A DNA stretch of 63,317 nucleotides, the filler included, from Chrysochromulina tobinii (Eukaryota), in NCBI GenBank assembly GCA_001275005.1. It is 5 parts of 5 records of this genome, joined end to end, with 100 filler letters (N's around TTAATTAATTAA, not from the genome) between each part and the next. Parts side by side here need not be neighbours in the genome. Positions count along the whole stretch, not along the records: positions 20,364 to 39,054 come from JWZX01001360.1; positions 39,155 to 51,893 come from JWZX01001362.1; 3 more parts are not named here. One strand, 5' to 3'. The notes beneath the pieces are model-generated. The model worked only from the letters and a program-made list of their open reading frames with translations, made no database searches and had not been told where the DNA came from. Below, piece after piece: positions 1 through 63,317 of the stretch. Positions within the stretch are counted from its first letter, which is position 1. Every line of letters starts with the position of its first letter. The translations under genes were made by a program, and so were the position numbers.

Positions 1-343
1 TACGTGTAGTCGTGTACATGAAGCCGACAAAGAGCTTCACCATGTCGAGCGTGGGCGCTTGCTCGCCGAGGTCGTACAGCGCCAGGAAGAGCTTCCACCG
101 CTTCGCCATCGAGTTTACCGCGTGCTCGTACTTCACCTTCTCGCCCGCCGGACCATCCGCATTCTTCATCAACGTGGCGAGCTCCTCCATCATGCTCAGC
201 TCGAGCTCGTCCTCTTCCTCGTCGAGGCCGAGCTCGTTGAGGACCTTCAGCGTGTGAAGCTTCGGCGCGTTCGTCGACGCCTTCAGCGTCGCGCCGAGCT
301 CACGCAACGCCGCCGCCGCCTCCGCCTCTGCCTTTGCCGACAT
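1..343 (-). CDS. Partial ORF running off the window edge; hypothetical protein, weakly similar to the N-terminal core-binding domain of tyrosine recombinases
   Basis: Manual translation from ATG at 343 is open to position 1: MSAKAEAEAAAALRELG...KYEHAVNSMAKRWKLFLALYDLGEQAPTLDMVKLFVGFMY. It has GC3-biased codons. It is missing from the ORF track because it has no stop in the window. Confidence 0.45.
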   Translation of the reverse strand, partial: MSAKAEAEAAAALRELGATLKASTNAPKLHTLKVLNELGLDEEEDELELSMMEELATLMKNADGPAGEKVKYEHAVNSMAKRWKLFLALYDLGEQAPTLDMVKLFVGFMYTTTR

Positions 344-733
344 CGGGCAACGGCGCGGGCCGACTGGCCACTTTTTCGGAAAATGTGGCCGGCCAACAAA
401 ATGGCCAACTTTTGCGTATTATCGCAACCCGCAACCAAAAATAGCCGACCAATCCGACCTAACGCTTTCAACAGCCTTGGCTGGTACCCCCGTCATCGCA
501 GCGATGCTCTCAGGGCTCGTTCCGCGCGACCTGGTGCTCCGCTGCCACCTCTACCTATGGTATTATTTTTTACTTTTTACCCGTTCTACCTGTCCCGGCT
601 CCGCGGTGTCTTTTTACCCGGAACCGTGAACTGAAACTGCAAACTCACCAAGGGGCTGGGAGCCCCTTGAACTCACACAGGCGTCTCCCTACTCGTCGCC
701 GAAACCACTGGCGCGCTCGCTCCAGCCTCGTTC

Positions 734-3700
734 ATGACCATCCTCCGCCTCCTCGCGCGCCAGACGCGCCTCCCCGGCGCCACTGACAACACGCGATTCG
801 GCGAGGGCCGCGCGTCCCCCCGCAGCTTCCTCACGCACCACGTTGCCAACATCTCCACCGCCATGAAGCCGCCGACGCCCAAAGTCGCGTCTGTCGTGTT
901 AACGTTCACACAGGCACACAGAGGGCGCCACAAGGAGATGATCACACTCTTCGCCGCCACGCCGCCTCACCCGCAGGAGCTCCTCGCAGCGCGCGAGATC
1001 CGTCGCTACATCTTCTGTAGTACCGGTGTCCTGAGCAACATTTCGTTGCGTGGTTGCGGCGATGCCATCCTAGACGAGGCGCGCGGAAACGTCGTGCTGC
1101 TCACTGCCGCCTGTGCGCGCAAAGCTCGCGGTCCGGAAGACGCGACGCTGCGCGCCGTCTCGAACTTGGAGGGCGAAGCGCTCCTCGTGCACCACTCCGT
1201 CGAGCGCAACCCCTTCGTCGTCGGGGGCGGCAGTGCGCTCGGCTTGCTCTACGGAGCGTACCACTTTGCCGAGATCGCCCTCGGCGTACACTTTGGCATC
1301 GGCGGCGACATCTGCGTGCAGAGGATCTGGGCAGGCTATCTCGCTGACGCTTCGCGCGCGCTCCGGGAGCGCGGCGGCGTGCGCGCGCCGCGCTTCGCGA
1401 CGCGCGGTCTCAACCCTTTCCACGATTTTTTCGAGGGGCCTGATCTATGGGAAAAAGGGAACTACAAGATTTACGGCGCGCAGATGGCGAAGCTGCGGCT
1501 AAACGTGCTGGTCTTGCACAACTACAACGACTACCAAGAGGAAGGCGCCGTATATGGAGCTGGGTACGCCGAGCCGACGGTCTGGCTCGGCCCACCGTCA
1601 GACGTGGATGGCCTTGGGCACGTGCACTCGTCGTACGCCAACGGCACCATGCCAATCAGCTGGGCCTCCACATGCATCTCCAAGGACGGCGCTCCGCCGG
1701 TGCCGACCGGGTCGTTTGTGAGCGGCGCCGCGCTCCTTTTTGGCACCCCCTGCGTGCAGGAGCGCTGGCAGCCGTTGTCCGCAGCGGTCGATACCGTCGA
1801 GGCGCACGTTGCCGCCTTCAACGACGCCTCCAGTCTGTTTGGTGAAGTGTTCCCGCCGCTGCGAGCGCGCGGCGTGAAGAGTGCGATCGGCTCGGAGGTG
1901 CCGTCAGCACCGCCGAAGGTGTTCAATACGACGCTGGTCTACCTAAATGCCTTCCGCGCTCCATCCGACAGCCTGCTCACCTCGGGTTACTACGCTTGTG
2001 AGTACTCGACCAAGTGTGACTGGATGTGTGGGACGATCGCGCAAGGCAGGCGCCTGGCGTGTGCGCCCGAATTCGACTACCAGGAGCCGTACCTTCATCA
2101 CAACGTCCAAGGATGGGTGCTCGCCAACCAAGCCGCGGGCACGCTGCCCCTGGCCACGTACTACAACGGCTCCAAAGCGTCGCCCGGGAACACGTTGCTC
2201 TGTGTGGAAGAGGAAGAGGGTTCGCGCTGCAATTACATGCCGTGCTGCAATTATGTGCGCGTGCGGGCCGAGGGGTACGTCTACCCACCTTCGGTGCGGC
2301 AGGACGCGCTCCCAGAGGGGATCAACCTCGGCACCGACCTGTACCCGCTGCGGCTTTGGAGGTGCAACGCCACCAGCCTCGATCACGGTCGTGCGCGCGG
2401 AGATCCGCAGCCCTGTGATCCAGCCTCGGGCGACATGATGGCCACCTCGTCGCCGCTGCTCGAGCAGGACGCGGCGGCGATGGGGTACGTGCCTTGCGCG
2501 CACATAGGCCAAGTCTTCCGCCACCGGCCGCGCGCGTGGCTGCAATCGACCTACGAGGGCGCGCTGTCCCGGGCGACACGTGCCTTCCAGCTCGACTATT
2601 TCTGGCTGTGGACGCAGGAGGTGTGGAATGCGCGAGACCCGTTTGGCAGCCATGGGAACGCTTCGTGGGCTGCGGTGGGCAGCGACGCGGTGCAGACCGC
2701 CGTGGACGACTTCCTCGCCCTCGACGGCGCGCGGCACGCCCTCGGCCTCTCCGATAGTCTTGGCCTCGTCACAGGAGGCTGGACCCTCGGCCCACGCCAG
2801 CAGCGCGCCTACTTTGACTCAGTGCTGCCCCAAGGCTGGGCGCTCGCATCGCTCGATGAGCTGCTCGGTACGGTAGACGTGGAGCCCGAGTACGCGAACG
2901 TGACGCGCCACCCGTCGATCGTCATGCCCTGGCTCGAGGACGATCCGCATTTGGGTGTCAGCCAGCTCTGGGTCAGCCGCACGCTTGCGCACCTCGAGCA
3001 GGGCGCCGTGTTGGGCGCGACGGGCGCCGTGCCGATCACGTGGCGCATGGAGGCGATTGCGCCCACGCTGTATGCGGCCTCGCGGGCGAGCTGGGAGGCG
3101 AATCTCACCGCGCGCCAGGTGTGGCAAGATTGGTCCACTGGCGAGTTTGGCCTCACCTCCAAGGCGCACGCAGACGCCTTTGCGACGGCGTGGCTGGACC
3201 TCGAGGGCATCGAGGGCACTCTGACCTTCGCCGGCTGCCCGGGCACGGTGCAATTCTGCTCCGACGGCGCGGCCATCGACGATGTAGAGCGGCGAGTGCT
3301 CAGCCTGCTGTTGCTCGCGCCGCTCGTGTCGCCCTCCCCCGAACATGCCGACCGCTGGCGCAAATGGAGCTCGCTGCTCACGTATACCGTCGCCGCAGCG
3401 CGCGCCGCGTGCGTGGCGGACGAGTACAAGGGCTTCGCGGCGCAGGCGCGCGCGCTGCCGCCCTCGGATGAGCGACGCGCCCTCGCGAACGACACCCTTC
3501 TTCCACTGAAGCAGCGGATGGTGGCCGCAGCTACCAACCTGACCACGTTGCTGCTCGAGGCGACGGACGGGCCGGGGGAGATGGGTATGCTTGCGACGCT
3601 CCACTTGAGTGTTCTCTTCCTTGAGGCCAGCGACAGTGGCTTTGGCGAGAACCTGCTCAATCAGAGCGCGGCAAACGAACTCGAGATCTGGCTAGGGGGC

Positions 3701-4102
3701 GCGCTGCCGCCCTCAGCGCGCCTGCCCGCCCCCGGCTTCCGTGGCACCGAGCGGATCGTCTGCCTGGAGCCACGCTCGACCGCGGACTTTGCCGAGATGA
3801 TGCAGCTCAGCGTGAGTATCCTCTCTGTACCACAGCCTGTTCCTCTCCGGGTCAGCGTGACCGCCTTCCATCGCCCGCTCGGCCAGGGCAAGTGGATTCC
3901 AGTGCCCATGTCCGTTCACGGCACCCAGGGGCAAGTGTACCGAGTTAGTCTACCCGTGGATGCACACGGCGGCGAGGACTTTGAGTACTACATCCGCGCT
4001 GACCTGGTGGAGGGAACATCCTTGTACTGGCCGCCAGGCGCGCCGGAGCGCACGCAGACGGTAGTCGTGATGGGCGGCCCCGAGGCTCCCAAAATGTCCT
4101 GA
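734..4102 (+). CDS. Large glycoside hydrolase-like protein: GH20/GH67-type N-terminal domain plus TIM-barrel-like domain, with an inserted DUF5648-like repeat region
   Basis: 1122-aa intronless ORF. Motifs ELLAAREIRRY, GGSALGLLYGAYHFAE, PRFATRGLNPFHDFFEGPDLW, YFWLWTQE, TGGWTLGP and PWLEDDP. The true start may be later (~938). Confidence 0.6.
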   Translation: MTILRLLARQTRLPGATDNTRFGEGRASPRSFLTHHVANISTAMKPPTPKVASVVLTFTQAHRGRHKEMITLFAATPPHPQELLAAREIRRYIFCSTGVLSNISLRGCGDAILDEARGNVVLLTAACARKARGPEDATLRAVSNLEGEALLVHHSVERNPFVVGGGSALGLLYGAYHFAEIALGVHFGIGGDICVQRIWAGYLADASRALRERGGVRAPRFATRGLNPFHDFFEGPDLWEKGNYKIYGAQMAKLRLNVLVLHNYNDYQEEGAVYGAGYAEPTVWLGPPSDVDGLGHVHSSYANGTMPISWASTCISKDGAPPVPTGSFVSGAALLFGTPCVQERWQPLSAAVDTVEAHVAAFNDASSLFGEVFPPLRARGVKSAIGSEVPSAPPKVFNTTLVYLNAFRAPSDSLLTSGYYACEYSTKCDWMCGTIAQGRRLACAPEFDYQEPYLHHNVQGWVLANQAAGTLPLATYYNGSKASPGNTLLCVEEEEGSRCNYMPCCNYVRVRAEGYVYPPSVRQDALPEGINLGTDLYPLRLWRCNATSLDHGRARGDPQPCDPASGDMMATSSPLLEQDAAAMGYVPCAHIGQVFRHRPRAWLQSTYEGALSRATRAFQLDYFWLWTQEVWNARDPFGSHGNASWAAVGSDAVQTAVDDFLALDGARHALGLSDSLGLVTGGWTLGPRQQRAYFDSVLPQGWALASLDELLGTVDVEPEYANVTRHPSIVMPWLEDDPHLGVSQLWVSRTLAHLEQGAVLGATGAVPITWRMEAIAPTLYAASRASWEANLTARQVWQDWSTGEFGLTSKAHADAFATAWLDLEGIEGTLTFAGCPGTVQFCSDGAAIDDVERRVLSLLLLAPLVSPSPEHADRWRKWSSLLTYTVAAARAACVADEYKGFAAQARALPPSDERRALANDTLLPLKQRMVAAATNLTTLLLEATDGPGEMGMLATLHLSVLFLEASDSGFGENLLNQSAANELEIWLGGALPPSARLPAPGFRGTERIVCLEPRSTADFAEMMQLSVSILSVPQPVPLRVSVTAFHRPLGQGKWIPVPMSVHGTQGQVYRVSLPVDAHGGEDFEYYIRADLVEGTSLYWPPGAPERTQTVVVMGGPEAPKMS

Positions 4103-4683
4103 GGAGGCTCCGATTCGGAGCCCCTACCCTTCGGACCCCCCCTAAAGGCCGGCGCGGCCGCCGCCGGCGCGGTGCCAGAGCCCCCCAGGGTCCGCCGCCC
4201 CTTGTGGGTGTGGCGCCCTGGCTTCATCGTTTCCTCCGAGTGCGATTGGAGTAACTGCCCCGCCACATGCACATCCGACATCGTGGAGTCATAACTCGCT
4301 GATTCCGGTCTTACGTTTATACTCGTTAATCGGATGACGTATTTGTATAGAGACTGACCCGTGCGTCCCGCAGGGTTCGGTTTCGTCGTGGAGTCTTCGA
4401 CCGACGACCCGTACCCCGTACGGTGGAGTGACTCGTGGTCGTGCGTGTGTACATCGAACAGATCCCGATCTCCGCCGATCTGCCATCTGGCTATCTCCGG
4501 CGACGGCACCGCGTTTATACATTTTCATTCACTGACCATTAAATGATGCTGCCAATGGATCGAGGATCGTGCGAACAACTGGAGAACACGACATGCATGC
4601 CTCCACATGCGCGCGCCGCGCCACAGAATTACGAGGCGCGAGAGCGCTAGCGCTTGTGGCTTGAGCATCCAAGAGCACATGCC

Positions 4684-5919
4684 TCATCGACCGTGCTGCT
4701 GCCTGTAGCGCGCGCCGAAGCTGCCTGACTCATTGTACTTCAGGTGCCCAAACTGCCCCTCTTGCATGGGGAAAGAGCGCTCACCGGCATGCGGGAACCA
4801 GCACATGATGTCATCCCACGGTCCGACTGCCGGGCTCGGCGGCACCTGCTCCAACTCGGACAGCTGGTTGCCGTACATGTACGAGTTGGCCCCGTGGTAG
4901 AGCCCGTCATAATACGCAGTCAGAGGGCGCTGCGGATGCGGAAACATGTTATGCGTGCCCATCATATCGAAGCAGAGCCCGCCCATCCCGGGCATGAGGC
5001 GCAGCAGGTCAAAGGGCTCGCCGAGGTTGGCTTGCTTCATCAGCCACGGTGAGAACTCATAGAGGACGTACCGAAAGCGCAACGCCCGAAGGGAGTTGAT
5101 CGCGCCACGAAGGACCTTAAGTTCATAGCCCTGCGTGTCGATCTTGAGCAGATGCACGCTCGATGCCCACGACGGCAGCACCGAGTCGAGGCGCACCGAG
5201 GGGACTTCTATCGTATTACTGCGCCCTCGAGCAGCTGCCAAGGAGCCCAGCGCACCATTATTGCCGCTACGGGGCAGAGAGACGGTGGTGTCTTCGTCGC
5301 CCACGGCCGCATGGATGATGTACGCAAAGCCGCCGTGCTGAGGCCTCCGAAGCGGTGGGAGCTCCCATCCCTTGCCACTCGCATCTCTGTGCAACTGGAC
5401 GAATTGCACGTTTTGGGCATTCCCATACCTTGCACGGATGTTGGCCAGGTTGTCGGGCATGGGCTCAAAGGCGAGGACGACAAAGCCGTTCTGCACCGCC
5501 GCCATCGTCTCCGCTGCGTCTTCACCCAGTCCGATGTCAACAATGATCGAGCCGAATCCCCCAGCAAAGATAGTCTTCGGTGGCTGCATGTTGCCCGCGC
5601 CGCACTGCCACTCACGAAGCAGCCCATGGATCCCATCAGATAGGTCTGCAAGCTCTGCACGGCCGCGATGCTTGCCGTGGTACGGGCGAGTCCCATCTTG
5701 TTGAAGTGCTCTTGAGCTCGTGGGTGCTGTGAGCTCCTCCCGCTTCAAGATGCTGCTCGCTTTCCTCTCTGCCGCTAGCGCATCACCACCACCACCCACC
5801 CGGTCAGTTTGCAATCGTCGACCGACGGATAGGCATGTACCAGCGGCTCCAATGAAAACGCCAACAAGGACCGCGCCGAGGAGCGCGGCCAGAGAAGAAG
5901 AAGTCACGTTCTGAACCAT
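4684..5919 (-). CDS. FkbM-family (Methyltransf_21) SAM-dependent methyltransferase with N-terminal membrane anchor
   Basis: IIVDIGLG, VLAFEPMPDN, HAAVGD, VRLDSVL and LLKIDTQGYELKVLRGA motifs; hydrophobic N-terminus. Confidence 0.85.
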   Translation of the reverse strand: MVQNVTSSSLAALLGAVLVGVFIGAAGTCLSVGRRLQTDRVGGGGDALAAERKASSILKREELTAPTSSRALQQDGTRPYHGKHRGRAELADLSDGIHGLLREWQCGAGNMQPPKTIFAGGFGSIIVDIGLGEDAAETMAAVQNGFVVLAFEPMPDNLANIRARYGNAQNVQFVQLHRDASGKGWELPPLRRPQHGGFAYIIHAAVGDEDTTVSLPRSGNNGALGSLAAARGRSNTIEVPSVRLDSVLPSWASSVHLLKIDTQGYELKVLRGAINSLRALRFRYVLYEFSPWLMKQANLGEPFDLLRLMPGMGGLCFDMMGTHNMFPHPQRPLTAYYDGLYHGANSYMYGNQLSELEQVPPSPAVGPWDDIMCWFPHAGERSFPMQEGQFGHLKYNESGSFGARYRQQHGR

Positions 5920-6255
5920 GGCTCTTGCTTCCTCGATGACAGTTGCAATTGGCTGTGACGCGCTGTCGTTTCGTGAAACTAAAAGAGGGGGGTGACATAC
6001 GAAAAATGAATATGTTGGGTGCTCAGCTCGTCTTGATCAAGATACAAGACCAAGAGGTGACGCGACATGTAGTGTGGTTCTGCCCTCCGGATCGCGCGCG
6101 CGGTTGGCACCTGGTGTTTTGACTTGACTTGACTTGACCTGACTTGACTTTTTTTCCTTTGTCTTCGCGCCACAAGTCTCCACCGCGGCTGCGCCAACAC
6201 TCCACCAACCTTCTCGGCAGAGCGTGCCGTCAGCGGCACTTCGCCTCGCGCAAGA

Positions 6256-9200
6256 ATGCTCCCGAGCACCAAGCGCCCCTTTGACGGTGGCACCTCGCAC
6301 CTGTCCGCTTACGAGGCCAAACGCGCCAAGAACATGGAGGACAATGCCGAGGTGCGCTCACTCACAATTGGCGGCCCTACTGCCTTCTTCTCACAATGCC
6401 CCGTGTTTTCCGTTCTCTCGGCAGGAGCTGCGCAAGCTCGGGCTCATGGGGAGCATCGTCCCAAAGGCCAGTGCCCCGACGGTCTCGGGCGGCGCGATGG
6501 TGCGCTCCTCCGATCCGGATGCAGCGCTCAAGGCGCCGGCGAGGCTGCTGCCATCAACCCTGTGGCAGCAGTCGGTCGCGGCGCTGCCGTCCGCCAAGAC
6601 GCGCGCCCAGCAGCTGGCCGATGACCTTCTGACCGACTGCGAAGTATGCGGCGGCGGCGACGACGAGCCAAACAACGAGCTGCTGCTCTGCGACAGGGAA
6701 GGCTGCGGGCGTGGCTACCACCAAAGGTGCCTCAATCCCATTCTCGAGCGCGTGCCGAAGCGCCGATGGCTGTGCCCCGAGTGCGTCGAGGCCTTCGGGG
6801 CGACTGGACCCGTGCCAGACGCCGGTGTGATGGGCTGCGCTGACGACGCGGCCGACTCCGTCGGCGCGACCCCGAGGGCGCCCGACAGCTGGTCGTCGTC
6901 GGCGGCGACGGCCTTTGGCGCCGCCTCGGCCTCGGCGGGATGCTCCTGCTCTGCAGCCGGGGCGGCGGCGGCGGCGGCCCTCGGCGGCAGCAACGCCACG
7001 GGCGCGGCCGACGCCCTCGACGCGGCCTCGGCAGCGGGTGTGGCGCGGGACTGGTGCACGCGCCGCCGCTCGATGTTGCAGCAGGCGCGCGCGGCGCTGC
7101 ACCTGGCGACGGTGCCTGCCGCGCTGCTGTGCCGCGAGGAGCAGCTGCGCACCGTACTCGACTTTTGCGGCGAGCGCCTCGCCGCTGGCCAGGGCGGCGC
7201 CATGTACGTCTCTGGCTCCCCGGGGCTAGGTAAAAGCCTCACCATTCGGCAGGCACACGATCGACTGGCTGAGGAGCTCTCTCCTTCGCACCGGCTCGCA
7301 CTCGTCAACGCCTTTCACCTCGCGTCGCCCGCGGCGGTGTATGCCACGCTGCTCGCCGAGCTCGGCGCCGAGCCGCGCGAGGCCGGTGAGGCCGGCGGCT
7401 CCGCTGCCATCACGCGGCGTCCAGAGGCTGAGGCTCGGATGGCGTTCGAGGCGTTCATCTTGCGCAGCGACGCGCCGGCGGCCTCTGGAGGTGGCAATGG
7501 CGGCGGCAAGCGCGCCGCACCCAAGGCCGCCGCGCACATGCCTGTGCCCGCCGCTAATCCGCCCAGGGCGGCGTCGGCCAAGGGAGCGATTGCCAAGGAG
7601 ATGGCAGCCCCGGAGGCGGCAGGTGCGAACAGGTGCGACGGCATGCAACCCTCGCGACCGACTCGGAAGCGGCGCGGCGCGGCCGAAGGCGTTGAGCCCG
7701 GGGCTGCTACCGCCACCGGAGCCGAAGCCGAGGGCGAGGGCGTCTGCGAGGGCACATTCGACGACGACGACGGCGGCGGCGCGGGTGACTCAATGGAATT
7801 CATCGAGAGAGCGGCCGAGGGCGTCGGCCGACCTCTTAAGGCGCGCTCCAAGATGGCTGCACACGCTATCGGCTCGCCGGGGAGCGACGGTGAGGCACCC
7901 GCACTGCTGTCACCGGTGCATGGCGAGGCGCTCGGATCGCCATCCGTCGACCCTGGCAGCCAGCGCCGCTTGCCCACCATGTTTCAGTCGATTCCTGCCG
8001 CCTCGCAGAGGGCAGCAGCACCGCCGCCGAGCCTGCTGCCCTCGCGCGTCGCGTCGCGCTCTGGCCGGACGGCGCCGCCCGGCAGCGTCGTACTGCCCAG
8101 CAGCGTCGTGGGGTCAACGCCCAGCAGTGCCATGGCTGGGGCCTACTGTGGCGGCGCCGCGCCCCCTGGCAGCGTCGCGCCGCTCCGCAGCGCGATGGTG
8201 CCGCGCAGTGCTGCCGCGCCGATGACCTCAGCGCCGCCCATGTCGGTGACCAGCAGCGATGGCGGCCCAACGATCGGCCGGCCGGCGGCTCCCATTGAGG
8301 AGCGGCGCCAGTCGCCTCGCGCGCATGCCTCCTCGGCCGCCCGTGCCGCCGCTGCCGCAGAGGAGACGGGCGCTTGCGACGGTGGTGTCGGCGACGCTCG
8401 TGTCCTCGCGCCCATCCCGATGGCGATGCCACTGGCTTCGGCGGCGACGGTGGACGATGGTTATCCGGTGGCTCCGTGCAGCGCCATGAAGCGTATCTCG
8501 CCACGTGGCAACCCCTCAACCGCGGCACAGCTCGCCGCGGCCGCGGCCGCGGCGCGCGAGCCCTCATCTTCCTCGGGTGCCTCGAACAGCAGCAGGCGCA
8601 TCGCTCAGCAAGATCAAGACTGGCTCGAGATCATGCACAGCCAGTCTGATGACGGGTCCGGCGCCGCCGCGGGCGGCGCGCCGGCTGCGAGCGGCGCGGC
8701 TGCTGGCGCGCCCTCTCCTGCCAGCGGCAGTGTCGGCGTCGTCGTCGGTGACAGCGCCTTTAGCGCGCGACTGCCCAAGTCTGCGCGTCCGAAGCCAGCG
8801 CCGCTCGCAATCGTCGCGGCCGAGGCGGCGGCGTTTGCAGGCGCGGACGGATCGGCCTCGAGCGCGCCACCCACGGACCAGCTGCACGTGGGTAAGCAGG
8901 TACGCGCCAAGTACGCTGCCTCGATGCCGAAGGCGAAGCGGCCGCGCAACAAGTTCGTTGACCGCTGGTACACGGCGGTTGTGACGGCCGTGCATGCGGA
9001 TGGCTCGTGCGATGTCACGTACGACACCGACGGCGTCGTCGAGTACGGCGTCCTTCCCGCGTATGTCAGAGCGCTCTCGAGCGTCGACTTCGCCTCGCCG
9101 AACGTCGCCGGGCCGCCCTCGCGCGCCCCCGGCGAGGCGCCCTCATATCCCGCCCTGCTCAATGCCCAGCTGCCAAAGGTCGATGCATCTTCGGCGGCTG

Positions 9201-12200
9201 CCTTGGCGGCTTCCGCCTCGGGGCCGCGCGCGCTGGCAACGGCGTCCGACACGGCGGCCGGCAGCGATTTGCCGTTTGGCGCGGCCTCTGCAGTGGGCGA
9301 GAAGCTGCAGGCGCAGGACTCGCGCTCGGGGATCTGGTACGACGCCAAGGTCGTCAAGATTGACGGCGAGGGCGACGGGTGCTCTCTCAAGGTGCACTAC
9401 ATGGGATGGAAGGCACGCTTCGACGAGTGGATCCGGGTCGACCAGGGGCGGCTCCGGGCGATGGGCGCGCCCTCGCCGCGCGCGCCTCAGCCTGACGGCT
9501 CCGCGCCCGAGGCGGAAGACGACGACGAGGCGGCGGCCGTGGAAGCTCACGATGATACGGCGCCTTCGGAGGAGAAGCCCATGTGCGATCGCCTGTACGG
9601 CGTCGAGTGCGGCGTGGGCGATATGATGCACGCCAAGGATAGCTACGGCAAGTGGTACGACGCCAAGGTCGTTGAGGTGCGCGGTGAGGGCGAGTCGCGC
9701 GAGCTCAAGGTGCACTACATGGGGTGGAAGGCGCGCTTTGACGAGTGGATGCAAGTTGGAATCGGGCGGCTGAAGCCCAAGGGTGGTCCCTCGCCGCCAC
9801 GCACGCTCGAGGAGATGGCTGCTGCCAGGGAGGCTGCCGAGCGCGAGGCGGCGGACAAGGCTGAGGCTGCGGCTGAGGCTGCGGCGGCGGCGAAAGCGCT
9901 TGCTGAGGCCGAGGCTCAGGCGAAGGCGAAGGCAAAAGCGAAGGCGAAGGCCGAGGCTACTTCGGCAAAGGCCGAGGCGGCGAAGGCCGAGGCGGCGAAG
10001 GCCGAGGCGGCGAAGGCGAAGGCAGCGGAGGGGGAACATGCGAAACGTCTCGACTACGATCCCTCGAGCTTCGGGGTTGATAGCGTCATCGGCGATCGCC
10101 TGCAAGCCCAGGACAACAAGGGCCACTGGTATGACGCAAAAGTAGTGGATGTGCGCTGCGAGGGCCTCGACCGCGACGTCAAGGTGCATTACATGGGTTG
10201 GAGGACGCGCTATGACGAGTGGATCCTCGTGACGGACCGACGGCTGCGGCCCATCGGGGCGAGCTCACCACCAGCGCATCGGGCCGGGCCCCCACAGAAG
10301 AGCCCACCTCGGCAGAGACCCTCGGCAGAGGAGGCACCGCGCGAGGACGCAAAGATGCTCGATCCGGACTTTGGCAACGACGCTGTCGTGGGCGATAAGC
10401 TAAGAGCGATGGACTCACGCGGCGACTTCTACGACGCACGCGTGGTGGCTGTTGATGACGAGGGTGAGACCCGCTCGCTGCGCATCCACTTTCTTGGCTG
10501 GAACAAGCGATGGGATGAGTGGGTCGAGGTCGGCGCCGGGCGGCTGATGGAAATCGGCGCGCTGTCGCCATGTGTGGTCCAGCCGGACGGGAGTGCGCCA
10601 GAAGACGAACATTTCGGCACCTTGCTGCAACCCGGCGACTACCTCGAGGCTCGTGATTCCATTCATGGCAAGTGGTATCACGCCAGGGTGGTCGACACTG
10701 AGGGCGAGGGCTTCGATAGGCAACTTCTCGTGCACTTTCTTGGGTGGAAGGCCAAGTGGGATGAATGGGTTCCTGTCGGCGAGGGTCGGCTGCTTCCATG
10801 GGGCACTCCGGCGCCCGACGAGGAGGGGGAAGAGGAGGGTGAGGAGGAGGAGGCGGAGGGGGAGGGGGCGGAGGCGGAGGCGGAGGAGGCGGAGGAGGGG
10901 CAGGAAGCGATGAAAGAGGCGATGGATACGGAGGAAGATCCCGCATTTGCAGTCGACGCTGCGGTGGGCGACTGGCTGCGGGCCAAGGACAGCTACGGCA
11001 CGTGGCACGATGCCAAGATCATCGAGCTCAAAGGCGAGTGCAAGGCGCGCGAGGTCAAGGTTCATTATAACCGATGGAACAAGCGTTGGGATGAGTGGAT
11101 CGAGGTCGGCGCCGGGCGACTGAAGACGATCGATGCGCCGTCGCCGTGCGAGATCCAGCCGGACGGGAGCGCACCCGAGGCCGAGGCGGAGGAGGAGGAG
11201 CCGGAGGAGGAGGAGCCTGAGGAGGAGCCTGAGGAGGAGCCTGAGGAGGATGACAACGAGGAGCAGGAGGACGGCGGGAAGGCAGAGCTTGACCCATCTT
11301 TCGGCAACGACCTTGTCGTGGGCGATAAGCTAAGAGCGATGGACTCAAAGGGGAAATTTTACGACGCACGCGTGGTGGCTGTTGATGACGAGGGTGAGAC
11401 CCGCTCGCTGCGCGTCCACTTTCTTGGCTGGAACAAGCGATGGGATGAGTGGGTCGAGGTTGGCGCCGGGCGGCTGATGAAAATCGGCGCGCTGTCGCCA
11501 TGCGTGGTCCAGCCGGACGGGAGTGCGCCCGAAGACGAGGCGGGGGAGGAGGCGGAAGAGCCCGATGAGGAGCCTGATGAGGAGCCTGATGAGGATGACA
11601 ACGAGGAGCAGGAGGACGAGGAGTCCAAACCAGCTGCGGCTCCCAATCCTTCTTTTGGTATTCACTCCTCAGTGGGCGAGAAGCTGCAGGCGCAGGACTC
11701 GCGCTCGGGGATCTGGTACGACGCCAAGGTCGTCAAGATTGACGGCGAGGGCGACGGGTGCTCTCTCAAGGTGCACTACATGGGATGGAAGGCACGCTTC
11801 GACGAGTGGATCCGGGTCGACCAGGGGCGGCTCCGGGCGATGGGCGCGCCCTCGCCGCGCGCGCCTCAGCCTGACGGCTCCGCGCCCGAGGCGGAAGACG
11901 ACGATGAGGCGGCGGCCGTGGAAGCCAAGGAGCCCCCTCCGCCGCCCCCGCCTCCCTCGATGAGCTACGAGAACTATGGCGTCGACGCCAAGGTAGGCGA
12001 CGCACTCGAGGCGCTCGACGTGCTTGGGAAGTGGCATTCGGCGCGCGTCGTGCAACTCGAGGGCGAGGGCATGGCGCGCACGGTCCTCGTACACTTCCCC
12101 GGTTGGAACGCAAAGCGATGGGATGAGTGGATTCAAGTAGGCACGGGGCGGCTCAAGCCCCTAGGTGCTCCAGCGCCCAGCGCCCCGCCTGCTCAGATGC

Positions 12201-14507
12201 ACTTGAAGGCGCGTTTGGAGGCCACCGCAGCGGAGGATGACGAGCAGCCGATGGCGGTTGAAGAGGAGGAGGAGGAGGAGGAGGACAATGAGGACGACGA
12301 GCCGGTGGCCGAGGCGGTGGCCGAGGCAGCTGCTGAGCTAGCTGAGCGCGACGAGGACGCGGCCATGTACGGCGTGTGCCTGGCCGCTGGCGACAAGCTC
12401 GAGGCAAAGGACCCGTACGGTAACTGGTACGTCGCCAAGGTGATTGGTGTGCGCGGCGAGGGCGAGACGCGCGAGGTCAAGGTGCACTACATGGGGTGGA
12501 AGGCGCGCTTTGACGAGTGGGTGCATGTGGGCACCGGGCGGCTGAAGCCCGAGGGTGGTCCCTCGCCGCCGCGGCCCGCGTCTGACGCGATGATCGCGCT
12601 CCTCAAAGCTCCCGAGGCGACCAAGGGCGCGTCTTCCCTCAAGGGCCTCTCACGTCGCGACAAGGGGTTGTCCACCGCGATGCTCATCTCGGTGGGCGGC
12701 AGCCGCCGCGCCGTGGCGAGCGCCTCGAGCGCCTCGCGCTCGCTCGTGCCCTATGAGCTCACTGGAGCGGTGGCGCAGCCATCGAACAGGCGAACGACCC
12801 ACGCCCAAGGCGGCCGGCGCGCGCGGCGGCGCGCTTGGCGCCGGCGGCGGGCGCGCGGGCGGCATGTGCATTGTGGTGCTCGACGAGCTCGACCAGCTTG
12901 TGAGCCGCCAGCAGGCGATCCTGTACTACCTCTTCGAGCTCGCGGCCCGGCCTGGCTCGCGCTTGGTGCTCATCGGCGTCGCGAACGCGCTCGACTTGAT
13001 CGACCACTCGCTGCCGCGGCTCGATGCCAAGGGGGCGGCGCCAACACTGCTCAAGTTCAACCCATACTCTCACGACGAGCTCTCGTCGATCATCCAGCAG
13101 CGTTTGGAGCCCATCGAGGCGACGCTCGGCACGACGCTCGTCGATCGGATGGCGGTGACCTTTGCGGCCAAGAAGGTGGCGGCCGCATCGGGCGACGCGC
13201 GCCGCGCGCTCGAGGTATGCCGCGTTGCTGCCGACAAGGCGATCGCCGAGCTCAAGGACTTTGAGGAACGTTTGCCACCGCCGCCGAGCCGCACAGCGCG
13301 CGCCGCGCCCTACGGCGCGCCGTACATGATGCGCGGCAAGTCGCCGCTCGCTCCGCGCCCATCGCCCCTCATCAGCGATGCCGAGCGGCAGCGCGCGTCC
13401 ACAGCCGCAGCGAGCGGCGCTGCCGGCGTGAGCTGCGGCGCCGGCGCGGGCGCGACGCCCAGTTGCACGCCGAGCGGGGCCGGAGCGCTGACGGCGGGCG
13501 CTGAGGTCTCGCGACTCGCGTTGCGGCCGCAGTTGCCACCGCGGCTGCCTGTGTCGGCCAGGGGGTCGGCCGTGCCGCCCTCGTCCGTTGGATCCGACGC
13601 ATCTGCCGCCTCGGCTGCCTCCACGGCCATCGCCACTGCTCCGGGCATGCTGCCGCCGCCCGCCTCTGCGTCTGCCGCCTCGAGCGCCGCCGGTTCGTCC
13701 TCCGCGGGCTCATCCTCTGGCGCAGCCGCGGGCGCCTCTGCGGACGTCTCCGGCGGCACCGAGCTGCTTCCCGCGTGGTCCGCGGACCCGCCGATCCGCT
13801 TCGATCACATGAAAGATGCGCTCGGCGTCGCGTTCCGCAGTGCTTCGTTCCAATTGCTCAAGTCGCTGCCGCACCACCAGTCACTCATCTTGTGCACGAT
13901 GGTGCTGCGCATGCGTCGGCTGACTCAGCAGGTGCGGGACGAGGCGGCGCGAGCGGCCGAGGCGGCCAAGAGGGCGGCCGAGGATGCGGCCGAGGCGGCG
14001 GCCAAGGAGGCGTGCACGCGCGAAGGCCCGGAGGCGGAGGCTGGTGCCGAGGCTGACCGCGGTGCGGATGCGGCCGAGGGTCACACCTCCGACGGTGCCG
14101 TCGCCAAGGTTGCCGCCGCCGCCAGGGGCAACGGGCGCGGCAGCGGTCGGACGACGAGCGCCGCCGCGGCAGCGGCTGCCGCCGCTGCGAGTGCCGCAGC
14201 CGTGAGCCGCGCGGCCGCGCTCGCAGCGGCCACGGGCGGGCACGAGCGGTGTACAATCAACATGCTGTCGGCGGAGTACGACAAGCTGTGCGCGAAGGCG
14301 AAGCTGCCTGCGCTCTCGCGGCAGGAGCTCGCCAACATGTGCGAGAACCTCGCCGTGTGCGGGCTACTCGGGCTCGGCGGCGCCACCGGCCGCCCCTCGC
14401 CCCACGAGAAACTGCAGCGCGCCGTTTGGCTGTGCATTTCGCAGGACGATCTGGAGCTCGCTACGTCCGAGCTGCGCGTATTCAAGCAGATGCTCGCGAC
14501 GAGCTGA
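6256..14507 (+). CDS. CDC6: CDC6/ORC1-family AAA+ replication initiator (CDC6-like) with PHD finger and an internal Tudor/chromo-barrel array
   Basis: Exon 1 6256-6351, then GT-AG intron 6352-6424, giving SAYEAKRAKNMEDNAE|ELRKLGL. PHD finger CEVC..LLLCD..C..YH..C..WLCPEC at ~6638-6785. Walker A YVSGSPGLGKS at ~7205-7237. Walker B IVVLDELDQL at ~12870, then LIGVANALDL, SGDARRALEVCR and a winged-helix-like C-terminus. A +1 frame change near 12750-12860 is unresolved (intron or indel). Confidence 0.8.
9290..12550 (+). repeat. Ten coding chromo-barrel/Tudor-knot repeats (~60 aa), preceded by one Tudor/Agenet-like unit at ~8885-9075
   Basis: Consensus VG[DE]KL.A.D..G.WY.AKVV...GEG..R..KVH[YF].GW..R[FW]DEW..VG.GRL recurs at ~9293, 9613, 10085, 10385, 10628, 10963, 11315, 11672, 11990 and 12385. 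Units 1/8 and 4/7 are near-identical at the DNA level. Confidence 0.9.
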
Positions 14508-15362
14508 GACGGCGCGGCGAGGGACGGAGATGAACAGCTGAACCAGTGGAGGCAAGGCAGGCTGAGGGGATGCGGATGGAAAGGGGGAAACCACAAACGC
14601 TGAGAAACTGAACAGCATCCGAATGCCGAAGAGCGAGAGAGTGCGAGAGGGGCAGAGATTATACAGAGTACGGACGGGGGTACCGTAAAGGGGGGGCGAC
14701 TGAGGGAGAGAGGACGGTAGAAAAACGATGCTGCATGTGACAGCCGTCCGGTCCGAATTCGGCGTCAACGCGTCCGCAATATTAATTAATTTTAATACAT
14801 CTCGAACCGGTAATCGAACGGGGTAACGCTCGGCTAACCGTTAACTTCTCCCTGAGCCGCTCGACGCATTTCCGACTAAAAATGGAGCAGGGTCCGTTAC
14901 CGGGGCACGAGGCCTCTGGAGGCCAGAGCCGAGCGCCCGATAAGGCCCGTGCGCGGCCCAAGAGGCATTACGCATCAGACGGCGCCTGGGCATGAGGTGG
15001 GACCTCATGTCGTGTCGCGGTACTAAACCCATGACTAAACCGTGAAGGACTGTAAAGGTGTAGCCTCAAAGTCGGGGTTGAATATAGGTTGATGAGTTTG
15101 ACACACAAGGAAACGCCCCTGAACGGGGGGTGGGGGTCGCAGTCCTGCAGACGGGGCGGGGTGTGCTGCGCGCGCCGCCGCCCACGTAACAAATACAGAA
15201 GTACCGCCGGTCACACCTCCGTCCATTGCGATAGAGGCCCCCGTGCTTGGGGGTCCGGTGAGTGTGCGCGTTTGTGTTTCACAGCCAATGTTTAGAATTC
15301 GACACCCAGCAGCAGCAACGAACGGTTACAAAACCTTGGTTGACGTCGCGCCGCTCAACAAC

Positions 15363-16302
15363 ATGCCGCATCGAGCAGTCTATTCCGTGGACGACGTGAC
15401 GACCACAGCCACGCTGGAAGTCTGGCGTGACAAGCTCTCGCGCGAGGAGAAGTGCGCACCACCACCACGCTCTCGCCTGTTCCATGTTTGGCACTGCGTG
15501 CGCTTGCTTGCTGCTCCTCCTTGCTCATCTGCTGGGCTGCCCATTTTCACGCAGGTCCAAGGGCGAGTGGCATCACCGTTTCGGCGATAAGCTCGGCATG
15601 GAGGCACCCGCCTCGCGGCCGGCCTCCGAGCAGTGGCGCGCATTGAAAGGCCCCATGGACCTGAGCCACCTGCCGCCTCCCGGCCGCCCGTCGATGAGCG
15701 TGGAGCCGACGACGAGTGCGCTGAGGTGGGACGCGGCGCTCAGCCGTAACAATCTGCCGATGAAGGCGCCGAGTGTGGCGAGCAGCAAGCACTCGGCCGT
15801 GAGCCTGCCGTCGATGCGCACGGTCTCGATCACGAGCTCCGCCGACCGCCGACGTGAGCTGTTGATCGAGCGGCACGCCGAACTGCAGGCGCAGCTGCAG
15901 CTAGTGGAGCAGATGCTCAAACAGAACACGCCGTCCACCATGCTCTCGGCCCTCTCAGGCGTGAGCCGCGCGAGCGGCATGTCGCGCGCTAGCCAGGTAT
16001 CCCATATGAGCCAGGCGTCGCGCGTGAGTGGCGAAAGCGGTGCGTGCGGCGGCAGCGCCGCTAAGCAGCGTGACATAGAGCCCATGCCTGAAAGACGCGC
16101 GCCGCGGGTGCTGCTGGGTCCGATCCCCGAGCTCCGGGACATGCTGCCGCCGCGCGAGCCTGCCCAGTACGGCGCCGTGCCGCTGTGCCTCGACAAGCAA
16201 GACCCCGACTACAAGGCGCTCTCGCCCTTCAAGTCGGTCACAGGTGTCGGGCTGGCGATGCCCGGGACGGCACTGAGCAGCGCCCATAGCCCGCGGCATT
16301 GA
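15363..16302 (+). CDS. Hypothetical protein, two exons
   Basis: ATG at 15363. GT-AG intron 15452-15554 joins VWRDKLSREEK to SKGEWHHRFG in frame. Contains a short coiled coil. Confidence 0.6.
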
Positions 16303-17555
16303 GGCGCCTCTCCGTGCATGCGCGAGATGCCAAACCCTCTCGCCTCTGGATGGAGAGGTGGAGGGTGCAGAGCATGTTTTATATGGATGGATTTTGACCC
16401 ATGTTTGGCGGCGCGCATACCACAAAGTCGAGTACATAGATCGCCCGCATTTATTGGTGCGGAGTTAACGGGCGCACGAGGCTCGTATACGGTGTAGTGC
16501 ACGTCTGGGTAGCCTCAAGCCTGCTGTCTGTTGGCCGTACATGTAGCGCTGAGGTAGCGCATTGCCGGCTGAGGTACGCGAAGATTCAAGATTTGAAGAT
16601 AGCGACGCCGCGTTGGGCGCGCTAGGCCCCCGTAGGCGCTCTACCGGGGGGGGACGGCTACGTCGGCCGCGAAGCGCGAAGTATTAGCCGCACCGCGCCG
16701 CGCCCCCGGCGTGGGCCGGGCGGGCGGGCGCCACGACCGTGCGGTGCGAGTAGCTAGGTGCGAGGCTGCGAGGCGTGCGAGCCGTCGCGCCCGCGCCGCG
16801 CGTGCCCCCCCGGCGGCCGGGGCGGCCGCGCATGAGGCATGCGCGCGCGCGGCGCGCGATACCGTCGATTTCTCGTACGTGAGCTCGTTAAAAGGGATTG
16901 AATGTTTAGAATTTGCCGCGGACCGGCTCGCCATGGCGCGAGCCTCCTACGGTGATCGAGTCGCTAAGCTCCGATCGCGGCACGCGGGAGCCGGGACCGG
17001 CACCCACTCCCACACGCGTTTCGTTATTGCCGCATCCGCGCGTGCAGACTTGTAAACACTCTTGTAAACATTGTTCACAGTTGTCCTTGCCGGCCATTCT
17101 ATTCCGTTTAAATCCCCAAAGGCACGGTCCGGTCGGCGGGTCGGATTACTGTCGTCCGTGTAGGGATGCGGATGGCGCCCTATATGCTAGACTCAAAAGG
17201 TCAAATGGAAATTATACTCGAGTAGTAGACCACTTCGGCATTTGGGCGTGTCAAGTCGCCGACACGCGACAGAGCAGTGTGAAGGGTGTCCGCGATGCGT
17301 CGTGGGCGCCAGTGTGAGTACGTAGCTCGTACGTCGCGTCGTAGGTTCGTCGCGCCGTCGGGATCGGGGGGTTGGGGTGGGTTCAGCCGTTCAGCGCGGA
17401 AAAGCGCGGAGGGTTGGCGGCGTTAAGACGAAAGCGCGAGGGTCCGAGAGGAGGTGGGTGCGCGCAAGCCTGACGCAAGCCTTCCGGAGGAGGTGGCATC
17501 GTGAGTTTGAATCAAACCCTATCTCGTCGTACCGTAGTATGTCGATGCACTCGCT

Positions 17556-19412
17556 CTACGCGGCGGGCGCGCACGCACGATCCGGCTCAAGCCGGAACAG
17601 CGCCACGTCATGCGGGGCGACGGTTTGGCTTATCGTGGCGTTCATACCCAGCCCTGTGAGATTGCGCCCGCCCCAGATGTCGTGCGCGATCCACCCACAG
17701 CTGGGTGCGGGCCGTAGGCGAGAGAGCTGTACGGACAGTGTCTGCGGCAGAGGAGCGCGATTGAAGAGCGCGATCGCCCAGCCACCGCCTTCGAGTCCGG
17801 CAGCGTACACCTCGTTCGTCTGCGCTGCGGTGAAGTTCGTCGAGAGGCACATCCCCTTCTGCGAGACGGACCGTATCAGCGTGCCGGGGTGCTCCGGATG
17901 GGCGTCGCCGGGTGTCGCAGGGTCGATCTCCCACCACCAACCCTGCCGATCGCTCGGGACGGCGCCTGGCACGCGGTCGCAACGATCCAGAAGTGGCACG
18001 TCCCCGGAGCTTGGCGCGGTGAGGCAGAGTAACGGTGCGGCAGGATCGCTATTGTTCTGGGTGACGTTTGCCACCAGCGCCCACGGAGAGTCCGTCGGCC
18101 GGTGCGTAGGGGCGGCTGGGGTGAAAACCTGTGTGGGGAATGGAACATCGCCGATGACGCAAGGGTCTTTGGACCAGTCATCGCACTGCCGAATGATCAA
18201 CGGCGAGGTGGCGCTCGGCTCGCAGCTGAGCACGGAGAGGCAGTGCGTGACCGAGCCTGCATTGCGCACGCGCGGGAAGGGGGGGGTCGTCACGCCCACC
18301 ACCGGCATACTGACCCTCCCCTCGTATGAGCTTCCCCACAGCTGCTGCGGGTCGCTTGGGACGCATGGGCGCAGCACGGAGACCGTCGCTGTCTCGGCAT
18401 GGTAGCCCGGGTAGAAGTCGTCGAGGGGCTCCGCCTGTAGCCCGAGGGGATCCTCATGGATGCGGCGCAGCTCCTTGTTCTTGACGATCTGCAAGATCTC
18501 GGCTGACATCCGCGACGCGTCCGCGCCGAGCAGCAGCGGTGACTTGAGGACAGACCAAAGGGTGAAGTGGCTTCGCGCCTCAGCTAAGGTGAGCCCAGGC
18601 CCGCCCCAAGAGAAGTTTGACGGCAGCGCGCCGATCTCCAGCATGTCCATGTCGTTCCACCCGCCGGGGCCGGCGTATCGCGCCAGCTGTGGGATCGCGT
18701 TAGCCCCGTTCAGACCCTGGATGATGTTGAGCCAGCCGTCCGCGATGTCCCCGTTGACTCTCCACATATTGCCCACGCCGTTTCCCCACGTCCACGGCTC
18801 TGCATAACCCTCGGCGCAAACAGAGTGGACCATCGGCCGGCCCGTCGCGTTGATCGCGTCGCGATACTCACGCCACGTCTCCTCATCCACCGGCCCACCA
18901 CACGCGTCCACCTCGATAAAGTCGGCGCCCCATCTCGCAAACGTTTCCATGTCGATCGCGACGTGCCCTGTGGGGCCGCTTCCAGAGCCGACACATCCGC
19001 CGCACGTTAAGTCGCCGATGTCGGTGTAGATCCCGAGCTTCATCCCACGCTCCTTGAGGAACCTGCCAAAGGCTGCCATGCCATGCGGCCAGCGCTCCCG
19101 GTACTCACCCGTCTCGGTGAGCTCGCCCGTCAGAGGATCGCGCGGGCCGAAGCAAGGCTCCTGCACCACAAAGTAGCTGAAGCCACCTTCGCCAACGAGG
19201 TCGGCGTCCACTAGCGCTTGCGCCCAGTGTTGGCACTGTGACTCATTCACACTGCGCATGATCCATTGTTCGGGCACGCACGTTGGTGGGGAACACGACC
19301 GATTTTTCTCCGAGGTGAACGGCCAAATGTTCCACGTCGCGAATCCGCGAGGCGGCGTCCGCGCGAGGCCGTTGTCCCACACGGTCACCGTCGCAGGAAG
19401 CCAAGCCAGCAT
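17556..19412 (-). CDS. Glycoside hydrolase family 27 (alpha-galactosidase-like) with ricin-type beta-trefoil region
   Basis: DNGLARTPPRG..TWN, GMKLGIYTDIG..TCGG, TFARWGADFIEVDAC, WRVNGDI, GPGGWNDMDMLEIG and HFTLWSVLKSPLLLG motifs; QxW/Cys-rich ricin-like segment; C-terminal beta-sandwich (VAPHDVALFRL). Confidence 0.9.
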   Translation of the reverse strand: MLAWLPATVTVWDNGLARTPPRGFATWNIWPFTSEKNRSCSPPTCVPEQWIMRSVNESQCQHWAQALVDADLVGEGGFSYFVVQEPCFGPRDPLTGELTETGEYRERWPHGMAAFGRFLKERGMKLGIYTDIGDLTCGGCVGSGSGPTGHVAIDMETFARWGADFIEVDACGGPVDEETWREYRDAINATGRPMVHSVCAEGYAEPWTWGNGVGNMWRVNGDIADGWLNIIQGLNGANAIPQLARYAGPGGWNDMDMLEIGALPSNFSWGGPGLTLAEARSHFTLWSVLKSPLLLGADASRMSAEILQIVKNKELRRIHEDPLGLQAEPLDDFYPGYHAETATVSVLRPCVPSDPQQLWGSSYEGRVSMPVVGVTTPPFPRVRNAGSVTHCLSVLSCEPSATSPLIIRQCDDWSKDPCVIGDVPFPTQVFTPAAPTHRPTDSPWALVANVTQNNSDPAAPLLCLTAPSSGDVPLLDRCDRVPGAVPSDRQGWWWEIDPATPGDAHPEHPGTLIRSVSQKGMCLSTNFTAAQTNEVYAAGLEGGGWAIALFNRAPLPQTLSVQLSRLRPAPSCGWIAHDIWGGRNLTGLGMNATISQTVAPHDVALFRLEPDRACAPAA

Positions 19413-19451
19413 CCGAACCGGTCAACGTTCTCCTTTCATCAGGGCACACTC

Positions 19452-19833
19452 GTACCGGTAAAAAGACACCGGGGGAGCCGGGACACTCATCACGGGACAC
19501 ACGGGACACGTTCTCTTTCATCAGGGCACACTCGTACCGGTAAAAAGACACCGGGGGAGCCGGGACACTCATCACGGGACACACGGGACACGTGGACGCA
19601 CAAAGGCACACAGACCACACAGACGAACCTCACAACCATCCAAACCCAGTTCCAACAACACACACCCAGCACGTCAGCGCGACGACCGAAGCCGCGGCCG
19701 ACTCAACAGCCGCAGGCCCCCGGGAGCCGACCGCTCCCCGCGGCCGACTCAGAAGAGGCCGCCCCCAGCGAACCCGACCCTTACCGTAGTCCGTACCGTG
19801 TGTGTCCCGGCTCCCCCGGTGTCTTACCGGTAC
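19452..19833. mobile_element. MITE-like non-autonomous DNA element with ~33-bp terminal inverted repeats; left end tandemly duplicated
   Basis: GTACCGGTAAAAAGACACCGGGGGAGCCGGGACAC at 19452 and 19534 is the inverse of GTGTCCCGGCTCCCCCGGTGTCTTACCGGTAC at ~19802-19833. The internal sequence is shared with 28840-29070. Confidence 0.75.
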
Positions 19834-20263
19834 TATAAAGACGGAGGGTCCCCTGTACAATGCTACAATGGCTTCGCCAGTGCCTTGGTGCGCTGCCACG
19901 GCGACGCAGATATCGATCCGAGCCTCAAAGGGGGTGAGGCGACCCGCAATACCTTAGGGGCAGCGAACCGCCGCGGCCCCCGCGCAGTGTGCATTAACCA
20001 TAATTGGATTTCATCACAGTACTGCGTAAGCGGTAAGGGTTTTATACGCCGGTGCGCGCGCGCGTGATCCTGAGATCCTCGCCGCACGAGCGCCCGCACT
20101 GCCTGCCCAGGCTTTTCGCGCTCAACCTCAACGTCCGGCCAGGACCCCAGGAGTCTCGTTACCGTGCGGTACTCCGGGGCCAGAACTACCGGCTTATCCC
20201 TTACCGCGTACACTGACGCGGCGCTGTCGACCTTACGAACTACGGCACCCAGCCGGTAAGGTA

Positions 20264-20363
20264 NNNNNNNNNNNNNNNNNNNNNNNNNNNNNNNNNNNNN
20301 NNNNNNNTTAATTAATTAANNNNNNNNNNNNNNNNNNNNNNNNNNNNNNNNNNNNNNNNNNNN
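20264..20363. other. Artificial contig-join linker
   Basis: N44-TTAATTAATTAA-N44 (six-frame stop linker). Confidence 0.97.
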
Positions 20364-20674
20364 CGCCATTTTGTCGCTCGGATACGCGACGGCTGCTGGT
20401 GAGTCCGAAAGTGGCCAGAGCAATGAGATGGCGGCGGAGCGAACGCGATCGGGGACACTTTCGTCCGACGCCCATTTTCGCTGTTTCGGTGAAGTTTGAT
20501 GTGCGTACCGCCCGAACGCGGCTTCGTTCAAGGGTGTCCCCGATTCTATCGTGTTCGCACGAATAAACCATCCAGAAAGACCTATGGGGGGCACCGACGA
20601 ATCTCAATGACCGAGCGACAAAAGGTGCACGATTCCACACTTTTTACCGGTCAGTAAGCTAGTAGAAGGGCGCG

Positions 20675-22462
20675 ATGTACATGATATCGCCGAGCGTCGG
20701 CCACGGGTATGCGACGCGTGTGGTGAGCACGGTGGCGGCGACCGCGAACGAGGACGCCGAAGAGGGTGATAGCACCGACATCTGGGATAAGGACGTCGAG
20801 GCCGCGGGCAACTGGTTTGGCAACTCGGGCAAGAGGCTGCTCGATGCGACTAAGCACACAGCCAGGGACGTCATTCGACCCGTGCTGATGCCCATCCAGC
20901 AGGTCGGTCGGCGCGGCCGCCAGGCCTCCATGTCCGCACTCGCGCGCTCGCTGCCGCGCATCGTCGAGGCCTCGCTGCCTAAGGTGCGCCAGAAGCTCGA
21001 GGAGATCTTCCGCGACTGGGCCCTCGGCCGTATCGATGTCAACCAGCAGTGGCACATCCCCGACCACATTGCCCTGGCCGTCGAGCTGAGCGATGAGATC
21101 CTCGGTCCAGCGCGCGCCGCAGAGGCGCGCGCGCGCAGCTCGTCGCCGACGACGCAGCCGGACCCGTCGGTGCCGGCACCCGCCGTGGAGGGTTCCTTAT
21201 TTGGCAATTCGAACCCTTGGTCGGCCGTCCAACGAACCTTTGACGAATCCCGACGAACCCTGGGTCGCGCCGCGTCGTCGGTGGGGAGCACGGCCCACCA
21301 GGCCCTCGGCACCCTCACCGGAGGCAGCCTCGGCTTCAAGGAGCCCGAGATCGGCGAGATAATCGCCGAGCTCCAATGCATGCTCACCAACGTCTCACGC
21401 GCCGTCGCGCACGGCGCAGAGGCCGGGAGCGGCGGCGCTGGGCCCAATAAGGCAGCCGGCCGTGCGTCGCCGCCGCCGCCGCCGCCCGCGCCGGAGGCGA
21501 GCGCCACGTTGAGCGCCACGCCCTCCAAGACGGCGCCCAAGGAGCCCACGACGGCGCCCAAGGAGCCCACGACGGCGCCTAAAGATCGTCGCTCAGTGAC
21601 GAAGATCGCCTTCGAGACAGGCGCGCACTGATGAGCCCTGATTGCCACTGATGACCTATGATGATGACGAAGATCGCCTTCGAGATAGGTGCGCATGCCT
21701 TGTGGCAACAGGGCCCATGCCTTTGGGGGCAACAGTGCACATGCTTGCCCCTATCTCTGCTCGCCCTCTGCGCGCCTTCCGATGGCCTCCCTGATGACCT
21801 CGGAGTGACCTCCCTGATGACCTCGGAGTGACCTCCCTGATGACCTCATAGTGACCTCCCTGATGACCTCATAGTGACCTCCCTGATGACCTCGGATGGC
21901 CACTCATTGACTCGCCCTTTCGCCCGACACGACGCCCGTCACAGATGTCGACTTAATGATCCGATTGCGACCAGAGGCGGGGCTTCAAGTTCGGGGCTAC
22001 CTCGCGCCAGGTAATGACCCTGGATTACCCTTGATGACCCTTGATGACCTCTGATGACCTCTGATGGCCTCTGATGACCTCTGATGACCGCTGATGACCG
22101 CTGATGACCTCTGATGACCTCTTGATGACCGCTGATGACCGCTGAGGACCTCGAAGTGCCACCGAGTGCCACTGCTGATGACCTCCCTCATCAGGCGCGC
22201 GCTCGCAGTGATTGCCGCTGATGACCTATGATGATGAGCTCGGATTGCATCCCTCATCAGGCGCGCGCTACAGGCGGGGCAAGGAGGCCAAGGGCGGCAG
22301 CTGGCTCGGGTGCCTCGCCGGCGGCGGCGCGGACGACGCTGCGAGTGCCCAGTACGGCGCGACCCGGAGCGACCCCACGGATTATCAGCCCTTGTCCGAC
22401 GGGCAGGACGAGGCGAGCGCTGTGTCGAGCGCTGGCCTCCAACGCAGCAGCAGCAGCTACAA

Positions 22463-22503
<41 letters not shown>

Positions 22504-25500
22504 GCGGCGGCGGTGGCGAAGGTAGCAGCAGCAGCAGCAGCAGCAGCAGTAGCGAAGGGTACTGCCGCTATTCGCTACTCGTCGTGCGCCCGTTGGTAGT
22601 GACCCTCAAGAGTCGTCTCCGCATCTGGTGCGATCTCCCTTGATTGCTCTTAATTGGCCTTGATTGGTAATCACTCTGAAGAGTCGTCTCCGCATCTGGT
22701 GCGATCTCCCTTGATTGCTCTTAATTGGCCTTGATTGGTAGTGACTCTCAAGAGTCGTCTCCGCATCTGGTGCGCTGATGGCTACTGATGGCTACTGATG
22801 ACTACTGATGGCGTCCCTCATCGCATGCTGATGCCCGATTGCGTGGACGAACCCGAATCAGCGTCTGATGGCCTCCCTCATTGCATGCTGAGGCCCGATT
22901 GCGCACCTCATCAGGTGGGACTTGCGCGACGGCATCCTCAACGTCGCCTTCCTGCCGCGTGAACCCGTTGGGCAGCCCCGCGCCTCGGCGAGCGCCGTCG
23001 CGGGCGTGGCCGGGGCGGCCGAGATGCCCGCGGACTTTGGCGGCGGAGGTGGCGGCGGCAGTCCGAGCGAAGGCAGCAGCAGTACGTATCGGAGTGCCTT
23101 CCATGGTGGCATGCATGTGCTCACCACGGCGCTATCCCCTCTTCCCCACAGGTACGTATCGGAGTGCCTTCCATGGTGGCGCCGCCTCTCTGCAAGTGCA
23201 GGTGAGGACCTCTGATGGCCTCTGATGATGACTGATGATTGCGTTTGATTATCTCCAACTGATCTTCACTGAGCTACCTTTCTGCGCACAGGCGGCCGTT
23301 CACTTGTGCAACTGCTTGCCCGTTTGCGCCGACGGTCTGATACGCAAGATCCTCGAGTGCGCTCCCGAGATTGCTCCCGAGATTGCCTCCTTGATTGCTT
23401 CCGAGATTGCCTCCTTGATTGCTCCCGAGATTGCCTCCTTGATTGCTCCCGAGATTGCCTCCTTGATTGCTCCCGAGATAGCCTCCTTGATTGCTCCCGA
23501 GATTGCTCCCGAGATTGTTCCCGGATGCCGCCCCGATGTCCGTGGATGGCATGCTGATTGCCCCTCCTCATCAGGTGCGTCTTCGGGGGCTTCAGTGCCG
23601 AGAAGCCGTTACGAGTGCCGTTGATCGTGCCGGTAGCGTTCCGGGTCGCTGAGGACCTCGAAGACGATCACGACTCGCTCGCATCCCTCAATGGCGTGGT
23701 GCGCTGATGGCTACTGATTGGCTACTGATTGCCCTATGATTGCCCTATGATTGCCCTCTGATTGCTCGCGCTCCTCCACGGCGTGGTGCGCTGATGGCTG
23801 GTGGTTCGGGTTGATGATTTGCTGTTGGAGTGCGCTCGGATTGGATTGTGTCTGAGTGCGCCTGATTGCGTCCCTCATCAGGTGCGCGAGGCGACGCGCG
23901 TGCTCCTCGCGTTGACGAACCCGAGCAGGTGGGACTTGATTGCCACTGATGACTACTGATGGCCTCCCTCATTGCACGCTGAGTCCCAATTGCGTTGACG
24001 AACCCGAATCAGCGTCTGATGGCCTCCCTCATTGCATGCTGATGCCCGATTGCGTTGACGAACCCTCATCAGCGTCGACTCCGCCATCCCGAAGGCCGTG
24101 CTCAAGAGGGCCAAGGGGCTCGTGATCATCACGCGCCTCTGCGCCGGCTTCCTGCACGTGGGCGGCGGCTTCGGCTCGGGCATCATGCTGCGCCGGCTGG
24201 ACGAAACTCATTGGTCGGGGCCTGTGAGTGTGAACACCATCAGTCTGAATATGGGGCTGATGATGGGTATGCGGAAGAGCGATACGCTGCTCTGATGACC
24301 TCTAATGACCTCTGATGACCTCTGATGACCTCTGATGGCATCCCTCATCAGGTATGCGGAAGAGCGATACGCTGCTCTGCCTGCTCGATGACGCCGCAAT
24401 CAACGTGAGTGCTGCCCCCCCTGCGGGCATGCTGACTGGCCGGCGATGACCTCAGGCTTGCATGCTGATGGCATGGCGGGCATGCTGACTGGCCGGTGAT
24501 GACCTCAGGCTTGCATGACCGAATGCATGCTGATGGCATGGCCGATTGCATGCCGATTGCATGCTAATGGCATGCGCATGGCACGCTGATGGCCTCCCTC
24601 ATCAGGTGTTCAGCAAAGCGATCGACGGTCTGGGTCAGCTGAAATTAGGGACGCAGGGTGCTATCGCCGCAGGCCCTGTAGGTCGTGATGCGGCCCTCGA
24701 TGGCTACTTCTCCCAGGTGATGACCTCTGATGACCTCTGATTGCCCTCGATGGCTACTTCTCCCAGGTGATGACCTCTGATGACCTCTGATTGCCCTCGA
24801 TGGCTACTTCTCCCAGGTGATGACCTCTGATGATCTCTGATTGCCCTCGATGGCTACTTCTCCCAGGTGATGACCTCTGATGACCTCTGATTGCCCTCGA
24901 TCGTGTGCTCATCTCGCAGGTGATGACCTCTGATGACCTCTGATGACCTCTAATGACCTCTAATGACCTCTGATTACCCTCGATCGTGTGCTCTTATCGC
25001 AGGGCGGCGTCGCCTCCATCTTGTCATACTCGCACTCTCAAGGCGTCTTCGGAGGTGATTGCATTCTAATGACCTCTAATGACCTCTGATTGCACTTGTC
25101 ATACTCGCACTCTCAAGGCGTCTTCGGAGGAACGTCTATCGATGACCTCTAATGACCTCTAATGACCACTCTAATGACCTCTAATGACCACTCTGATGGC
25201 CTCTAATGGCCGCTGATGGCCGCTGATTGCCTCCCTCATCAGGAGCGACTATGGAGGGCGCCGTCCTGTTCGGGCGCCAAGCCGATAATGAGGAGTACTA
25301 TTTTCGCGAGGGCGTCACCGCCAAGGAGATCCTGTAAGGGCTAGGATGATGATGATGATGGCATGCTGATTGCATTCTGATTGCATATTGATGGCGTGTT
25401 GATGTGTTGACGGCGTGTTGATGACATCCCTCATCAGGTACGGGCTGGTCGAGCCCCCAAAGGATGAGGACGCCCTCGCCCTCTATGCTGTTCTCATGGA

Positions 25501-27051
25501 GCTCACCTCACTGAATGCCCCGGAGGACGGCGGGAGCGCGGGCGCTGCTGCCGCCGCCGCCGCCAGCGCCGTCGCCTCCGCCGCCCCCATCACCGCCGCC
25601 GCGAACGCCGCGTCCGCCGCGTCTGAGGCGATGGGGTTACATGTAACGGCCGCGTCTGAGGCGATGGGGTTACATGTAACGGCTCTCGGACGAACCTTGA
25701 GTCGTGGGGTGAGCTCCGGCGCCCTCGCAGCCTCGGATGGCGTGAGCTCGGTGGGGCAGGTGCGATCTCCCTTGATGGCTCTTAATTGGCCTTGATTGCC
25801 CTCGCCGCCTCGGATGGCGTGAGCTCGGTGGGGCAGGTGCGATCTCCGTTGATGGCTCTTAATTGGCCTTGATTGCTCTTGATTATCCTTGATTACCCTC
25901 GCCACCTCGCCTCTCCGATTCCATTGATGGGCTCGCATTGGCTCTGATGAGCCATCAATGGAGTCATTGATTGCTCTTAATTAGCCATTGATGGGCTCGC
26001 ATTGGCTCTGATGAGCCATCAATGGAGTCATTGATTGCTCTTAATTAGCCATTGATGGGCTCGCATTGGCTCTGATGAGCGGCAGGGTGTCCAGACGTTC
26101 GGCGAGGGCGTCGGCCACGGTCTGCGCGTGCTGCATCGAGCTTCCTCTGATGGCGTCTACGCGGTCGGGGAAGGCGTGGGCTCTCTCGGTACAAATATGG
26201 GCATGGGCGTCCATGCGGTCGGTACTAACGTCGGCCAAGGCATGCAGCACGGGGTCCAACCTGATTGCATGCTGATGGCATGCAGCACGGGGTCCAACCT
26301 GATTGCATGCTGATTGCATGCAGCACGGGGTCCAACCTGATTGCATGCTGATGGCATGCAGCACGGGGTCCAACCCGATTGCATGCTGATTGCATGCCGA
26401 GTGCGTGCTGATGGCGTGCCGATGGCATGCTGATGGCCTCCCTCATCAGGCGTGCAGGCGGTCGGCGGAGCCGTAGGCCAAGGTTTCGTCAACGTAGGCC
26501 AAGGCTTCGTCAACGTAGGCCAAGGTTTCGGCGCCGTCGGGCAGGGCTTGCAGGCGGTCGGCGGCGCGGTCGGCCAGGGCTTCGTCAGCGGTTCGTCAAC
26601 GGTGCTGGCGGTTGGCCAGGGCTTCGGAGCTTTCTTTGGCGGAGGCGGAGGCGGAGGCGGAGGAGGAGACTATCGAGGGTCGATGGGGATGGGCGATCGT
26701 ACCGCCTCGTCGTCTTCGCTCTCGGTCGAAGCGCCGATGAGCACTCCTAATTTGGGAGGAGGCACTCCTAATTTGGGAGAAGGCACCCCCCTCCCACCGC
26801 CTCGTCGAGGGATGGGCGAGCGCGCCCCGTCGCTGTCCTCGATGCCCGAGTTGTCCGTCATGTCGATCTCGATGCCCGAGATGTACATCTCGATGCCGGA
26901 GGCGGATCGAGCCGCCTCGCCGACGACCCCATCGCCGATCGAACGTGCCCAGGACGGCGCGCTGAGCCGCCAGTCGTCCGGCGCCCAGGACGGCGCTCTT
27001 AGCCGCCAGTCGTCCGATGGCACTCTCACGTCGGCCATCCATTTATGGTAG
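20675..27051 (+). CDS. Multi-exon gene containing a SYLF/Ysc84 actin- and lipid-binding domain; exon boundaries approximate
   Basis: Spliced exons across ~23882-25510 give VREATRVLLALTNPSSVDSAIPKAVLKRAKGLVIITRLCAGFLHVGGGFGSGIMLRRLDETHWSGP...GLMMGMRKSDTLLCL...LKLGTQGAIAAGPVGRDA...ILSYSHSQGVFGG..MEGAVLFGRQADNEEYY..GVTAKEIL. There are more than 12 repeat-rich introns. Confidence 0.75.
23361..23517 (+). repeat. Intronic 12/24-bp minisatellite (GATTGCTCCCGA / GATTGCCTCCTT)
   Basis: Direct tandem array inside an intron that ends in CCTCATCAG at ~23575. Confidence 0.85.
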
Positions 27052-27376
27052 CCTCGATGCTCTCACACTGTGTCGACCTCTCGCCGAGGGGGCATGTGTG
27101 CGAAGGGAGCTGTGACCCATGGATACGAGTTACTACGGTACAGTACTGTAAGCATGGCTGTACGAGCAGAGGCGCCCGGACCGGCGCGTCGGGGCGCAAA
27201 CTACGGCATGAATGTCGGGTTACGCATGGATGTATGATGTCTCTATGATGACCTCGTTTCTATGAGTGCACTCGTTTCTATGACGATTGATATCATCGTC
27301 TCAAGCGAGCGACTGATCTCCTTAGGTGTGTGAATACACACCGAAAAGGTCGCGCTGCGTCTTGGCCTTCACCGCG

Positions 27377-27904
27377 ATGCTGCGCGCCACTACGCTGCTC
27401 TCGCTCGTGCGCATGGCGCCGGCGCTGCAGCACGGTCACATCGCATCTTTTCGCCATGTACTAGGCGGTGCCCACCCAACCGTGCTGGCGCGCCATGTCT
27501 TGCTGGCTCGCATGATGGCCACCGAGCCGACGCCCGGCGAGACCGTCTCTCTTCCAGGCTACAAGACAACGTACACCATCCTCAAGGCCGGAAACCCCGC
27601 AGGGCCGACGGTGACCAAGGGTTCGGCGGTGACTGTGCATGCGACGGGCGTCGTGGTCGAGACGGGCAAGACGTTTTGGAGCACCAAAGACCCTGGGCAG
27701 CAGCCCTTTTCATACACCGCGGGCGTCGGCATGGTCATCACCGGATGGGATCAGGGATTGCTTGGCATGGCCGTGGGCGAGGAGCGCATGGTCACCATCC
27801 CGGCCGCCGAGGGCTACGGCGCGGGAGGCTTCCCACAGTGGGGCATTCCCGCCGGTGGCACCCTCAAGTTCACCCTCGAGGTGCTCTCAATCAAGTCGAA
27901 GTGA
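27377..27904 (+). CDS. FKBP-type peptidyl-prolyl cis-trans isomerase with N-terminal targeting peptide
   Basis: GSAVTVHATG, FWSTKDPGQQPFSY..G.GMVITGWDQGLLGM.VGE.R..TIP..EGYG..GFP.WGIP...TLKF.LEVL. Confidence 0.93.
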   Translation: MLRATTLLSLVRMAPALQHGHIASFRHVLGGAHPTVLARHVLLARMMATEPTPGETVSLPGYKTTYTILKAGNPAGPTVTKGSAVTVHATGVVVETGKTFWSTKDPGQQPFSYTAGVGMVITGWDQGLLGMAVGEERMVTIPAAEGYGAGGFPQWGIPAGGTLKFTLEVLSIKSK

Positions 27905-28106
27905 ATGCGAAGTCTCTGTGAATGATGTACGTAGTAATAAGTACTCTCAGGCTACCTTTTCATGCCTATTTAGTAGTATTGTTCTGGTCGCAGCGTGGCC
28001 GTCGCACGCGCGGAGATTCAGTAGGCGCGCATGAGCGAGCGCTACGCAAACGAACAAACGCCACGCCAAGAGGACGGACCGCACGGGGTCTTCTTCCGAC
28101 TCGGTC

Positions 28107-28721
28107 TCACCTCTTCCCATTTTTGGGCACGTTCACATGGCCGTATGGGCAGTGCCTACAACCGTGGCCGCAGCACGGGCGAGTCTTGAGCTGGAGCGCT
28201 GTGAAGACCGAGTACCCCGTCGCCGGGTCCACGTACTGCTCGTACCCACGCTCACAGGCTACACGGTGGAGCAGCGACACAGTCGCCTTCTCTTGCCCAT
28301 CCACGAGGTCTTCAATGTCCTCAAAGTCCTCCGCCAGAGCGCTGTCTCGGCGGATCTGCTGAAGCCTCAGTGGCCCGGCTTTCCGCAGAAGTGGCCTTGC
28401 AGGCAGCGCCTCGGACTGCGACGCGACCGCTGCGGTCGCCAAGGCTGAGGATGCCGTGCCGACCGATGGCATGTCTGGCGTGTCCGTGGTTCTCTGGAGA
28501 TTCGCTGGCTGCACGGCGAGCGTTTCGCCGCGGCCGTCGATTTGCACAGCGCAGTACCCGGAGGGATCCCCGGAGGCCTCGTCCCAAGACACCACACGGC
28601 CATTGAGCCCGTTGAGCTCAAAGCTCGAACCGCTGAATCCGTACAGCGTCACCAGCTTACCAACGTACGAGATTGACTCTGACTGTGGCGCTGTTGTAGG
28701 TGGCGGCGCTGCTGGGAGCAT
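28107..28721 (-). CDS. DUF5522/C1orf53-like Cys-rich protein with N-terminal SH3/KOW-like module
   Basis: C-terminal HRVAC..G...YVDPATGYSVFT...L..RPCCGHGCRHCPY. N-terminal GKLVTLYG....ELNGLNGRVVSWD...AVQ.DG....AVQPANL. Likely ATG at 28721. Confidence 0.75.
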   Translation of the reverse strand: MLPAAPPPTTAPQSESISYVGKLVTLYGFSGSSFELNGLNGRVVSWDEASGDPSGYCAVQIDGRGETLAVQPANLQRTTDTPDMPSVGTASSALATAAVASQSEALPARPLLRKAGPLRLQQIRRDSALAEDFEDIEDLVDGQEKATVSLLHRVACERGYEQYVDPATGYSVFTALQLKTRPCCGHGCRHCPYGHVNVPKNGKR

Positions 28722-28839
28722 GAGCGAAGGACGTTTGCGCCGGACGCGGAGACGACGTCGAAGGCGCAGGCGTCGTCGTTGTACATTGGCGATCCAAAAC
28801 AAGACAAGTCAAGTCAAGTCAATCGTTCCTTCAGAACCT

Positions 28840-29110
28840 GTACCGGTAAAAAGACACCGGGGGGAGCCGGGACTCACACGGACACGCGGACGCACAAAGG
28901 CACACGGACCGCACAGACGAACCTCACAACCATCCAAACCCAACACACAACCAGCACGTCAGCGCGACGACCGAAGCCGCGGCCGACTCAAGAGCCGCAG
29001 GCCCGGAGTCGACCGCCCCCCGCGGCCGACTCAGAAGAGGCCACCCCCAGCGAACCCGACCCTGCCTCCACCCGCTCCCAGAGCGCCTCCCCGCGCCTGT
29101 ACCGGTACTG
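28840..29110. mobile_element. Second, right-truncated copy of the MITE-like element
   Basis: Same left TIR (GTACCGGTAAAAAGACACCGGGGGGAGCCGGGAC) and internal GACGAACCTCACAACCATCCAAACCC...CAGCGAACCCGACCCT as 19534-19780, on a different contig. Confidence 0.75.
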
Positions 29111-29253
29111 TACTCACTCTTCTCAGCCACTCCATTCACATTCTCATTGTGAATGGGGGCTCCCGAAACCTTGAGGGGAAAACGATGCGGAGCGTTCACA
29201 CCAATCCAAAACCCCCGCGGCCGTCACGAGCGCGTCACTTCGGTCACTTTGGC

Positions 29254-32200
29254 ATGGAAGCACTGCTTGTAGCGCCGCTCAACCCGGACGAAGGCCAGGC
29301 CAATCCGAACTCGAGCCTCGTCGATTCTGCACGCGCCCTCTGGTTCGGACCCAAGCCCTCGGCCTCCTCAACTCAGATGCGGATGACGTCTGCCAGCGAC
29401 ATCTTCAGGGACGCCACGCTCATCGATGACCCGCGATGGGATGAGAAGGGATTCAATGAATTCAGCGGAATGCATGCGCGATTCGTGAGCCTCGCGTACG
29501 TGAAGGGCATCAAGGACGGGAGATTCACGCCGAGCAGGGGTCGGGCTGATGTGGACGGCGCCCAGTTTCATGATCTGCGCGACGATAAACTGCGTCACGC
29601 TGGCAAGACGCGAGACAAGGTCGGGCTCTTCGCTGTGCTCTCAGCTACGAGCTTCGACTACACAGGCGAGCTCAGCAACGTAGGCGAGGCGATCCGAAAG
29701 GTGGAGGCAGCGGAAATCGTCAAAATCGTCGAGAGCAAAAAAGGAGGCGGCAAAGACGACGACCTCATCATGTGGGACTTTTTGTGCGTCGACAAGGCCG
29801 ACGACGGCGCCAAGCTCGGCATGTATCGCATGTTCACCCACTACCGCGTGCAGACGGTCATCCTCACGAAGCCGCCCGGAGTGCGCCGCTCGGTCTTCGA
29901 GCGGCTCGAGACGATGGCGATGCTTGCGCTCGTCGCCTTTTGCCAGCGCATCGTCAACCACGAGGACGTCAAGGAAGGTCTCGAGCTGGACAAATTGATG
30001 GATCTTCCCAATTTGCTCGCGCCGCTCCAGTCCGACCACAAGACATTTCTCCGGGTCGCCTCTACGCTCGAGGCCGTCATCAAGCATCTCAAGCCAGTTG
30101 CCGAGGATGAGAAGGGCTTCAAAGTCCTTTGCTCCGAGGGCGACATCGCGTGGGTCAAAGCGACCTACCTCAAGGAGCTCCAGCGTGCCATGCCGACCGA
30201 CGGTGGACGCCCATTCCCAAGGCGGCAGGACCTCGATCAGAGCAAGCTGTTCACGGGCGAGCCACCAAAGCGCAAGGCGATCGTCGTCTCGCACGGCTGG
30301 GACACGGCGTTCCACATCAGCCCCTCCGGTGAAAAGCTCGATCTCCTCGTCGATGCGCTCGAGCGAGTCGATGCCATGACGGACGACGATGGCGTCTTCA
30401 TAGACTTTTGCTCGCTACCTCAGGCGGCGCACGCCTCGATGCCCAGCATCTACTTTCAGCACAATGGCATCAAGACGTATGCTGACAAGAGCGCGCTCGA
30501 GAAGAAGCAGTTTAACTTCGCGATGTGGGACATGTCGCGCATGTACGCCTACTCGTATGTGATCGTGCTTCCCAAACCGACCGATATCACCAAGTTCCCG
30601 GGTGACACGAGCGCGCCGCTGCTGGCCAAGGATATGAAGCTGGTACTGGACGGCGAGGACGTCCTCGTAGAGGGCACTGACCCTCGGATTGTCATTCAAT
30701 ATTGTGTCAAGAATGGGAAGGCGAAGACCGACGGCTCGCAGTCCTTTATCCTCGATCGTGACCTGGCCTTTGCCGACAACGTCGAGTTCCCCGTGGGCAG
30801 CTTGAAGGTTGTACTCTCCAACGTGTGCGGATGGGGGCGCGTCAGCCCCCTGCCGTATCAGAATCGTGGCTGGTGCTGCTCGGAGTTTACGATGGCCCTG
30901 TACAATCGGCGCATCCTCAACACGAAGGACGTCGCCCAATTGACCTACATGGACAGCGGCCGCCCGTGGCCCAAGACCGTCGCGGAGTACGATCAGATGA
31001 TGCGATCCGGCGTGGAGTTCACCAAACGCGGTGACGCGGACCTCGTCAAGTTCCTCTTCTTCCGCATGTGCTTTGGGCTGCGTCACTCCTTTTTCCCGTT
31101 CGAGGTGCAGGACACGACGGGCTACGGGCTGCCGAGCGAGGCGGATCTCATGGCTGCGTCACGCGAGGGGCAAGTCGGCACCGGTGTCAATGACCAGTCC
31201 AAGTACTACCTCTACCTGGCCTTACAGCCGCCCGCTGTCCAGCTGGACGGGCGGATCTGGAAGCGGAGCCTCGCACAGAAGCTCCATCGCATGCAGCTGC
31301 TCATGATTGCAAAGGCGCCGCACTGGACGGGGCACGGGCACCACCCCGTAGCCTTCGGGATTGGCGATCGCGAGATGACCGAGAGCGATCTGCGCCGTGG
31401 TGGCATCCACTGCCTGGTGTGGTGCTCGACCGGGTGCGGATGGGAGACGCCAAAGCCTTCCAGCGATCCAAAGTCCCTGAGCATCCCTGGGCTCTGTGAA
31501 GTGCTCACGAGCCTGGAGCCGACCAAGCGGCCCGCCGTCATCTTTGTTGTGATGCCGTACGGTGCGAGGCGTGCTGCAGGCCAGCTAGCTCACGCCCTTG
31601 CAGGCGGCAGCACGCTGGTCGTGTGGATCGCGGAGAACATGCTCGACGAGCAGCGGGCCAACGGCGTCCTCTTTGGCGTGCTCGCTCCGGCTTTGCAGTC
31701 GCTTCATGAGCCTTGGATCAACGGTCTCTCCCGCAGCGAGTTCACATCCGAGGTGCTGCACAAATCGGGGCAGATGGTCTTTGGCTCGCAGTGGGATGCG
31801 GCCGACTGCCTTGACGTGTCGACGACAGTTCCGCAGCTGCGCTGGGCGCCGTCGAGCCTGCCGCAGGACCGCCCGTGGGTGCATAATCTCACCTCGTCGT
31901 TTGAAGGAATGGCACTGCCGAGGGACGGTGCGGTGCAAACTAGGCGGATGATGGGCACAGACGACGACAAGGGCGAGCAGCGTTACCTCGAGGTGCAACT
32001 CATAGTGCGCGAGAATGGCAAGGAGATCGATGTGCCGCAACTGTTTGCGAGGGAGGATGGCCAAACGCCTGAGATTGTCTTTGCTTGGCTGGCAAAGGCA
32101 CTACCCAACGGGGATGCGAAGAACGTGACTGCCCTGTATTCTCACGAGGTCAAGAGGGCTTCCGGTGGTTGGATGAGCACGCTGCAGGTGCGGCTGATGA

Positions 32201-35200
32201 TCGGCGAGGTGGGCTATCTGCACCAGCTGCGCGACTTGGCGCTGACGGGTGCGCCAAGTATACTGGAGAAAGAGCTGAGCAGTGCATTGCTCGACGGCCG
32301 TCGCTACGAGGTCTCTGTGGACCGTGCGCAGTTTGCTCTGTCCTACGAGGAGAGTGTCTTATCACTCGATAAGCTCACCGTGCACCAGAAAGAGAAGCTC
32401 CGAGAGTGCTACGGCACGGCCGAGTCCAACCCGCTCCATCGTCTGCTTCGCCGCTCGCAAGAGCTCTTCGACGGCACGGCCACACCAAGCTACATCCACG
32501 TCGAGGCTCCTGCAGGGGCGGGCAAGACCTTTGTGGCGCTCAACTACCTGCTTAGCCGGCTGCAGAGCCATCCGACTATGACGGCGCTGTACGTTGCGCG
32601 GAACCGTGCCCTCTGCCTCTTTTTCGTCCGCTGGATCATCAAACGCGAGCCCAACCCGCTCAATCGTCTGGGACTGCTGCGCCGCTTGCAAGTGCTCTTC
32701 GAGGGCGACGAGCGTGAACCTCCGTTTGCACTTGGCCCGCAGCGAGTCATGCTCAAAAATGGCGTCATCCAGGTTGAGTCATCTCACTCGGACACGCACA
32801 ATTTCAGCCTGACGATCGTCGACGAGGCGCATCATATTTACACAAACCCTCTGTGCCGCGAGTGCGTCGGGGCCTATGTGCTGCCGCCGACAGAGGCGAG
32901 ACACCTCATGCTGCTCTCAGACATCTCGCAGTCGAGTGGCAAGGACAAGGAGCTCTATCCCAAGGGAAAGCCGAAGGTTGTCACGCTCACGGAGGTCGTG
33001 CGCTCCTCGCAGCGCATCGTTGAGGCGGCCTCTGTATTCCAGCTGGGCGACTCCGTGCACAAGATCTCATGCCAGCACTCGGCAGCCGGCCCCCCGCTCA
33101 AGGCCTTCATGTTCAACCTCGAAGGCGCGGTACCAGATGCGGTGCCATTGATGAAGGACCTCAATGACGGCCAGGTCCGCCAATACGCTGGCCAGACCGT
33201 TGAGGCCATCAAGCACATCATCTCGATGTTCGGCTCCCTGCGGCTGCACGACCGCGTTGCGATCGTCGTCGACGTTGACATACTGAATGACTTCCGAGGC
33301 ACCTTTTCCGCGGGGGCATACCAGGGTGGCTTGCTCGGTGCAGAGCTGCTTGAGCACTTTATGAGGCGAGAGTCGGCGACGAAGCAGCAGATTGAGGCTG
33401 GGCACGCCCGATCCTTTCAGATCATCGACGCGACGCAGGCGGCATCGATGGTGATGGGCGGCAGCCAGGACGATCGCGAGTGGCTGATCGTGGACACGAT
33501 CGAGGCGTTCGATGGGCTGGAGAGGCTCGTCGTGATCGCCGTAGGCCTCGATGCCAAGATTGTCCAAGGTGACAAGACGCTCAAGACACGATCGTTACTC
33601 TACCGAGCGATGACTCGCGCGCACATGCTCGCCATCGTCGTTCAGCACAACATCCCCGGCGGCTTCTTTGCCTTCCTCCATCAAGTCAAGCTCGATCCTT
33701 CTGCTGAATTTGATGCCGCGAAGGCGCAAAAGGCGCGCGACAGCACGGCGCTCAACAAGGTGATGACAAAGGGAAAGGCGTCCTCAGCCACAGAGCAAGC
33801 CGAGATGACCGTCCCATCATTGTCGACCGCAGTTCGAAGCCTCTTTAGCCGATTGGTGGGGAAAGTCGAGGTGAACTTTCCAGCATTGTCAACCACAGTT
33901 CGAAGCCTCTTCAGCCGATTGGTGGGGAAAGCCTCTTCAGCCGTTGCTGGTAGTGACGCGGCCGCAGACAGGGCTGCGCTCGAGGCCGGCGAAAAGAAGG
34001 TGGCGACCTTGTATCTCACCACGCTCGGCCACCTCATCTGCGCCTCGCTGTTGCTCGCCAAGTGGGAATCGCTAGAGGACCTCAATGGCGGCCCGCTCAA
34101 CGGCACGCGCTTCGATAGCCTGCCGACCCACGACGCTCCGGGCCTCTCCTGGTTCAGCGTCTTTGTGCCCTCGTGGATCGCTGAGCTCATCGTGGTTGGG
34201 ATGGCGATCTGGTCCGTCATGTTACTGCCGTCGACGGCGCGCAACCTGCGCATCCAGCACATCAACACGATCGCGCAGACGATTCTGTGCGCGCTCTTCC
34301 AGCTGCTCTTAGCTATCCGGCTCACCACCCAGCGTGGCTCGTGGCTGGTCGTCTTCTCGCCATGGTACGCATCGATGCTCGTACAGGTCTTCTTACACTG
34401 CCGCAAGATTCCTGATGCCGCCGGATTATTCCGCGGCTTGCGGCCAGGCTTACCGATCGGTTTCCGGCAAGTGCTCGCCCTCATGTTCTCGATTCCCATG
34501 GAGAATTATTTCCACTCAGACTATTTGGACTACTCGGGGCCCCAGCTGAACTACTCATACTCATACCCAGAGAACTTGACAGCTTTACTTTTGGAGTCCT
34601 CGACTACAGCTGTTGATTTCTCCCAGACTTTGACAGATGAACCTATGGTGATCAACACGGTCTTTCCTTATGTTGTGACTGCGCTACTGACTGCGCTTGT
34701 GACTGCGATACTGACTCTGCTATGGCTCAAAAAACAACTACTCAGGTCAAGACTCGCTTTTCAAAAATTCCTTTGGGTATACTCAACCGTCGTGTCCTTT
34801 ACTTCCTCATTCGGTTTGTTTTTCCGCCTCCCAGAGGGTTTACAAGGCATAGTATCCGCGCGCGGCGTCCTTGAGCCGTACATCATCGTAGAGTCCATCC
34901 CGCTGCTGCTTGGGTGCGTGTGGCTCGCAATCATCTCGTTCTCGTCGGTGCAGCGCGAGCGCAGCGGCCTGGGCACGCGTGGAGCATCACTGAGCTCTAT
35001 CCGAGTGGAGCGCGTAGTGGCCGAGGGAGGCAAAACCTCTTCAAACAACGCTGGTAGCGGCGCAGCCTCTTCAGCCAACGCTTGTAGCTGTGCGGCCTCT
35101 TCAGCCAGTGCTGGCAGCGGCGCGGCCTCTTCAGCCAGTGCTGGCAGCGGCGCGGCCTCTTCAGACGACGCTGGTAGCGGCGCAGCCTCTTCAGCCAACG

Positions 35201-38037
35201 CTTGTAGCTGCGCGGCCTCTTCAGCCAGTGCTGGCAACGGCGCGGCCTCTTCAGCCAGTGCTGGCAGCGGCGCGGCCTCTTCAGACAACGCTGGTAGCGG
35301 CGCAGCCTCTTCAGCCAGTGCTGGTAGCGGCGCAGCGCATGGAGAGAAGAATCTCACCAAGCAGACGATTTGGGATACAAGCAGCATCGAAGAGTCTGAG
35401 GAGGTGGAGGCGGGTTCAGTCGAGTTGAATCCCTTTGCTGCCGCAAAGACGACGGAAGGGATCGACGCGCCGATTGAGGCCGCCCTCCGCGACGGCGCAG
35501 TGCGCCTCATCGACGTTGCCTGGCTGTTGGATTCCGATCGCTCGGATAAGCAGCTGCCGCGCGTCACCAAGGTGGTGGCACGCCTCGCTTCTAACGAGCC
35601 GACGGACGTGCTGATTCGGCAGTTGGCGAAGCTCTGCGGGACCTCGTCCATCTGCATCACGGTGGAGGCGGCCTCGGCAGCCTCGCCGCCCCCCTCGCCG
35701 CCTCCCTCTCCTCCGGAGGTGGCTGCCCCGGCGGAGGTGCAGCTCGAGCGCTTCAGGCACGAGCTGGCCGAAGCGGGCCTCTCGCAGCTCGCGCACGCGA
35801 TCATTGACGATCTTGGCATCGAATCTGTGGAAGGGCTCTGCGACTTCACATTCAACGAGCTCAAGGAGCGCCTGAAGGCCGAGGCCGGCGTGACACTCGA
35901 CCTGGGGCATTCACAGAAGCTGAAGGCGTTCCTCGCCGCATCGCCTAGTGGCACGTCGGAAGAGCGCATGGCCGGTGGGCCGAAGGTGGCGTTCTCCGCC
36001 CACGGGCTGCAGCCAGATGCGAAGCGGAGGTGCAGCACGAAGCACGCCGATGCCAAGCTCACGCGCAGCCTCACATCGTCGGCGATGCTCAGAGCTCAGG
36101 TCAAGAACGCCGAGGCCGGCGAGGGCGACGTTGAGTCTCCGCACCTTGATACCTCGTCCGCAGCCAGCAGCCTCGGCTCTGGCCGTTTCCATTCGCGTCG
36201 CAGGAGAGATTCCTTTGCGGAAGACCTGACGATGGAGGCGGCCTCGAAGTCGGAGCATCCATCCGGCAAAATGACGGCGCGCGCCGTAGTGTCGGCAAAG
36301 CTGCGGCGACAAAACGAGACGAGACTGCCGAAGCCTGGGGCATTGGGTTCCGGCCGGATGGACCATAATCATGGTATTGGCCTCGAGGACCTCGACTCTC
36401 GCCCAGCACCCTTCGAACGAGGTGCATCTGCGACGCGCAAGACTCCAAATGGACAGCTCGATGCCCATGAGAAATCATTTGTGGTCACCTTCCACCTCAG
36501 CACGTTTGCCGAGGTCGCCCCGCTCACCGCAGCCGGCCTGTGCCGCAAAGCCGAGGCGGTGAAGGAGAGGCTGGCTGAGCTTGGGGCCGAGGACATCAAC
36601 ATAGTCATGGGAAAGCCCTTTCTGCCACGCTGCCAGGACATGCCGCCGGAAGCCTTCCTGTCCCCCGAGCGCGCCGCGGACCTCTATGCGCGGGGGCGCC
36701 GCGGCGTTTACGTGTCCAGCTGTTGCTGGCGCACTTCTGACTTGCCCGACCCCGATGGCCGCACGCTCGAAAAGTTGCGCGGCTACATGAAAGGCAGACA
36801 CGGCGAGTACGGTCTCTTTGTGGACTTTGCTTGCACGCCGCAGATCTTTGCGTGGCCGTCGTGGCACGCCCCGGAGGCGATCTCGCGGCGCTTTGGCGCC
36901 GAGGTGAGCCAGGGCCCGCTCACCGTGCTCAAGTTTGAGTGCGAGCGCGTCGCCACGGAGGTCGAGGCGCAGGTTTGCGTCGACAAGCTCGTCTCCCTGT
37001 GCTCGCAACAGGGCTGGGCGCTGGCCTCCATGGCGGACTTTGAGAGCCTCGGCCTACACTCGCGCGACTACGGCAGTGCGCTCTTCCACGGGCGTTACGT
37101 CAGAGGCGCGTACCGCTTCGACGAGGATGAGGAAGCATTGCCTGCAGAAGGCTACGTGCGCTTCCGCACGGAGGGCGACGCGCGCGCGGCATGGCGCCAT
37201 CCCGAGCTCAAGCGCTTGTGCGGCGGCAAGGAGCCAGAGCTGATGGGCGAGCACGTCTTCGAGAATGAGCTCAAGTTTGAACGCGGCCTCTCTGTCATGC
37301 CCTGCCTCTTCGCGTCCGCCACAGGCACCTGTGTGCTGCAGTTCACGGACCAGCCTGGCGAGCTCGGTAGTGACGACGGCGCGCCGAGCGAGCTCGTCTC
37401 CGAGCGCACGGGGACCGTCTTCGTCGTGCGCACCAACACGTCGCTCGAGGAGCTGCGGAAGGAGCTGGGCGACGGCGTGCTAGCCTGGGAGAAGAAGGGG
37501 TGGGGTGAGTTTGTGGTGCGTGTCGCTGGCGAGACGGCGGCACGCGCCGTGCGCTCGTTGAACGAGCGCGGCTACCCGCTCCGTCGCAAGGATCGCGTGG
37601 TGTACCCAATGTACAACTTGCGGCCGTACCGCTCTCGCGGCTGGCCAGTCTTTGATACGGCCGTCGCCTCGATTGTGGTCGCGTACGTCACGCAGCACAA
37701 ACGGCAAGGCAAGCCGCTTCCGGATCTCGTCGCGCGGGCGGAGGCGAGCAGTCCAAAGTTCATCAACATCGACGTGATCGGCGCACCGCGTGTGGTGGAG
37801 GTCACGCAGTCGCCGGAGCGCCTCCTCCGCGCGTGCATAGAGAAACTGAGCTCCAATAGGATCGTTTTCACCGGGAATGTCCAGCTTCGGCAGGTGTCCA
37901 GCTTCGTCCAGCTGCTTTCCGACTTAGAAGCCTCGATCGCGGTCGAGGTGACCGGGAGCGCGCCAGCACCTCTGAGGAGCCCGCGATCCCAGAACATGGT
38001 GTTGGCGGAGAACATGATGAACTTCATTTCGAGCTGA
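29254..38037 (+). CDS. Giant multidomain protein: HET-like domains, SF1 (UvrD/Schlafen-like) helicase, TMEM185-like membrane region, SAM-like domain and C-terminal HET-like domain
   Basis: Single ORF, likely ATG at 29254 (~2930 aa). HET-like VVSHGW..FIDFCSLPQ..PYQNRGWC (30286-30880) and YVSSCCW..PDPDG..FVDFACTPQ..PYRSRGW (36710-37650). Walker A EAPAGAGKT (32503), IVDEAHH (32815), LTEVVRSSQRI, DTIEAFDGLERLVVI, LYRAMTRA (33600). SWFSVFVPSW and SWLVVFSPWY transmembrane motifs. Confidence 0.8.
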   Translation: MEALLVAPLNPDEGQANPNSSLVDSARALWFGPKPSASSTQMRMTSASDIFRDATLIDDPRWDEKGFNEFSGMHARFVSLAYVKGIKDGRFTPSRGRADVDGAQFHDLRDDKLRHAGKTRDKVGLFAVLSATSFDYTGELSNVGEAIRKVEAAEIVKIVESKKGGGKDDDLIMWDFLCVDKADDGAKLGMYRMFTHYRVQTVILTKPPGVRRSVFERLETMAMLALVAFCQRIVNHEDVKEGLELDKLMDLPNLLAPLQSDHKTFLRVASTLEAVIKHLKPVAEDEKGFKVLCSEGDIAWVKATYLKELQRAMPTDGGRPFPRRQDLDQSKLFTGEPPKRKAIVVSHGWDTAFHISPSGEKLDLLVDALERVDAMTDDDGVFIDFCSLPQAAHASMPSIYFQHNGIKTYADKSALEKKQFNFAMWDMSRMYAYSYVIVLPKPTDITKFPGDTSAPLLAKDMKLVLDGEDVLVEGTDPRIVIQYCVKNGKAKTDGSQSFILDRDLAFADNVEFPVGSLKVVLSNVCGWGRVSPLPYQNRGWCCSEFTMALYNRRILNTKDVAQLTYMDSGRPWPKTVAEYDQMMRSGVEFTKRGDADLVKFLFFRMCFGLRHSFFPFEVQDTTGYGLPSEADLMAASREGQVGTGVNDQSKYYLYLALQPPAVQLDGRIWKRSLAQKLHRMQLLMIAKAPHWTGHGHHPVAFGIGDREMTESDLRRGGIHCLVWCSTGCGWETPKPSSDPKSLSIPGLCEVLTSLEPTKRPAVIFVVMPYGARRAAGQLAHALAGGSTLVVWIAENMLDEQRANGVLFGVLAPALQSLHEPWINGLSRSEFTSEVLHKSGQMVFGSQWDAADCLDVSTTVPQLRWAPSSLPQDRPWVHNLTSSFEGMALPRDGAVQTRRMMGTDDDKGEQRYLEVQLIVRENGKEIDVPQLFAREDGQTPEIVFAWLAKALPNGDAKNVTALYSHEVKRASGGWMSTLQVRLMIGEVGYLHQLRDLALTGAPSILEKELSSALLDGRRYEVSVDRAQFALSYEESVLSLDKLTVHQKEKLRECYGTAESNPLHRLLRRSQELFDGTATPSYIHVEAPAGAGKTFVALNYLLSRLQSHPTMTALYVARNRALCLFFVRWIIKREPNPLNRLGLLRRLQVLFEGDEREPPFALGPQRVMLKNGVIQVESSHSDTHNFSLTIVDEAHHIYTNPLCRECVGAYVLPPTEARHLMLLSDISQSSGKDKELYPKGKPKVVTLTEVVRSSQRIVEAASVFQLGDSVHKISCQHSAAGPPLKAFMFNLEGAVPDAVPLMKDLNDGQVRQYAGQTVEAIKHIISMFGSLRLHDRVAIVVDVDILNDFRGTFSAGAYQGGLLGAELLEHFMRRESATKQQIEAGHARSFQIIDATQAASMVMGGSQDDREWLIVDTIEAFDGLERLVVIAVGLDAKIVQGDKTLKTRSLLYRAMTRAHMLAIVVQHNIPGGFFAFLHQVKLDPSAEFDAAKAQKARDSTALNKVMTKGKASSATEQAEMTVPSLSTAVRSLFSRLVGKVEVNFPALSTTVRSLFSRLVGKASSAVAGSDAAADRAALEAGEKKVATLYLTTLGHLICASLLLAKWESLEDLNGGPLNGTRFDSLPTHDAPGLSWFSVFVPSWIAELIVVGMAIWSVMLLPSTARNLRIQHINTIAQTILCALFQLLLAIRLTTQRGSWLVVFSPWYASMLVQVFLHCRKIPDAAGLFRGLRPGLPIGFRQVLALMFSIPMENYFHSDYLDYSGPQLNYSYSYPENLTALLLESSTTAVDFSQTLTDEPMVINTVFPYVVTALLTALVTAILTLLWLKKQLLRSRLAFQKFLWVYSTVVSFTSSFGLFFRLPEGLQGIVSARGVLEPYIIVESIPLLLGCVWLAIISFSSVQRERSGLGTRGASLSSIRVERVVAEGGKTSSNNAGSGAASSANACSCAASSASAGSGAASSASAGSGAASSDDAGSGAASSANACSCAASSASAGNGAASSASAGSGAASSDNAGSGAASSASAGSGAAHGEKNLTKQTIWDTSSIEESEEVEAGSVELNPFAAAKTTEGIDAPIEAALRDGAVRLIDVAWLLDSDRSDKQLPRVTKVVARLASNEPTDVLIRQLAKLCGTSSICITVEAASAASPPPSPPPSPPEVAAPAEVQLERFRHELAEAGLSQLAHAIIDDLGIESVEGLCDFTFNELKERLKAEAGVTLDLGHSQKLKAFLAASPSGTSEERMAGGPKVAFSAHGLQPDAKRRCSTKHADAKLTRSLTSSAMLRAQVKNAEAGEGDVESPHLDTSSAASSLGSGRFHSRRRRDSFAEDLTMEAASKSEHPSGKMTARAVVSAKLRRQNETRLPKPGALGSGRMDHNHGIGLEDLDSRPAPFERGASATRKTPNGQLDAHEKSFVVTFHLSTFAEVAPLTAAGLCRKAEAVKERLAELGAEDINIVMGKPFLPRCQDMPPEAFLSPERAADLYARGRRGVYVSSCCWRTSDLPDPDGRTLEKLRGYMKGRHGEYGLFVDFACTPQIFAWPSWHAPEAISRRFGAEVSQGPLTVLKFECERVATEVEAQVCVDKLVSLCSQQGWALASMADFESLGLHSRDYGSALFHGRYVRGAYRFDEDEEALPAEGYVRFRTEGDARAAWRHPELKRLCGGKEPELMGEHVFENELKFERGLSVMPCLFASATGTCVLQFTDQPGELGSDDGAPSELVSERTGTVFVVRTNTSLEELRKELGDGVLAWEKKGWGEFVVRVAGETAARAVRSLNERGYPLRRKDRVVYPMYNLRPYRSRGWPVFDTAVASIVVAYVTQHKRQGKPLPDLVARAEASSPKFINIDVIGAPRVVEVTQSPERLLRACIEKLSSNRIVFTGNVQLRQVSSFVQLLSDLEASIAVEVTGSAPAPLRSPRSQNMVLAENMMNFISS
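35035..35336 (+). repeat. Coding 30-bp tandem repeat (ASSASAGSGA), about 10 units
   Basis: GCCTCTTCAGCCAGTGCTGGCAGCGGCGCG units in tandem. Confidence 0.9.
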
Positions 38038-38674
38038 GGGCCACTTAGGTGAGGCCCGACGGAGCCACGTGGACCGCGGGGCACGCGTGGGACGAGGTGC
38101 GGGTCCTATCGCCGCCGTCCGGACTCAAGCTTGAGGGCGGCTCGCTGGCCGGAGATCGTGCCAAGTTCCTTTTCGTCAACGGCAAGCTTGTCAACGGTCG
38201 GCCGGCATGGCAGCACACCGTGGTTGCGTCGCTCTGGATTGTATTCGACGGCGCTTGCTGGATGGGGCAGGCGGCTTCTTTGCATTCCTCCATCAAGTCG
38301 CGCTCGACGAGTCTGCTGAATTTGATGCCGCGATGGCGAAAAGGGGGCGCAACAGCACGGCGCTCAACAAGATGATGACAAAGGCATCCTCCGCAGAGCC
38401 ACAGAGCCACAGAGCCACATACACGAAAGGGCATACATGTACATGTTCATGCAGAATTCACATAGCCGGCACTGCGAGCCACGACAGCGTGACGAGTATT
38501 TACTCTTGGTTATGGGCCAGAGCTAAAACTTGAACTTGAATTTTCGCACTCATGTAAGGTGTGTGTATTCTGAGCGGGCAGTAACAGTGCCGTAGACCGG
38601 CTGTCGCGTCTGTCGTGTTCACGTTCACACATGTGGACGAAGATTCCCCGAACTAAAGTCGTGAATCTCGGAAA

Positions 38675-39054
38675 ATGCTGTATGCCTTCTTGGCAAGCGC
38701 GGCGCTTGCCTTCGTCAGCCCGAGTGGCCTGCTCGCACCGAGGCCGCGCCTCGCACGGCCGCCCACCATCACCGCACTCGCTGACGCGGATCTTGACGCG
38801 CAGCTCGACGCGCTCACGCAGAAGCTCGAGATCCTGCAGCTCAAGGCGCAGCTCGCCGAGCTGCAGCGTTCCGCTGCCGCAGCGACGTCCGCAGAGGCAA
38901 CAACCATTGTACAGGCGGCGGCTCCAGTGCCGCCAGCCGAGCCCATCGCTGCCGCTGTGCAGGCCGTTGTGACGGCGCCTGCTGCCATCGACTCGGCGGC
39001 TCAGGTCGCCACCGCCGAGCCCGTGGTGGCTCAGGTCGTCGCCGCACCGGAGGC
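38675..39054 (+). CDS. N-terminal part of a signal-peptide protein (possibly plastid-targeted), truncated by the contig end
   Basis: MLYAFLASAALA-FVSPSGLLAPRPR resembles a bipartite signal plus transit peptide starting with Phe; followed by a coiled coil. Confidence 0.55.
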
Positions 39055-39154
39055 NNNNNNNNNNNNNNNNNNNNNNNNNNNNNNNNNNNNNNNNNNNNTT
39101 AATTAATTAANNNNNNNNNNNNNNNNNNNNNNNNNNNNNNNNNNNNNNNNNNNN
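39055..39154. other. Artificial contig-join linker
   Basis: N44-TTAATTAATTAA-N44. Confidence 0.97.
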
Positions 39155-42100
39155 CAATCCGTCGGGAGGCTCGCTGAACAACGCGGGCCCGGTGCGCACG
39201 AGCCACGCGTCCGAGGATCCAGTCAAGACCTTCCGCATCAGCTTGCCCACAGACCTCAGCGGCCCTCCAACCGCGTGGATGGGTGGCGGGGTGATCACCG
39301 AGAAGAAGGAGGCCACGACCGTGCACTTCCGCTCGTTTGCCGAGTGCGTGCACAAGCCGGGCGGCGTGGTGATGGCGGGCGACGGCACGCAGGGCTTCCT
39401 GATGACCGACATGACCTTCTCGATGGTCGAGCTCCAGCTACACGTCGCACAGCAGGGCGTGTACGCCTTCGAGGAAGCCTCGGGGCGGTTGCCCAACATC
39501 AACGACGCGGCGGATGCCGCACAGGTAGTGGCGCTCGCAGAGGAGTTCGAGGCGGCGACGGGTGTGCTCGGCGGCATGGGGCTCGAGGTGGACGAGAGCG
39601 TCACCGCGCGCGTCGCCATGCACTGCCGCGTCGAGTTGCAACCCATGTCCGCCTTCTGGGGCGGCGTGGTCGCGCAGGAGCTTGTCAAGGTGGCGGGCAA
39701 GTACGCGGGCCGAGAGCCTCGGAGTGCCTCATGCACGCGTCTCATTGCCTCTGGAGTGCCCATGGACTGTCCTCATAGCCTCCCTCTTCACTCAGGTACA
39801 CGCCCATCCAGCAGTTCTTGCACCTACAGTCCTTCGCGGCGCTGCCCCGAGACGGCGCCGTCGGCCGAGGATGCCCGCGCCGCTTGGGCTGCCGGTATGA
39901 CGATATGATCGCTGTGTATGGCCGAGCTTTCCAGGAGCGGCTGGGCGAGCTCCGTGTCTTCATGGTCGGCTGCGGTGCGCTCGGCTGCGAGTTCATGAAG
40001 AACTTCGCCCTGCTCGGCGTGTGCTGTGGGCCGACCGGCTCGCTCGTGGTGACCGATAATGACCGCATTGAGGTGTCAAACCTCAACCGCCAGGTACGCT
40101 GATTGTCGATGATTGCCACTGATGATAACGACCGCATTGAGGTGTCGAACCTCAACCGCCAGGTACGCTGATTGTCGATGATAGCCACGGGTGATTGCCC
40201 GTGATGTCCACTGATGAGCGGCCAATCGTCCGAATATGGCAGTTCCTCTTCCGCGAGGATAACGTGGGGAAGCCCAAGTCAGAAGCGGCCGCGGCACGCG
40301 CGCTCACGATGAACCCGAGCCTCAACATCGAGGCCAAGCAAGACCTGGTTGCCAATACGACGGAGCACATCTTCGACACCGACTTTTGGAACGGCCTCGA
40401 TCTCGTGTGCAATGCGCTCGACAACATGAAGGCGCGCCTGTACGTCGACGCGCAGTGCATCTTCTATGAGAAGCCACTGCTCGAATCGGGGACGATGGGG
40501 ACGGGCGCGAACGTGGACATCGTCGTGCCGCACTTGACTCGCTCCTATGCCGACGGTGGTGCGGCCGATGAGGGCGGCGGCGTGCCCATGTGCACGCTGC
40601 GCAACTTCCCGCACTTGATCGACCACTGTATCGAATGGGCTCGGGCAAAGTTCGAGGACCTCTTCGCCGACCCGGCCCAGAAGGCGGCCAAGGTGCTCGA
40701 GGACGTCAAGAGTTTCGTCAAGAAGACGCGCAGTGAGACGCTGCAGGCGACCGACGGACGCTCCTCCAAGATCTCCAAGGAGATTCCGAAGCTCAAGAGC
40801 TGATCGCCACGCTCGAGATGGGCACCAAAGGCCCCACGATGAGTGATGCCGTCGCGCTGGCGTGGGCAGCCTTCCATGAGCTCTTCCGCGACATCCTTCT
40901 CGACCTGACCGAGCAGTTCCCGGACGGCTCCAAGGATAAGAAGGGAGAGCCGTTTTGGAGTGGGCACAAGCGCTTCCCCAAGGCCGCCCACTACGACGCG
41001 TCAAACCCGGAGCATGTCGCGTTCATGCTCGCCACGAGCAACCTGTTCGCGGCGATGCTCGGCATCCCGGGTGAGAAGCCCGGCGAGCAAGCTCCGACTT
41101 CGAATTGCATGCGTGTGCTCACTACGGCGCCCCTTCCCCCTTCCCACAGGTAAGAAGCCCCCGTCGGAGCTCAACCAGCCCGGCCCGATGCGCTGGCAGG
41201 CGCCGTACCGGTCCGCGGAGTGGCTCGCGGGGATGCTCGCCAAAATAGGTGGCCCGCCCGAGCGCGTCAAGGGTGCCGTCGAGATCGACGGCGAGGAGAA
41301 GAAAGAGGGCGCGGACGACATGGCCAGGGAGGAGGCGGAGCTCGAGCAGCTGCTCACGCGCATCGCCGACATGGGCGCTGGGGCTAAGGGCCACTTCGAA
41401 TCGGCGGACTTCGAAAAGGACGACGACGACAACTTCCACATCGACTTCATCACCGCGTGCTCGAATCTGCGTGCGTCCAACTACCACATACCGACGACGT
41501 CGCGCCACAAATGCAAGATGATCGCTGGGCGCATCATCCCTGCGATTGCGACGACGACCGCCTCGGTCACTGGACTGGTGATGCTCGAGATGTTCAAGGT
41601 GCTCCAAAACAAGCCGACAGCGCAGCTGCGCAACGGCAACTACGACCTCGGATCGAACCAGTACATGCTGTTTGAGGCCGAGCCGCCTGCGCAGCTGGCG
41701 ACCAAGGTGATCGCCTCTGCTTGCCTATGGTTGCCACTGATTGCCATTAATTGCCACTGATTGCCACTGATTGCCTCTGATTGCCTCTGGTGTTCGAAGA
41801 CGAGCCACCCGTGCAGCTATCCACCAAGGTGGATAGACGATGCTCATCTCAAGGCCTCCTGTCGCCCTCCCCTGATGGCCTCCCTCATTGCATGCAGGTG
41901 GAGATCACGATGCCCGACCCCAAGGATCACCCTGACGCGTACGACGCCAAGGGCAACCTCGTCGACATGTACAAGGACCCCGACATGATGCTCGGCTTTG
42001 CGGAGCGGGTGCGCTGCTTCCCAGACCCGGGATGACCTCTCTGATGACCTCTGATGACCTCTGATGACCTCTGATGACGTCTGATTGCCTCACACCTCAG

Positions 42101-42698
42101 GTGCGCTGCTACCCAGACCCGCACACAAAGTACGACAAGATGTGGGTGGGCCCGGTGGCACCCACAGCGACGGTGCAGCAGCTGCGCGAGGCGATCGACG
42201 CGTGCTTTGCCGAGGCGGGTCTCAAGGCGGCGATGATCAACGGACCGACACAGCGGATCGAGTGCGAGAAGGACGAACACAACGCATCGGGCATCAAGGC
42301 GGGCTCGCGATCGCTGTGGAATCCTCTCCTCTCGTCCACCAAGGCCAACCTCGAGAAGCCGTGGGGTGCGCTGCTCTGATGACCTCTGATGACGTCTGAT
42401 GACCTCTGATGACGTCTGATGGCCTCACTCATCAGGTCCGCTGCTCAAGGAGCTGACCACGCGCGACGAGATCAGGTGGCAGACCGTCGACGACCCCGTC
42501 GATGTGAGTGGCAAGCGGCTGTGTACTGACCTGACCATCCAGCTACAGAACGACGACGGCGACGACGTGAAGACGCCCACCATCATCATCAAGCTCATGC
42601 CGTTTGAGTTCATCTCGTACAAGGCGCGAACAGTGCGCGAGGTGATGCCGTGGCTCAAAGACTATGCCCAGAAACGAAGCTTAACCGTGGTCAAGTAG
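39155..42698 (+). CDS. UBA1: Ubiquitin-activating enzyme E1 (5' end missing), multi-exon
   Basis: [90 protein letters not shown], catalytic [23 protein letters not shown] and [12 protein letters not shown]. Introns include ~39702-39795, 40094-40241, 41071-41149, 41708-41898, 42009-42100 and 42366-42435. Confidence 0.93.
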
Positions 42699-43275
42699 CG
42701 GCTCGGCGCTCGCGCGATCATAACTCATTGGGCTACAAAACATAGGTTGCAAAGGTCGTACTATCGTAGCATTAAACATGGCACCGACGGCTGTATATAC
42801 TAACCTCCGAGCGATATAGCTCCAAAGTGCAAACCGGGGCTCTGGCACCACCCGGACGCCACGACAGTCGACGCTGCGCTGCCTCTGCCGGGCGGGACAC
42901 CCGTAAGCCACCGGGCGGTCCGGTCGAGGGCCCCGCGTGAACGACCGCACACGATTCTTGTCGCGCGTAAAGTGCGCCGAATTCTAAAATTTCGACCTGC
43001 CCACGGCTACCGACACGAACGCCTCGCGCTTCCTACTACCACGTTCGTCGACTGAGTTACATAGAAGTTGGGGAACTCCTCGCCTCAATGCACAACCTGG
43101 TGACACGACGTAACGCCCACCTAACCCTCGAAGTTCATCATACCCGCCGCGCCGCTTGGGATACAGTCCCGTCCGACGCCCGGCCCGCCCTCAGCCCCCA
43201 AGACACGCACGATGCGCCTGCCTCAAGGCCGCGACGCGAGCTCCACGCTCGTGTCGCGTCTCGGGCCTCGAAGGA

Positions 43276-45681
43276 TTATGATTCCTCATCGGCGAAGACG
43301 TCCATGAACTTGACGGCTTTGGGGAAGGGCGGTGGCGCGACGGTGGAGGTGCGGCCAGCTGGTGTGCTGAGCTCAAGGTCCACCCCCAACCGTGTGCGCA
43401 CGTAGTGGACGACAGCCTGGCGCGCGCCGACGAGGCGATTGTAGTCATACAGCGCTCGAACGATCGGCTCGCCTTTCATGGCGAGGGAGACGGCCGCCTT
43501 GTCGTACGTGAGCATGTTGCCTTTAGCCTGTGAGCTATCGACCGTCGCGCATGGCAGCACGGTCGAGTCGTGAAATTCGCCGGTGGAGTTGTTCCGAAAC
43601 GTTGAACCTTCTTTGAGGGCTTGGCTAGTCGATCGATCCAACCATTCTAGCGCCGCGACGGGCGTAAAGTGCAGTAGGAAGGTGCCATCCCCACGCGGGG
43701 AGGCAATGAGGCTGAAGTCCACCGCGCGGCCGCCAAGCTTCTTGCAGATGTAGCGACGCAACCCAACGAGCGCCGAGCGGATCGGCGGTGCCGAAGGTCG
43801 CCACGTGACCAAAGTGAGCGCGATGGCGTCGCTCTGGTCACCGATCTGAACGAGATCGATGTAGGCATCGAGGGCGGCGACGTAGGTGGGGCGTGCGACG
43901 AGGCGCAGGACGGGCCACATCTCGATGCCGCCTCGCGAGATCTGCGTGTGCTGGGTGGCGGCGATGGATGAAGACGCTTTGGGGTTTTGGCTCACCTCAT
44001 GCGACGCCTCCCCCGGCAGACGATGCGCGAGGGCACCGGCCGCGTTGAGAACCTCGGCCTCGACCAGAATCTTCTCGAAGTCGTTTAAGAACCAGTTGCC
44101 CAATTTGGCCGACTCGTCCGCGACCTTGGCGACGCCGAGCTCAAAGGCGATGGTGCCACGTTGCTCCGAGAGACCCGACGAGGTCAATCCGAGCCCATGC
44201 GATTCGAAGTAGCAGAAGCCGTTCTTGCGAAACCGTCCGACCTCAGCAGCGCCAGCGCTGCGGCTGGTGGTCTGCGTGCCGTCGTCGTCGATCCCGACGA
44301 GATCGCAACGGCGCGTCCAGCAATTGACGAGGAAGCGATGGTTCGTGAACTGCTCGATCGTCGAGCGCTTGACGATCGTGTACTTGGGCGAGAGCATCAC
44401 CGACAGCATCATCCTCTCGTGCTTTTTTCGATCGCCCTTGTACAGCCTGCCCGGGCTGGCGCGAATGAAGGACACGAACTCGTGCAGCTCGTCGAATTCG
44501 CCGTCGCGGGCGCGGTTGGCGGCGTGGAGGTCGGCCATCGTCTCGCGAAGGAACTCCTCGACCTGTACACGGCGCTCGAGCGTCAACTGCCCAAACGAGG
44601 AGATAATCTTGCCAGCGTCGCGTAGCCGCTGCCAGGCCGACGAGTGCTCGTTGACACCGGCACGCTCGAGCTCGTGCTGACGGACGAGCTGCAGCGCGGA
44701 CTTGAGTTCCTCCTCTGTGGCGGCGAGGGGGGCGGGCAGCTTCTTGAGCGACTCGGGGCACATCTTCTTGAGCGCCGCCAGCATCTTGCGCTGTCGGCGA
44801 GCCATCTGTCCGACAAGGAGAGCCTTGATGCGCTGGCCCGCGAGCAACACGGCCGACTCCTCCCGTGTGAGGATATTGGGGAGGATGGTGTTGTCAATGG
44901 CTGACTCGCCAGCGGTCTGCGCGAGGGTCTGCGCCTGTCCTTTCTTGAGCTCGCGCGCCTTTTTGCCGAAGCTGGCGCGCACGTTCCCGTCGAGAGCACG
45001 CACCCAGCCGTCGTCCGACCACTGCGCCGGCACGTCGTAAAACCGGTACGGCGAGACGCCATCATACTCTGAACACTCGATGAGTAGCTGGTAGACGGCG
45101 GAGATGTTGGGGGCGCCATACCATTTCGCCGTCAGCTCGCGGCAGCGTGTGGCCCACGCCTCCCACTGCACCTGTGGCGGCATGACCTCCTCGACAGACA
45201 CGCCGACCATGTGCCTCGTGCGCGTGGCCGAGAGCGCCTCCTGGAGCTCCTTGTAAAACGGAACCCACTCGTGGGCGAGGAAGGCTTGTTTTGCATCCGC
45301 CGTGCCAGAGCGGCAGAGCGCCGTCTCCAGCTCCTTGGGGACCACCATCACGCGTGCTGCTCCGCCGGCCTTACTGGCGTATGGATCCGCGACGAGAGGG
45401 GTCCACTTGCGCAGGCCGTGGTGCAGCGGCACAAATGGCGCCCTTGACGGCGCCAGCGTTGGCGCCAGGCGGAGCGAAGGAAGCGAAGCATGGCCTTTCG
45501 ACGGCATGCGATTGAGTCGGCTCTCAAACGTCTCGAGCTCCTTCATTGTACGCTCGTGCTCAGGCGATCGGGTCAGCTGGATGGCTGGCAGGCGCAAATT
45601 GGAGGGTGACCGAGTTCCCAGCAGCGGCAGCTTGACCGGCGATCGGATGCCCGGCATGGCATTACCCAGCGCGTCCGACAT
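43276..45681 (-). CDS. Hypothetical protein (801 aa)
   Basis: Long intronless ORF with coding-like codon usage. IQ-like segment (RIKALLVGQMARRQ). No family confidently recognised. Confidence 0.65.
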   Translation of the reverse strand: MSDALGNAMPGIRSPVKLPLLGTRSPSNLRLPAIQLTRSPEHERTMKELETFESRLNRMPSKGHASLPSLRLAPTLAPSRAPFVPLHHGLRKWTPLVADPYASKAGGAARVMVVPKELETALCRSGTADAKQAFLAHEWVPFYKELQEALSATRTRHMVGVSVEEVMPPQVQWEAWATRCRELTAKWYGAPNISAVYQLLIECSEYDGVSPYRFYDVPAQWSDDGWVRALDGNVRASFGKKARELKKGQAQTLAQTAGESAIDNTILPNILTREESAVLLAGQRIKALLVGQMARRQRKMLAALKKMCPESLKKLPAPLAATEEELKSALQLVRQHELERAGVNEHSSAWQRLRDAGKIISSFGQLTLERRVQVEEFLRETMADLHAANRARDGEFDELHEFVSFIRASPGRLYKGDRKKHERMMLSVMLSPKYTIVKRSTIEQFTNHRFLVNCWTRRCDLVGIDDDGTQTTSRSAGAAEVGRFRKNGFCYFESHGLGLTSSGLSEQRGTIAFELGVAKVADESAKLGNWFLNDFEKILVEAEVLNAAGALAHRLPGEASHEVSQNPKASSSIAATQHTQISRGGIEMWPVLRLVARPTYVAALDAYIDLVQIGDQSDAIALTLVTWRPSAPPIRSALVGLRRYICKKLGGRAVDFSLIASPRGDGTFLLHFTPVAALEWLDRSTSQALKEGSTFRNNSTGEFHDSTVLPCATVDSSQAKGNMLTYDKAAVSLAMKGEPIVRALYDYNRLVGARQAVVHYVRTRLGVDLELSTPAGRTSTVAPPPFPKAVKFMDVFADEES

Positions 45682-46157
45682 CGTAACCGCGAGTACAGCG
45701 ATCTTGAGACAATTGCACGTAGAGCGCGTTCGTCATTCTGCATGGGTTAAGTTTCGGCGCAAACTTACTGCACTGCACGATCACGTTCGTTCACGTTCAC
45801 ACAGTTGAAGAGAGGGCTTCTGCGCGCTCTGGCGAGCTAGCGCGATCAGCGTCAGTCGTTTTCGCAGATTGCGCACCCGCCGGCCGCACTGGCCGAGGAT
45901 TTCCCCTACCAGCGCATGTCTTGATGGGTGACTTGGTTGATCGTTGACTTTGTTGCGTTTCATCAAAGCTCTGCCATTCACACAAACAATTCATTTCCAC
46001 TGGCGCACTCCCTCCCGAGTTCATATGTGGGGCCTGCCCTTCTTCTCTTTCTTTGGCTGTATCGCAGCTCTCTGCCTACATGTGTCTCAGTCCGGAGTCC
46101 TGCTTTGTATTGTATTGTCTTCACAGCTGTCCTCCTTCCGTGTGTGCGTGTATTAAC

Positions 46158-49100
46158 ATGAATGAAGAGTTTTTCTTGCCTAAACGAACAATGCGGAAGG
46201 CAGGAAGCCAGTCAATCGCGACGAGCCGACGCCTTGTCTTGGTCTTCGTGCTGGCCTTGCTAGCTTTCGTTCTCTACTGGCTCCGCCGCCGCCGCCGCCA
46301 GCCGCTGCTGCTCACACTCAAAGCAGAGCCGCCTGCGGGCAAGCGTGAGCAACTGGAGCAGCGGTTGGCGGAGCGACTCCGGGAACAGTCCTCATCTGCC
46401 GATGACCACTCGACGATACCCAAGTCTGCGGCGGAGAACACGCCAGCCGCGGAAGCCGCCTCAATGATCACCAACAAGTTCCTCCCCGACCTGCCCACGT
46501 TTGTCTTCGGCGATCGCACTCTCTACGAGGACGGCATCCTCGCGCGCGTAGGCAATCTGTCACGAAGCGTGCAGCAAGAGTTTGAGGAGAATGAGCGCGG
46601 CAAATGGCTGCCCGAGCTACGCTGCGTGACAGAGCAGCCAGCTAGAGAGGCATACCCATCGACAAAAGGAGTGGCGCCAAGCGACGCCCTCGTGCCAAGC
46701 TACACTCGCGACCTCGGCCGTACCGGCTGGACGCTCTCCAATTTCCACGAGGCGCAGCCTACGGAGGGCAACGGCCCCGGCCAGATCCCCGAGCGTCTCT
46801 CCCTCGCCGAGACGGCCGTACTACGCACCTACACGGGCCCGTGGTTTCAGGCGATCAACTTCTACCTGCGCTACCTGCCAGAGGTACGCTGCTGTGACGC
46901 ATCGCCGTACTATGAGCACTACGACCCTCGCCGTTGCTTCCTCGCCAAGCCCGGCCATGAGGACGTCTGCCACTTTTGCGGCAAGCCCAAGAGCAAGCAC
47001 TTCATTCAGACGCTCGATTCATGGGCCACAAGTGCAGCGCTACTCGTGGGTGGCATCCTCAAGCTTCGCTTCGCCTCGACCCCTATGACAGTCTATCGCG
47101 GCGTCAAGGAGCGGTTCATCCGTCTGCCAAAGTCGTTTGTCGCGCCGCACAGAGGCGCGTTCGGATGCGGCGTCGAGCCTGCGCCCATGAGCACCACCGA
47201 AGCCAAGGAGGTGGCTCAGAGCTATGCCGGGGACGACTGTGGATCTCTCTTTCAGATCGAGTTTGATGCGGGGAATCTTGGAGCGCGGCTCGGTTTCCTT
47301 TCGCAGTACCCAAAGGAAGAGGAGCTCGTCTTCCCGCCGGGCACCATGCTCACCTGCATGGCGGTGGAGCCGCTCGAGGGCCAAAAGCACCTCCTTCGCA
47401 TCAACTGCTCGATCAACCCCGACAGGCAAGTCAAGGACGCCATCGCAGCAATGATCACGCACCATGACACGCCCGGTCCGCAGGGCGGGCTGCCGAGAGT
47501 GTACATGCTCGTAGTGCTTCAGCCAACGCCTGTGCTCTTCGGCCATGTCCGTTCCCATCTCAGCCTGTTGCAGCAGCTTGCAAGTACCGAGCGCGCCCTT
47601 GCCGACCAGTGCGCTCAGTGGCCAGCCAAAGGGAAGGCGCCAATCTGCGTGCGAGACGCCGATCCTTCCGCCGTGCGCCTCTCGCTCGTGCGCAACCAGA
47701 CACACTGCCTCGTATGGCTCGGCCGGGGCTACGAAGTGGCACGTTCCACGTGTTCAGGCTCGCTGACGATCATGACTTTGGCGGCGGAGATCAGTAAGCT
47801 TCCGAAGGTCTGTCGGCCTCGGGTTGCTCTCGTGGCTTTGCAGCACGGGGCGGAGCGCGCTGCAAAGCTTCTGAGTGACCACGGCATCGGCTGTGTCTTC
47901 TGGGTGCGCACCACAAGTGAACCACCTCGTGCGCACGAGTTACTATCCATAGTTGTCGACCGAATCCTCGAACATATTTGCGGTGGCTGTCTTGGCGAGC
48001 AGCTCATGAGATGCTTCGGCGAGGCGCGTACGAAGCTGTCGAGCCACATCTCAGATGGTGGCTGCGTTGGCTCGCCTACCAGCGTTGATTCGCCGACAAG
48101 TACAGCGAGCACTTCATCATCGTGGATTCAGAGTGAGATGCCAGCGTTGCGTCCTTCCAACCTCGTCGACGAATCGACGCACGAGTTGTGCGAATCACTG
48201 TCGTCGCTGCAGCTGCTCGCGTGCGACGTGCCAAAGGTCGAGGAGCTCCGAAAGATGCTTATCGTGCGCAGAGAACGAGGCGTCGCTGTGTGGGGCAGGA
48301 GCGGAGCCGCCACAGACGAGAACTTGGCGCATCGCTGCCGGAGCGTCGCTCTCGAGGCAACCATGTCACTACTGATCGGGACCACTTTTGAGCTGGTCTG
48401 GCGCATCTCGGACGAGCAGAGCCTCAACGAAGGCATGCGTCGGATTAAGGCCGCTGGTCCGCTCGCCGCAGTGCTCGTTTGGATCGATCTAGTCGAGTCG
48501 CTGCCGCTCGTGCAGCTGTCGACCCTACTCAAACCCATTATGAAACGAGCGCGTGAGGCTGCCTGCGCGGTTGTGCTCACGTGCATAGGAACACACGCAC
48601 AGCAGATGCAGGCTCTTGACGAGGAGCTGGGCTTAGGAGTGAGCAGCTCAATTTATGAAGATTGATATGCATCCGAGTTCCACCACTGAGGAGCATGGTG
48701 TGCTGTGCTGCACAGGAGATGCTGCATATTGGGCAAGCGGCTGAGATGGAGTCCGATGCATCCACGCACCATAACGAGTTGCGCTTCACCCTACATGCGC
48801 CCGGAGGCCAAGCCGTGGATCCCATGAGCGTCGTTGAGCCAATAGCGCTACAGGAAGCTATCGAAGCCGCGCTCGGTGGGCAGCATCCTCTCGCAGCAGT
48901 GTACTTAAATGATGAGCAGGCAGTAATCGCGCGCATCCCGGTGACCGATGTAGCCTTTCTTCATGGACTGCGCGACAAGGTGCTTGAGGGTAGATTTGCC
49001 GTCGAGCTCACCGACAGGCTCCGCAGGCTGCCGAGCTCAGTCAGCCTGGACGTCAAGGTCGACCTCAGCGCATTTGCAGAGCGTTACGAGAGCAGCGTGC

Positions 49101-51893
49101 TGCATCTCGATAAGCTTACGAAGCACCAGCAGCTGAAGCTGCTCGAGTGCAAAGGCCACCATAGCGTTCGTGTCGAGGCACCAGCTGGCGGCGGTAAGAC
49201 GTTCATTGCCCTGCACGAAATGCTGGGCGTACTCCAATTGGAATCAGCTGAGGAGAGCGAGAAGGCCGCGGTCCTCTTTGTCGCCCCGCACGAGGCCCTT
49301 GCCGTTTTCGTTGCATCCTGGATTGGAACACGCCTTAACAAGTATACGAGAGATGAGATGCTTCGCCGACTTTGGGTCCTTTTCCTGCCCTTTGATCAAG
49401 GCGTGAGGCGGGCCAGTCTGTCAGACGAAGGAAGGATCTTCTTTGAGCAGCCATCTGCTGACGAGATGCCCAAGGAATTCAGATTGGTCGTCGTTGATGA
49501 GGGGCATCACATTTATAACAACGCCTCCATGCGCGAAACGGTTGAGTCGCACATGGCACCATTGACACGACGCATCGTCCTAGCTGATGTGTCGCAGTCG
49601 CTCGGCCGAGACATTGCGTACCCATCCGCGCACCGCGTGGAGCTCACCGAAGTTGTGCGATGCTCGAAGCGCATCGTACAGGCCGCGTCCGTCGTTCAGC
49701 TCGGAGGCGAGCGGAAGCTGCACACGCAGTGCCATCACAAGTCAGACGGACCACCAGTCAAGTCGTTCTTGTTCGAGCTTGCGGCTCGTAGCAGCTCTGC
49801 AGAACGATTCCGCGCATACGCGGAGCGCGTGATGGCGGCGCTCGAGCACATCGCAAACCTGTTCCCAGGGTTCGAGCTCACCGACCGCGTCGCCATCCTC
49901 GTCCCAGACGCTCCCTTTCTCGATGGTCTCAAGCTCCAACTGATGGCCGCGTTCCAGGCGCGAGGCAGGCGGTCCGATCAGACGCCAGGGCAGCAGTACA
50001 TTCTGATCGAGGCGAAAGAAGCTGCGGCTACCCTGCGCCGGCGAGGGCGGAGTAGCGATGGTGAGGCACTTGTCATCGACACGATCGGCAACTTTGATGG
50101 GCTCGAACGGCTGATTGTGATCGCAGTCGGCCTCGACGCACCACTCGACCAGGAGTCGGACGATGCTTTCTTGGAGACGCGCTCGCGGCTCTACCGCGCC
50201 TTGACGCGGGCGCACATGCTAGCAATGGTTGTTAACGAGGCTGTCTGTGGCGGCTGGCTCGAGTGGCTCAACCTCATCAAGCTGAAAGAGGGCAAGTTTG
50301 ATCGCGAGGCGGAGCTCGCGCGCATGAAGGCGGATGCTGCGGAAGCAGAAGTGAAACGGCGTTTGGAAGCGATTCGTAGCCCGCTTGCAGTGGAAGTTGC
50401 CAATCACGTCAAGGAATTCCAAGAGGGCCTCGTCACCGAGCAGACTGTATGGGATACGGGTGCAAACAGCACCTCACAACCGGAAACGTTGAAGTTCAAC
50501 CCGCTTCAGCAAGAGCGTACCTCCCTTGTTGGCGGCGGAGGCAGTGGGGACGGGGTTGGCGATGGAGGTCTCACGCCTCCGCGGACCGAGCCGTTGAGCG
50601 CCTTTATCGGGGAGGGCGGTGGACCGGTCACCATTTCTTTGCTTCACACAGAGAGTGGTGTAGCAAGCGATGCCGTTCAAGGCAGCTCACAGGGCAGCTC
50701 AAGTACGGCTCCTGCCTTACCGCGGTCGCCATCTTCGCCACGCGAGGTGATCACGCTTTGCCTCGAAGGTGACGTTGACTCTTTTGACGACTCGCGCGAG
50801 GACCGATTGAAGAGCGTATTGGCAGGGCTGTTGGGTCCGGAGGTCTGCAGCGGACCTTGCAGGATCCGCATCGAAAAGCCCGCGTTATCCTCCAAGATGA
50901 AGGCGAAGATTGGAACAAGACGGTGCTGCATCCGTGTTGAAGTCGACGAATCTCAGCTTCCGCAGCACAGCACAGCTTCCTACAGCAGCGACGCTGCTGA
51001 GTCGAGCGACTGTCAAAGCGACGACACATCCGTCGAAGACGACGTTGAGAACAAAGTGAAGGAGCTGACAACCACAAGTGTTTGGCCTTCTGGTGTGGGC
51101 GTTGAGGACATCAATGTAGTCTTCAGGCGCTTTAGCTCAGTCCTGCTCGTTTTGCTCGTGCATCCCGTTGTGGCGCACGTCCTATTCCAGCTCGCAAAGC
51201 AGCGCGATGAGACGTTGCGGCAGGAGAGTGTGAGGTGCTGCAAGCTTGGAGGTTGCGTTGCACAAATCGACGATCGTGCGGACATTGAAGACTGCATTCG
51301 CAAGACCTGTGACGCGGAGAGAGAAGCGATCAGTAAGATGCCCGAGTACCAAGAGGAGAAACAACTCATAACCGCTAATAGCAATGGCGGCGGCGGCGGC
51401 GGCGGCGGTGGCGGCGGTGGCGGCGGTGGCGACGTCGCCGCGGCCGCCGACGAGAAGGCGGCGGCCGAGAAGGTGGCGGCCGAGAAGGCAGCAGCTGAGG
51501 AGGCGGCGGCAGCCGAGGAGGCGGCGGCTGAGGCCGAGATCGAGATCGATGCTGAGGAGCAGACTGGGCCTGCTGACGACTCACTGCAGCAGAAGGATGA
51601 CATGGAGCTGCTCCTCGCGGTCGCTGCACGGAAGCTTGGCATCACCACTGCAGGCGTGGACATCACCGTGATCCGTCAGCAGCTCCACCAGCAACTCGAG
51701 GCTGGCCTTGCAGAGGAGCAGCCACTTGTCAGCCCCACGGATGTCCACGACCTGCAGCAGCAGGTGGCGAGGCTGCAAACGCAGGTGCTGCGGCAGCAGG
51801 AGGAGATCGACGTTCTGCGCGGTAAGGGCGGCGCACGCGGCGCCCACGAGTTCGTCGTCGCGCAGTACAACATCCTCGCTGGCTACCTCGGCG
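46158..51893 (+). CDS. Membrane-anchored ADP-ribosyltransferase (R-S-E clade) fused to SF1 (UvrD/Schlafen-like) helicase, with the start of an EEP nuclease/phosphatase-like domain; 3'-truncated
   Basis: ATG at 46158, signal anchor LVLVFVLALLAFVLYW. ART motifs LRTYTGP.F..IN..LR, VYRG, MSTT and SQYPKEEELVFPP. Phase-0 GT-AG intron 48639-48715 joins the two track ORFs. Walker A EAPAGGGKT (49175), VVDEGHH, DTIGNFDGLERLIVI, LYRALTRA. Ends FVVAQYNILAGYL at the gap. Confidence 0.8.
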
Positions 51894-51993
51894 NNNNNNN
51901 NNNNNNNNNNNNNNNNNNNNNNNNNNNNNNNNNNNNNTTAATTAATTAANNNNNNNNNNNNNNNNNNNNNNNNNNNNNNNNNNNNNNNNNNNN
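51894..51993. other. Artificial contig-join linker
   Basis: N44-TTAATTAATTAA-N44. Confidence 0.97.
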
Positions 51994-52576
51994 GGGTTGT
52001 CTGTCTAGAACACCCTTTGCGCACTCCGCGTGCGACGTCTAAGGTTACTCACCACTACTCAAGTAGTCACTCTTTCCCTCGACGCACACTCCAGTGCCCC
52101 CAAACCCGGCCGTCGAGCCCCTCGCGGTATCGTTTCTCAATTCCTTCTTCTGGTATGAATTAGATAATTTTCACGCGGGCGGTTAATCTCAGAGAGGCTT
52201 CCCTCTCCCGGTGTTCCAACGGGGGTGGGGAAGAATAATCCCACTAAAGGGTTTCGTCGCGCTTTCGCGCGCCGCTCTGCTGCTGTGTCACATTCGGGAC
52301 ACAGGGGTACGGTACGTACTGGATCGGTCATTAAGATGCCCGTCGGGTTAGCACTTCCTCTCGGGAGCGTGCGGACCATTGGGTAAGTGAGGTCCCGTGT
52401 CCGAGACCGGGAGCATAACGCTATTAGCGCTACGAACCATTCTCCGTCCAGGGACGCCCTGACAGGGTATAGGCGCGTGGGGCGGCGGACTCAGACCGTC
52501 AAGTCCACCAGGCCACGACGCCACCCGCCTATGCTGCATGCGCATGTCGCGCGCCGCGCGCGCGCTCTCTTGCCTC

Positions 52577-52831
52577 TCAGTCGCGCTGCGGCGCGGCCCT
52601 GGACTGCCTGACGTGGGCGCGGACCTCTTGGATACACGCGCCCACATTGCGCTCCACCGCCTCCAGGGCGGGGAGCACCATCTCACCATCTGTACCCACG
52701 TGGCCGAGGGCGGCATCTCGTGTGCCCGCTCCGCCGTCCGCCCTTGTCGGGACGTCCGCGGGGTTGGCCTTTGACGGCACCCAGTCGCCGTAGAACCAGC
52801 AGCGTAAGGCTGCCATCTGTGCATGGAACAT
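52577..52831 (-). pseudogene. RNase H C-terminal fragment of a DIRS-order (tyrosine recombinase) retrotransposon
   Basis: WFYGDWVPSKANPADVPTR matches the [WH]V.S..NPAD.PSR motif that ends DIRS/Ngaro RNase H; upstream sequence is replaced by the satellite. Confidence 0.65.
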
Positions 52832-52848
52832 CTGTTAGAACATCTGTG

Positions 52849-55800
52849 GGGTGCCGCCTCTCGGCAGCCCCCTCGGTGAGCAATCACGAGGTAATCGTGA
52901 TGTAATCATGATGCAATCATGATCAGGTTGATGAGCCATCACTGGCACTCAGCCTCTTATGCGCTCGTAGCCGGCGGTCGGCGGCTCGGCGCGCGTGGCG
53001 CGCGAGCGAAGCGCAGGCCGCCTCTCGGCGGCCCCCTCGGTGAGAAATCATGACGTAATCATGATGAAATCATGGTCAGGCCGATGAGCCATCACTTGCA
53101 CTCAGCCTCTGATTCGCACGTAGCGAGCGGTCGGCTCGCGTTGCGCGCGAGCGAGGCGCAGGCCGCGCGGTGGGAAATCGAGACGTAATCATGATGCCAT
53201 CATGATCAGGTTTTTTATGAGCGATCAACGGCGCTCAGCCTTCGTAGCGGGCGGGCGGCGCGCGTGGCGCGTGATCGTGTGCGGACAGCCTCTCGGCGGC
53301 CCTTCGGTGAGCCACACCACGATGTAATCATGATGCCATCATGATCACAGGCTGATGAACCGATGAACCACCACTGGCACTCAGCCTCCGAAGCGCTCGT
53401 TAGGGGGCGGTCGGCGCGCATGGCTAGCGAGCGAGGAGCTGGCCGCCTCTCGGCGGCCCCCTCGGTGGGCAATCACGATGTCATCATGATGTCATCGTGA
53501 TCAGGTTGATGAGCCATCACTGGCACTCAGCCTCTGATTCGCACGTAGCAGGCGGTCGGCTCGCGTTGCGCGCGAGCGAGGCGCTGGCCGCCTCTCGGCG
53601 GCCCCCTCGGACGTGAGCAATCATGACGTAATCATGATGTCATCATGATCAGGTTGATGAGCCATCACTGGCACTGTCAGCCTCTGATTCGCACGTAGCG
53701 GGCGGTCGGCTCGCGTTGCGCGCGAGCGAGGCGGTGGCCGCCTCTCGGCAGCCCCCTCGGTGAGCAATCACGATGCAATCATGATACCGTCATGATTGGT
53801 TGATGAGCCACACCGCGGGCACTCAGCCTCTGATTCGCTCGTAGCGGTCGGTACACTGCGATCGTCGCGCGCGGCCACCTTTCGGTACAGCCCGGTCAGC
53901 GAGCAGACACGAGGTAATCCATGATGCAATCATAGTTGTATGAGATGATGAGCCACCGCGGCGATCGGCCGTGTGGCCGCCACTCGGCGTCCCTCTCGGT
54001 ACCCTCTCGGTGTGCGATTAGTGTGCGATCCGAGGTGATCATGATGCACTCATGATTGATATGATGAGCCATCGCGGGCAGGGCAATCAGCCTGCTATAC
54101 GCGATCACGGTTCGGTATCGGGCCGTCGACGCATCTTGCGCGTCGTTGCGGTGCGGTGCGGTGCGGTGCGATGCGGTGCGGTGCGGTGTGGTCTGCGGGT
54201 ATACGCTGAGGTGTACAATCGTCGCGCAGCGAGCGAGCGGAGCGCGGGCCGCCTCTCGGCAGCCCCTCAGTGAGCCATCACGGTACCCTCGGTAGCCCCT
54301 CGGTGGGTGATCACGATGTAATCATGATGCCATCATGATCGGGCTGATGAACCACCACTGGCATTCAGCCTCCTATGCGCTCGTTAGGGGGCGGTCGGCG
54401 CGCGTGGCTAGCGAACGAGGCGCGGGCCGCCTCTCGGCAGCCCTTCGGTAGCAACTCGGTGGGCAATCACGATGTGATCATGATGCCATCATGATCAGGT
54501 TGATGAGCCATCGCTGGCACTCAGCCTCTGGTTCGCTTGGGAGCAGTCAGTTGGCGCGCGTGGCGCGCGAGTGAAGCGTGGGCCGCCTCTCGGCAGCCCC
54601 CTCGGTGAGCAATCACGATGCAATCATGATCGAGTTAATGAGCCATCACTGGCACTCAGCCACTGATGCGTTCGTAGCGGGCGGTCAGCGCGCGTGGCTA
54701 TGGCGTGCAAGGGGGTCGGCCGCCTCTTGGCGGCCCCCTCGGTGAGCAATCACACCGTAATCGTGATGCAATCATATCGGGTTGATGATCCAACAATGGC
54801 GTTCAGCCTCTCATTCGCTCGTAGCGGTTTCGTAGCGGGCGGTCGGCTCGCGTTGCGCGCGAGCGAGGCGCTGGCCGCCTCTCGGCGGCCCCCTCGGTGA
54901 GCCATCATGACGTAATCATGATGCAATCATGCTCAGGCCGATGAGCCATCACTGGCCCTCAGCCTCTGATTCGCACGTAGCGGGCGGTCGGCTCGCGTGG
55001 CGCGCGCGAGCGAGGCGCTGGCCGCCTCTCGGCAGCCCCCTCGGTGAGCAAAATCTTGACTTAATCATGATGCAATCATGATCAGGCCGAAGAGCCATCA
55101 CTGGCACTCGGCCTCTGATTCGCACGTAGCGGTCGGTCAGCTCGCGTTGCGCGCGAGCGAGGCGCTGGCCGCCTCTCGGCGGCCCCCTCGGTGAGCAATC
55201 ATGACTTAATCATGATGCAATCATGCTCAGGCCGATGAGCCATCCCTGGCCCTCAGCCTCTGATTCGCTCGTAGCGGTCGGTCGGCTCGCGTTGCGCGCG
55301 AGCGAGGAGCTGGCCGCCTCTCGGCGGCCCCCTCGGTGAGCAATCATGATGTAATCATGATGCAATCATGCTCAGGCCGATGAGCCATCACTGGCCCTCA
55401 GCCTCTGATTCGCACGTAGCGGGCGGTCGGCTCGCGTTGCGCGCGAGCGAGGCGCTGGCCGCCTCTCGGTGGCCCCCTCGGTGAGCAATCATGACGTAAT
55501 CATGATGCCATCATGATTAGGCCGATGAGCCATCACTGGCCCTCAGCCTCTGATTCGCACGTAGCGGTCGGTCGGCTCGCGTGTAGCTCGCGTGGGGCGC
55601 GCGAGCGAGGAGCTGGCCGCCTCTCGGCGGCCCCCTCGGTGAGCAATCATGACGTAATCATGATGCAATGATGCTCAGGCCGATGAGCCATCACTGGCCC
55701 TCAGCCTCTGATTCGCGCGTAGCGGGCGGTCGGCTCGCGTTGCGCGCGAGCGAGGCGCTGGCCGCCTCTCGGCGGCCCCCCCGTGAGCAATCATGACATA

Positions 55801-55935
55801 ATCATGATGTCATCATGCTCAGGCCGATTAGCCATCACAGATTCGCTCGTATAGCGGGCGGTCGGCGCGCGTGGTGCGCGAAGCGCGATCAACTGGCCCG
55901 GGCCGCCTCTCGGCAGCCCTTTGGACGGTGAGCAA
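52849..55935. repeat. ~145-bp satellite array, about 20 units
   Basis: GGCCGCCTCTCGGCGGCCCCCTCGGTGAGCAATCATGACGTAATCATGATGCAATCATG...CTCGCGTTGCGCGCGAGCGAGGCGCT; unit starts at 55167, 55312 and 55457 are 145 bp apart. Confidence 0.92.
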
Positions 55936-56565
55936 TGACGCTCGCCCACTAATCGCGTGGCCTGAGCGGTCGCTGTACGCGAAAAACTACGCCGCCGGCG
56001 TAACCGACGCCATCTTGATCGCGCCGTCTTGGCCCTGAGCTGGCTATGCGGCGCTGTTGACCTGCGGTGCGCGCGCGGCCTCGTCGCGCGAGCGTCGTCG
56101 CGGGCGTGCGTCCCTAACTTATTGCGCACGGGCGCCGTCGCGGGCGCGCGGTGTTTGCCCTGTCGCGAGCGCCCTAGCGAGCGCGCTGACCTGAGCGCCA
56201 TCGCGAGCGCGCCGTCTTGGACCTGCACTGGCCATGCGGTGCATGGTTGCGCTTCCATGCGCTCGTTTTGTCGCGCGCGAGCGCCGTCGTGGGCACCTTC
56301 TGGCCCTGTACTGGCGATGCTGCGCGCGTGCCCCCGGTTCGTCGCTCGTAATTTATCGCGCGTGGGCGCCGTCGCGGGCGCGTCGCCCCGGCGCTGTCGC
56401 GAGCACTGTCGCGAGCGCGCAGTCTTGGCCCGGCACTGGCCTTTGTTGCCTGCTCGCGTCGGGTATTTATTGCGCTCGTGGGCGCCGTCGCGGGCGTGCT
56501 GCCTTCGCCCGGTACTGGCGATGCGGCGCGCTAGCGCCCTCGGTTTATCGCTGGGTGGGAGGGGG

Positions 56566-58128
56566 GAGAGCGATCGTCGCGTGATCGTAGCCGATCCGCA
56601 TCGCGGTCACGTGACGCTTGAAAATCTCCTGAGGGAAGGAGGTGTCGCCCGATGCTATTGAGGTTCGTCAATAGAAGGTTCTGTAGAGAGGCGCTCGGTA
56701 CTAGCGCCGTTCTGTGCACTGTGTGTTCACACTGTGACATCGCCAACATTACGAAGGGGGGATAGGGTTATCCACTTCGCCCTTCAGGCGTTGCAGCTTC
56801 ACGCCACACCCGCCAATCCGTCTCCGCACACAACTCCTGTGCGTGCGAAAGTTGTATAATCCCACTAAAGGGTTTCGTCGCGCTTTCGCGCGCCGCTCTG
56901 CTGCTGTGTCACATTCGGGACACATGGGTGGTACGGTACGTACTGGATCGGTCATTAAGATGCCCGTCGGGTTAGCACTTCCTCTCGGGAGTGCGGACCA
57001 TTGGGTAGGTGAGGTCCCCGTGTCCGGGACCGGGAGCATAACGCTATTAGCGCTACGTACCCTTCTCCAACGGTCCTCCATCTGCGCTTTCTTTGAATCC
57101 CAATGGTCCTAACACCCAGAACCATATGTGGTTATAGATGAGGTTTTATGTGTACCCGACCAGAACCATGAATGGTACAGGACGAGCGGTTGCAATGCGT
57201 CTCCTTCCCTACTTAGGGAGGGGTGACTCTCCTCCCTTTACAGGGGATTGACTCTTTGTGCGCGCCGTCGCGCTCGTTGCATTCCCATCGTGCGCATCGC
57301 GCTCATCGCGCTCACCTCGAACACCGCGCCCATCGCGCTCATGTTCGTGCGTGGATCTCCGCGATCCTTGACGGATCGCGGGACTGTCGCTCGCTGCAGC
57401 AGCTGCTGCTGCTGCTCCGCGCGCTGCTGTCGCTGCCCTTCGAGCGCGCGTCGCGAGACCGCGCGCTCGCGCTTGTCGAGGCGAGGGAGGCCCTCGCCGG
57501 TCCTGTCACTGCCGAGAGACGTTGTCGGTGTGGCTTGCCGCCGCGGCGTCGTGTTTATGTTCATGTTTGTACATGAATCACCGCGACCCGTTGTCGGGTC
57601 GCGGGACTGCCGCTTGCAGCTGCTGCCGCTGCTGCTGCTGCTGCTGCCGTCGCGCGCGGGGTCGCATATAGGCATCGTCGCCCAGCACGCTGGCGCTCTG
57701 GCTGGGGTGATCCTTTCCTCCTGGCGGGTTACGGATTTGCGCTGGGCCTGGGCCGCCTTTCGGTGTGAGACTCGAGCGCAGCCTTCGAGTCATGGGGTCG
57801 GGACAGCATCCTCACCCGTCTGCCCCTTGATTCGTCGTCACTCCCTTTGTGTTCAAGCGTCACGAGAGCGATCGTCGCGTGATCGTAGCCGATCCGCATC
57901 GCGGTCACGTGACGCTTGAAAATCTCCTGAGGGAAGGAGGTGTCGCCCGATGCTATTGAGGTTCGTCAATAGAAGGTTCTGTAGAGAGGCGCTCGGTACT
58001 AGCGCCGTTCTGTGCACTGTGTGTTCACACTGTGACATCGCCAACATTACGAAGGGGGGATAGGGTTATCCACTTCGCCCTTCAGGCGTTGCAGCTTCAC
58101 GCCACACCCGCCAATCCGTCTCCGCACA
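56566..58128. repeat. 265-bp direct repeat pair 'X' (56566-56830 and 57864-58128), likely retroelement terminal repeats
   Basis: GAGAGCGATCGTCGCGTGATCGTAGCC...CAATCCGTCTCCGCACA appears identical in both copies by eye. Confidence 0.9.
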
Positions 58129-58259
58129 AAAAGCCGGCACAGCGCGCCGTTTTGGGCAAAACTTTAGAGAGGAGGCCTCACCAACTTACCGGTACCGGTA
58201 CAGTAGCGGCTTCCCCATCAACATTCGACTGTTCAATCCTACGTCCACTCGTCATCACG

Positions 58260-59753
58260 TCAACCCTGCGCGGATGGCCCAATCCCGCTGGGACGCTGCC
58301 CGAGAAGTGCCTCGCAGCGCTGCGCAGCCTCTGCCTCGTTGCCGCCCGCGAGCACGGTGGCACGCCGCCAGCGTTCCAAGGTCTGCGTGGCCTCGGCGCG
58401 CTGCCCGGCAAAGTGCTGCATCTTCGCAAGCTCGAAGGCCATCGCAAGGCTGGTGACATCGGCCTCGCCTTGGGAATCCGTGCAGAGGCTGAGGGCACGC
58501 TGCTGCATGCTGATGGCCTCTTCGAGCTTGCCCGTGACGCGCATCGACTGAGCGAGCGCCGCGAGCGAGTCGGCCGTGCGCCGCTGGGCACGCCCCATCG
58601 ATGCCTTGTCCACGGGCGCCGCGCCGCCGCTCCCCATCAGGCCGCCATAGTTGTGGGACTCCGTGTTAGGCACCGGCGGCGTCGCGCTGGACGTGTAGAA
58701 CGGCGCGCGCGGGGGCAGGCCGAGGGCGGCACGCACGGCGTCCATCTGGAGCAGGCCCACGTAGCCGAGCGAGAAGGTATTGTTCGCGATCCAAAAGAGT
58801 AAGACGGAATTCGGCATCGTCGAGGCTACCGGCAGAGAGATCATCGTGAGCCCGCTCATCATGAGCTTCATACGCTCCACCTGCTGCGCCTCGTCGGCGC
58901 TTGCGCCCGCGGGTGCGCCTGGGATGCTCAGGCGCACGAGCGCGAGCGCCGTGAGGCCCGAAGCGACTGGAAGGTAGAAGGACTCGTCGCGCGCGCCCAG
59001 GTCGACAAACCAGTACATCCCACCCTCGTGCGCTGTGGGGAAGGCATCGGCCAGTCGTCGCAACCCGAGAAAGAAGCTCATAAAAATGGGCAGCTGCGCG
59101 AGCGGCAAGAGCATGACGTTGAAGGGCGAGACGCCGTGGCGTGCGTACAGCGCCCGCAGCTCCTCCACAGCCGCCGCGTCCGTTCCTCCGCTCGCCTGGA
59201 TGCGCGCCTGCAGTGGCAGCAGATCCGCGCGAAGCCCCTGCAGCGCCGCCTGCTGCTGCGTGCCGCGCAGGGCAATCGGCAGCAAGGCCACGCGCACCGT
59301 GAGCGTGCAGGCAACGATGGCGCCCCACCACGGCAGCCCTGCCGAGTCATGAAGCAGCGCGGCCGCACGCAGCGCAAGATCAGGTGGCCAGTACGAGAGC
59401 ACCAGCGGCAGCGCAGCGGCGGCGTCGACGGCCGCGTGTACGACGGCTGCTTGCGCGCTATTGGCGGCTGCGGCAGCTGTGGACTCGATGCCACCTGAGA
59501 AGTCAGATGCCGGCACGGATGCGTCAAGCAGGACGGCCGACGGCAACGGCAGGCTCGGAAGCGCTGGCGGAAACACTCCCAGTAGATTTGCCGGATCCTC
59601 CTTGATGGAAGCGGCGTCGACGGCGACGTCAAATGAGATGGACGGCGGATCCGCGGACGATGTGAGGCAGCGCAAGCTCAACCGAGCCAAGTCGATCCGG
59701 CGGCGCGCGAGGGTCGCGCCGCGGGCGCGCACGAGCAGCGCGGCGACTCGCAT
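58260..59753 (-). CDS. OXA1: Mitochondrial Oxa1/YidC-family membrane insertase with C-terminal TPR-like region
   Basis: Arg-rich presequence from MRVAALL (59753). LHDSAGLPWWGAIVACTLTVRVALLP, LAQLPIFMSFFLGLRRL, GGMYWFVDL and LLFWIANNTFS motifs. TPR-like GKLEEAISMQQRAL and GQRAEATQTLE. Confidence 0.88.
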   Translation of the reverse strand: MRVAALLVRARGATLARRRIDLARLSLRCLTSSADPPSISFDVAVDAASIKEDPANLLGVFPPALPSLPLPSAVLLDASVPASDFSGGIESTAAAAANSAQAAVVHAAVDAAAALPLVLSYWPPDLALRAAALLHDSAGLPWWGAIVACTLTVRVALLPIALRGTQQQAALQGLRADLLPLQARIQASGGTDAAAVEELRALYARHGVSPFNVMLLPLAQLPIFMSFFLGLRRLADAFPTAHEGGMYWFVDLGARDESFYLPVASGLTALALVRLSIPGAPAGASADEAQQVERMKLMMSGLTMISLPVASTMPNSVLLFWIANNTFSLGYVGLLQMDAVRAALGLPPRAPFYTSSATPPVPNTESHNYGGLMGSGGAAPVDKASMGRAQRRTADSLAALAQSMRVTGKLEEAISMQQRALSLCTDSQGEADVTSLAMAFELAKMQHFAGQRAEATQTLERWRRATVLAGGNEAEAAQRCEALLGQRPSGIGPSAQG

Positions 59754-59929
59754 GAGACGAGTGGGGAAATCAGAGGGGAAGCGATTTTGATGTGTGTCGC
59801 GATGCACCCAATCGAGCATGCGATTGCGATCCTGGTAAGTTTGAAGTTCCGCTCAAGACGGCTCCCCAAGTTCGGCTTGCCTGCGGTCTCTTTCTCTTCT
59901 CTCTGCTGCTGTCGCGTCTTTTTGCACCG

Positions 59930-60532
59930 ATGAGCATCGACCACGGCAGCAAGGTCACTCCGATCAAGGCTGGCCCCATGGCCGAGCTTGCCGCCATGCG
60001 CGAGCAATATGCCAATTCTGGTGGCGTGCCACCACCACCCGGTGCGCCTACGCTGCCTGGCGAAGGACATCACTGCTCTGCGCGTGTTCTGCTGAGCTGT
60101 GGTGCATCTCAGGCGCGCGCTTGGCTGTCCTAGCACTCGCCTGAGCGTGTGTATATGCTCCACCCGCGCCCGCGCAGAGATGCACGTTACCCACGAGGAG
60201 ATGAAGGCGGCGCGCGTGCCGTTGCTCTTCCGTGACTACTGTGCCCACTTGCTCATCCCTCTCAACGAGTGCCGCATCAAGACGTGGTACTCACCCTTCA
60301 AGTGCAGGGACCTGCGCCACGGATACGAGAAATGCCAATACGACGAGTGAGCGCGCCGGCGGCGTTGAACCCACACGCCGCTGGCACACACTGAGTGAGC
60401 ACCCAGTGCGCACACGGTGCGCCCTGGTTGTAACGATGGCGTGCTCATTGCACCCCGTCATTGCTGCCGCCGCGCAGGTTCACGCGGCGAGTCGCGATCG
60501 CGCAGGCCGAGAAGATGGGCGCTAGCGAGTAA
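59930..60532 (+). CDS. NDUFB7: NADH:ubiquinone oxidoreductase subunit B18 (NDUFB7), three exons
   Basis: Introns 60042-60177 and 60347-60477 give ...EMHVTHEEMKAARVPLLFRDYCAHLLIPLNECRIKTWYSPFKCRDLRHGYEKCQYDEFTRRV, with the twin CX9C motif. Confidence 0.92.
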
Positions 60533-60784
60533 TGCACGACACACACTCGACCCATGCCACATGCCTCATGCGAACCCGTTCCTATCCGTAGTATTGGTGA
60601 TGGCAGCTGGCCGCGCTGGCTCGTCTTCAGGCCTTGAGTCTGCGTCCGTCTGCTGTTCCGGGGGCGGTAGTCTTTTGCTTACACGCTTTTCGAAAGAAAC
60701 CCTTTTTGGGTTTTTTATGGTCCTAGAGACCTTTCTCAGATCGCCGCGAGTCCACCCCTTCTACAACCCGACTCTCGCAGAATG

Positions 60785-60884
60785 NNNNNNNNNNNNNNNN
60801 NNNNNNNNNNNNNNNNNNNNNNNNNNNNTTAATTAATTAANNNNNNNNNNNNNNNNNNNNNNNNNNNNNNNNNNNNNNNNNNNN
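60785..60884. other. Artificial contig-join linker
   Basis: N44-TTAATTAATTAA-N44. Confidence 0.97.
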
Positions 60885-61507
60885 GCAGGGACCGGGATGT
60901 CGCGCTCACCAGGCTGCCTTTGTGTAGTTTGATGAACCTGCAATCACCAACCTACGCGACCAAGTTTACTGTGTGGTGACCCGAGCATGCAACCCGAGCA
61001 TAAGGGATGGATGGGACAGCCTACGAGCGGCGGAGATGTGCGACTGAAATGCGACTCGTCGGCATCGCGCGCCACGCTCGCTGGCGTGGGCGACTTCCAG
61101 ATCCCCCGGCACTGCACCACGAACGATCCGTATGGCGGCTTCGAGCTCCAACGATGCGTCGGTGAAGCGATGGGCCAGAGGATCGCCATGAACACCTCAG
61201 CGAGCACAATCCGAGCTGCGACGTGCGTGCTGGCACAGCTTCACCGGCAACGAGTCATCGATGATTGCCACCTGGCCGCGCATGATGTGGGCGCGCTGAT
61301 CGTCGCCACCCACTACGGCGGCCGCACAGGCCCAGAGGAGGAGGACGATCTCGCCGCGACCACTCTGCTTCTGGTGCCCCACTGCCGTCCGTTTGACTGC
61401 TCCGATGGCTGCATGCATGCTGTGATGACGTCGCTCATCGGCGTCGCGCACAGCAAACTGAATACCCGTCTGCAGACGGTCTGCAGACCCCTCAATGGTT
61501 AGTCAGC

Positions 61508-62200
61508 TACCGACCCCTCTGCCGACCCCTTACCGACCCCTTCTGCCGACCCCTTCTAACTAATCTGCCGACCCCTCTGCCAACCCCTTCTAACTAATCT
61601 GCCGACCCCCCTGCCGACCCCTTCTAACTAATCTGCCGACCCCTTGCCGACCCCCTGCCGACCCTCGTTTGAACGCACAACACCGTTTGAACGCGCCGCG
61701 CCGTTTTGAGCGCGCCGCGCCGTTTTGAGCGCGCCGCGCCGTTTTGAGCGCGCAGCACCGTTTGAACGCGCGGCGCCGTTTTGAGCGCGCGGCGCCGTTT
61801 CGAGCGCGCTGCAGCGTTTGAATGCACAGCGCCGTTTTGAGCGCATGGCGCCGTTTTGAGCGCGCCGTTTTGAGCGAGCGGCGCCGTTTCGAGCGCGCGC
61901 ACCTGTATGGTTGGAACGCGCGCATCGTGTATGATTAGGATGGGGAGCATCAATGTGAAGGGTGTTTGAATCGGCGTGAGTTCAGTGAGCCGTTCCATTT
62001 CAATCCATCCAATCCATCCAATCCATCCAATCCATCCAATCCATCCAATCCATCCAATCCATCCAATCCATCCAATCCATCCAATCCATCCAATCGAATC
62101 CATCGAATCCATCGAATCCATCATCGCAATCCATCGAATCCATCATCGCAATCCATCGAATCCATCACCGCAATCCAATCGCAATCCAATCGCAATCCAT
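61508..62200. repeat. Cluster of three different simple/minisatellite arrays
   Basis: (CTAACTAATCTGCCGACCCC)-like at 61508-61665; (GCGCCGTTTTGAGC)-like at 61666-61920; (AATCCATCC)n 9-mer at ~62002-62095, degrading into AATCCATCG. Confidence 0.85.
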
Positions 62201-63317
62201 CGCAGCGGCAGCTGGCTCACTGGTTGAACGCGCAGCACGGTTCGAACGCGCAGCACAGCCGGGTTCGCACATGCCGGCGTGCGCTCGAGAGGGGTTGGGG
62301 GGTTGCGCAGGGTTGTGTAGACCGAGAGGATGGAGAAGTAGTATTGCTCACGGCGCCAGAGAAGCTGCGAAGGAGACAAGGGCTGCGCAGAGGGGAGCAG
62401 AGGGTGAGTTATGCGGCAGCCGGGCTTTCCCGATCGCATTGCGCTTGCGGCGTACCACAGCTGGGACGGTCGCAGGTAGTCTCGAGTTGCGAGCAGAGGT
62501 CAAAGTCCCATAGAATCCACCACGAGCACCACTGTATACCCATTCCATACCAGTTCCACGATCCATTTGGCAGTCTCTCCACGACTCCCATGTTCCATTC
62601 CCACATGTGCAGGCCTGTGAGAGGCACAGGCAAGGGTCCAAAACGCGAGGGTCAGTGGTTGGGGCCGCGCGCCGTCTCTCGCGATATGCGCGGCGCGTAC
62701 TCCGCAGTTCTCGCGCATCAGCTTGCGGTGTTGGGACTTGCATTGGCACCTCTCCATTTGGCACTCGCCACATTCCCATGTTCGATTCCCATTTTCAGAC
62801 CTGAGAGGCACACAGAGGCAGGGGCCAGAACGCGAGGGTCAGCGCGGTGGCCGCGCGCCGTCTCTCGCGCGCGCCATATGCGCGGCGCGCACTCTCCTCA
62901 GGTCTCGCGCATCACAGCTTGTGGTGTAGGGACTTGCATTGGCACCTGCATTGGCAAACGCAACGGTGAGAGGAGCGCGCGCGGCCGGCGTGCAAAAGGG
63001 ACGGCTCGTTGGTGGGGCGTACTCAGGCTCCCGAGTGATCAGGCACAGAGCGCGATGGCGCGGCACGAGTGACGATGCGCCGCACGTCAGGCTGCACAGG
63101 CACAGCGCGCCAGGCGACCACTCTGTGAGCCGTCTTGAACCGCGGCGGGTGGAGAGGTGTTGAAGGTGTCGCACGCGCGGCTGTGGGGAAAAATGAAGGA
63201 GCTCGCGTCGCGGACTTACAAGTGTGGGAACGCTAGAGTGTAGTCATTTACAATCCTTGCATTGGCACAAAACACGCGAACACGAGACTCTCCCTCATGC
63301 GCCACATGCACATCATC

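What the first reader, a model, noticed from the sequence alone, without database searches (positions are those of the whole stretch)
6256..14507. CDC6-like initiator with its AAA+ domain split by a ~1,850-aa insert carrying a Tudor/chromo-barrel array
Seen: Walker A (~7205-7237) and Walker B (~12870) are 5.6 kb apart, versus well under 100 aa normally. The insert holds low-complexity linkers, one Tudor/Agenet-like unit and ten chromo-barrel repeats with intact aromatic residues (WY, HY.GW, FDEW). There is also an N-terminal PHD finger and a YE..R..N...N...L..LGL helix. Established: ORC1 reads chromatin through BAH (plus PHD in plants), while CDC6 usually has no reader domains; the insert lies near the initiator-specific motif region. 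Inference: multivalent methyl-histone reading wired directly into origin licensing.
Basis: partly seen in the sequence, partly recalled or inferred. Interest (0 to 1): 0.8.

Follow-up and report, generated by a model that had tools for sequence, protein, structure and literature searches.

The report
Algal CDC6 split by reader array
In a haptophyte alga (Chrysochromulina), the transcribed gene for the replication-licensing ATPase CDC6 carries a 1,796-residue insert with ten chromo-barrel domains in the middle of its ATPase domain, which likely tethers the protein to methylated chromatin and so would help decide where DNA replication starts.

Summary
Real, and not an assembly chimera. One DNA run and four other contigs lack that base, and another assembly gives one ORF, so the protein is 2,725 aa. 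Intron 1 is spliced in RNA, RNA contigs cover the insert, and no GT..AG joint removes it. Both AAA+ halves group with haptophyte-type CDC6, not ORC1, with catalytic motifs intact. The insert (1,796 aa) sits between the second initiator-specific helix and the Walker B strand. It holds ten PHF20L1/MRG-type chromo barrels whose cage residues are mostly kept, with dN/dS about 0.37 between copies. Ten orthologues lack barrels (Walker A to B 83-215 aa versus 1,883), while C. parva and environmental contigs share the insert. The PHD and N-terminal helix are clade-wide, not special to this gene. A published survey counts one CDC6 and one ORC1 in the matching proteome. Likely mechanism: a looped-out multivalent methyl-lysine tether on the licensing ATPase; binding and function are untested. 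New variant of a known kind.

The parts
6256..6351 (+). Exon 1 (32 codons), with the first part of the YE..R..N...N...L..LGL helix (from 6310)
   Evidence: same exon in gene models P0002 and P0221
6352..6424 (+). 73-nt GT..AG intron
   Evidence: spliced joint in 3 of 4 RNA runs
6425..14507 (+). Exon 2, 2,693 codons once the extra base at 12804 is discounted; whole protein 2,725 aa
   Evidence: L001 translation P0045
6638..6784 (+). PHD finger; closest solved relatives ATXR5, CHD4, KMT2C, DPF and KDM5 PHD fingers
   Evidence: Pfam PHD E=5.6e-10; PDB search
7043..7471 (+). N-terminal half of the AAA+ domain: Walker A (7214-7237), beta-2, both initiator-specific-motif helices
7472..12860 (+). 1,796-aa in-frame insert in the loop between ISM helix 2 and the Walker B strand
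7472..8881 (+). Low-complexity Ala/Pro/Ser/Gly linker; amino-acid changes between strains look unconstrained, frame kept
   Evidence: 12 non-synonymous, 4 synonymous over 541 insert-linker codons in L006; no indel in L006
8882..9079 (+). Possible Tudor/Agenet-like unit (weak)
   Evidence: Pfam Agenet E=0.031, under cut-off
9293..12556 (+). Ten chromo barrels of about 58 aa starting at 9293, 9611, 10085, 10385, 10631, 10961, 11315, 11672, 11990, 12383; linkers 24-100 aa, several strongly acidic; copies 1 and 8 lie in a 256-bp block 99.6% identical, copies 4 and 7 in one 94% identical
9806..10039 (+). Predicted single long Ala/Lys/Glu helix (about 78 aa) between barrels 2 and 3
   Evidence: single-sequence AlphaFold model, pLDDT about 77-92 there but 56 overall
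12804..12804 (+). One extra base in a short C run: assembly error in this window that shifts the frame just before Walker B
   Evidence: proteins P0001, P0019, P0025, P0027, P0028 read through
12861..13262 (+). C-terminal half of the AAA+ domain: Walker B (DE 12882-12887), sensor 1 (GVAN from 12975), lid and sensor 2 (GDARR from 13191)
13776..14504 (+). C-terminal winged-helix region (Cdc6_C), itself interrupted by an Ala-rich stretch as in orthologues
   Evidence: Pfam Cdc6_C E=2.2e-9

Best explanation
This is a transcribed 2,725-aa CDC6 gene of Chrysochromulina whose AAA+ domain is interrupted by a 1,796-aa in-frame insert of ten chromo barrels, and the insert likely loops out of a normally folded ATPase and acts as a multivalent methyl-lysine tether to chromatin. 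Shown: one reading frame, splicing of intron 1, RNA over the insert, CDC6 ancestry of both halves, intact Walker A, Walker B and sensor motifs, insertion after ISM helix 2, and purifying selection on the barrels. Inferred: (1) it is the cell's working CDC6; (2) the two halves refold, since the C-terminal end of ISM helix 2 points away from the DNA channel and this loop already varies by more than 100 aa among orthologues; (3) the barrels bind methylated lysine, and the invariant cage Asp (PHF20L1 D23 equivalent) favours mono- or di-methyl marks such as H4K20me1/2 or H3K4me1; (4) ten weak sites on flexible acidic linkers, together with a PHD of the unmodified-H3 type, would span several nucleosomes and raise CDC6 occupancy on marked chromatin, biasing where ORC-CDC6 loads MCM; (5) three CDK-consensus sites inside the array might switch this off.
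For: One ORF in L001/L002. Extra base absent in X8 and L001-L004. Coding indels in L003/L004 are 3 nt while the 3' flank has 1- and 7-nt indels; L006 has no indel from 6256 to 9413 but 6 just upstream. Spliced RNA in 3 of 4 runs, exact RNA pieces across the insert, and an intergenic bin with no cover in 4 of 4. Tree: 11-row clade 96/90, CDC6 side 100/100 against BAH-ORC1; each half alone is nearest P0003 and P0004 with end branches 0.18 and 0.26; AU p=0.023 against grouping with ORC1. Barrel model pLDDT 89.7; Foldseek top hits MRG2 and PHF20L1 Tudor 1, TM 0.80-0.86. PHF20L1 D23, F47, W50 and Y54 positions kept in 10 of 10, Y29 in 8 of 10; D23A and F47A abolish methyl-lysine reading in PHF20L1 (PMC5686351 passages). 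dN/dS below 1 in 41 of 41 computable barrel pairs of 45, median 0.37. PMC7058166 Supplementary Table 1 counts one CDC6 and one ORC1 in Chrysochromulina sp. CCMP291. ISM helix N-termini face the channel (PMC7450096 passage). Precedent for methyl-H4K20 readers aiding MCM loading: ORC1-BAH and BAHCC1 (PMC12219854 passages).
Against: No binding or functional data. Ten orthologues work without barrels, so the array is not needed for licensing in this clade. No RNA contig spans Walker A to Walker B, and none listed crosses 12804; the RNA runs are short contigs at low depth. The Tyr next to the cage Asp in PHF20L1 (Y24) is not kept in any barrel. A motif after sensor 1 that has Arg in all 11 other rows compared has His here, also in the environmental protein P0001, hinting at relaxed constraint. 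Selection on the barrels could predate their arrival in CDC6. The long first linker shows pN/pS about 1. In Drosophila, disordered extensions of Cdc6 are dispensable for MCM loading in vitro (PMC7450096). The published count of one CDC6 uses internal ids that I could not map to KOO33990.1, and no whole genome was held.
Confidence: 0.55

Rival explanations
1. Tolerated passenger: a mobile barrel landed in a permissive, expansion-prone loop of a working CDC6 and was amplified by unequal crossing-over. The barrels are kept folded and soluble but do not steer licensing.
For: The loop is low-complexity and variable in orthologues (83-215 aa spacing). Single barrels of the same subtype sit in six unrelated proteins. 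Recent duplications (copies 1/8 and 4/7) and possible shorter forms: P0046 runs from barrel 1 straight to barrel 9, and one RNA contig jumps 930 nt between copies 4 and 7. Linker pN/pS about 1.
Against: Most copies are deeply diverged at synonymous sites (pS 0.3-0.8) yet keep the cage Asp, Trp and two aromatics in 10 of 10, with dN/dS about 0.37. Surface cage residues need not be kept for folding alone. The insert is shared by C. parva and environmental strains.
Confidence: 0.2
2. The array binds something other than origin chromatin marks: methylated non-histone partners (as PHF20L1 Tudor 1 does with pRb and DNMT1), free histones through the acidic linkers, or condensate partners. It would then serve CDC6 stability, cell-cycle control or a chromatin role apart from origin choice.
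For: The closest solved relative reads methylated non-histone proteins as well as H3K4/H4K20 (PMC5686351). Linkers after barrels 5, 6, 7 and 9 have net charge -22 to -28. All three full CDK-consensus sites of exon 2 lie in the array.
Against: The co-occurring PHD and the partners of the same barrel subtype elsewhere (PWWP, chromo, TAZ domains) point to chromatin. The barrels are near neutral in charge, which argues against RNA or DNA binding.
Confidence: 0.15
3. A repurposed paralogue, like Sir3 from Orc1: the ATPase scaffold now serves silencing or chromatin organisation, and a compact CDC6 elsewhere licenses origins.
For: Extreme architecture; one Arg-to-His change in a conserved motif; the genome could not be searched.
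Against: The published survey lists only one CDC6 and one ORC1 for the matching proteome. No second named Chrysochromulina CDC6 appeared. The AAA+ branch is not long (0.26 against 0.14-0.34 for its four nearest relatives), and catalytic motifs are intact.
Confidence: 0.07
4. Artefact: the insert is an intron, a nested gene or a misassembly, or the gene is a frameshifted pseudogene.
For: The window has a frameshift at 12804. The public model KOO33990.1 splices out Walker B and parts of the insert. No single read or RNA contig spans the whole gene; the order inside the array rests on short-read assemblies of what may be one culture.
Against: The extra base is absent in 4 of 4 spanning loci and one DNA run. 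One X8 contig runs 6121-8924 and another 12491-14800. Environmental contigs and C. parva join each AAA+ half to the insert in frame. No GT..AG joint skips the insert.
Confidence: 0.03

Closest known systems
Eukaryotic CDC6 (human 8RWV chain F; yeast and Drosophila ORC-Cdc6-DNA structures)
   Same: AAA+ initiator-clade core, lid and winged helix; Walker A, Walker B and sensors intact; tree position.
   Different: Walker A to Walker B is 1,883 aa against 73-76 in two vertebrate CDC6; N-terminal PHD; ten chromo barrels inside the ATPase domain.
ORC1 with BAH (metazoan H4K20me2 reader) or BAH-PHD (green lineage)
   Same: Works like it if the best explanation holds: a licensing ATPase that carries its own histone readers (PMC7058166 and PMC12219854 passages).
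   Different: Not ORC1 by tree; no BAH domain; readers are inserted inside the AAA+ fold, not in front of it; ten copies, not one cassette.
PHF20L1/PHF20 Tudor 1 and MRG15/MRG2/EAF3/MSL3 chromo barrels
   Same: Five-stranded barrel, TM 0.80-0.86, about 30% identity, cage positions kept.
   Different: Known ones are single or paired units in acetyltransferase/deacetylase complexes (own knowledge); here ten beads on long linkers; Y24 equivalent not kept.
MBD-CDC6 fusions of Chara and Marchantia (database proteins P0069, P0075, P0235)
   Same: CDC6 that has gained a chromatin-binding module.
   Different: MBD is N-terminal and of the methyl-DNA-binding family; the AAA+ domain is not split.
BAHCC1 tandem Tudor
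   Same: Tudor-type reading of H4K20me1 that promotes MCM loading (PMC12219854).
   Different: A separate adaptor protein, not fused to an initiator ATPase.

Membership tests
CDC6 | Initiator-clade AAA+ with Walker A Lys, Walker B DE, sensor 1 Asn, sensor 2 Arg | tested here: met
   (in L001; the window's own frame is broken at 12804)
CDC6 | [quoted passage not shown] | tested here: met
   Pfam PF22606 E=2.1e-10, PF09079 E=2.2e-9
CDC6 | Phylogenetic placement with CDC6, apart from ORC1 | tested here: met
   100/100 split; halves agree and AU p=0.023; no archaeal outgroup used
CDC6 | Compact AAA+ domain (usual, not a defining catalytic feature) | tested here: not met
   1,883 aa spacing against median 82, range 67-215, in 139 other proteins with both motifs found; this is the variant trait
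CDC6 | Only CDC6 of its genome, beside a separate ORC1 | tested here: inconclusive
   published table gives 1 CDC6 and 1 ORC1 for CCMP291 but ids could not be mapped; no genome held
CDC6 | Binds ORC-DNA, hydrolyses ATP, loads MCM2-7 | not testable with these tools
   needs biochemistry; the complex predictor was unavailable
ORC1 | BAH domain and ORC1 clade membership | tested here: not met
   no BAH in Pfam scan; tree
Chromo barrel / Tudor-knot methyl-lysine readers | Family profile and five-stranded barrel fold | tested here: met
   PF11717 E=1.4e-55 with 9 stretches; 3 of 3 single copies scanned pass the cut-off; model and Foldseek
Chromo barrel / Tudor-knot methyl-lysine readers | Aromatic cage residues | tested here: met
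   D23/F47/W50/Y54 equivalents 10 of 10, Y29 equivalent 8 of 10, Y24 equivalent 0 of 10
Chromo barrel / Tudor-knot methyl-lysine readers | Binding to a methylated lysine | not testable with these tools
   needs peptide or nucleosome binding assays
Agenet/Tudor (unit at 8882-9079) | Profile match above cut-off | tested here: inconclusive
   15.2 bits against cut-off 27; PDB hits E>=0.22
CDCA7 HELLS-binding helix (recalled resemblance of the YE..R helix) | Sequence match to the CDCA7 helix and HELLS/DDM1 binding | tested here: inconclusive
   no PDB match, no Atlas hit; the section read of PMC11343034 gives no letters; the resemblance is recalled only

The most novel reading that the evidence does not exclude
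The only CDC6 of these algae has turned a surface loop of its AAA+ domain into a ten-valent methyl-histone reader that spans several nucleosomes, so that origin choice is made by CDC6 reading an epigenetic mark rather than by ORC1-BAH. More broadly, CDC6 has gained chromatin readers independently at least three times (PHD in haptophytes, MBD in green plants and algae, the barrel array in Chrysochromulina), making it an overlooked entry point for chromatin control of licensing.
Probability: 0.35. Interest if true: 0.8.

Novelty: new variant of a known kind. Interest (0 to 1): 0.62.

Why it matters
How eukaryotes without origin sequences choose origins is an open question, and the known chromatin-reading route runs through ORC1 or separate adaptors. 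A CDC6 with ten intact readers offers a second route and a direct test: mutate the cages, map the origins. It also shows that an initiator AAA+ domain can seemingly tolerate a 1,800-residue insertion next to the DNA-binding ISM, which marks that loop as an engineerable site. Practical point: the public model KOO33990.1 lacks Walker B and four barrels, probably because it was built around the same one-base error, which hides the architecture. The reach is limited: the array is seen only in C. tobinii, C. parva and near-identical strains.

Tried and rejected
No whole genome is held, so a second CDC6 and the domain make-up of ORC1 could not be checked directly. An intron around 12654-12789 as the cause of the frame change was considered from the sequence and dropped once other assemblies showed the one-base difference. 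The complex predictor was not available, so refolding of the two halves was not modelled. A single-sequence model of barrels 2-3 was poor overall (pLDDT 56). The N-terminal helix gave nothing useful in the Atlas or PDB. The Atlas search of one barrel gave only Tudor-knot-type clusters at 0.90 or below. Strain-level pN/pS has too few changes in barrels and AAA+ to test selection. Four runs listed hold next to none of the words and were not used. RNA bins without cover inside the gene are not read as absence. Earlier findings of the scan: none by place or words. Paper searches that found no description of a haptophyte CDC6 with PHD or barrels, of a split CDC6 AAA+, or of MBD-CDC6: (listings only; open-licence library only). 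My motif filter left three haptophyte-type rows (P0055-P0057) among the 139 'others', which sets the upper end of that range; and a regex misread barrel 6 (the residue is His, as the alignment in the same call shows). Trees used 51 and 34 selected rows of about 120 usable proteins.
Full report
Observation. The window has two long plus-strand ORFs here, 6143-13264 and 12594-14507. The first holds the PHD, Walker A, the insert and ten barrels; the second holds Walker B, the lid and the winged helix. The insert's frame has 0 stops in 1,776 codons against 16-67 in the other five frames.

The frame break is an assembly error. DNA run X8 has a contig over 12491-14800 that lacks one base at 12804. 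A metagenome scan returned six loci. L001 and L002, which are identical to each other over 16.9 kb and may be the same culture as the window, read a single 2,787-codon ORF with Walker A, ten barrels and Walker B. L003 and L004, 98.4% identical environmental contigs, also lack the base and carry two barrels and Walker B in one frame; L006 (98.5%) carries Walker A and the insert up to barrel 1. Apart from 12804, coding indels in L003/L004 are 3 nt long, while their 3' flank has 1- and 7-nt indels; L006 has six indels upstream of the start and none in 6256-9413. With exon 1 (32 aa) the protein is 2,725 aa.

Organism and annotation. The best named hit is KOO33990.1, a CDC6-like protein of Chrysochromulina tobinii CCMP291 (98% over its best alignment). 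That 1,497-aa model skips Walker B, part of the PHD and four barrels. A C. parva model is 98% identical over 989 aa and ends inside barrel 1, as L006 does; both stop in the 256-bp block duplicated between barrels 1 and 8.

Expression. Six RNA runs hold part of the stretch. In the four laid, the 73-nt intron 6352-6424 is spliced at GT..AG in three, so real mRNA is present. Exact RNA pieces cover the first linker, the Tudor-like unit, most barrels, 12540-12798 and the 3' end, and the intergenic bin 14812-15120 has no cover in 4 of 4. No GT..AG joint skips the insert. One contig jumps 930 nt between the near-identical barrels 4 and 7 with non-splice ends; this and protein P0046, which runs from barrel 1 to barrel 9, are either repeat collapses or real shorter alleles. 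No contig spans the whole gene.

Identity of the ATPase. An insert-free orthologue hits human CDC6 (E=1e-25) ahead of ORC1 (1.6e-16) in the PDB. In a 34-row tree of both AAA+ halves (243 columns) the protein sits in an 11-row clade (96/90) that includes Prymnesium and Pavlovales proteins, on the CDC6 side of a 100/100 split from BAH-bearing ORC1. The other members are unnamed and are called haptophyte-type by placement only. Each half alone has the same two nearest relatives, and grouping with ORC1 is rejected (AU p=0.023), so this is one gene opened by an insertion, not two genes joined. The end branch is ordinary (0.26). Walker A, Walker B, sensor 1 and sensor 2 are intact; one Arg conserved after sensor 1 in 11 other rows is His here. 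Supplementary Table 1 of PMC7058166 counts one CDC6, one ORC1 and one each of ORC2-5 in CCMP291; I could not map its ids, so that this gene is that one CDC6 is a strong inference, not shown.

Where the insert sits. Alignment places it between the second ISM helix and the Walker B strand, a loop of 3-4 residues in vertebrate CDC6. It is 1,796 aa long. Walker A to Walker B is 1,883 aa, against 83-215 in ten orthologues, none with a barrel, and median 82 in 139 other proteins. Both ISM helices are kept. In Drosophila ORC-Cdc6-DNA the N-termini of the ISM helices face the DNA channel (PMC7450096 passage), so the insert would leave from the far end; this is inference, since no model of the rejoined domain could be run.

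The readers. The ten barrels are 42-100% identical in protein. Their profile hits PHF20L1 Tudor 1 best (E=7.5e-12), then L3MBTL3, PHF20 and MRG/EAF3. A model of barrel 2 (pLDDT 89.7) matches MRG2 and PHF20L1 at TM 0.80-0.86. Positions equal to PHF20L1 D23, F47, W50 and Y54 are kept in 10 of 10, Y29 in 8 of 10 and Y24 in none. D23A and F47A abolish methyl-lysine reading in PHF20L1, which binds mono-methyl H3K4, H4K20, DNMT1 and pRb (PMC5686351 passages); MRG15 uses three such aromatics for H3K36me2/3 (PMC1747190 passages). That an acidic cage residue favours low methylation states is my own knowledge of MBT and Tudor readers. Between copies dN/dS is below 1 in 41 of 41 computable pairs of 45 (median 0.37; pairs are not independent and synonymous sites are near saturation). 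Of 11 hits to the barrel profile, three are this gene, six are unrelated proteins with one barrel each, beside PWWP, chromo or TAZ domains in two cases, and two are more distant. No multi-barrel donor of this subtype was found, which fits amplification in place. Linkers after barrels 5, 6, 7 and 9 are strongly acidic, and the three full CDK-consensus sites of exon 2 follow barrels 2, 3 and 10. The PHD is closest to ATXR5, CHD4, KMT2C, DPF and KDM5 fingers; that this type reads unmodified H3 tails is my own knowledge.

What is clade-wide. The PHD appears in 10 of 14 rows checked; the four without are the KOO33990.1 model and three models that start at the AAA+ domain. The YE..R helix appears in 7 of 14. 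Its likeness to the CDCA7 HELLS-binding helix is recalled and unconfirmed. CDC6 fused to an MBD occurs in Chara, Marchantia and two unnamed proteins. So 'CDC6 has no readers' has exceptions. PMC7058166 (passages and supplement text) discusses BAH and PHD on ORC1 only; its figure panels could not be seen and may bear on CDC6 architectures.

Mechanism. Most likely (0.55) the ATPase folds normally, closes the ORC ring as other CDC6 do (PMC8222357 passages), and trails a beaded reader arm that binds low-methylated lysines on several nucleosomes, concentrating CDC6 on marked chromatin and biasing MCM loading, in the way ORC1-BAH and BAHCC1 use H4K20 methylation (PMC12219854 passages). Rivals: tolerated passenger (0.2), non-histone or non-licensing ligand (0.15), repurposed paralogue (0.07), artefact (0.03). 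Whether haptophytes carry H4K20 methylation was not settled by the passages read (bioRxiv 2021.11.30.470311; its supplements are closed).

Novelty. It is a true CDC6 with an architecture far outside the family's range: a new variant of a known kind. A replication specialist would find it surprising and testable, but it is narrow in distribution and its function is inferred. Interest 0.62.

Noticed in passing
P0069 (Chara braunii), P0075/P0235 (Marchantia), P0091, P0146: CDC6-clade proteins with an N-terminal methyl-CpG-binding (MBD) domain; one family is about 2,050 aa long. One paper search found no description.
   Followed up: partly
P0003, P0036, P0037, P0044, P0057, P0199, P0200, P0220: Haptophyte-type CDC6 generally carries an N-terminal PHD, and mostly a YE..R..N...N...L..LG[LI] helix; the same helix occurs with a single barrel in unrelated protein P0048.
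   Followed up: partly
window 28363-38037 (+): 3,224-codon ORF with weak DEAD/ResIII helicase-like and Tmemb_185A matches.
   Followed up: no
window 45948-51949 (+): Two abutting long ORFs (905 and 1,096 codons, different frames): the first has an ADP-ribosyltransferase exoenzyme-type domain (E=3.4e-6), the second a DEAD/ResIII-like domain. They may be one gene broken by an intron or another assembly slip; it ends at an N gap (51894).
   Followed up: no
window 16805 and 19720-19723: Further extra bases in the window relative to L001/L002, so other frameshifts in this window may be assembly errors too.
   Followed up: no
window 4684-6036 (-) and 17556-19421 (-): Neighbours are an FkbM-family methyltransferase, divergent from the CDC6 gene, and an alpha-galactosidase; no replication or chromatin gene cluster.
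   Followed up: no
window 671-4102 (+) and 43276-45732 (-): Long ORFs (1,143 and 818 codons) with no Pfam match at E<=0.01.
   Followed up: no
window about 12432 (barrel 10): The window and L001 have Val where L003, L004 and P0001 have the consensus Asp (WYVAK against WYDAK): a strain-specific change in one barrel.
   Followed up: partly

What the first reader, a model, noticed from the sequence alone, without database searches (positions are those of the whole stretch)
21590..26450. 'Echo' introns: each intron carries a copy of its neighbouring exon sequence (SYLF gene)
Seen: intron 24267-24351 begins with GTATGCGGAAGAGCGATACGCTGCTCTG, identical to the first 28 nt of the next exon. Intron 23082-23151 begins with the same 29 nt as the next exon (GTACGTATCGGAGTGCCTTCCATGGTGGC). 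Other introns re-copy the end of the previous exon plus its donor: 3x at 22600-22775, 4x GCCCTCGATGGCTACTTCTCCCAGGTGATGACC at 24692-24900, 36 nt at 25020/25095, 2x at 25729-25870, and 21597/21666. Filler is CTGATGACCT/CTAATGACCT/CTGATTGC repeats and the acceptor is usually CC(C/T)CCTCATCAG. Inference: the introns are generated by variable-length duplication of exonic DNA that supplies the GT/GC donor, plus an inserted repeat cassette supplying branch point and acceptor. Possible routes are staggered-break repair, template switching or target-primed insertion. This differs from TIR-type introners (Micromonas, Aureococcus), which have short fixed TSDs.
Basis: partly seen in the sequence, partly recalled or inferred. 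Interest (0 to 1): 0.87.

Follow-up and report, generated by a model that had tools for sequence, protein, structure and literature searches.

The report
Algal introns born from copied exons
In a Chrysochromulina alga, many introns carry copies of the neighbouring exon next to a shared repeat filler, and several are missing in close relatives; they likely arise when DNA copying or repair slips between an exon and an existing intron, which would be a route to new introns that needs no classical transposon.

Summary
Across two genes, 12 of 23 introns score ≥30 against their own junction versus 4 of 478 mismatched pairs. The organism belongs to the Chrysochromulina tobinii/parva group. Two kinds are mixed. 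Birth-type echoes (1–29 nt, no inverted repeats) open the intron and supply the donor; filler and acceptor are shared with other introns. Intron 9 and 4 of 8 sites in a second gene (UBA1) are empty in close relatives; no outgroup ORF is interrupted at a UBA1 site it covers. Other echoes look like later tandem duplications inside existing introns. Two echoes run across the spliced junction, so their template lacked the intron. Switch points show microhomology to filler. Best reading (0.55): DNA template switching or break repair that copies from existing introns; main rival: RNA-templated insertion (0.25). The scan noted one such intron earlier elsewhere in this genome (e1-2577349). A published introner screen lists no family for C. 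tobinii. New variant of known intron-gain routes; interest 0.72.

The parts
20675..27051 (+). SYLF/Ysc84-domain gene, 16 exons and 15 introns, one ORF of 1136 aa (exons 20675-21620, 21945-22010, 22261-22627, 22915-23081, 23152-23201, 23292-23356, 23575-23698, 23882-23928, 24073-24266, 24352-24404, 24606-24716, 25003-25054, 25243-25333, 25438-25759, 26086-26239, 26450-27051)
   Evidence: Single open frame; colinear with homologues P0179/P0197/P0201 across the conserved junctions; weak Ysc84 hits on two exons, E 0.003-0.004, below cut-off; homologues carry PF04366 or a SYLF name
21621..21944 (+). I1 (GC donor); internal copy of the exon-1 end plus donor at 21665-21691, likely a later duplication
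   Evidence: sister-group ORFs read into this intron without the echo
22011..22260 (+). I2; acceptor plus start of exon 3 present twice (22186-22203 and 22252-22269)
   Evidence: sequence; an RNA contig begins to fit at the second acceptor (X12 record 3)
22628..22914 (+). I3; two further copies of exon-3 end plus donor (71-nt unit); its 3' half shares about 118 nt with I8, including the exon-8-like piece
23082..23151 (+). I4; 29-nt copy of the start of exon 5 (donor), then the 'family 2' acceptor segment shared with UBA1 introns
   Evidence: the segment continues into many other contexts in the DNA run (loose ends at 23109 and 23132)
23699..23881 (+). I7; 6-nt start shared with exon 8; internal diverged copy of exon-7 end plus donor (23764-23791)
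   Evidence: length fixed by RNA contig X12 record 4
23929..24072 (+). I8; starts with the first 10 nt of exon 4; exon-8-end-like copies at 23992-24016 and at its 3' end
   Evidence: sequence; RNA contig X12 record 4
24267..24351 (+). I9; 28-nt copy of the start of exon 10 (donor) + 10-nt filler + acceptor; site empty in relatives
   Evidence: RNA contig X14 record 20; 8 of 15 listed relative ORFs run through the site, 2 end like this intron
24717..25002 (+). I11; array of units of filler + exon-11 end: three exact copies (24743, 24793, 24843) and two diverged ones, the last supplying the acceptor
   Evidence: the diverged copies were judged by eye
25055..25242 (+). I12; junction-spanning echo at 25095-25142 (35 nt of exon 12 continuing into a diverged start of exon 13)
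   Evidence: the exon-13 part alone is matched as well by 0.2% of random CDS positions
25760..26085 (+). I14; copy of exon-14 end plus donor (25798-25837; 77-nt unit)
26240..26449 (+). I15 (GC donor); 38-nt internal tandem array, only a weak 8-nt echo; I5, I6, I10 and I13 likewise have no clear echo
39701..42435 (+). Second gene (ubiquitin-activating enzyme E1, another contig): six introns of the same build at 39701-39795, 40094-40242, 41071-41149, 41707-41897, 42009-42100, 42366-42435; empty sites after 39524 and 40692 where strain B has introns
41788..41854 (+). Diverged junction-spanning echo in the UBA1 intron 41707-41897 (41 nt of upstream exon + 28 nt of downstream exon), present in both strains
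   Evidence: downstream part alone matched as well by 0.04% and 0.17% of random CDS positions

Best explanation
These are spliceosomal introns of a Chrysochromulina alga, built from a variable-length duplication of exon DNA plus repeat filler and an acceptor shared with other introns, and they likely arise when a DNA polymerase, during replication slippage or break repair, leaves an exon at a short microhomology, copies filler and the 3' splice site from an existing intron, and returns to the exon a little upstream. Shown: the anatomy, the empty sites in relatives, splicing of four SYLF introns, excess microhomology where filler re-enters exon copies, and two echoes that cross the spliced junction. 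Inferred: the return point duplicates 1-29 nt of exon. The insertion survives only if the duplicate begins with a usable GT/GC donor (or a single G joins the filler to make one), so the mRNA is unchanged. The filler would supply branch points and stops. Inferred: the same slippage keeps acting inside existing introns, where it is nearly neutral, and makes the 'exon end + donor', 'acceptor + exon start' and whole-intron arrays. Inferred, weaker: templates are often introns of the same gene, so intron-rich genes would get richer. Polymerase theta or MMBIR is a guess from general knowledge; no enzyme was tested.
For: Empty sites. Strain B (L014; CDS 97.5% identical) has two precise introns absent from this strain, one with an 18-nt echo that matches the uninterrupted allele at 17 of 18 nt. 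Genomic read-through ORFs of relatives lack the introns at UBA1 aa 786 and 1009 and differ at 353 and 660. SYLF I9 is absent in 8 of 15 listed ORFs. Polarity. None of 15 hand-picked outgroup UBA1 ORFs (59-83% identical, contigs 4-52 kb) is interrupted at a site it covers; 12 cover all 8 sites, and 2 show read-through of their own introns elsewhere. At aa 1009 the echo shares a derived Arg codon with the exon of intron-bearing strains, whereas intronless relatives and the closest outgroups have Leu or Ile. Template without the intron. Junction-spanning echoes in SYLF I12 and the UBA1 aa-972 intron. Microhomology. Filler-to-exon entries sum to 25 nt over 8 junctions versus 9.6 expected, reached by 0 of 2000 resamplings; 20 versus 6.0 with a longer seed. 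Local templates. Private 18-mers are shared by 10 of 133 same-gene intron pairs versus 1 of 143 other pairs; I3 and I8 share 118 nt. Proto-splice context. 17 of 23 downstream exons start GT/GC and 18 of 23 upstream exons end in G. No inverted repeats (mean score 10.2 versus 10.0, 24 introns).
Against: The microhomology signal is strong mainly at entries, most of which belong to secondary duplications. At exits from birth-type echoes it is weak: 15 versus 7.7 over 7 junctions (2 skipped), 10 versus 4.5 over 5 (4 skipped). Two of those 7 exits show none, and alignment extension inflates both tests by roughly 0.3-0.5 nt per junction (my estimate). The same-gene excess falls to 12 of 133 versus 5 of 143 with 14-mers, pairs are not independent, and later gene conversion would give the same signal. 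The family-2 acceptor segment is a discrete 44-47-nt piece shared across genes, as a mobile element would be. Most relative states come from protein ORFs, not DNA; some outgroup ORFs could be transcripts. Only two genes and 24 introns were analysed; there is no genome-wide count. L008 and L014 differ on both flanks of UBA1, so they may not be strict alleles. The exon-8-like piece in I3/I8 could be a common cassette that happens to resemble exon 8.
Confidence: 0.55

Rival explanations
1. RNA-templated insertion: excised intron RNA, or a short SINE-like element, is reverse-transcribed at a staggered nick by a LINE-type enzyme, giving a fixed 3' end at the acceptor, a variably truncated 5' end and a variable target duplication that supplies the donor. 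The internal arrays would then be a separate, later slippage process.
For: Variable duplications of about 11-29 nt, inserts ending exactly at the acceptor AG, no inverted repeats; a discrete family-2 segment in three introns of two genes that continues into many contexts in the DNA run. Junction-spanning echoes could be cDNA of spliced mRNA. Non-LTR introners exist (PMC12130899, passages). An earlier unchecked scan note reads a 15-nt case as a mobile family.
Against: No A-rich tail in any intron read. All 25 exact copies of the commonest 10-nt filler in the window lie on the coding strand inside these two genes, none between genes; small sample. Precise ends are also what selection for clean splicing would leave. 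Needs two mechanisms where junction microhomology suggests one. No reverse transcriptase partner was sought.
Confidence: 0.25
2. The introns are old. Echoes come only from tandem duplication across existing splice sites, an 'acceptor + exon start' duplicate sometimes replaces the old 5' half, and empty sites are intron losses.
For: Acceptor-side duplicates exist (I2; 0-3 extra copies in I8 of relatives; seven-unit intron in L014). Direct repeats would favour precise deletion. A duplication across an intron-exon boundary made an intron in potato (PMC4974935, abstract).
Against: No outgroup ORF is interrupted at a covered site. None of 39 more distant loci has an intron at exactly these positions; two fall one codon away, at about 40-47% identity. 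Junction-spanning echoes cannot be copied from the intron-bearing gene. The derived codon in the aa-1009 echo postdates the split from the intronless group.
Confidence: 0.12
3. A classical DNA-transposon introner (MITE-like) whose ends have decayed into repeats.
For: Marine Chrysochromulina MAGs hold many introners, one family with a 4-bp TSD and no TIR (bioRxiv 2022.06.06.494994 passages; supplement rows). Co-opting the donor from the TSD is known in dinoflagellates.
Against: Duplication length varies from 1 to 29 nt, no inverted repeats, even the polymorphic introns differ in build, and C. tobinii is listed with 0 introner families.
Confidence: 0.05
4. Assembly artefact caused by the repeats.
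For: The window has a few single-base indels against an independent assembly of the same strain; array copy numbers are unresolved by short reads.
Against: Unitigs of a DNA run bridge most echoes without differences, RNA contigs skip the right lengths, and echoes recur with substitutions in another strain and in unrelated ORF sets.
Confidence: 0.03

Closest known systems
Intron gain at staggered double-strand breaks in Daphnia pulex (PMC4202315, passages; review PMC3443670, passages)
   Same: Presence/absence polymorphism within a species group; direct repeat of the adjacent exon at the far end of the new intron; later internal duplications lengthen young introns.
   Different: Daphnia repeats are 4-12 bp and the inserted DNA mostly has no known source. 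Here repeats reach 29 nt, supply the donor, and the insert is recognisable filler and acceptor DNA from other introns.
[quoted passage not shown]
   Same: Donor taken from duplicated target DNA, acceptor brought in, mRNA unchanged, proto-splice context.
   Different: Those have fixed 3-8-nt TSDs per family and, for Symbiodinium, inverted repeats. Here the length varies per site, there are no inverted repeats, and introns are mosaics of low-complexity filler rather than copies of one element.
Emiliania huxleyi introner fam24 (PMC12130899 supplementary file 8, row seen)
   Same: Haptophyte; listed as 'co-opt 5' carry 3'', unknown mechanism, noted with '10bp terminal direct repeats'.
   Different: Five copies, automated TSD call of 2 nt; no description of variable exon duplication. 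I saw only the table row, not the sequences.
[quoted passage not shown]
   Same: Splice sites come from duplicated gene sequence; I11 and I8 end in copies of the upstream exon, and I2 has a duplicated acceptor.
   Different: In that model the intron is the duplicated segment itself. Here foreign filler lies between the copies, and new sites appear hundreds of bases from any intron.
Tandem and non-tandem duplications with locally templated insertions from error-prone break repair (PMC7407515, passages)
   Same: Microhomology at switch points, several nearby templates, 10-1000-bp insertions.
   Different: Described as genome scars; the passages I saw do not describe them as a recurring source of precisely spliced introns.

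Membership tests
DNA-transposon introner (MITE-like) | Terminal inverted repeats | tested here: not met
   First 30 nt versus reverse complement of last 30 nt: mean 10.2 versus 10.0 for mismatched pairs, 24 introns
DNA-transposon introner (MITE-like) | Fixed short TSD per family | tested here: not met
   Match of intron start to next exon ranges from 0 to 29 nt; the three family-2 introns have 29, 11-16 and 18 nt
Introner (any mechanism) | Many near-identical full-length copies | tested here: inconclusive
   Filler bins reach depth 126,221 against 41-119 in single-copy bins, and a 44-47-nt acceptor segment recurs, but no two non-orthologous introns of 24 are alike end to end; no genome was held
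Introner (any mechanism) | One splice site carried, the other co-opted from target DNA, mRNA unchanged | tested here: met
   I4, I9 and UBA1 aa 353, 786, 1009
Introner (any mechanism) | Empty sites in relatives | tested here: met
   4 of 8 UBA1 sites and SYLF I9
Introner (any mechanism) | Autonomous partner or mobilising enzyme | not testable with these tools
   No whole genome held
Target-primed retro-insertion (SINE/LINE-like) | Variable-length TSD with fixed 3' end (features recalled from general knowledge) | tested here: met
   3' ends at shared acceptor motifs
Target-primed retro-insertion (SINE/LINE-like) | A-rich tail; copies on both strands and outside genes | tested here: not met
   No tail; filler 25 on the coding strand versus 0 on the other in the window; the sample is 63 kb only
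Tandem-duplication (AGGT) intron gain | Intron made solely of the duplicated exonic segment | tested here: not met
   Exon-derived share of each intron is 1-41%
Daphnia-type break-repair intron gain | Direct repeat of adjacent exon at the opposite intron end, with polymorphism | tested here: met
Daphnia-type break-repair intron gain | Origin at a repaired double-strand break | not testable with these tools
   Needs induced breaks or mutation-accumulation lines
SYLF/Ysc84 domain protein (host gene) | PF04366 domain | tested here: met
   Two exons hit Ysc84 weakly, below cut-off; full-length homologues carry PF04366 and cluster members are named SYLF

The most novel reading that the evidence does not exclude
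Introns beget introns without any transposon: in this algal group existing introns act as local DNA templates, exon sites that resemble the filler are predictable hot spots, and gains are still segregating, so one mutational process explains intron birth, intron growth and the clustering of 15 introns in one gene beside intron-free giant genes.
Probability: 0.4. Interest if true: 0.88.

Novelty: new variant of a known kind. Interest (0 to 1): 0.72.

Why it matters
The source of most new introns is an open question (PMC3443670, passages), and recent screens credit transposons. Those screens look for families of look-alike introns and list none for C. tobinii, so they would miss a mosaic, low-complexity process like this one. 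Here each young intron keeps a readable record of its target duplication, switch points and probable template. Presence/absence variants exist among close relatives of a cultured, reportedly haploid alga (PMC4580454, passages). That makes rate, site choice, template choice and the DNA-versus-RNA question directly testable.

Tried and rejected
No whole genome was held and the related loci gave no genome handles, so there is no genome-wide count. Filler/acceptor motif scans found 0 matches in viral contigs and 0 in prokaryote genomes. The idea that echoes come from diverged alleles was not supported: 22 of 40 differences fall at third codon positions and 18 of 40 are synonymous, about what a neutral copy beside a constrained exon would give, and the copies are not independent. 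I8 as a junction-spanning echo is not supported (downstream part matched by 40% of random positions). The first microhomology test was discarded: exon-derived pieces were left in the pool and one intron was offset by a base; one search replaces it. The end of exon 7 was moved 3 nt on RNA evidence. The joints table was swamped by repeats and gave no intron. Spanning RNA contigs in the listed rows confirm only I7+I8 and I9+I10, as summed lengths; the other 11 junctions, including I4 and I12, rest on the open frame, homologues and contigs that stop at exon edges. RNA runs also hold intron sequence. 39 of the 76 loci were spliced-aligned and 3 more; they are mostly too distant to test position conservation. 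Five of 15 listed ORFs at the exon-9 end break off into filler just before the I9 site; this may be a separate duplication-with-filler event, but without DNA I do not count it. Literature searches found no description of this intron build in Chrysochromulina. Subscription papers are not covered, the supplement of PMC9860276 was cut when stored, and files 13-14 of PMC12130899 were not searched. I recall 10-11-nt intron repeats being reported for Emiliania huxleyi; searches did not retrieve that report.
Full report
Setting. The window is five joined contigs at about 63% GC. The protein of a second gene in it clusters with Chrysochromulina tobinii KOO22127.1 and a C. parva model, and exon 1 of the flagged gene clusters with C. 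tobinii KOO33987.1. The organism is therefore a haptophyte of the C. tobinii/parva group. No whole genome was available.

Gene model. Sixteen exons between 20675 and 27051 give one ORF of 1136 aa with 15 GT-AG or GC-AG introns. It is colinear with full-length homologues across the conserved junctions, and those carry the SYLF/Ysc84 domain. RNA contigs (table 8) fix two stretches. X12 record 4 joins exons 7 and 9 with 45 bases between the fitted pieces, which fits removal of I7 and I8 only if exon 7 ends at 23698. X14 record 20 joins exons 9 and 11 with 54 bases between, which fits removal of the 85-nt I9 and the 201-nt I10. Because the 28-nt duplicate gives the same mRNA wherever it is cut, the exact donor of I9 is inferred from GT-AG. 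Other RNA contigs start or stop at predicted exon edges (22258, 23575, 24717, 26241, 26448). The remaining 11 introns have no spanning RNA contig in the rows shown.

Observation. All listed duplications are there. Aligning each intron to the spliced sequence within 70 nt of its own junction gives score ≥30 in 12 of 23 introns against 4 of 478 mismatched pairs; intron start versus next-exon start scores ≥6 in 8 of 23 against 8 of 308. In the SYLF gene 10 of 15 introns reach score 24 and five do not. DNA unitigs bridge most echoes without a difference, and filler bins are up to about 2,000 times deeper than single-copy bins, so the filler is abundant genome-wide. The same build recurs in the UBA1 gene on another contig and in a further gene of locus L014.

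Anatomy. Four echo types can be told apart. (a) The intron opens with a copy of the next exon, which supplies the donor: I4 29 nt, I9 28 nt, and in UBA1 21, 18, 11-16 and 11 nt. These grade down to 1-6 nt, where a single G plus the filler makes the donor. (b) Exon end plus donor repeated inside the intron: I1, I3, I7, I11, I14, UBA1 aa 510. (c) Acceptor plus exon start repeated: I2. (d) A copy that runs from the upstream exon straight into the downstream exon: I12 (-35 to +13) and UBA1 aa 972 (-41 to +28). For (d) the downstream part alone is matched as well by 0.2% and 0.04-0.17% of random CDS positions, and far better than by the intron's own start. The rest of each intron is 10-11-nt filler and one of a few acceptor segments. 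YTRAY, the branch-point consensus as I recall it, occurs 37 per kb on the sense strand against 4.7 antisense and 3.6 in CDS, and near the 3' end in 19 of 24 introns against 10% of CDS windows. Nineteen of 24 introns have stops in all three frames. There are no terminal inverted repeats.

Empty sites. A scan for UBA1 relatives returned 76 loci. L008 and L038 are this strain; L014, L016 and L037 are a second one with 97.5% identical CDS. Spliced alignment gives six introns in this strain and eight in the other. One extra intron (76 nt) opens with an 18-nt echo that matches this strain's uninterrupted allele at 17 of 18 nt, better than its own downstream exon (16 of 18). The other (265 nt) duplicates only 3 nt. 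ORFs called on genomic contigs read into introns and so report intron state. Among those listed, the aa-786 intron is present in 8 and absent in 6, the aa-1009 intron is absent in all 13 of a sister group that cover it, aa 353 is present in 1 and absent in 3, and aa 660 differs within both groups. For SYLF itself, of 15 listed members of a 26-member cluster, 8 run through the I9 site, 2 end as this window's I9 would, and 5 break off into filler just before it. These states are read from proteins, not DNA.

Direction. Fifteen outgroup UBA1 ORFs, hand-picked from the 177 proteins then held for contigs over 4 kb (59-83% identical, about eight clusters), show no interruption at any site they cover. 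Twelve cover all eight sites, some on contigs of 14-52 kb, and two carry read-through insertions of their own elsewhere. None of 39 more distant loci has an intron at exactly these positions; two fall one codon away at low identity. At aa 1009 both the exon and the echo of intron-bearing strains encode Arg where the intronless group and the closest marine outgroups have Leu or Ile, so the duplication is younger than that change. Type (d) echoes require a template without the intron. Gain is the simpler reading; loss in some lineages is not excluded.

Secondary duplications. All 15 listed ORFs of a sister group read from exon 1 into I1 without the filler-plus-echo segment that this strain has, and relatives carry 0, 1 or 3 extra acceptor-plus-exon copies in I8. 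Types (b) and (c) therefore come and go inside standing introns and are most likely not birth events.

Mechanism. With exon-derived pieces masked from the comparison pool, the points where filler re-enters an exon copy share 25 nt of microhomology over 8 junctions against 9.6 expected (0 of 2000 resamplings; 1 junction skipped). Exits from exon copy into filler share 15 against 7.7 over 7 junctions (P 0.008; 2 skipped) and 10 against 4.5 with a longer seed (P 0.03; 4 skipped). Alignment extension inflates both, so I trust the entry result and treat the exit result as weak. Private 18-mers link 10 of 133 same-gene intron pairs but 1 of 143 other pairs; with 14-mers it is 12 against 5. I3 and I8 share 118 nt, I3 holds an exon-8-like piece and I8 begins with the first 10 nt of exon 4. 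Downstream exons start GT or GC in 17 of 23 cases and upstream exons end in G in 18 of 23. I infer a polymerase that leaves an exon at a microhomology, copies filler and acceptor from another intron, and returns upstream, with selection keeping only inserts that splice out cleanly; repeated switches give type (d), and the same slip inside an intron gives (b), (c) and whole-intron arrays. Error-prone repair is known to make duplications with locally templated inserts (PMC7407515, passages). I put this at 0.55. Target-primed insertion of intron RNA fits the variable duplication, the exact acceptor end and the discrete family-2 segment (0.25), but no tail and no intergenic or antisense copies were seen in 63 kb. 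Old introns with duplication and loss only: 0.12. Classical DNA introner: 0.05. Artefact: 0.03.

Comparison. It works like Daphnia break-repair gains (4-12-bp repeats, mostly unknown insert source) and like introners that co-opt the donor from a TSD. It fails the fixed-TSD and inverted-repeat tests, and it is not the pure tandem-duplication model. Marine Chrysochromulina MAGs have introners, and one small Emiliania family is noted with 10-bp terminal direct repeats. C. tobinii is listed with 0 families. Nine searches found no account of this build, within the limits of an open-access library and partly unseen supplements. An earlier unchecked note of this scan describes a 15-nt case in another gene of this genome and reads it as a mobile family; another describes stacked intron units in a different eukaryote. 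I saw both after forming my reading.

Verdict. A real feature and a new variant of known intron-gain routes, apparently ongoing and invisible to family-based introner screens. The mechanism is inferred from two genes and 24 introns. Interest 0.72.

Noticed in passing
window 20264-20363, 39055-39154, 51894-51993, 60785-60884: The window is five contigs joined by N spacers; the SYLF and UBA1 genes are on different contigs.
   Followed up: yes
L014 450-925: One intron made of seven 68-nt units, each opening with a 12-nt copy of the next exon. The first and last units end in CAG and the five inner ones in CAC, so most spare acceptors are disabled.
   Followed up: partly
window 6143-13264 and 28363-38037: Uninterrupted ORFs of 2373 and 3224 aa lie close to a gene with 15 introns; the genome average is reported as about one intron per gene. 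Introns look strongly clustered.
   Followed up: partly
window 39155-40800 versus L008: The window's UBA1 has a net three extra bases before 40654 and one missing base near 40797 relative to the 99.97%-identical L008, breaking the frame; probably sequencing errors.
   Followed up: partly
L008 1-9950 and L014 1-9950, 15020-19883: UBA1 copies with 97.5% identical CDS have unrelated flanks on both sides. The annotated C. tobinii protein P0128 matches the upstream ORF of L008 and the downstream ORF of L014, suggesting rearrangement round the gene and a fused gene model.
   Followed up: partly
window 52235-58131: A satellite of about 145-150-nt units (53362-55838) lies between 95%-identical 215-nt direct repeats (52235-52445 and 56856-57068), with a further 268-nt duplicate (56566-56833 and 57864-58131); LTR-like layout.
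   Followed up: no
window 19425-19781: An 82-nt tandem repeat whose sequence recurs at 28840-29063 and in L014 18989-19029; a small dispersed intergenic repeat.
   Followed up: no
protein P0121 (UBA1 aa-972 site): Its translation jumps from the exon end straight into the echo inside the intron, as if an AG within the echo were used as acceptor or the stretch were deleted.
   Followed up: no
proteins P0179 and P0198: A relative's SYLF ORF has a 31-aa read-through insertion a few codons after the I3 position and runs without a break across the other aligned sites, suggesting a nearly intron-free orthologue with one intron of its own.
   Followed up: partly

Follow-up and report, generated by a model that had tools for sequence, protein, structure and literature searches.

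Two large genes of Chrysochromulina tobinii, here called A and B, belong to a large protist family in which a fixed core of caspase-fold domain, ferredoxin-like domain and Schlafen-type helicase carries exchangeable ends, and both likely encode single-chain intracellular immune receptors, NLR-like and built on a helicase. We favour this reading on the layout of effector, switch and sensor and on the immune counterparts found for all modelled core folds. The family is real and, apparently, undescribed, a variant of the modular NTPase immune receptor. The window, the whole stretch of 63,317 nucleotides that we analysed, consists of five contigs joined via N linkers, and the two genes lie on different contigs. 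The core of gene A is 100% identical to the C. tobinii gene models Ctob_010973 and Ctob_013059, themselves on different contigs, and gene B is represented by a longer assembly, L011, with 100% identity across 10,962 bp. The features of both genes are as follows.

29254..38037, + strand: gene A, a single ORF of 2927 aa
29416..30108, + strand: degenerate first HET-like repeat of A, labelled from motifs; the tandem repeat is seen in relatives (alignment A4)
30112..31098, + strand: HET-like domain in the front slot of A, with SHGW, FIDF, MSRMY and RGWCCSEF motifs
31183..31896, + strand: caspase/CHAT-fold domain of A, catalytic His/Cys apparently missing; fold shown on the B homologue
31981..32358, + strand: small beta-alpha-beta-beta-alpha-beta domain of A, ferredoxin/RRM-like by the secondary structure of the model
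32371..33723, + strand: SLFN11-like SF1 helicase of A, Walker A and B intact
33991..34953, + strand: multi-pass membrane insert of A, in part TMEM185-like, lying after the helicase and before the closing motif; five hydrophobic segments
35036..35333, + strand: 30-bp tandem repeat encoding a Ser/Ala/Gly linker in A
35353..35442, + strand: closing motif of A, QTIWDT...LNPF
35461..38034, + strand: variable tail of A, a split HET-like domain with a weak SAM-like insert
38270..38407, + strand: partial duplicate of the A helicase end, outside the gene (73% aa)
46158..51893, + strand: gene B, 1886 aa once spliced, open at the contig end
46215..46295, + strand: N-terminal signal anchor of B
46548..47477, + strand: predicted ADP-ribosyltransferase (ART) domain in the front slot of B, with R, S-T-T and E-x-E motifs
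47481..48143, + strand: caspase/CHAT-fold domain of B
48168..48635, + strand: STAND/AAA+-like alpha/beta domain of B, without P-loop
48639..48715, + strand: 77-nt GT..AG intron of B, spliced in RNA runs X1, X2 and X9
48767..49099, + strand: ferredoxin-like domain of B
49112..50314, + strand: SLFN11-like SF1 helicase of B
50432..50518, + strand: closing motif of B, QTVWDT...FNPL
51842..51893, + strand: start of an EEP nuclease/phosphatase domain in B, complete in L011 (PF03372, E 5.7e-13)

The core shared by A and B

A sequence-only reading of this DNA had proposed that the two proteins share a colinear core, and most of that proposal stood. All 13 motif patterns searched occurred once each, in the same order, in both proteins; one of them reads YLHQLRD in A where FLH.LRD had been given. 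Residues 980–1500 of A, the helicase region, were 38% identical to B over 544 columns (E 6e-76), and the upstream modules were 29% identical (E 2e-10). The pair scored 247 bits, against a top score of 31.6 bits for 200 shuffled copies of B, 175 of which gave a match. The cores are nevertheless not fully colinear, as a STAND-like domain of ~155 aa is present in B and absent from A. Nor is B one uninterrupted coding frame: two frames are joined by the intron and the gene runs off its contig. Splicing of this intron in RNA contigs (three of four runs) shows that B-type genes are transcribed.

Fold comparison placed SLFN11 at the top of the matches for the core helicase, with UPF1 and Sen1 also among them, while a single-sequence search of PDB with the core gave no match. 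The core thus carries a C-terminal SF1 helicase of the Schlafen fold and is not a known housekeeping helicase, in line with the earlier proposal. The Walker A pattern was present in all 71 family helicases, and the model has a long helix just before the helicase. The Schlafen AlbA_2 nuclease had no Pfam match in A or B at E ≤ 0.1, and the fronts are occupied by other domains. The VIA alignment range begins at SLFN11 residue 392 (ranges give end points only), and no SWAVDL motif was noticed in the A and B translations.

For the upstream module, modelled on a B homologue, the top fold match was SAVED-CHAT (PDB 8TL0), a caspase-haemoglobinase fold. Among 59 sequences of this domain, His was not one of the five commonest residues before the conserved Gly, and no conserved Cys lay past the second strand, both positions being taken from motifs rather than from superposition. 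The STAND-like domain carries GK[ST] in only 1 of 36 distinct copies and is not an active P-loop NTPase; the model containing it gave no winged-helix match. The topology of the ferredoxin-like domain fits the RRM-like fold of TRADD-N, which has a conserved uS turn (PMC8195603); GS, however, is present in a few members and not conserved in 76. TRADD-N gave no PDB match in a profile search with this domain and was absent from the fold lists, which the helicase filled. Anti-phage helicases (HamB, AbiO, Nhi, NERD-helicase, DUF2075) matched weakly, over no more than the Walker A/B region (E 1e-9 to 1e-2), and PF09848, the DUF2075-type profile, fell under its Pfam cut-off for A.

Exchange at the front, middle and tail

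The front slot holds a TIR_2 domain in 6 of 20 long proteins, plus four more, at the same place as the ART domain of B and the HET-like domain of A. Elsewhere it carries an ART domain (a Bicosta protein, in addition to B), a caspase (a Hemiselmis protein), kinases in several proteins, and a HET-like domain, labelled by motif, in Chromera and C-type copies as well as in A. The B domain matched PF03496 above the Pfam cut-off (E 3.4e-6; E 1.5e-7 on the fragment alone), and its R, S-T-T and E-x-E positions correspond to the motifs of ADP-ribosyltransferases. Profile and motifs (R, S-T-S/T, E-x-E) together place it among R-S-E ADP-ribosyltransferases by sequence, with a predicted activity to match. 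We take the A regions to be HET-like on the strength of motifs. Pfam HET (PF06985) gave no match at E ≤ 10 for three A regions, 13 relatives and the C-type fronts, in a search whose HMMER filters drop weak matches. A profile search of the A domain against PDB sequences yielded nothing convincing, its Atlas matches were only unnamed haptophyte clusters (at 0.86), and direct BLAST of the first against the second repeat gave no match. HET homologues have been reported in Haptophyceae (PMC4986451).

The flank labels first given to the two genes fared unevenly. Those for ART, TMEM185 (PF10269, E 2.9e-7, passing the Pfam cut-off) and EEP, through L011, were supported by Pfam; HET-like lacks such a match, and the SAM match in the A tail was weak (E 0.09). 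The membrane insert of A is missing in L004. Membrane anchors or likely lipidation signals occur in A, B and C-type copies, and L013 and L016 have other N-termini in place of the B signal anchor.

In the middle of the protein, L007 and L008 are 99–100% identical over 6 kb that take in gene and upstream flank, save for a patch of ~900 bp at 63–86%. This patch covers the STAND-like domain, where the proteins are 61% identical compared with 100% in the helicase. At the back, similarity ended at the closing motif in 34 of 41 close-copy pairs, with none beyond. B-type copies with 90–94% identical DNA end in EEP (L011, that is, gene B), in PUB, MIB-SH3 and ankyrin (L013) or in PARP and EF-hand domains (L016), and C-type tails range from MIB-HERC2/C1/TIR through HET-like plus LRR to a second B-type helicase or almost nothing. 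Further tails in the family include F-box/RCC1, kinase, PH, C2, FYVE, bromodomain, RRM and ubiquitin domains, as well as LRR, ankyrin, WD40 and TPR; a subgroup with F-box and RCC1 keeps its tail fixed. The proposal of swappable effectors thus suits the front more than the back, because many tails resemble sensors or domains captured from the host. In RNA data, further transcripts carry the B anchor and EEP pieces at ≥95% identity beside different neighbours (loose ends at 46300, 46319 and 51560), consistent with recent capture from host genes.

Such mobility could also mark the core as a selfish cassette that copies itself and either inserts into host genes or picks them up, the chimeras being by-products. 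Close copies do lie in unrelated flanking DNA, with similarity spanning roughly from start codon to motif, and the transcripts just described, the helicase-end remnant behind A and the lack in L007 of an intron that L006, L010 and L015 have would all fit. We nonetheless consider this unlikely: no transposase, Rep or reverse transcriptase domain was among the Pfam matches listed for family proteins, the chimeras keep long open frames and evolve under purifying selection, and the front slot repeatedly holds TIR, ART and caspase domains. Capture may moreover be the route by which an immune repertoire varies, rather than an alternative to it.

Family size, spread and selection

Word-based searches returned 63 and 21 matches, and a profile search recovered 626 (E ≤ 1e-30), 1121 (E ≤ 1e-10) or 1645 (E ≤ 1e-3) clusters of 50% identity, of which the best 150 were examined. 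Named members come from Chrysochromulina, Prymnesium, Baffinella, Hemiselmis, Chromera, Cymbomonas, Effrenium and Bicosta, and from the EukProt single-cell genomes SAG11 and COSAG, which we take to be Picozoa. Of 120 clusters at 70% identity, 46 had room for the caspase fold and 36 of these carried it; the corresponding figures were 24 of 46 for the STAND-like domain, 80 of 92 for the ferredoxin-like domain and 40 of 71 for the closing motif. Pattern scans, which are insensitive to distant relatives, confirmed none of the candidate stretches in viral contigs (12 and 345 in two scans) or in prokaryote genomes (148); tblastn against plasmids, with the same insensitivity, gave no relative, and viral models yielded no Foldseek match to the CHAT/STAND model at E ≤ 0.001. 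Several different copies carry the same assembly prefix as exact copies of A or B, which suggests paralogues within one organism but, given mixed samples, is not proof. The family is thus neither low-copy nor fixed in architecture, and the part of the earlier interpretation that describes a multi-copy Schlafen-like helicase family with variable flanks holds.

The dN/dS comparison that had been proposed alongside gave 0.11–0.94, below 1 in all 79 defined comparisons, indicating purifying selection, and no pair gave a sign of positive selection. In a midpoint-rooted FastTree phylogeny of 71 helicases, the A, B and C types fell on separate branches; deep support was weak, and we therefore draw no order of events.

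An alternative that we rate as improbable as the selfish cassette sees the family as regulators outside immunity, such as helicases for RNA surveillance or stress signalling with many acquired targeting domains. Its appeal lies in the ordinary signalling tails (F-box/RCC1 through ubiquitin, as listed above), the stability of the F-box and RCC1 subgroup and the presence of UPF1 and Sen1 among the fold matches; it sits poorly with a patchy distribution, many copies, tail turnover among copies 80–95% identical and the allelic patch swap, all atypical of housekeeping genes. Less probable still is self/non-self recognition between conspecific cells, that is, fusion or mating incompatibility as in fungal HET-NLRs, instead of pathogen defence. 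HET-like motifs, a single domain exchanged between alleles and the membrane anchors or likely lipidation signals would suit it, but the HET identity is unconfirmed, a nucleic-acid-type helicase better matches an intracellular invader, and we know of no vegetative fusion in these flagellates. That the fusions are short-read misassemblies is very improbable. In its favour, the assemblies are apparently all short-read, tails contain repeats and none of the RNA contigs covers a gene from end to end. Against it, the fusions come back in independent short-read assemblies: A is again a single ORF in L001–L003, B is present in L011, and L013, L014 and L032 all have the PUB/ankyrin form; the two-helicase form is an 11-member cluster from many assemblies.

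Relation to known immune systems and a proposed mechanism

The family resembles long Schlafens (SLFN11, SLFN14, SLFN5) in its helicase fold and in having an effector in front and the helicase behind, and the helix ahead of its modelled helicase is comparable to the ID-helix of SLFN11 (PMC11615386). It differs from them in lacking the Schlafen nuclease, in an identity of only about 14–16%, in its variable tails and in the caspase-fold, optional STAND-like and ferredoxin-like domains that precede the helicase. With NLR/STAND receptors (fungal HET-NWD, plant TIR-NLRs, bacterial Avs) it shares, in architecture only, the order of effector, NTPase and variable sensor, together with TIR, HET-like and caspase fronts, LRR, ankyrin, WD40 and TPR tails, and domain reassortment. 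Unlike in those receptors, the intact NTPase is an SF1 helicase, and the STAND-like domain is P-loop-less, optional and itself the variable part. The family is therefore neither Schlafen, for want of the nuclease, nor NLR, for want of an active STAND.

Bacterial iSTAND/VMAP ternary systems and TRADD-N proteins (PMC7159879; PMC8195603) likewise combine an inactive STAND as proposed sensor with caspase-like or TIR partners in architectures that vary among close relatives. They are found, however, in bacterial operons alongside MoxR-vWA or as expansions in animals, whereas here a single eukaryotic polypeptide holds all parts, arranged about a Schlafen-type helicase. The available part of PMC8195603 contains none of the words haptophyte, Emiliania, Chrysochromulina, algae or Symbiodinium. 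SAVED-CHAT shares the fold of the upstream module, but the family has no SAVED domain and apparently lacks the catalytic His and Cys. The anti-phage helicases are only partial matches, and no prokaryotic relative was found. No title or abstract start in the literature searched, which mostly excludes subscription journals, describes the family, although source-data tables of PMC8195603 or PMC12489294 might include some of its proteins. Protist immunity is the subject of a 2026 preprint that covers viperin and a viral TIR-nuclease, with a single, viral, helicase mention in its available text (10.64898/2026.10.11.758280), and TIR-based antiviral systems had not been described in microalgae according to PMC12489294.

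We infer the latch, the ligand, the oligomerisation, the effector activity and the identity of the invader in the following scheme. At rest, the Q-x-x-W-D...P motif would fold back on the core as a latch that holds the tail against it. The trigger could be foreign nucleic acid bound by the helicase, as SLFN11, whose helicase senses ssDNA and is autoinhibited (PMC11615386), binds ssDNA; it could also, or instead, be an invader protein bound by the hypervariable STAND-like domain, inactive STAND domains having been proposed as invader sensors (PMC8195603; PMC7159879), or by the tail, where repeat domains, or captured host domains as decoys, would serve as sensors. The ATP-binding helicase would then change state, the probably inactive caspase fold would act as an oligomerisation scaffold, and the front domain (TIR, HET-like, ART, kinase or caspase) would be activated, leading to NAD+ depletion, target modification or signalling, with arrested growth or cell death as the outcome. 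Specificity may be renewed as copies recombine.

A broader possibility, which we hold at somewhat less than even, is that, next to NLRs and ROCO proteins, the family forms a third kind of modular receptor for intracellular immunity in protists, and a main antiviral or anti-parasite system of algae. A Schlafen-type helicase would be its switch, a dead caspase its scaffold, a dead STAND its allelically swapped sensor, and a conserved peptide latch the point where new tails, including fresh host captures, attach. If so, the Schlafen helicase would be a eukaryotic immune sensor independent of the Schlafen nuclease. The family would carry Schlafen-type helicase sensing beyond animals and provide a non-STAND NTPase with NLR logic. 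Microalgal antiviral mechanisms are largely unknown; the family offers a testable receptor class across many protist lineages, with separable effector, switch, latch and sensor parts and natural variants that differ in one module. In resistant Gephyrocapsa cells, TIR, LRR and NACHT transcripts are reported to be up (PMC12489294).

Intron absence and rearrangement among related copies

An intron found in three related copies in other assemblies (L006, L010 and L015) is missing exactly from a fourth, L007, near L007 position 4315, and this precise absence suggests that the copy passed through an RNA intermediate or underwent cDNA conversion. The C-type copy in L015 lies head-to-head with another gene:

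L015 2654-5080, (-): gene encoding kinase, HET-like and LRR domains

Rearrangement of the core was seen in L017, where the STAND-like segment lies in reverse orientation and the closing motif is followed by a fused second helicase of B type (L017 2247-2801 and 5390-6946 for the two features together); this two-helicase form belongs to a cluster with 11 members. A family protein from Baffinella (P0079) carries at its C-terminus, after SAM domains, a second block of caspase-fold, STAND-like and ferredoxin-like domains (residues 2024-2555). The Effrenium voratum cluster of P0174 comprises six consecutive accessions that are 92-98% identical and lie on a single 1.65-Mb contig, being either tandem copies or isoforms; in P0174 itself, DUF4116 repeats follow the motif.

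Anchor and tail of gene B

The anchor and EEP (nuclease/phosphatase domain, PF03372) pieces of gene B are matched by RNA contigs that run on into other sequence (window positions 46300, 46319, 51524 and 51560), and RNA depth is greater over the EEP piece. These contigs possibly represent donor genes of recently captured parts. Within the B tail, a stretch at 50732-51214, shared with L016 and ending in S-S-V-L-L-V, looks by eye like a second ferredoxin-like domain.

Surroundings of gene A and other genes of the window

Dense short tandem repeats occupy 21500-27300, upstream of gene A, and a partial duplicate lies 230 bp downstream of the gene, followed by neither the closing motif nor a tail. 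This duplicate and other genes noted in the window are as follows:

38270-38407: partial copy of the gene A helicase end
4687-6036: FkbM methyltransferase, ordinary gene
17559-19421: alpha-galactosidase, ordinary gene
58263-59852, (-): YidC/Oxa1 protein with TPR, ordinary gene
6143-14507, (+): Cdc6/ORC1-like gene with PHD finger

In the Cdc6/ORC1-like gene, some ten Tudor-knot repeats break up the AAA+ domain, and a second frame (12594-14507) holds the lid and winged helix.

What the first reader, a model, noticed from the sequence alone, without database searches (positions are those of the whole stretch)
39702..42435. The same echo-intron pattern recurs in UBA1 on another contig, with a range of decay
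Seen: intron 42009-42100 starts GTGCGCTGCTTCCCAGACCCG versus next exon GTGCGCTGCTACCCAGACCCG (20/21). Intron 42366-42435 starts GTGCGCTGCTC versus GTCCGCTGCTC. Intron 41071-41149 starts GTGAGAAGCCC versus GTAAGAAGCCC. At 40055-40160 about 39 nt of exon end plus donor is duplicated. The filler is the same CTGATGAC type. Because E1 is highly conserved, the splice sites are unambiguous. Inference: the process acts at multiple loci and has operated repeatedly over time. Some mismatches move the copy toward better donors (GTGCG, GTGAG).
Basis: seen in the sequence. Interest (0 to 1): 0.78.

Follow-up and report, generated by a model that had tools for sequence, protein, structure and literature searches.

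The report
Introns born with copied exon starts
In a freshwater alga's ubiquitin-activating gene, several real introns begin with an 11-21-base copy of the next exon and are missing from close relatives, so they are likely young introns made when a piece of another intron was pasted in and the target site was duplicated.

Summary
Mostly confirmed. The gene is an E1 ubiquitin-activating enzyme of the Chrysochromulina tobinii/parva group. RNA contigs from three studies skip its six introns (I2 least firmly). Echoes: I5 20/21 and I3 10/11 beat all 1231 control sites, I6 is weaker (6/1231). New here: intron presence varies. A second allele (L008; dS 0.071) has two extra introns, one with an 18-21-base echo. 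ORF calls of a sister lineage run straight through the I3 and I5 sites, and marine relatives' DNA lacks I2-I5. I4 hides an 82-base decayed copy of its own intron-less junction. Corrections: I3's body is a different module, not the decamer filler; the 40055 repeat copies the upstream exon end; copies swap letters, so echoes are no clock; 'better donor' holds for one case at most. Best reading: intron-derived DNA carrying branch site and acceptor is inserted with a variable-length duplication that supplies GT, likely by break repair (0.45) or retro-insertion (0.28). It resembles introners and Daphnia repair-born introns but fits neither exactly. The scan noted the same footprint before on another piece of this genome (e1-2577349).

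The parts
39156..42698 (+). E1 ubiquitin-activating enzyme gene, 5' part cut off by the contig end; four single-base assembly errors in exons
   Evidence: Pfam E1_4HB, ThiF, UBA_E1_SCCH; cluster members named E1 of C. tobinii and a C. parva model; indels against all 4 runs and L010
39525..39542 (+). Empty site of intron A: single here, duplicated around a 76-base intron in L008/L009
   Evidence: echo 16 of 18, 0 of 1231 controls
39701..39795 (+). Intron I1, filler-like body, no significant echo
   Evidence: RNA join in X14; 93 of 1231
40094..40242 (+). Intron I2
   Evidence: homolog junction NLNRQ/FLF; RNA joint with 27-letter side; absent in L062 DNA
40124..40162 (+). Copy of the last 39 bases of the upstream exon inside I2, followed by a second donor
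   Evidence: also in L008 with one site swapped between copies
40690..40695 (+). Empty site of intron B (between 40692 and 40693): 265-base filler intron in L008/L009, only GTG repeated
41071..41149 (+). Intron I3: 11-base echo (13 exact in L008) plus acceptor-bearing module shared with intron A and window intron 23082-23151
   Evidence: site contiguous in 6 unspliced ORF calls of the sister lineage
41707..41897 (+). Intron I4, filler at both ends
   Evidence: RNA join in X12; site contiguous in L027 DNA
41788..41865 (+). Decayed copy of the joined exon junction inside I4 (41 bases upstream plus about 41 downstream)
   Evidence: local alignment score 67, shuffle maximum 30; also in L008, L014
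42009..42100 (+). Intron I5: 21-base echo of 42101-42121, then decamer filler and acceptor
   Evidence: site contiguous in 13 unspliced ORF calls and in L027, L065 DNA
42366..42435 (+). Intron I6: 11-base echo of 42436-42446 running into filler
   Evidence: present in the sister lineage
23082..23151 (+). Comparison intron c4 in another gene: perfect 29-base echo plus the I3-type module
   Evidence: reading frame only, no RNA
24267..24351 (+). Comparison intron c9: perfect 28-base echo plus decamer filler
   Evidence: reading frame only, no RNA

Best explanation
These are real spliceosomal introns, and the echo-bearing ones were likely born when repair of a staggered break or stalled fork in an exon copied in the 3' part of another intron (branch site, pyrimidine tract, AG) and re-joined upstream, duplicating 10-40 bases of the target. 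Shown: splicing, the direct repeats, shared acceptor-ending bodies, and presence/absence among relatives. Inferred: the first copy of the repeat gives the GT donor, the insert gives the acceptor, the second copy keeps the protein unchanged, and only events that start at GT and end at AG survive. Inferred: the same copying keeps acting on existing introns (upstream-exon copies in I2 and I4), and the filler then expands, contracts and exchanges between copies. The enzyme is not identified.
For: Splicing. Echo lengths differ from site to site: 11, 13-16, 18-21, 21, 28, 29, about 41. Bodies are shared between unrelated sites (I3, A, c4), and the decamer filler is laid thousands of times deeper than the exons in a DNA run (222,840 against about 60; summed contigs, no copy number). 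Empty sites hold one copy of the repeat. At A the intronless alleles keep the outgroup residues. Echo and filler overlap by 3-5 letters at I6, c9 and c4; I5 is unclear. Of 25 introns examined, 7 have an echo at or under 6 of 1231 controls and 8 others hold a copy of the upstream exon end (p 0.003 each), so both ends get duplicated, as in Daphnia repair-born introns (PMC4202315, passages). Orthologous introns change length up to 2.7-fold while exons differ 2.2%. 0 of 13 relatives' introns have a forward echo or filler.
Against: The sister lineage's empty I3 and I5 sites are seen only in ORF translations, not DNA; laying four lake DNA runs gave too little cover. No break-repair footprint separates this from retro-insertion; a fixed AG end with variable 5' start is also what retro-insertion gives (recalled). 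Intron B, clearly young, has no echo beyond GTG. Microhomology rests on 4 junctions. 17 of the 25 introns were defined by eye (15 checked by reading frame) without RNA. The pattern 'exon starts GT or ends AG' (25 of 25) is not specific: 12 of 13 relatives' introns show it too. 7 of 25 against 0 of 13 is a small sample.
Confidence: 0.45

Rival explanations
1. A non-LTR retroelement's enzyme copies intron RNA, or a short SINE-like RNA ending in an acceptor, into a nick; the second nick lies 10-40 bases on, giving the variable duplication.
For: Three copies of one module end at the same CACAG and start at different points. Filler lies in the sense strand of introns (84 plus, 1 minus motif in the window; the 7 minus hits of L008 lie in introns of minus-strand genes). 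A survey table lists a non-LTR family with 'co-opt 5' carry 3'' in another haptophyte (PMC12130899 supplement). An earlier scan note reports over 100 related introns (e1-2577349, not checked here).
Against: At least three different acceptor ends are used; copies of the upstream exon end with a new donor need a second mechanism; no poly(A) tail. No reverse transcriptase among 11 long ORFs of the window, which says little about the genome. Sense orientation also follows from selection.
Confidence: 0.28
2. The introns are older than their echoes: local duplications were added later around existing introns, and relatives lost the introns precisely by recombination between the repeats.
For: I2 and I4 show that exon sequence is copied into existing introns. 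Junction homology favours precise intron loss in animals (PMC3698931, abstract). The window's empty A site equals the intron-side copy, as loss between repeats could give.
Against: Needs several independent losses: A is absent in the window and in P0137/P0138, B in the window type and the sister lineage, I3 and I5 in the sister lineage and marine relatives. At I5 the empty alleles carry the outgroup residue Leu, not the Arg of both copies. B has no repeat to recombine.
Confidence: 0.15
3. A miniature DNA transposon with inverted ends (CTGATGA ... TCATCAG) is the introner; the decamer array grew from its left end.
For: The common acceptor end is the reverse complement of the filler unit. Several introns start with five letters and then CTGAT. 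Dinoflagellate introners have this geometry (10.1101/2020.10.14.339549).
Against: Those classes have one repeat length each (3, 4, 5 or 8); here lengths run from 11 to about 41. The I3/A module, I5 and B show no inverted ends of 6 or more. The 2025 survey lists 0 introner families for C. tobinii.
Confidence: 0.07
4. The matches are chance plus donor consensus.
For: GTGCG is a common donor here and in relatives; I6 has 6 of 1231 equal controls; I1 is not significant.
Against: I5, I3, A, c4 and c9 exceed all 1231 controls.
Confidence: 0.05

Closest known systems
Introners that take the 5' splice site from the target duplication (Symbiodinium; Polarella classes 4/5, 6/8/10; 10.1101/2020.10.14.339549; 10.1101/2022.06.06.494994 Fig. 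2B)
   Same: Insert carries the acceptor, the duplication supplies the donor, the mRNA is unchanged, bodies recur at unrelated sites.
   Different: Their duplication has one length per class (4 or 8) and they have inverted ends. Here it is 11-41 bases, bodies are mixed and truncated, and inverted ends are seen in one body type only.
Repair-born introns of Daphnia pulex (PMC4202315)
   Same: Polymorphic in populations, direct repeat of adjacent exon at the opposite end, repeated secondary insertions with internal repeats.
   Different: Daphnia exon-derived repeats are 4-12 bases and the introns are AT-rich with mostly unknown source; here repeats are longer and the insert is a high-copy, splice-signal-bearing piece of other introns.
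Haptophyte introner families in PMC12130899 Dataset (Emiliania fam24, '10bp terminal direct repeats', co-opt 5' carry 3'; Pavlovales fam1, non-LTR)
   Same: Same splice-site geometry in the same phylum.
   Different: Small families (5 and 7 copies) of end-to-end similar introns; sequences not compared here. C. tobinii itself is listed with 0 families. The marine Chrysochromulina introner of the 2022 paper has the opposite geometry (4-base repeat, carries the donor).
Intron gain by tandem genomic duplication (listed in PMC3296678)
   Same: Exon sequence is duplicated and one copy ends up in the intron.
   Different: There the whole intron is local sequence; here most of each intron is foreign to the site.

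Membership tests
U2 spliceosomal intron | GT...AG segment removed from RNA, restoring the conserved protein | tested here: met
   RNA contigs of three studies; homolog junctions; I2 joint weakest
Introner (broad sense) | Similar intron sequences at unrelated sites | tested here: met
   I3, A and c4 share a module (24 of 24 between c4 and L014 I3); decamer filler in many introns. Similarity is partial, not end to end
Introner (broad sense) | Recent gain: empty orthologous sites | tested here: met
   A and B in DNA; I3 and I5 in ORF calls and distant DNA; polarity by parsimony
DNA-transposon (MITE) introner | Fixed-length target duplication | tested here: not met
   11 to about 41 bases
DNA-transposon (MITE) introner | Terminal inverted repeats | tested here: inconclusive
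   7-base match between filler unit and acceptor end in I6; none of 6 or more at the ends of I3, A, I5, B
Non-LTR retro-insertion | Fixed 3' end, variable 5' truncation, variable duplication | tested here: inconclusive
   fits the 3 independent module copies; selection for splicing predicts the same
Non-LTR retro-insertion | Autonomous reverse-transcriptase partner sharing the 3' end | not testable with these tools
   no whole genome held; 11 long ORFs scanned, none matched
Daphnia-type break-repair intron | Direct repeat of adjacent exon, variable length, nested secondary repeats | tested here: met
Daphnia-type break-repair intron | Insert made at a DNA break by repair enzymes | not testable with these tools
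   needs experiment
Pure tandem-duplication intron | Intron made wholly of flanking exon sequence | tested here: not met
   echo covers 11-21 of 70-92 bases in I3, I5, I6
Known structured RNA in the intron | Rfam match at gathering score | tested here: not met
   4 weak C/D-box matches on filler, all far below cut-off

The most novel reading that the evidence does not exclude
This alga runs a self-feeding intron factory with no transposon of its own: thousands of introns made of tandem branch-site repeats serve as repair templates, each new insertion leaves an AG-GT junction that guides the next, and new introns arise several times faster per synonymous change than in dinoflagellates while escaping introner surveys because no two copies match end to end.
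Probability: 0.3. Interest if true: 0.82.

Novelty: new variant of a known kind. Interest (0 to 1): 0.62.

Why it matters
Where new introns come from is still open outside introner families; in Daphnia and Drosophila most gained introns have no known source (PMC4202315, PMC3296678, passages). Here source (other introns' 3' ends), footprint (long variable duplication) and empty alleles all sit in one conserved gene of a cultured alga reported as probably haploid with a 59-Mb genome (PMC4580454, passages). Two intron differences in 3.46 kb at dS 0.071 give about 8 gains per kb per unit dS (95% range 1-29; one gene, chosen for its introns), against 'order of one' reported for dinoflagellates. Strain comparison could test repair against retro-insertion directly, and surveys that need end-to-end similarity may be missing this class.

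Tried and rejected
No whole genome was held. Motif scans of viral contigs and genome contigs found nothing; one search gave 5 isolated hits in prokaryote records without filler arrays, taken as chance. Four lake DNA runs laid on the gene gave scattered short pieces and no usable joint. The 25-of-25 'GT after or AG before' pattern (Fisher 1e-4) was dropped as specific evidence because 12 of 13 relatives' introns share it. Anchored mirror echoes at intron 3' ends were not significant for any of 25 introns (best 28 of 1683). A 38-base reading of the I3 echo in L008 was cut back to 13-16, since the rest aligns with the shared module. Protein trees separate the freshwater group from marine relatives but leave inner forks open; polarity inside the group rests on difference counts. 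Of 38 cluster proteins examined, many were a neighbouring gene or did not cover a site; gene models and transcripts (P0128, P0131, P0134) were not counted as empty alleles. Rfam gave nothing. Searches for a description in print found none for this alga; subscription journals are mostly missing, bioRxiv supplements were not seen, and files 13-14 of PMC12130899 were not searched.

Full report
Setting. The window joins five contigs with N linkers; the finding lies on 39155-51893. The gene is an E1 ubiquitin-activating enzyme (Pfam). Its 90% protein clusters hold records named for Chrysochromulina tobinii and C. parva, and runs that hold the DNA are mixed cultures and lake samples. The window has four single-base errors in exons, absent from all four runs laid and from L010, which is otherwise identical.

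Observation. Six introns were placed: I1 39701-39795, I2 40094-40242, I3 41071-41149, I4 41707-41897, I5 42009-42100, I6 42366-42435. RNA contigs of three studies join across them; the I2 joint has a 27-letter side and fits either copy, but the frame requires the first donor. The three echoes are as stated. Scored against 1231 GT sites of other coding DNA, I5 and I3 are beaten by 0, I6 by 6, I1 by 93; I2 and I4 have none. The 39-base repeat at I2 copies the upstream exon end and donor. I read it as an old echo of about 41 bases, later pushed inward by a second duplication that brought a new donor (inference).

Bodies. I5 and I6 hold the decamer filler and I1, I2, I4 variants of it; its core matches the branch-site consensus (recalled). 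I3 holds another module ending in a pyrimidine tract and CACAG, shared with window intron 23082-23151 and with intron A of L008, each starting at a different point. Filler motifs lie on the sense strand of introns and are laid thousands of times deeper than exons in DNA run X8 (not a copy number).

Relatives. Of 80 loci, L008 and L009 carry one second allele (dS 0.071, dN 0.008 over 3459 bases). It has all six introns plus A (76 bases, echo 16 of 18) and B (265 bases, GTG only), both absent from the window. At A the window and two other unspliced ORF calls keep the outgroup residues, and the exon-side copy in L008 has changed at two sites. B goes with one haplotype; all 9 unspliced ORF calls that cross the site are of the other type. 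Among 38 cluster proteins, 13 calls that stop inside I6 run through the I5 site without an insert, and 6 that run into I4 lack I3, while 8 read through I3. These form a sister lineage about 2% apart in protein; its DNA was not seen. Marine relatives' DNA has no intron at I3, I4, I5 (L027), I2 and B (L062) or I5 (L065). At I5 both copies encode Arg where empty alleles have Leu, so a donor-creating change likely came first (inference).

Against the clock and donor ideas. Orthologous introns change length up to 2.7-fold. The two I2 copies hold swapped letters in the two alleles. The window's GTGAG start at I3 is GTAAG in L008 and L014. Only I6 fits a move to a better donor.

Wider sample. A 15-intron model of the gene at 20666-27051 keeps one 1139-codon frame (no RNA support). 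With the E1 introns, A, B and two L008 introns, 7 of 25 have a significant forward echo (9-29 bases) and 8 others hold a copy of the upstream exon end. 0 of 13 relatives' introns have a forward echo or filler; 1 of 13 has a mirror echo. The tidy 'GT after or AG before' rule is shared by relatives and was set aside.

Mechanism. Variable repeat length, mixed bodies, short overlaps at 3 of 4 echo-filler junctions and duplications at both intron ends favour capture of intron DNA during repair (0.45). A fixed acceptor end with variable start keeps retro-insertion open (0.28). Later duplication plus precise loss (0.15) needs many losses. A fixed-repeat transposon (0.07) fails the length test, though the acceptor end is the reverse complement of the filler unit.

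Literature seen. 10.1101/2022.06.06.494994: passages. 10.1101/2020.10.14.339549: parts 1-2 of 4. PMC12130899: passages and supplement rows; C. tobinii 0 families, Emiliania and Pavlovales families with the same geometry. PMC4202315, PMC4580454, PMC3296678: passages. PMC11782384 and PMC3698931: abstracts; the first reports 4-30-base repeats near many intron borders in general. Nine searches found no description of these introns in this alga.

Verdict. A real, ongoing intron-gain process; a new variant between introners and repair-born introns; enzyme unknown. Interest 0.62.

Noticed in passing
window 20666-27051 (+): A gene with 15 filler introns by reading frame (1139 codons), two with GC donors, several with tandem copies of exon end plus donor (50-77-base units). 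Its middle looks like a SYLF/Ysc84 domain (recalled, no family scan run).
   Followed up: partly
window 52812-55925: Array of 145-150-base repeats with internal 11-base units, unlike the intron filler in layout; no gene assigned.
   Followed up: no
window 45948-48665 (+): 905-codon open frame with a weak ADP-ribosyltransferase match (PF03496, E 3.4e-06), next to a long frame with a DEAD-type helicase match.
   Followed up: no
window 6143-14507 (+): PHD, AAA and many Tudor/chromo repeats followed, in another frame, by Cdc6/ORC lid and winged-helix domains: probably one ORC1/Cdc6-like gene with a frame break or intron.
   Followed up: no
window 28363-38037 (+): 3224-codon frame without introns or filler, weak helicase and transmembrane matches; intron-free giants sit beside intron-dense genes.
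   Followed up: no
L040 866-960: An E1 intron of a distant organism ends with a 19-of-20 copy of the upstream exon end (mirror echo), without filler.
   Followed up: partly
P0125, P0131 (E1 relatives): P0125 reads through two tandem copies of the I3 module; the C. parva model P0131 repeats the I2 exon-end peptide three times, suggesting further copies there.
   Followed up: no
L010 7860-8300 versus L008 8060-8100: The window-type allele runs in frame from an upstream open frame into E1, while L008 starts with its own ATG and has different upstream DNA.
   Followed up: no
window 39845-39886 and 40797: Three extra bases and one missing base in E1 exons are assembly errors.
   Followed up: yes
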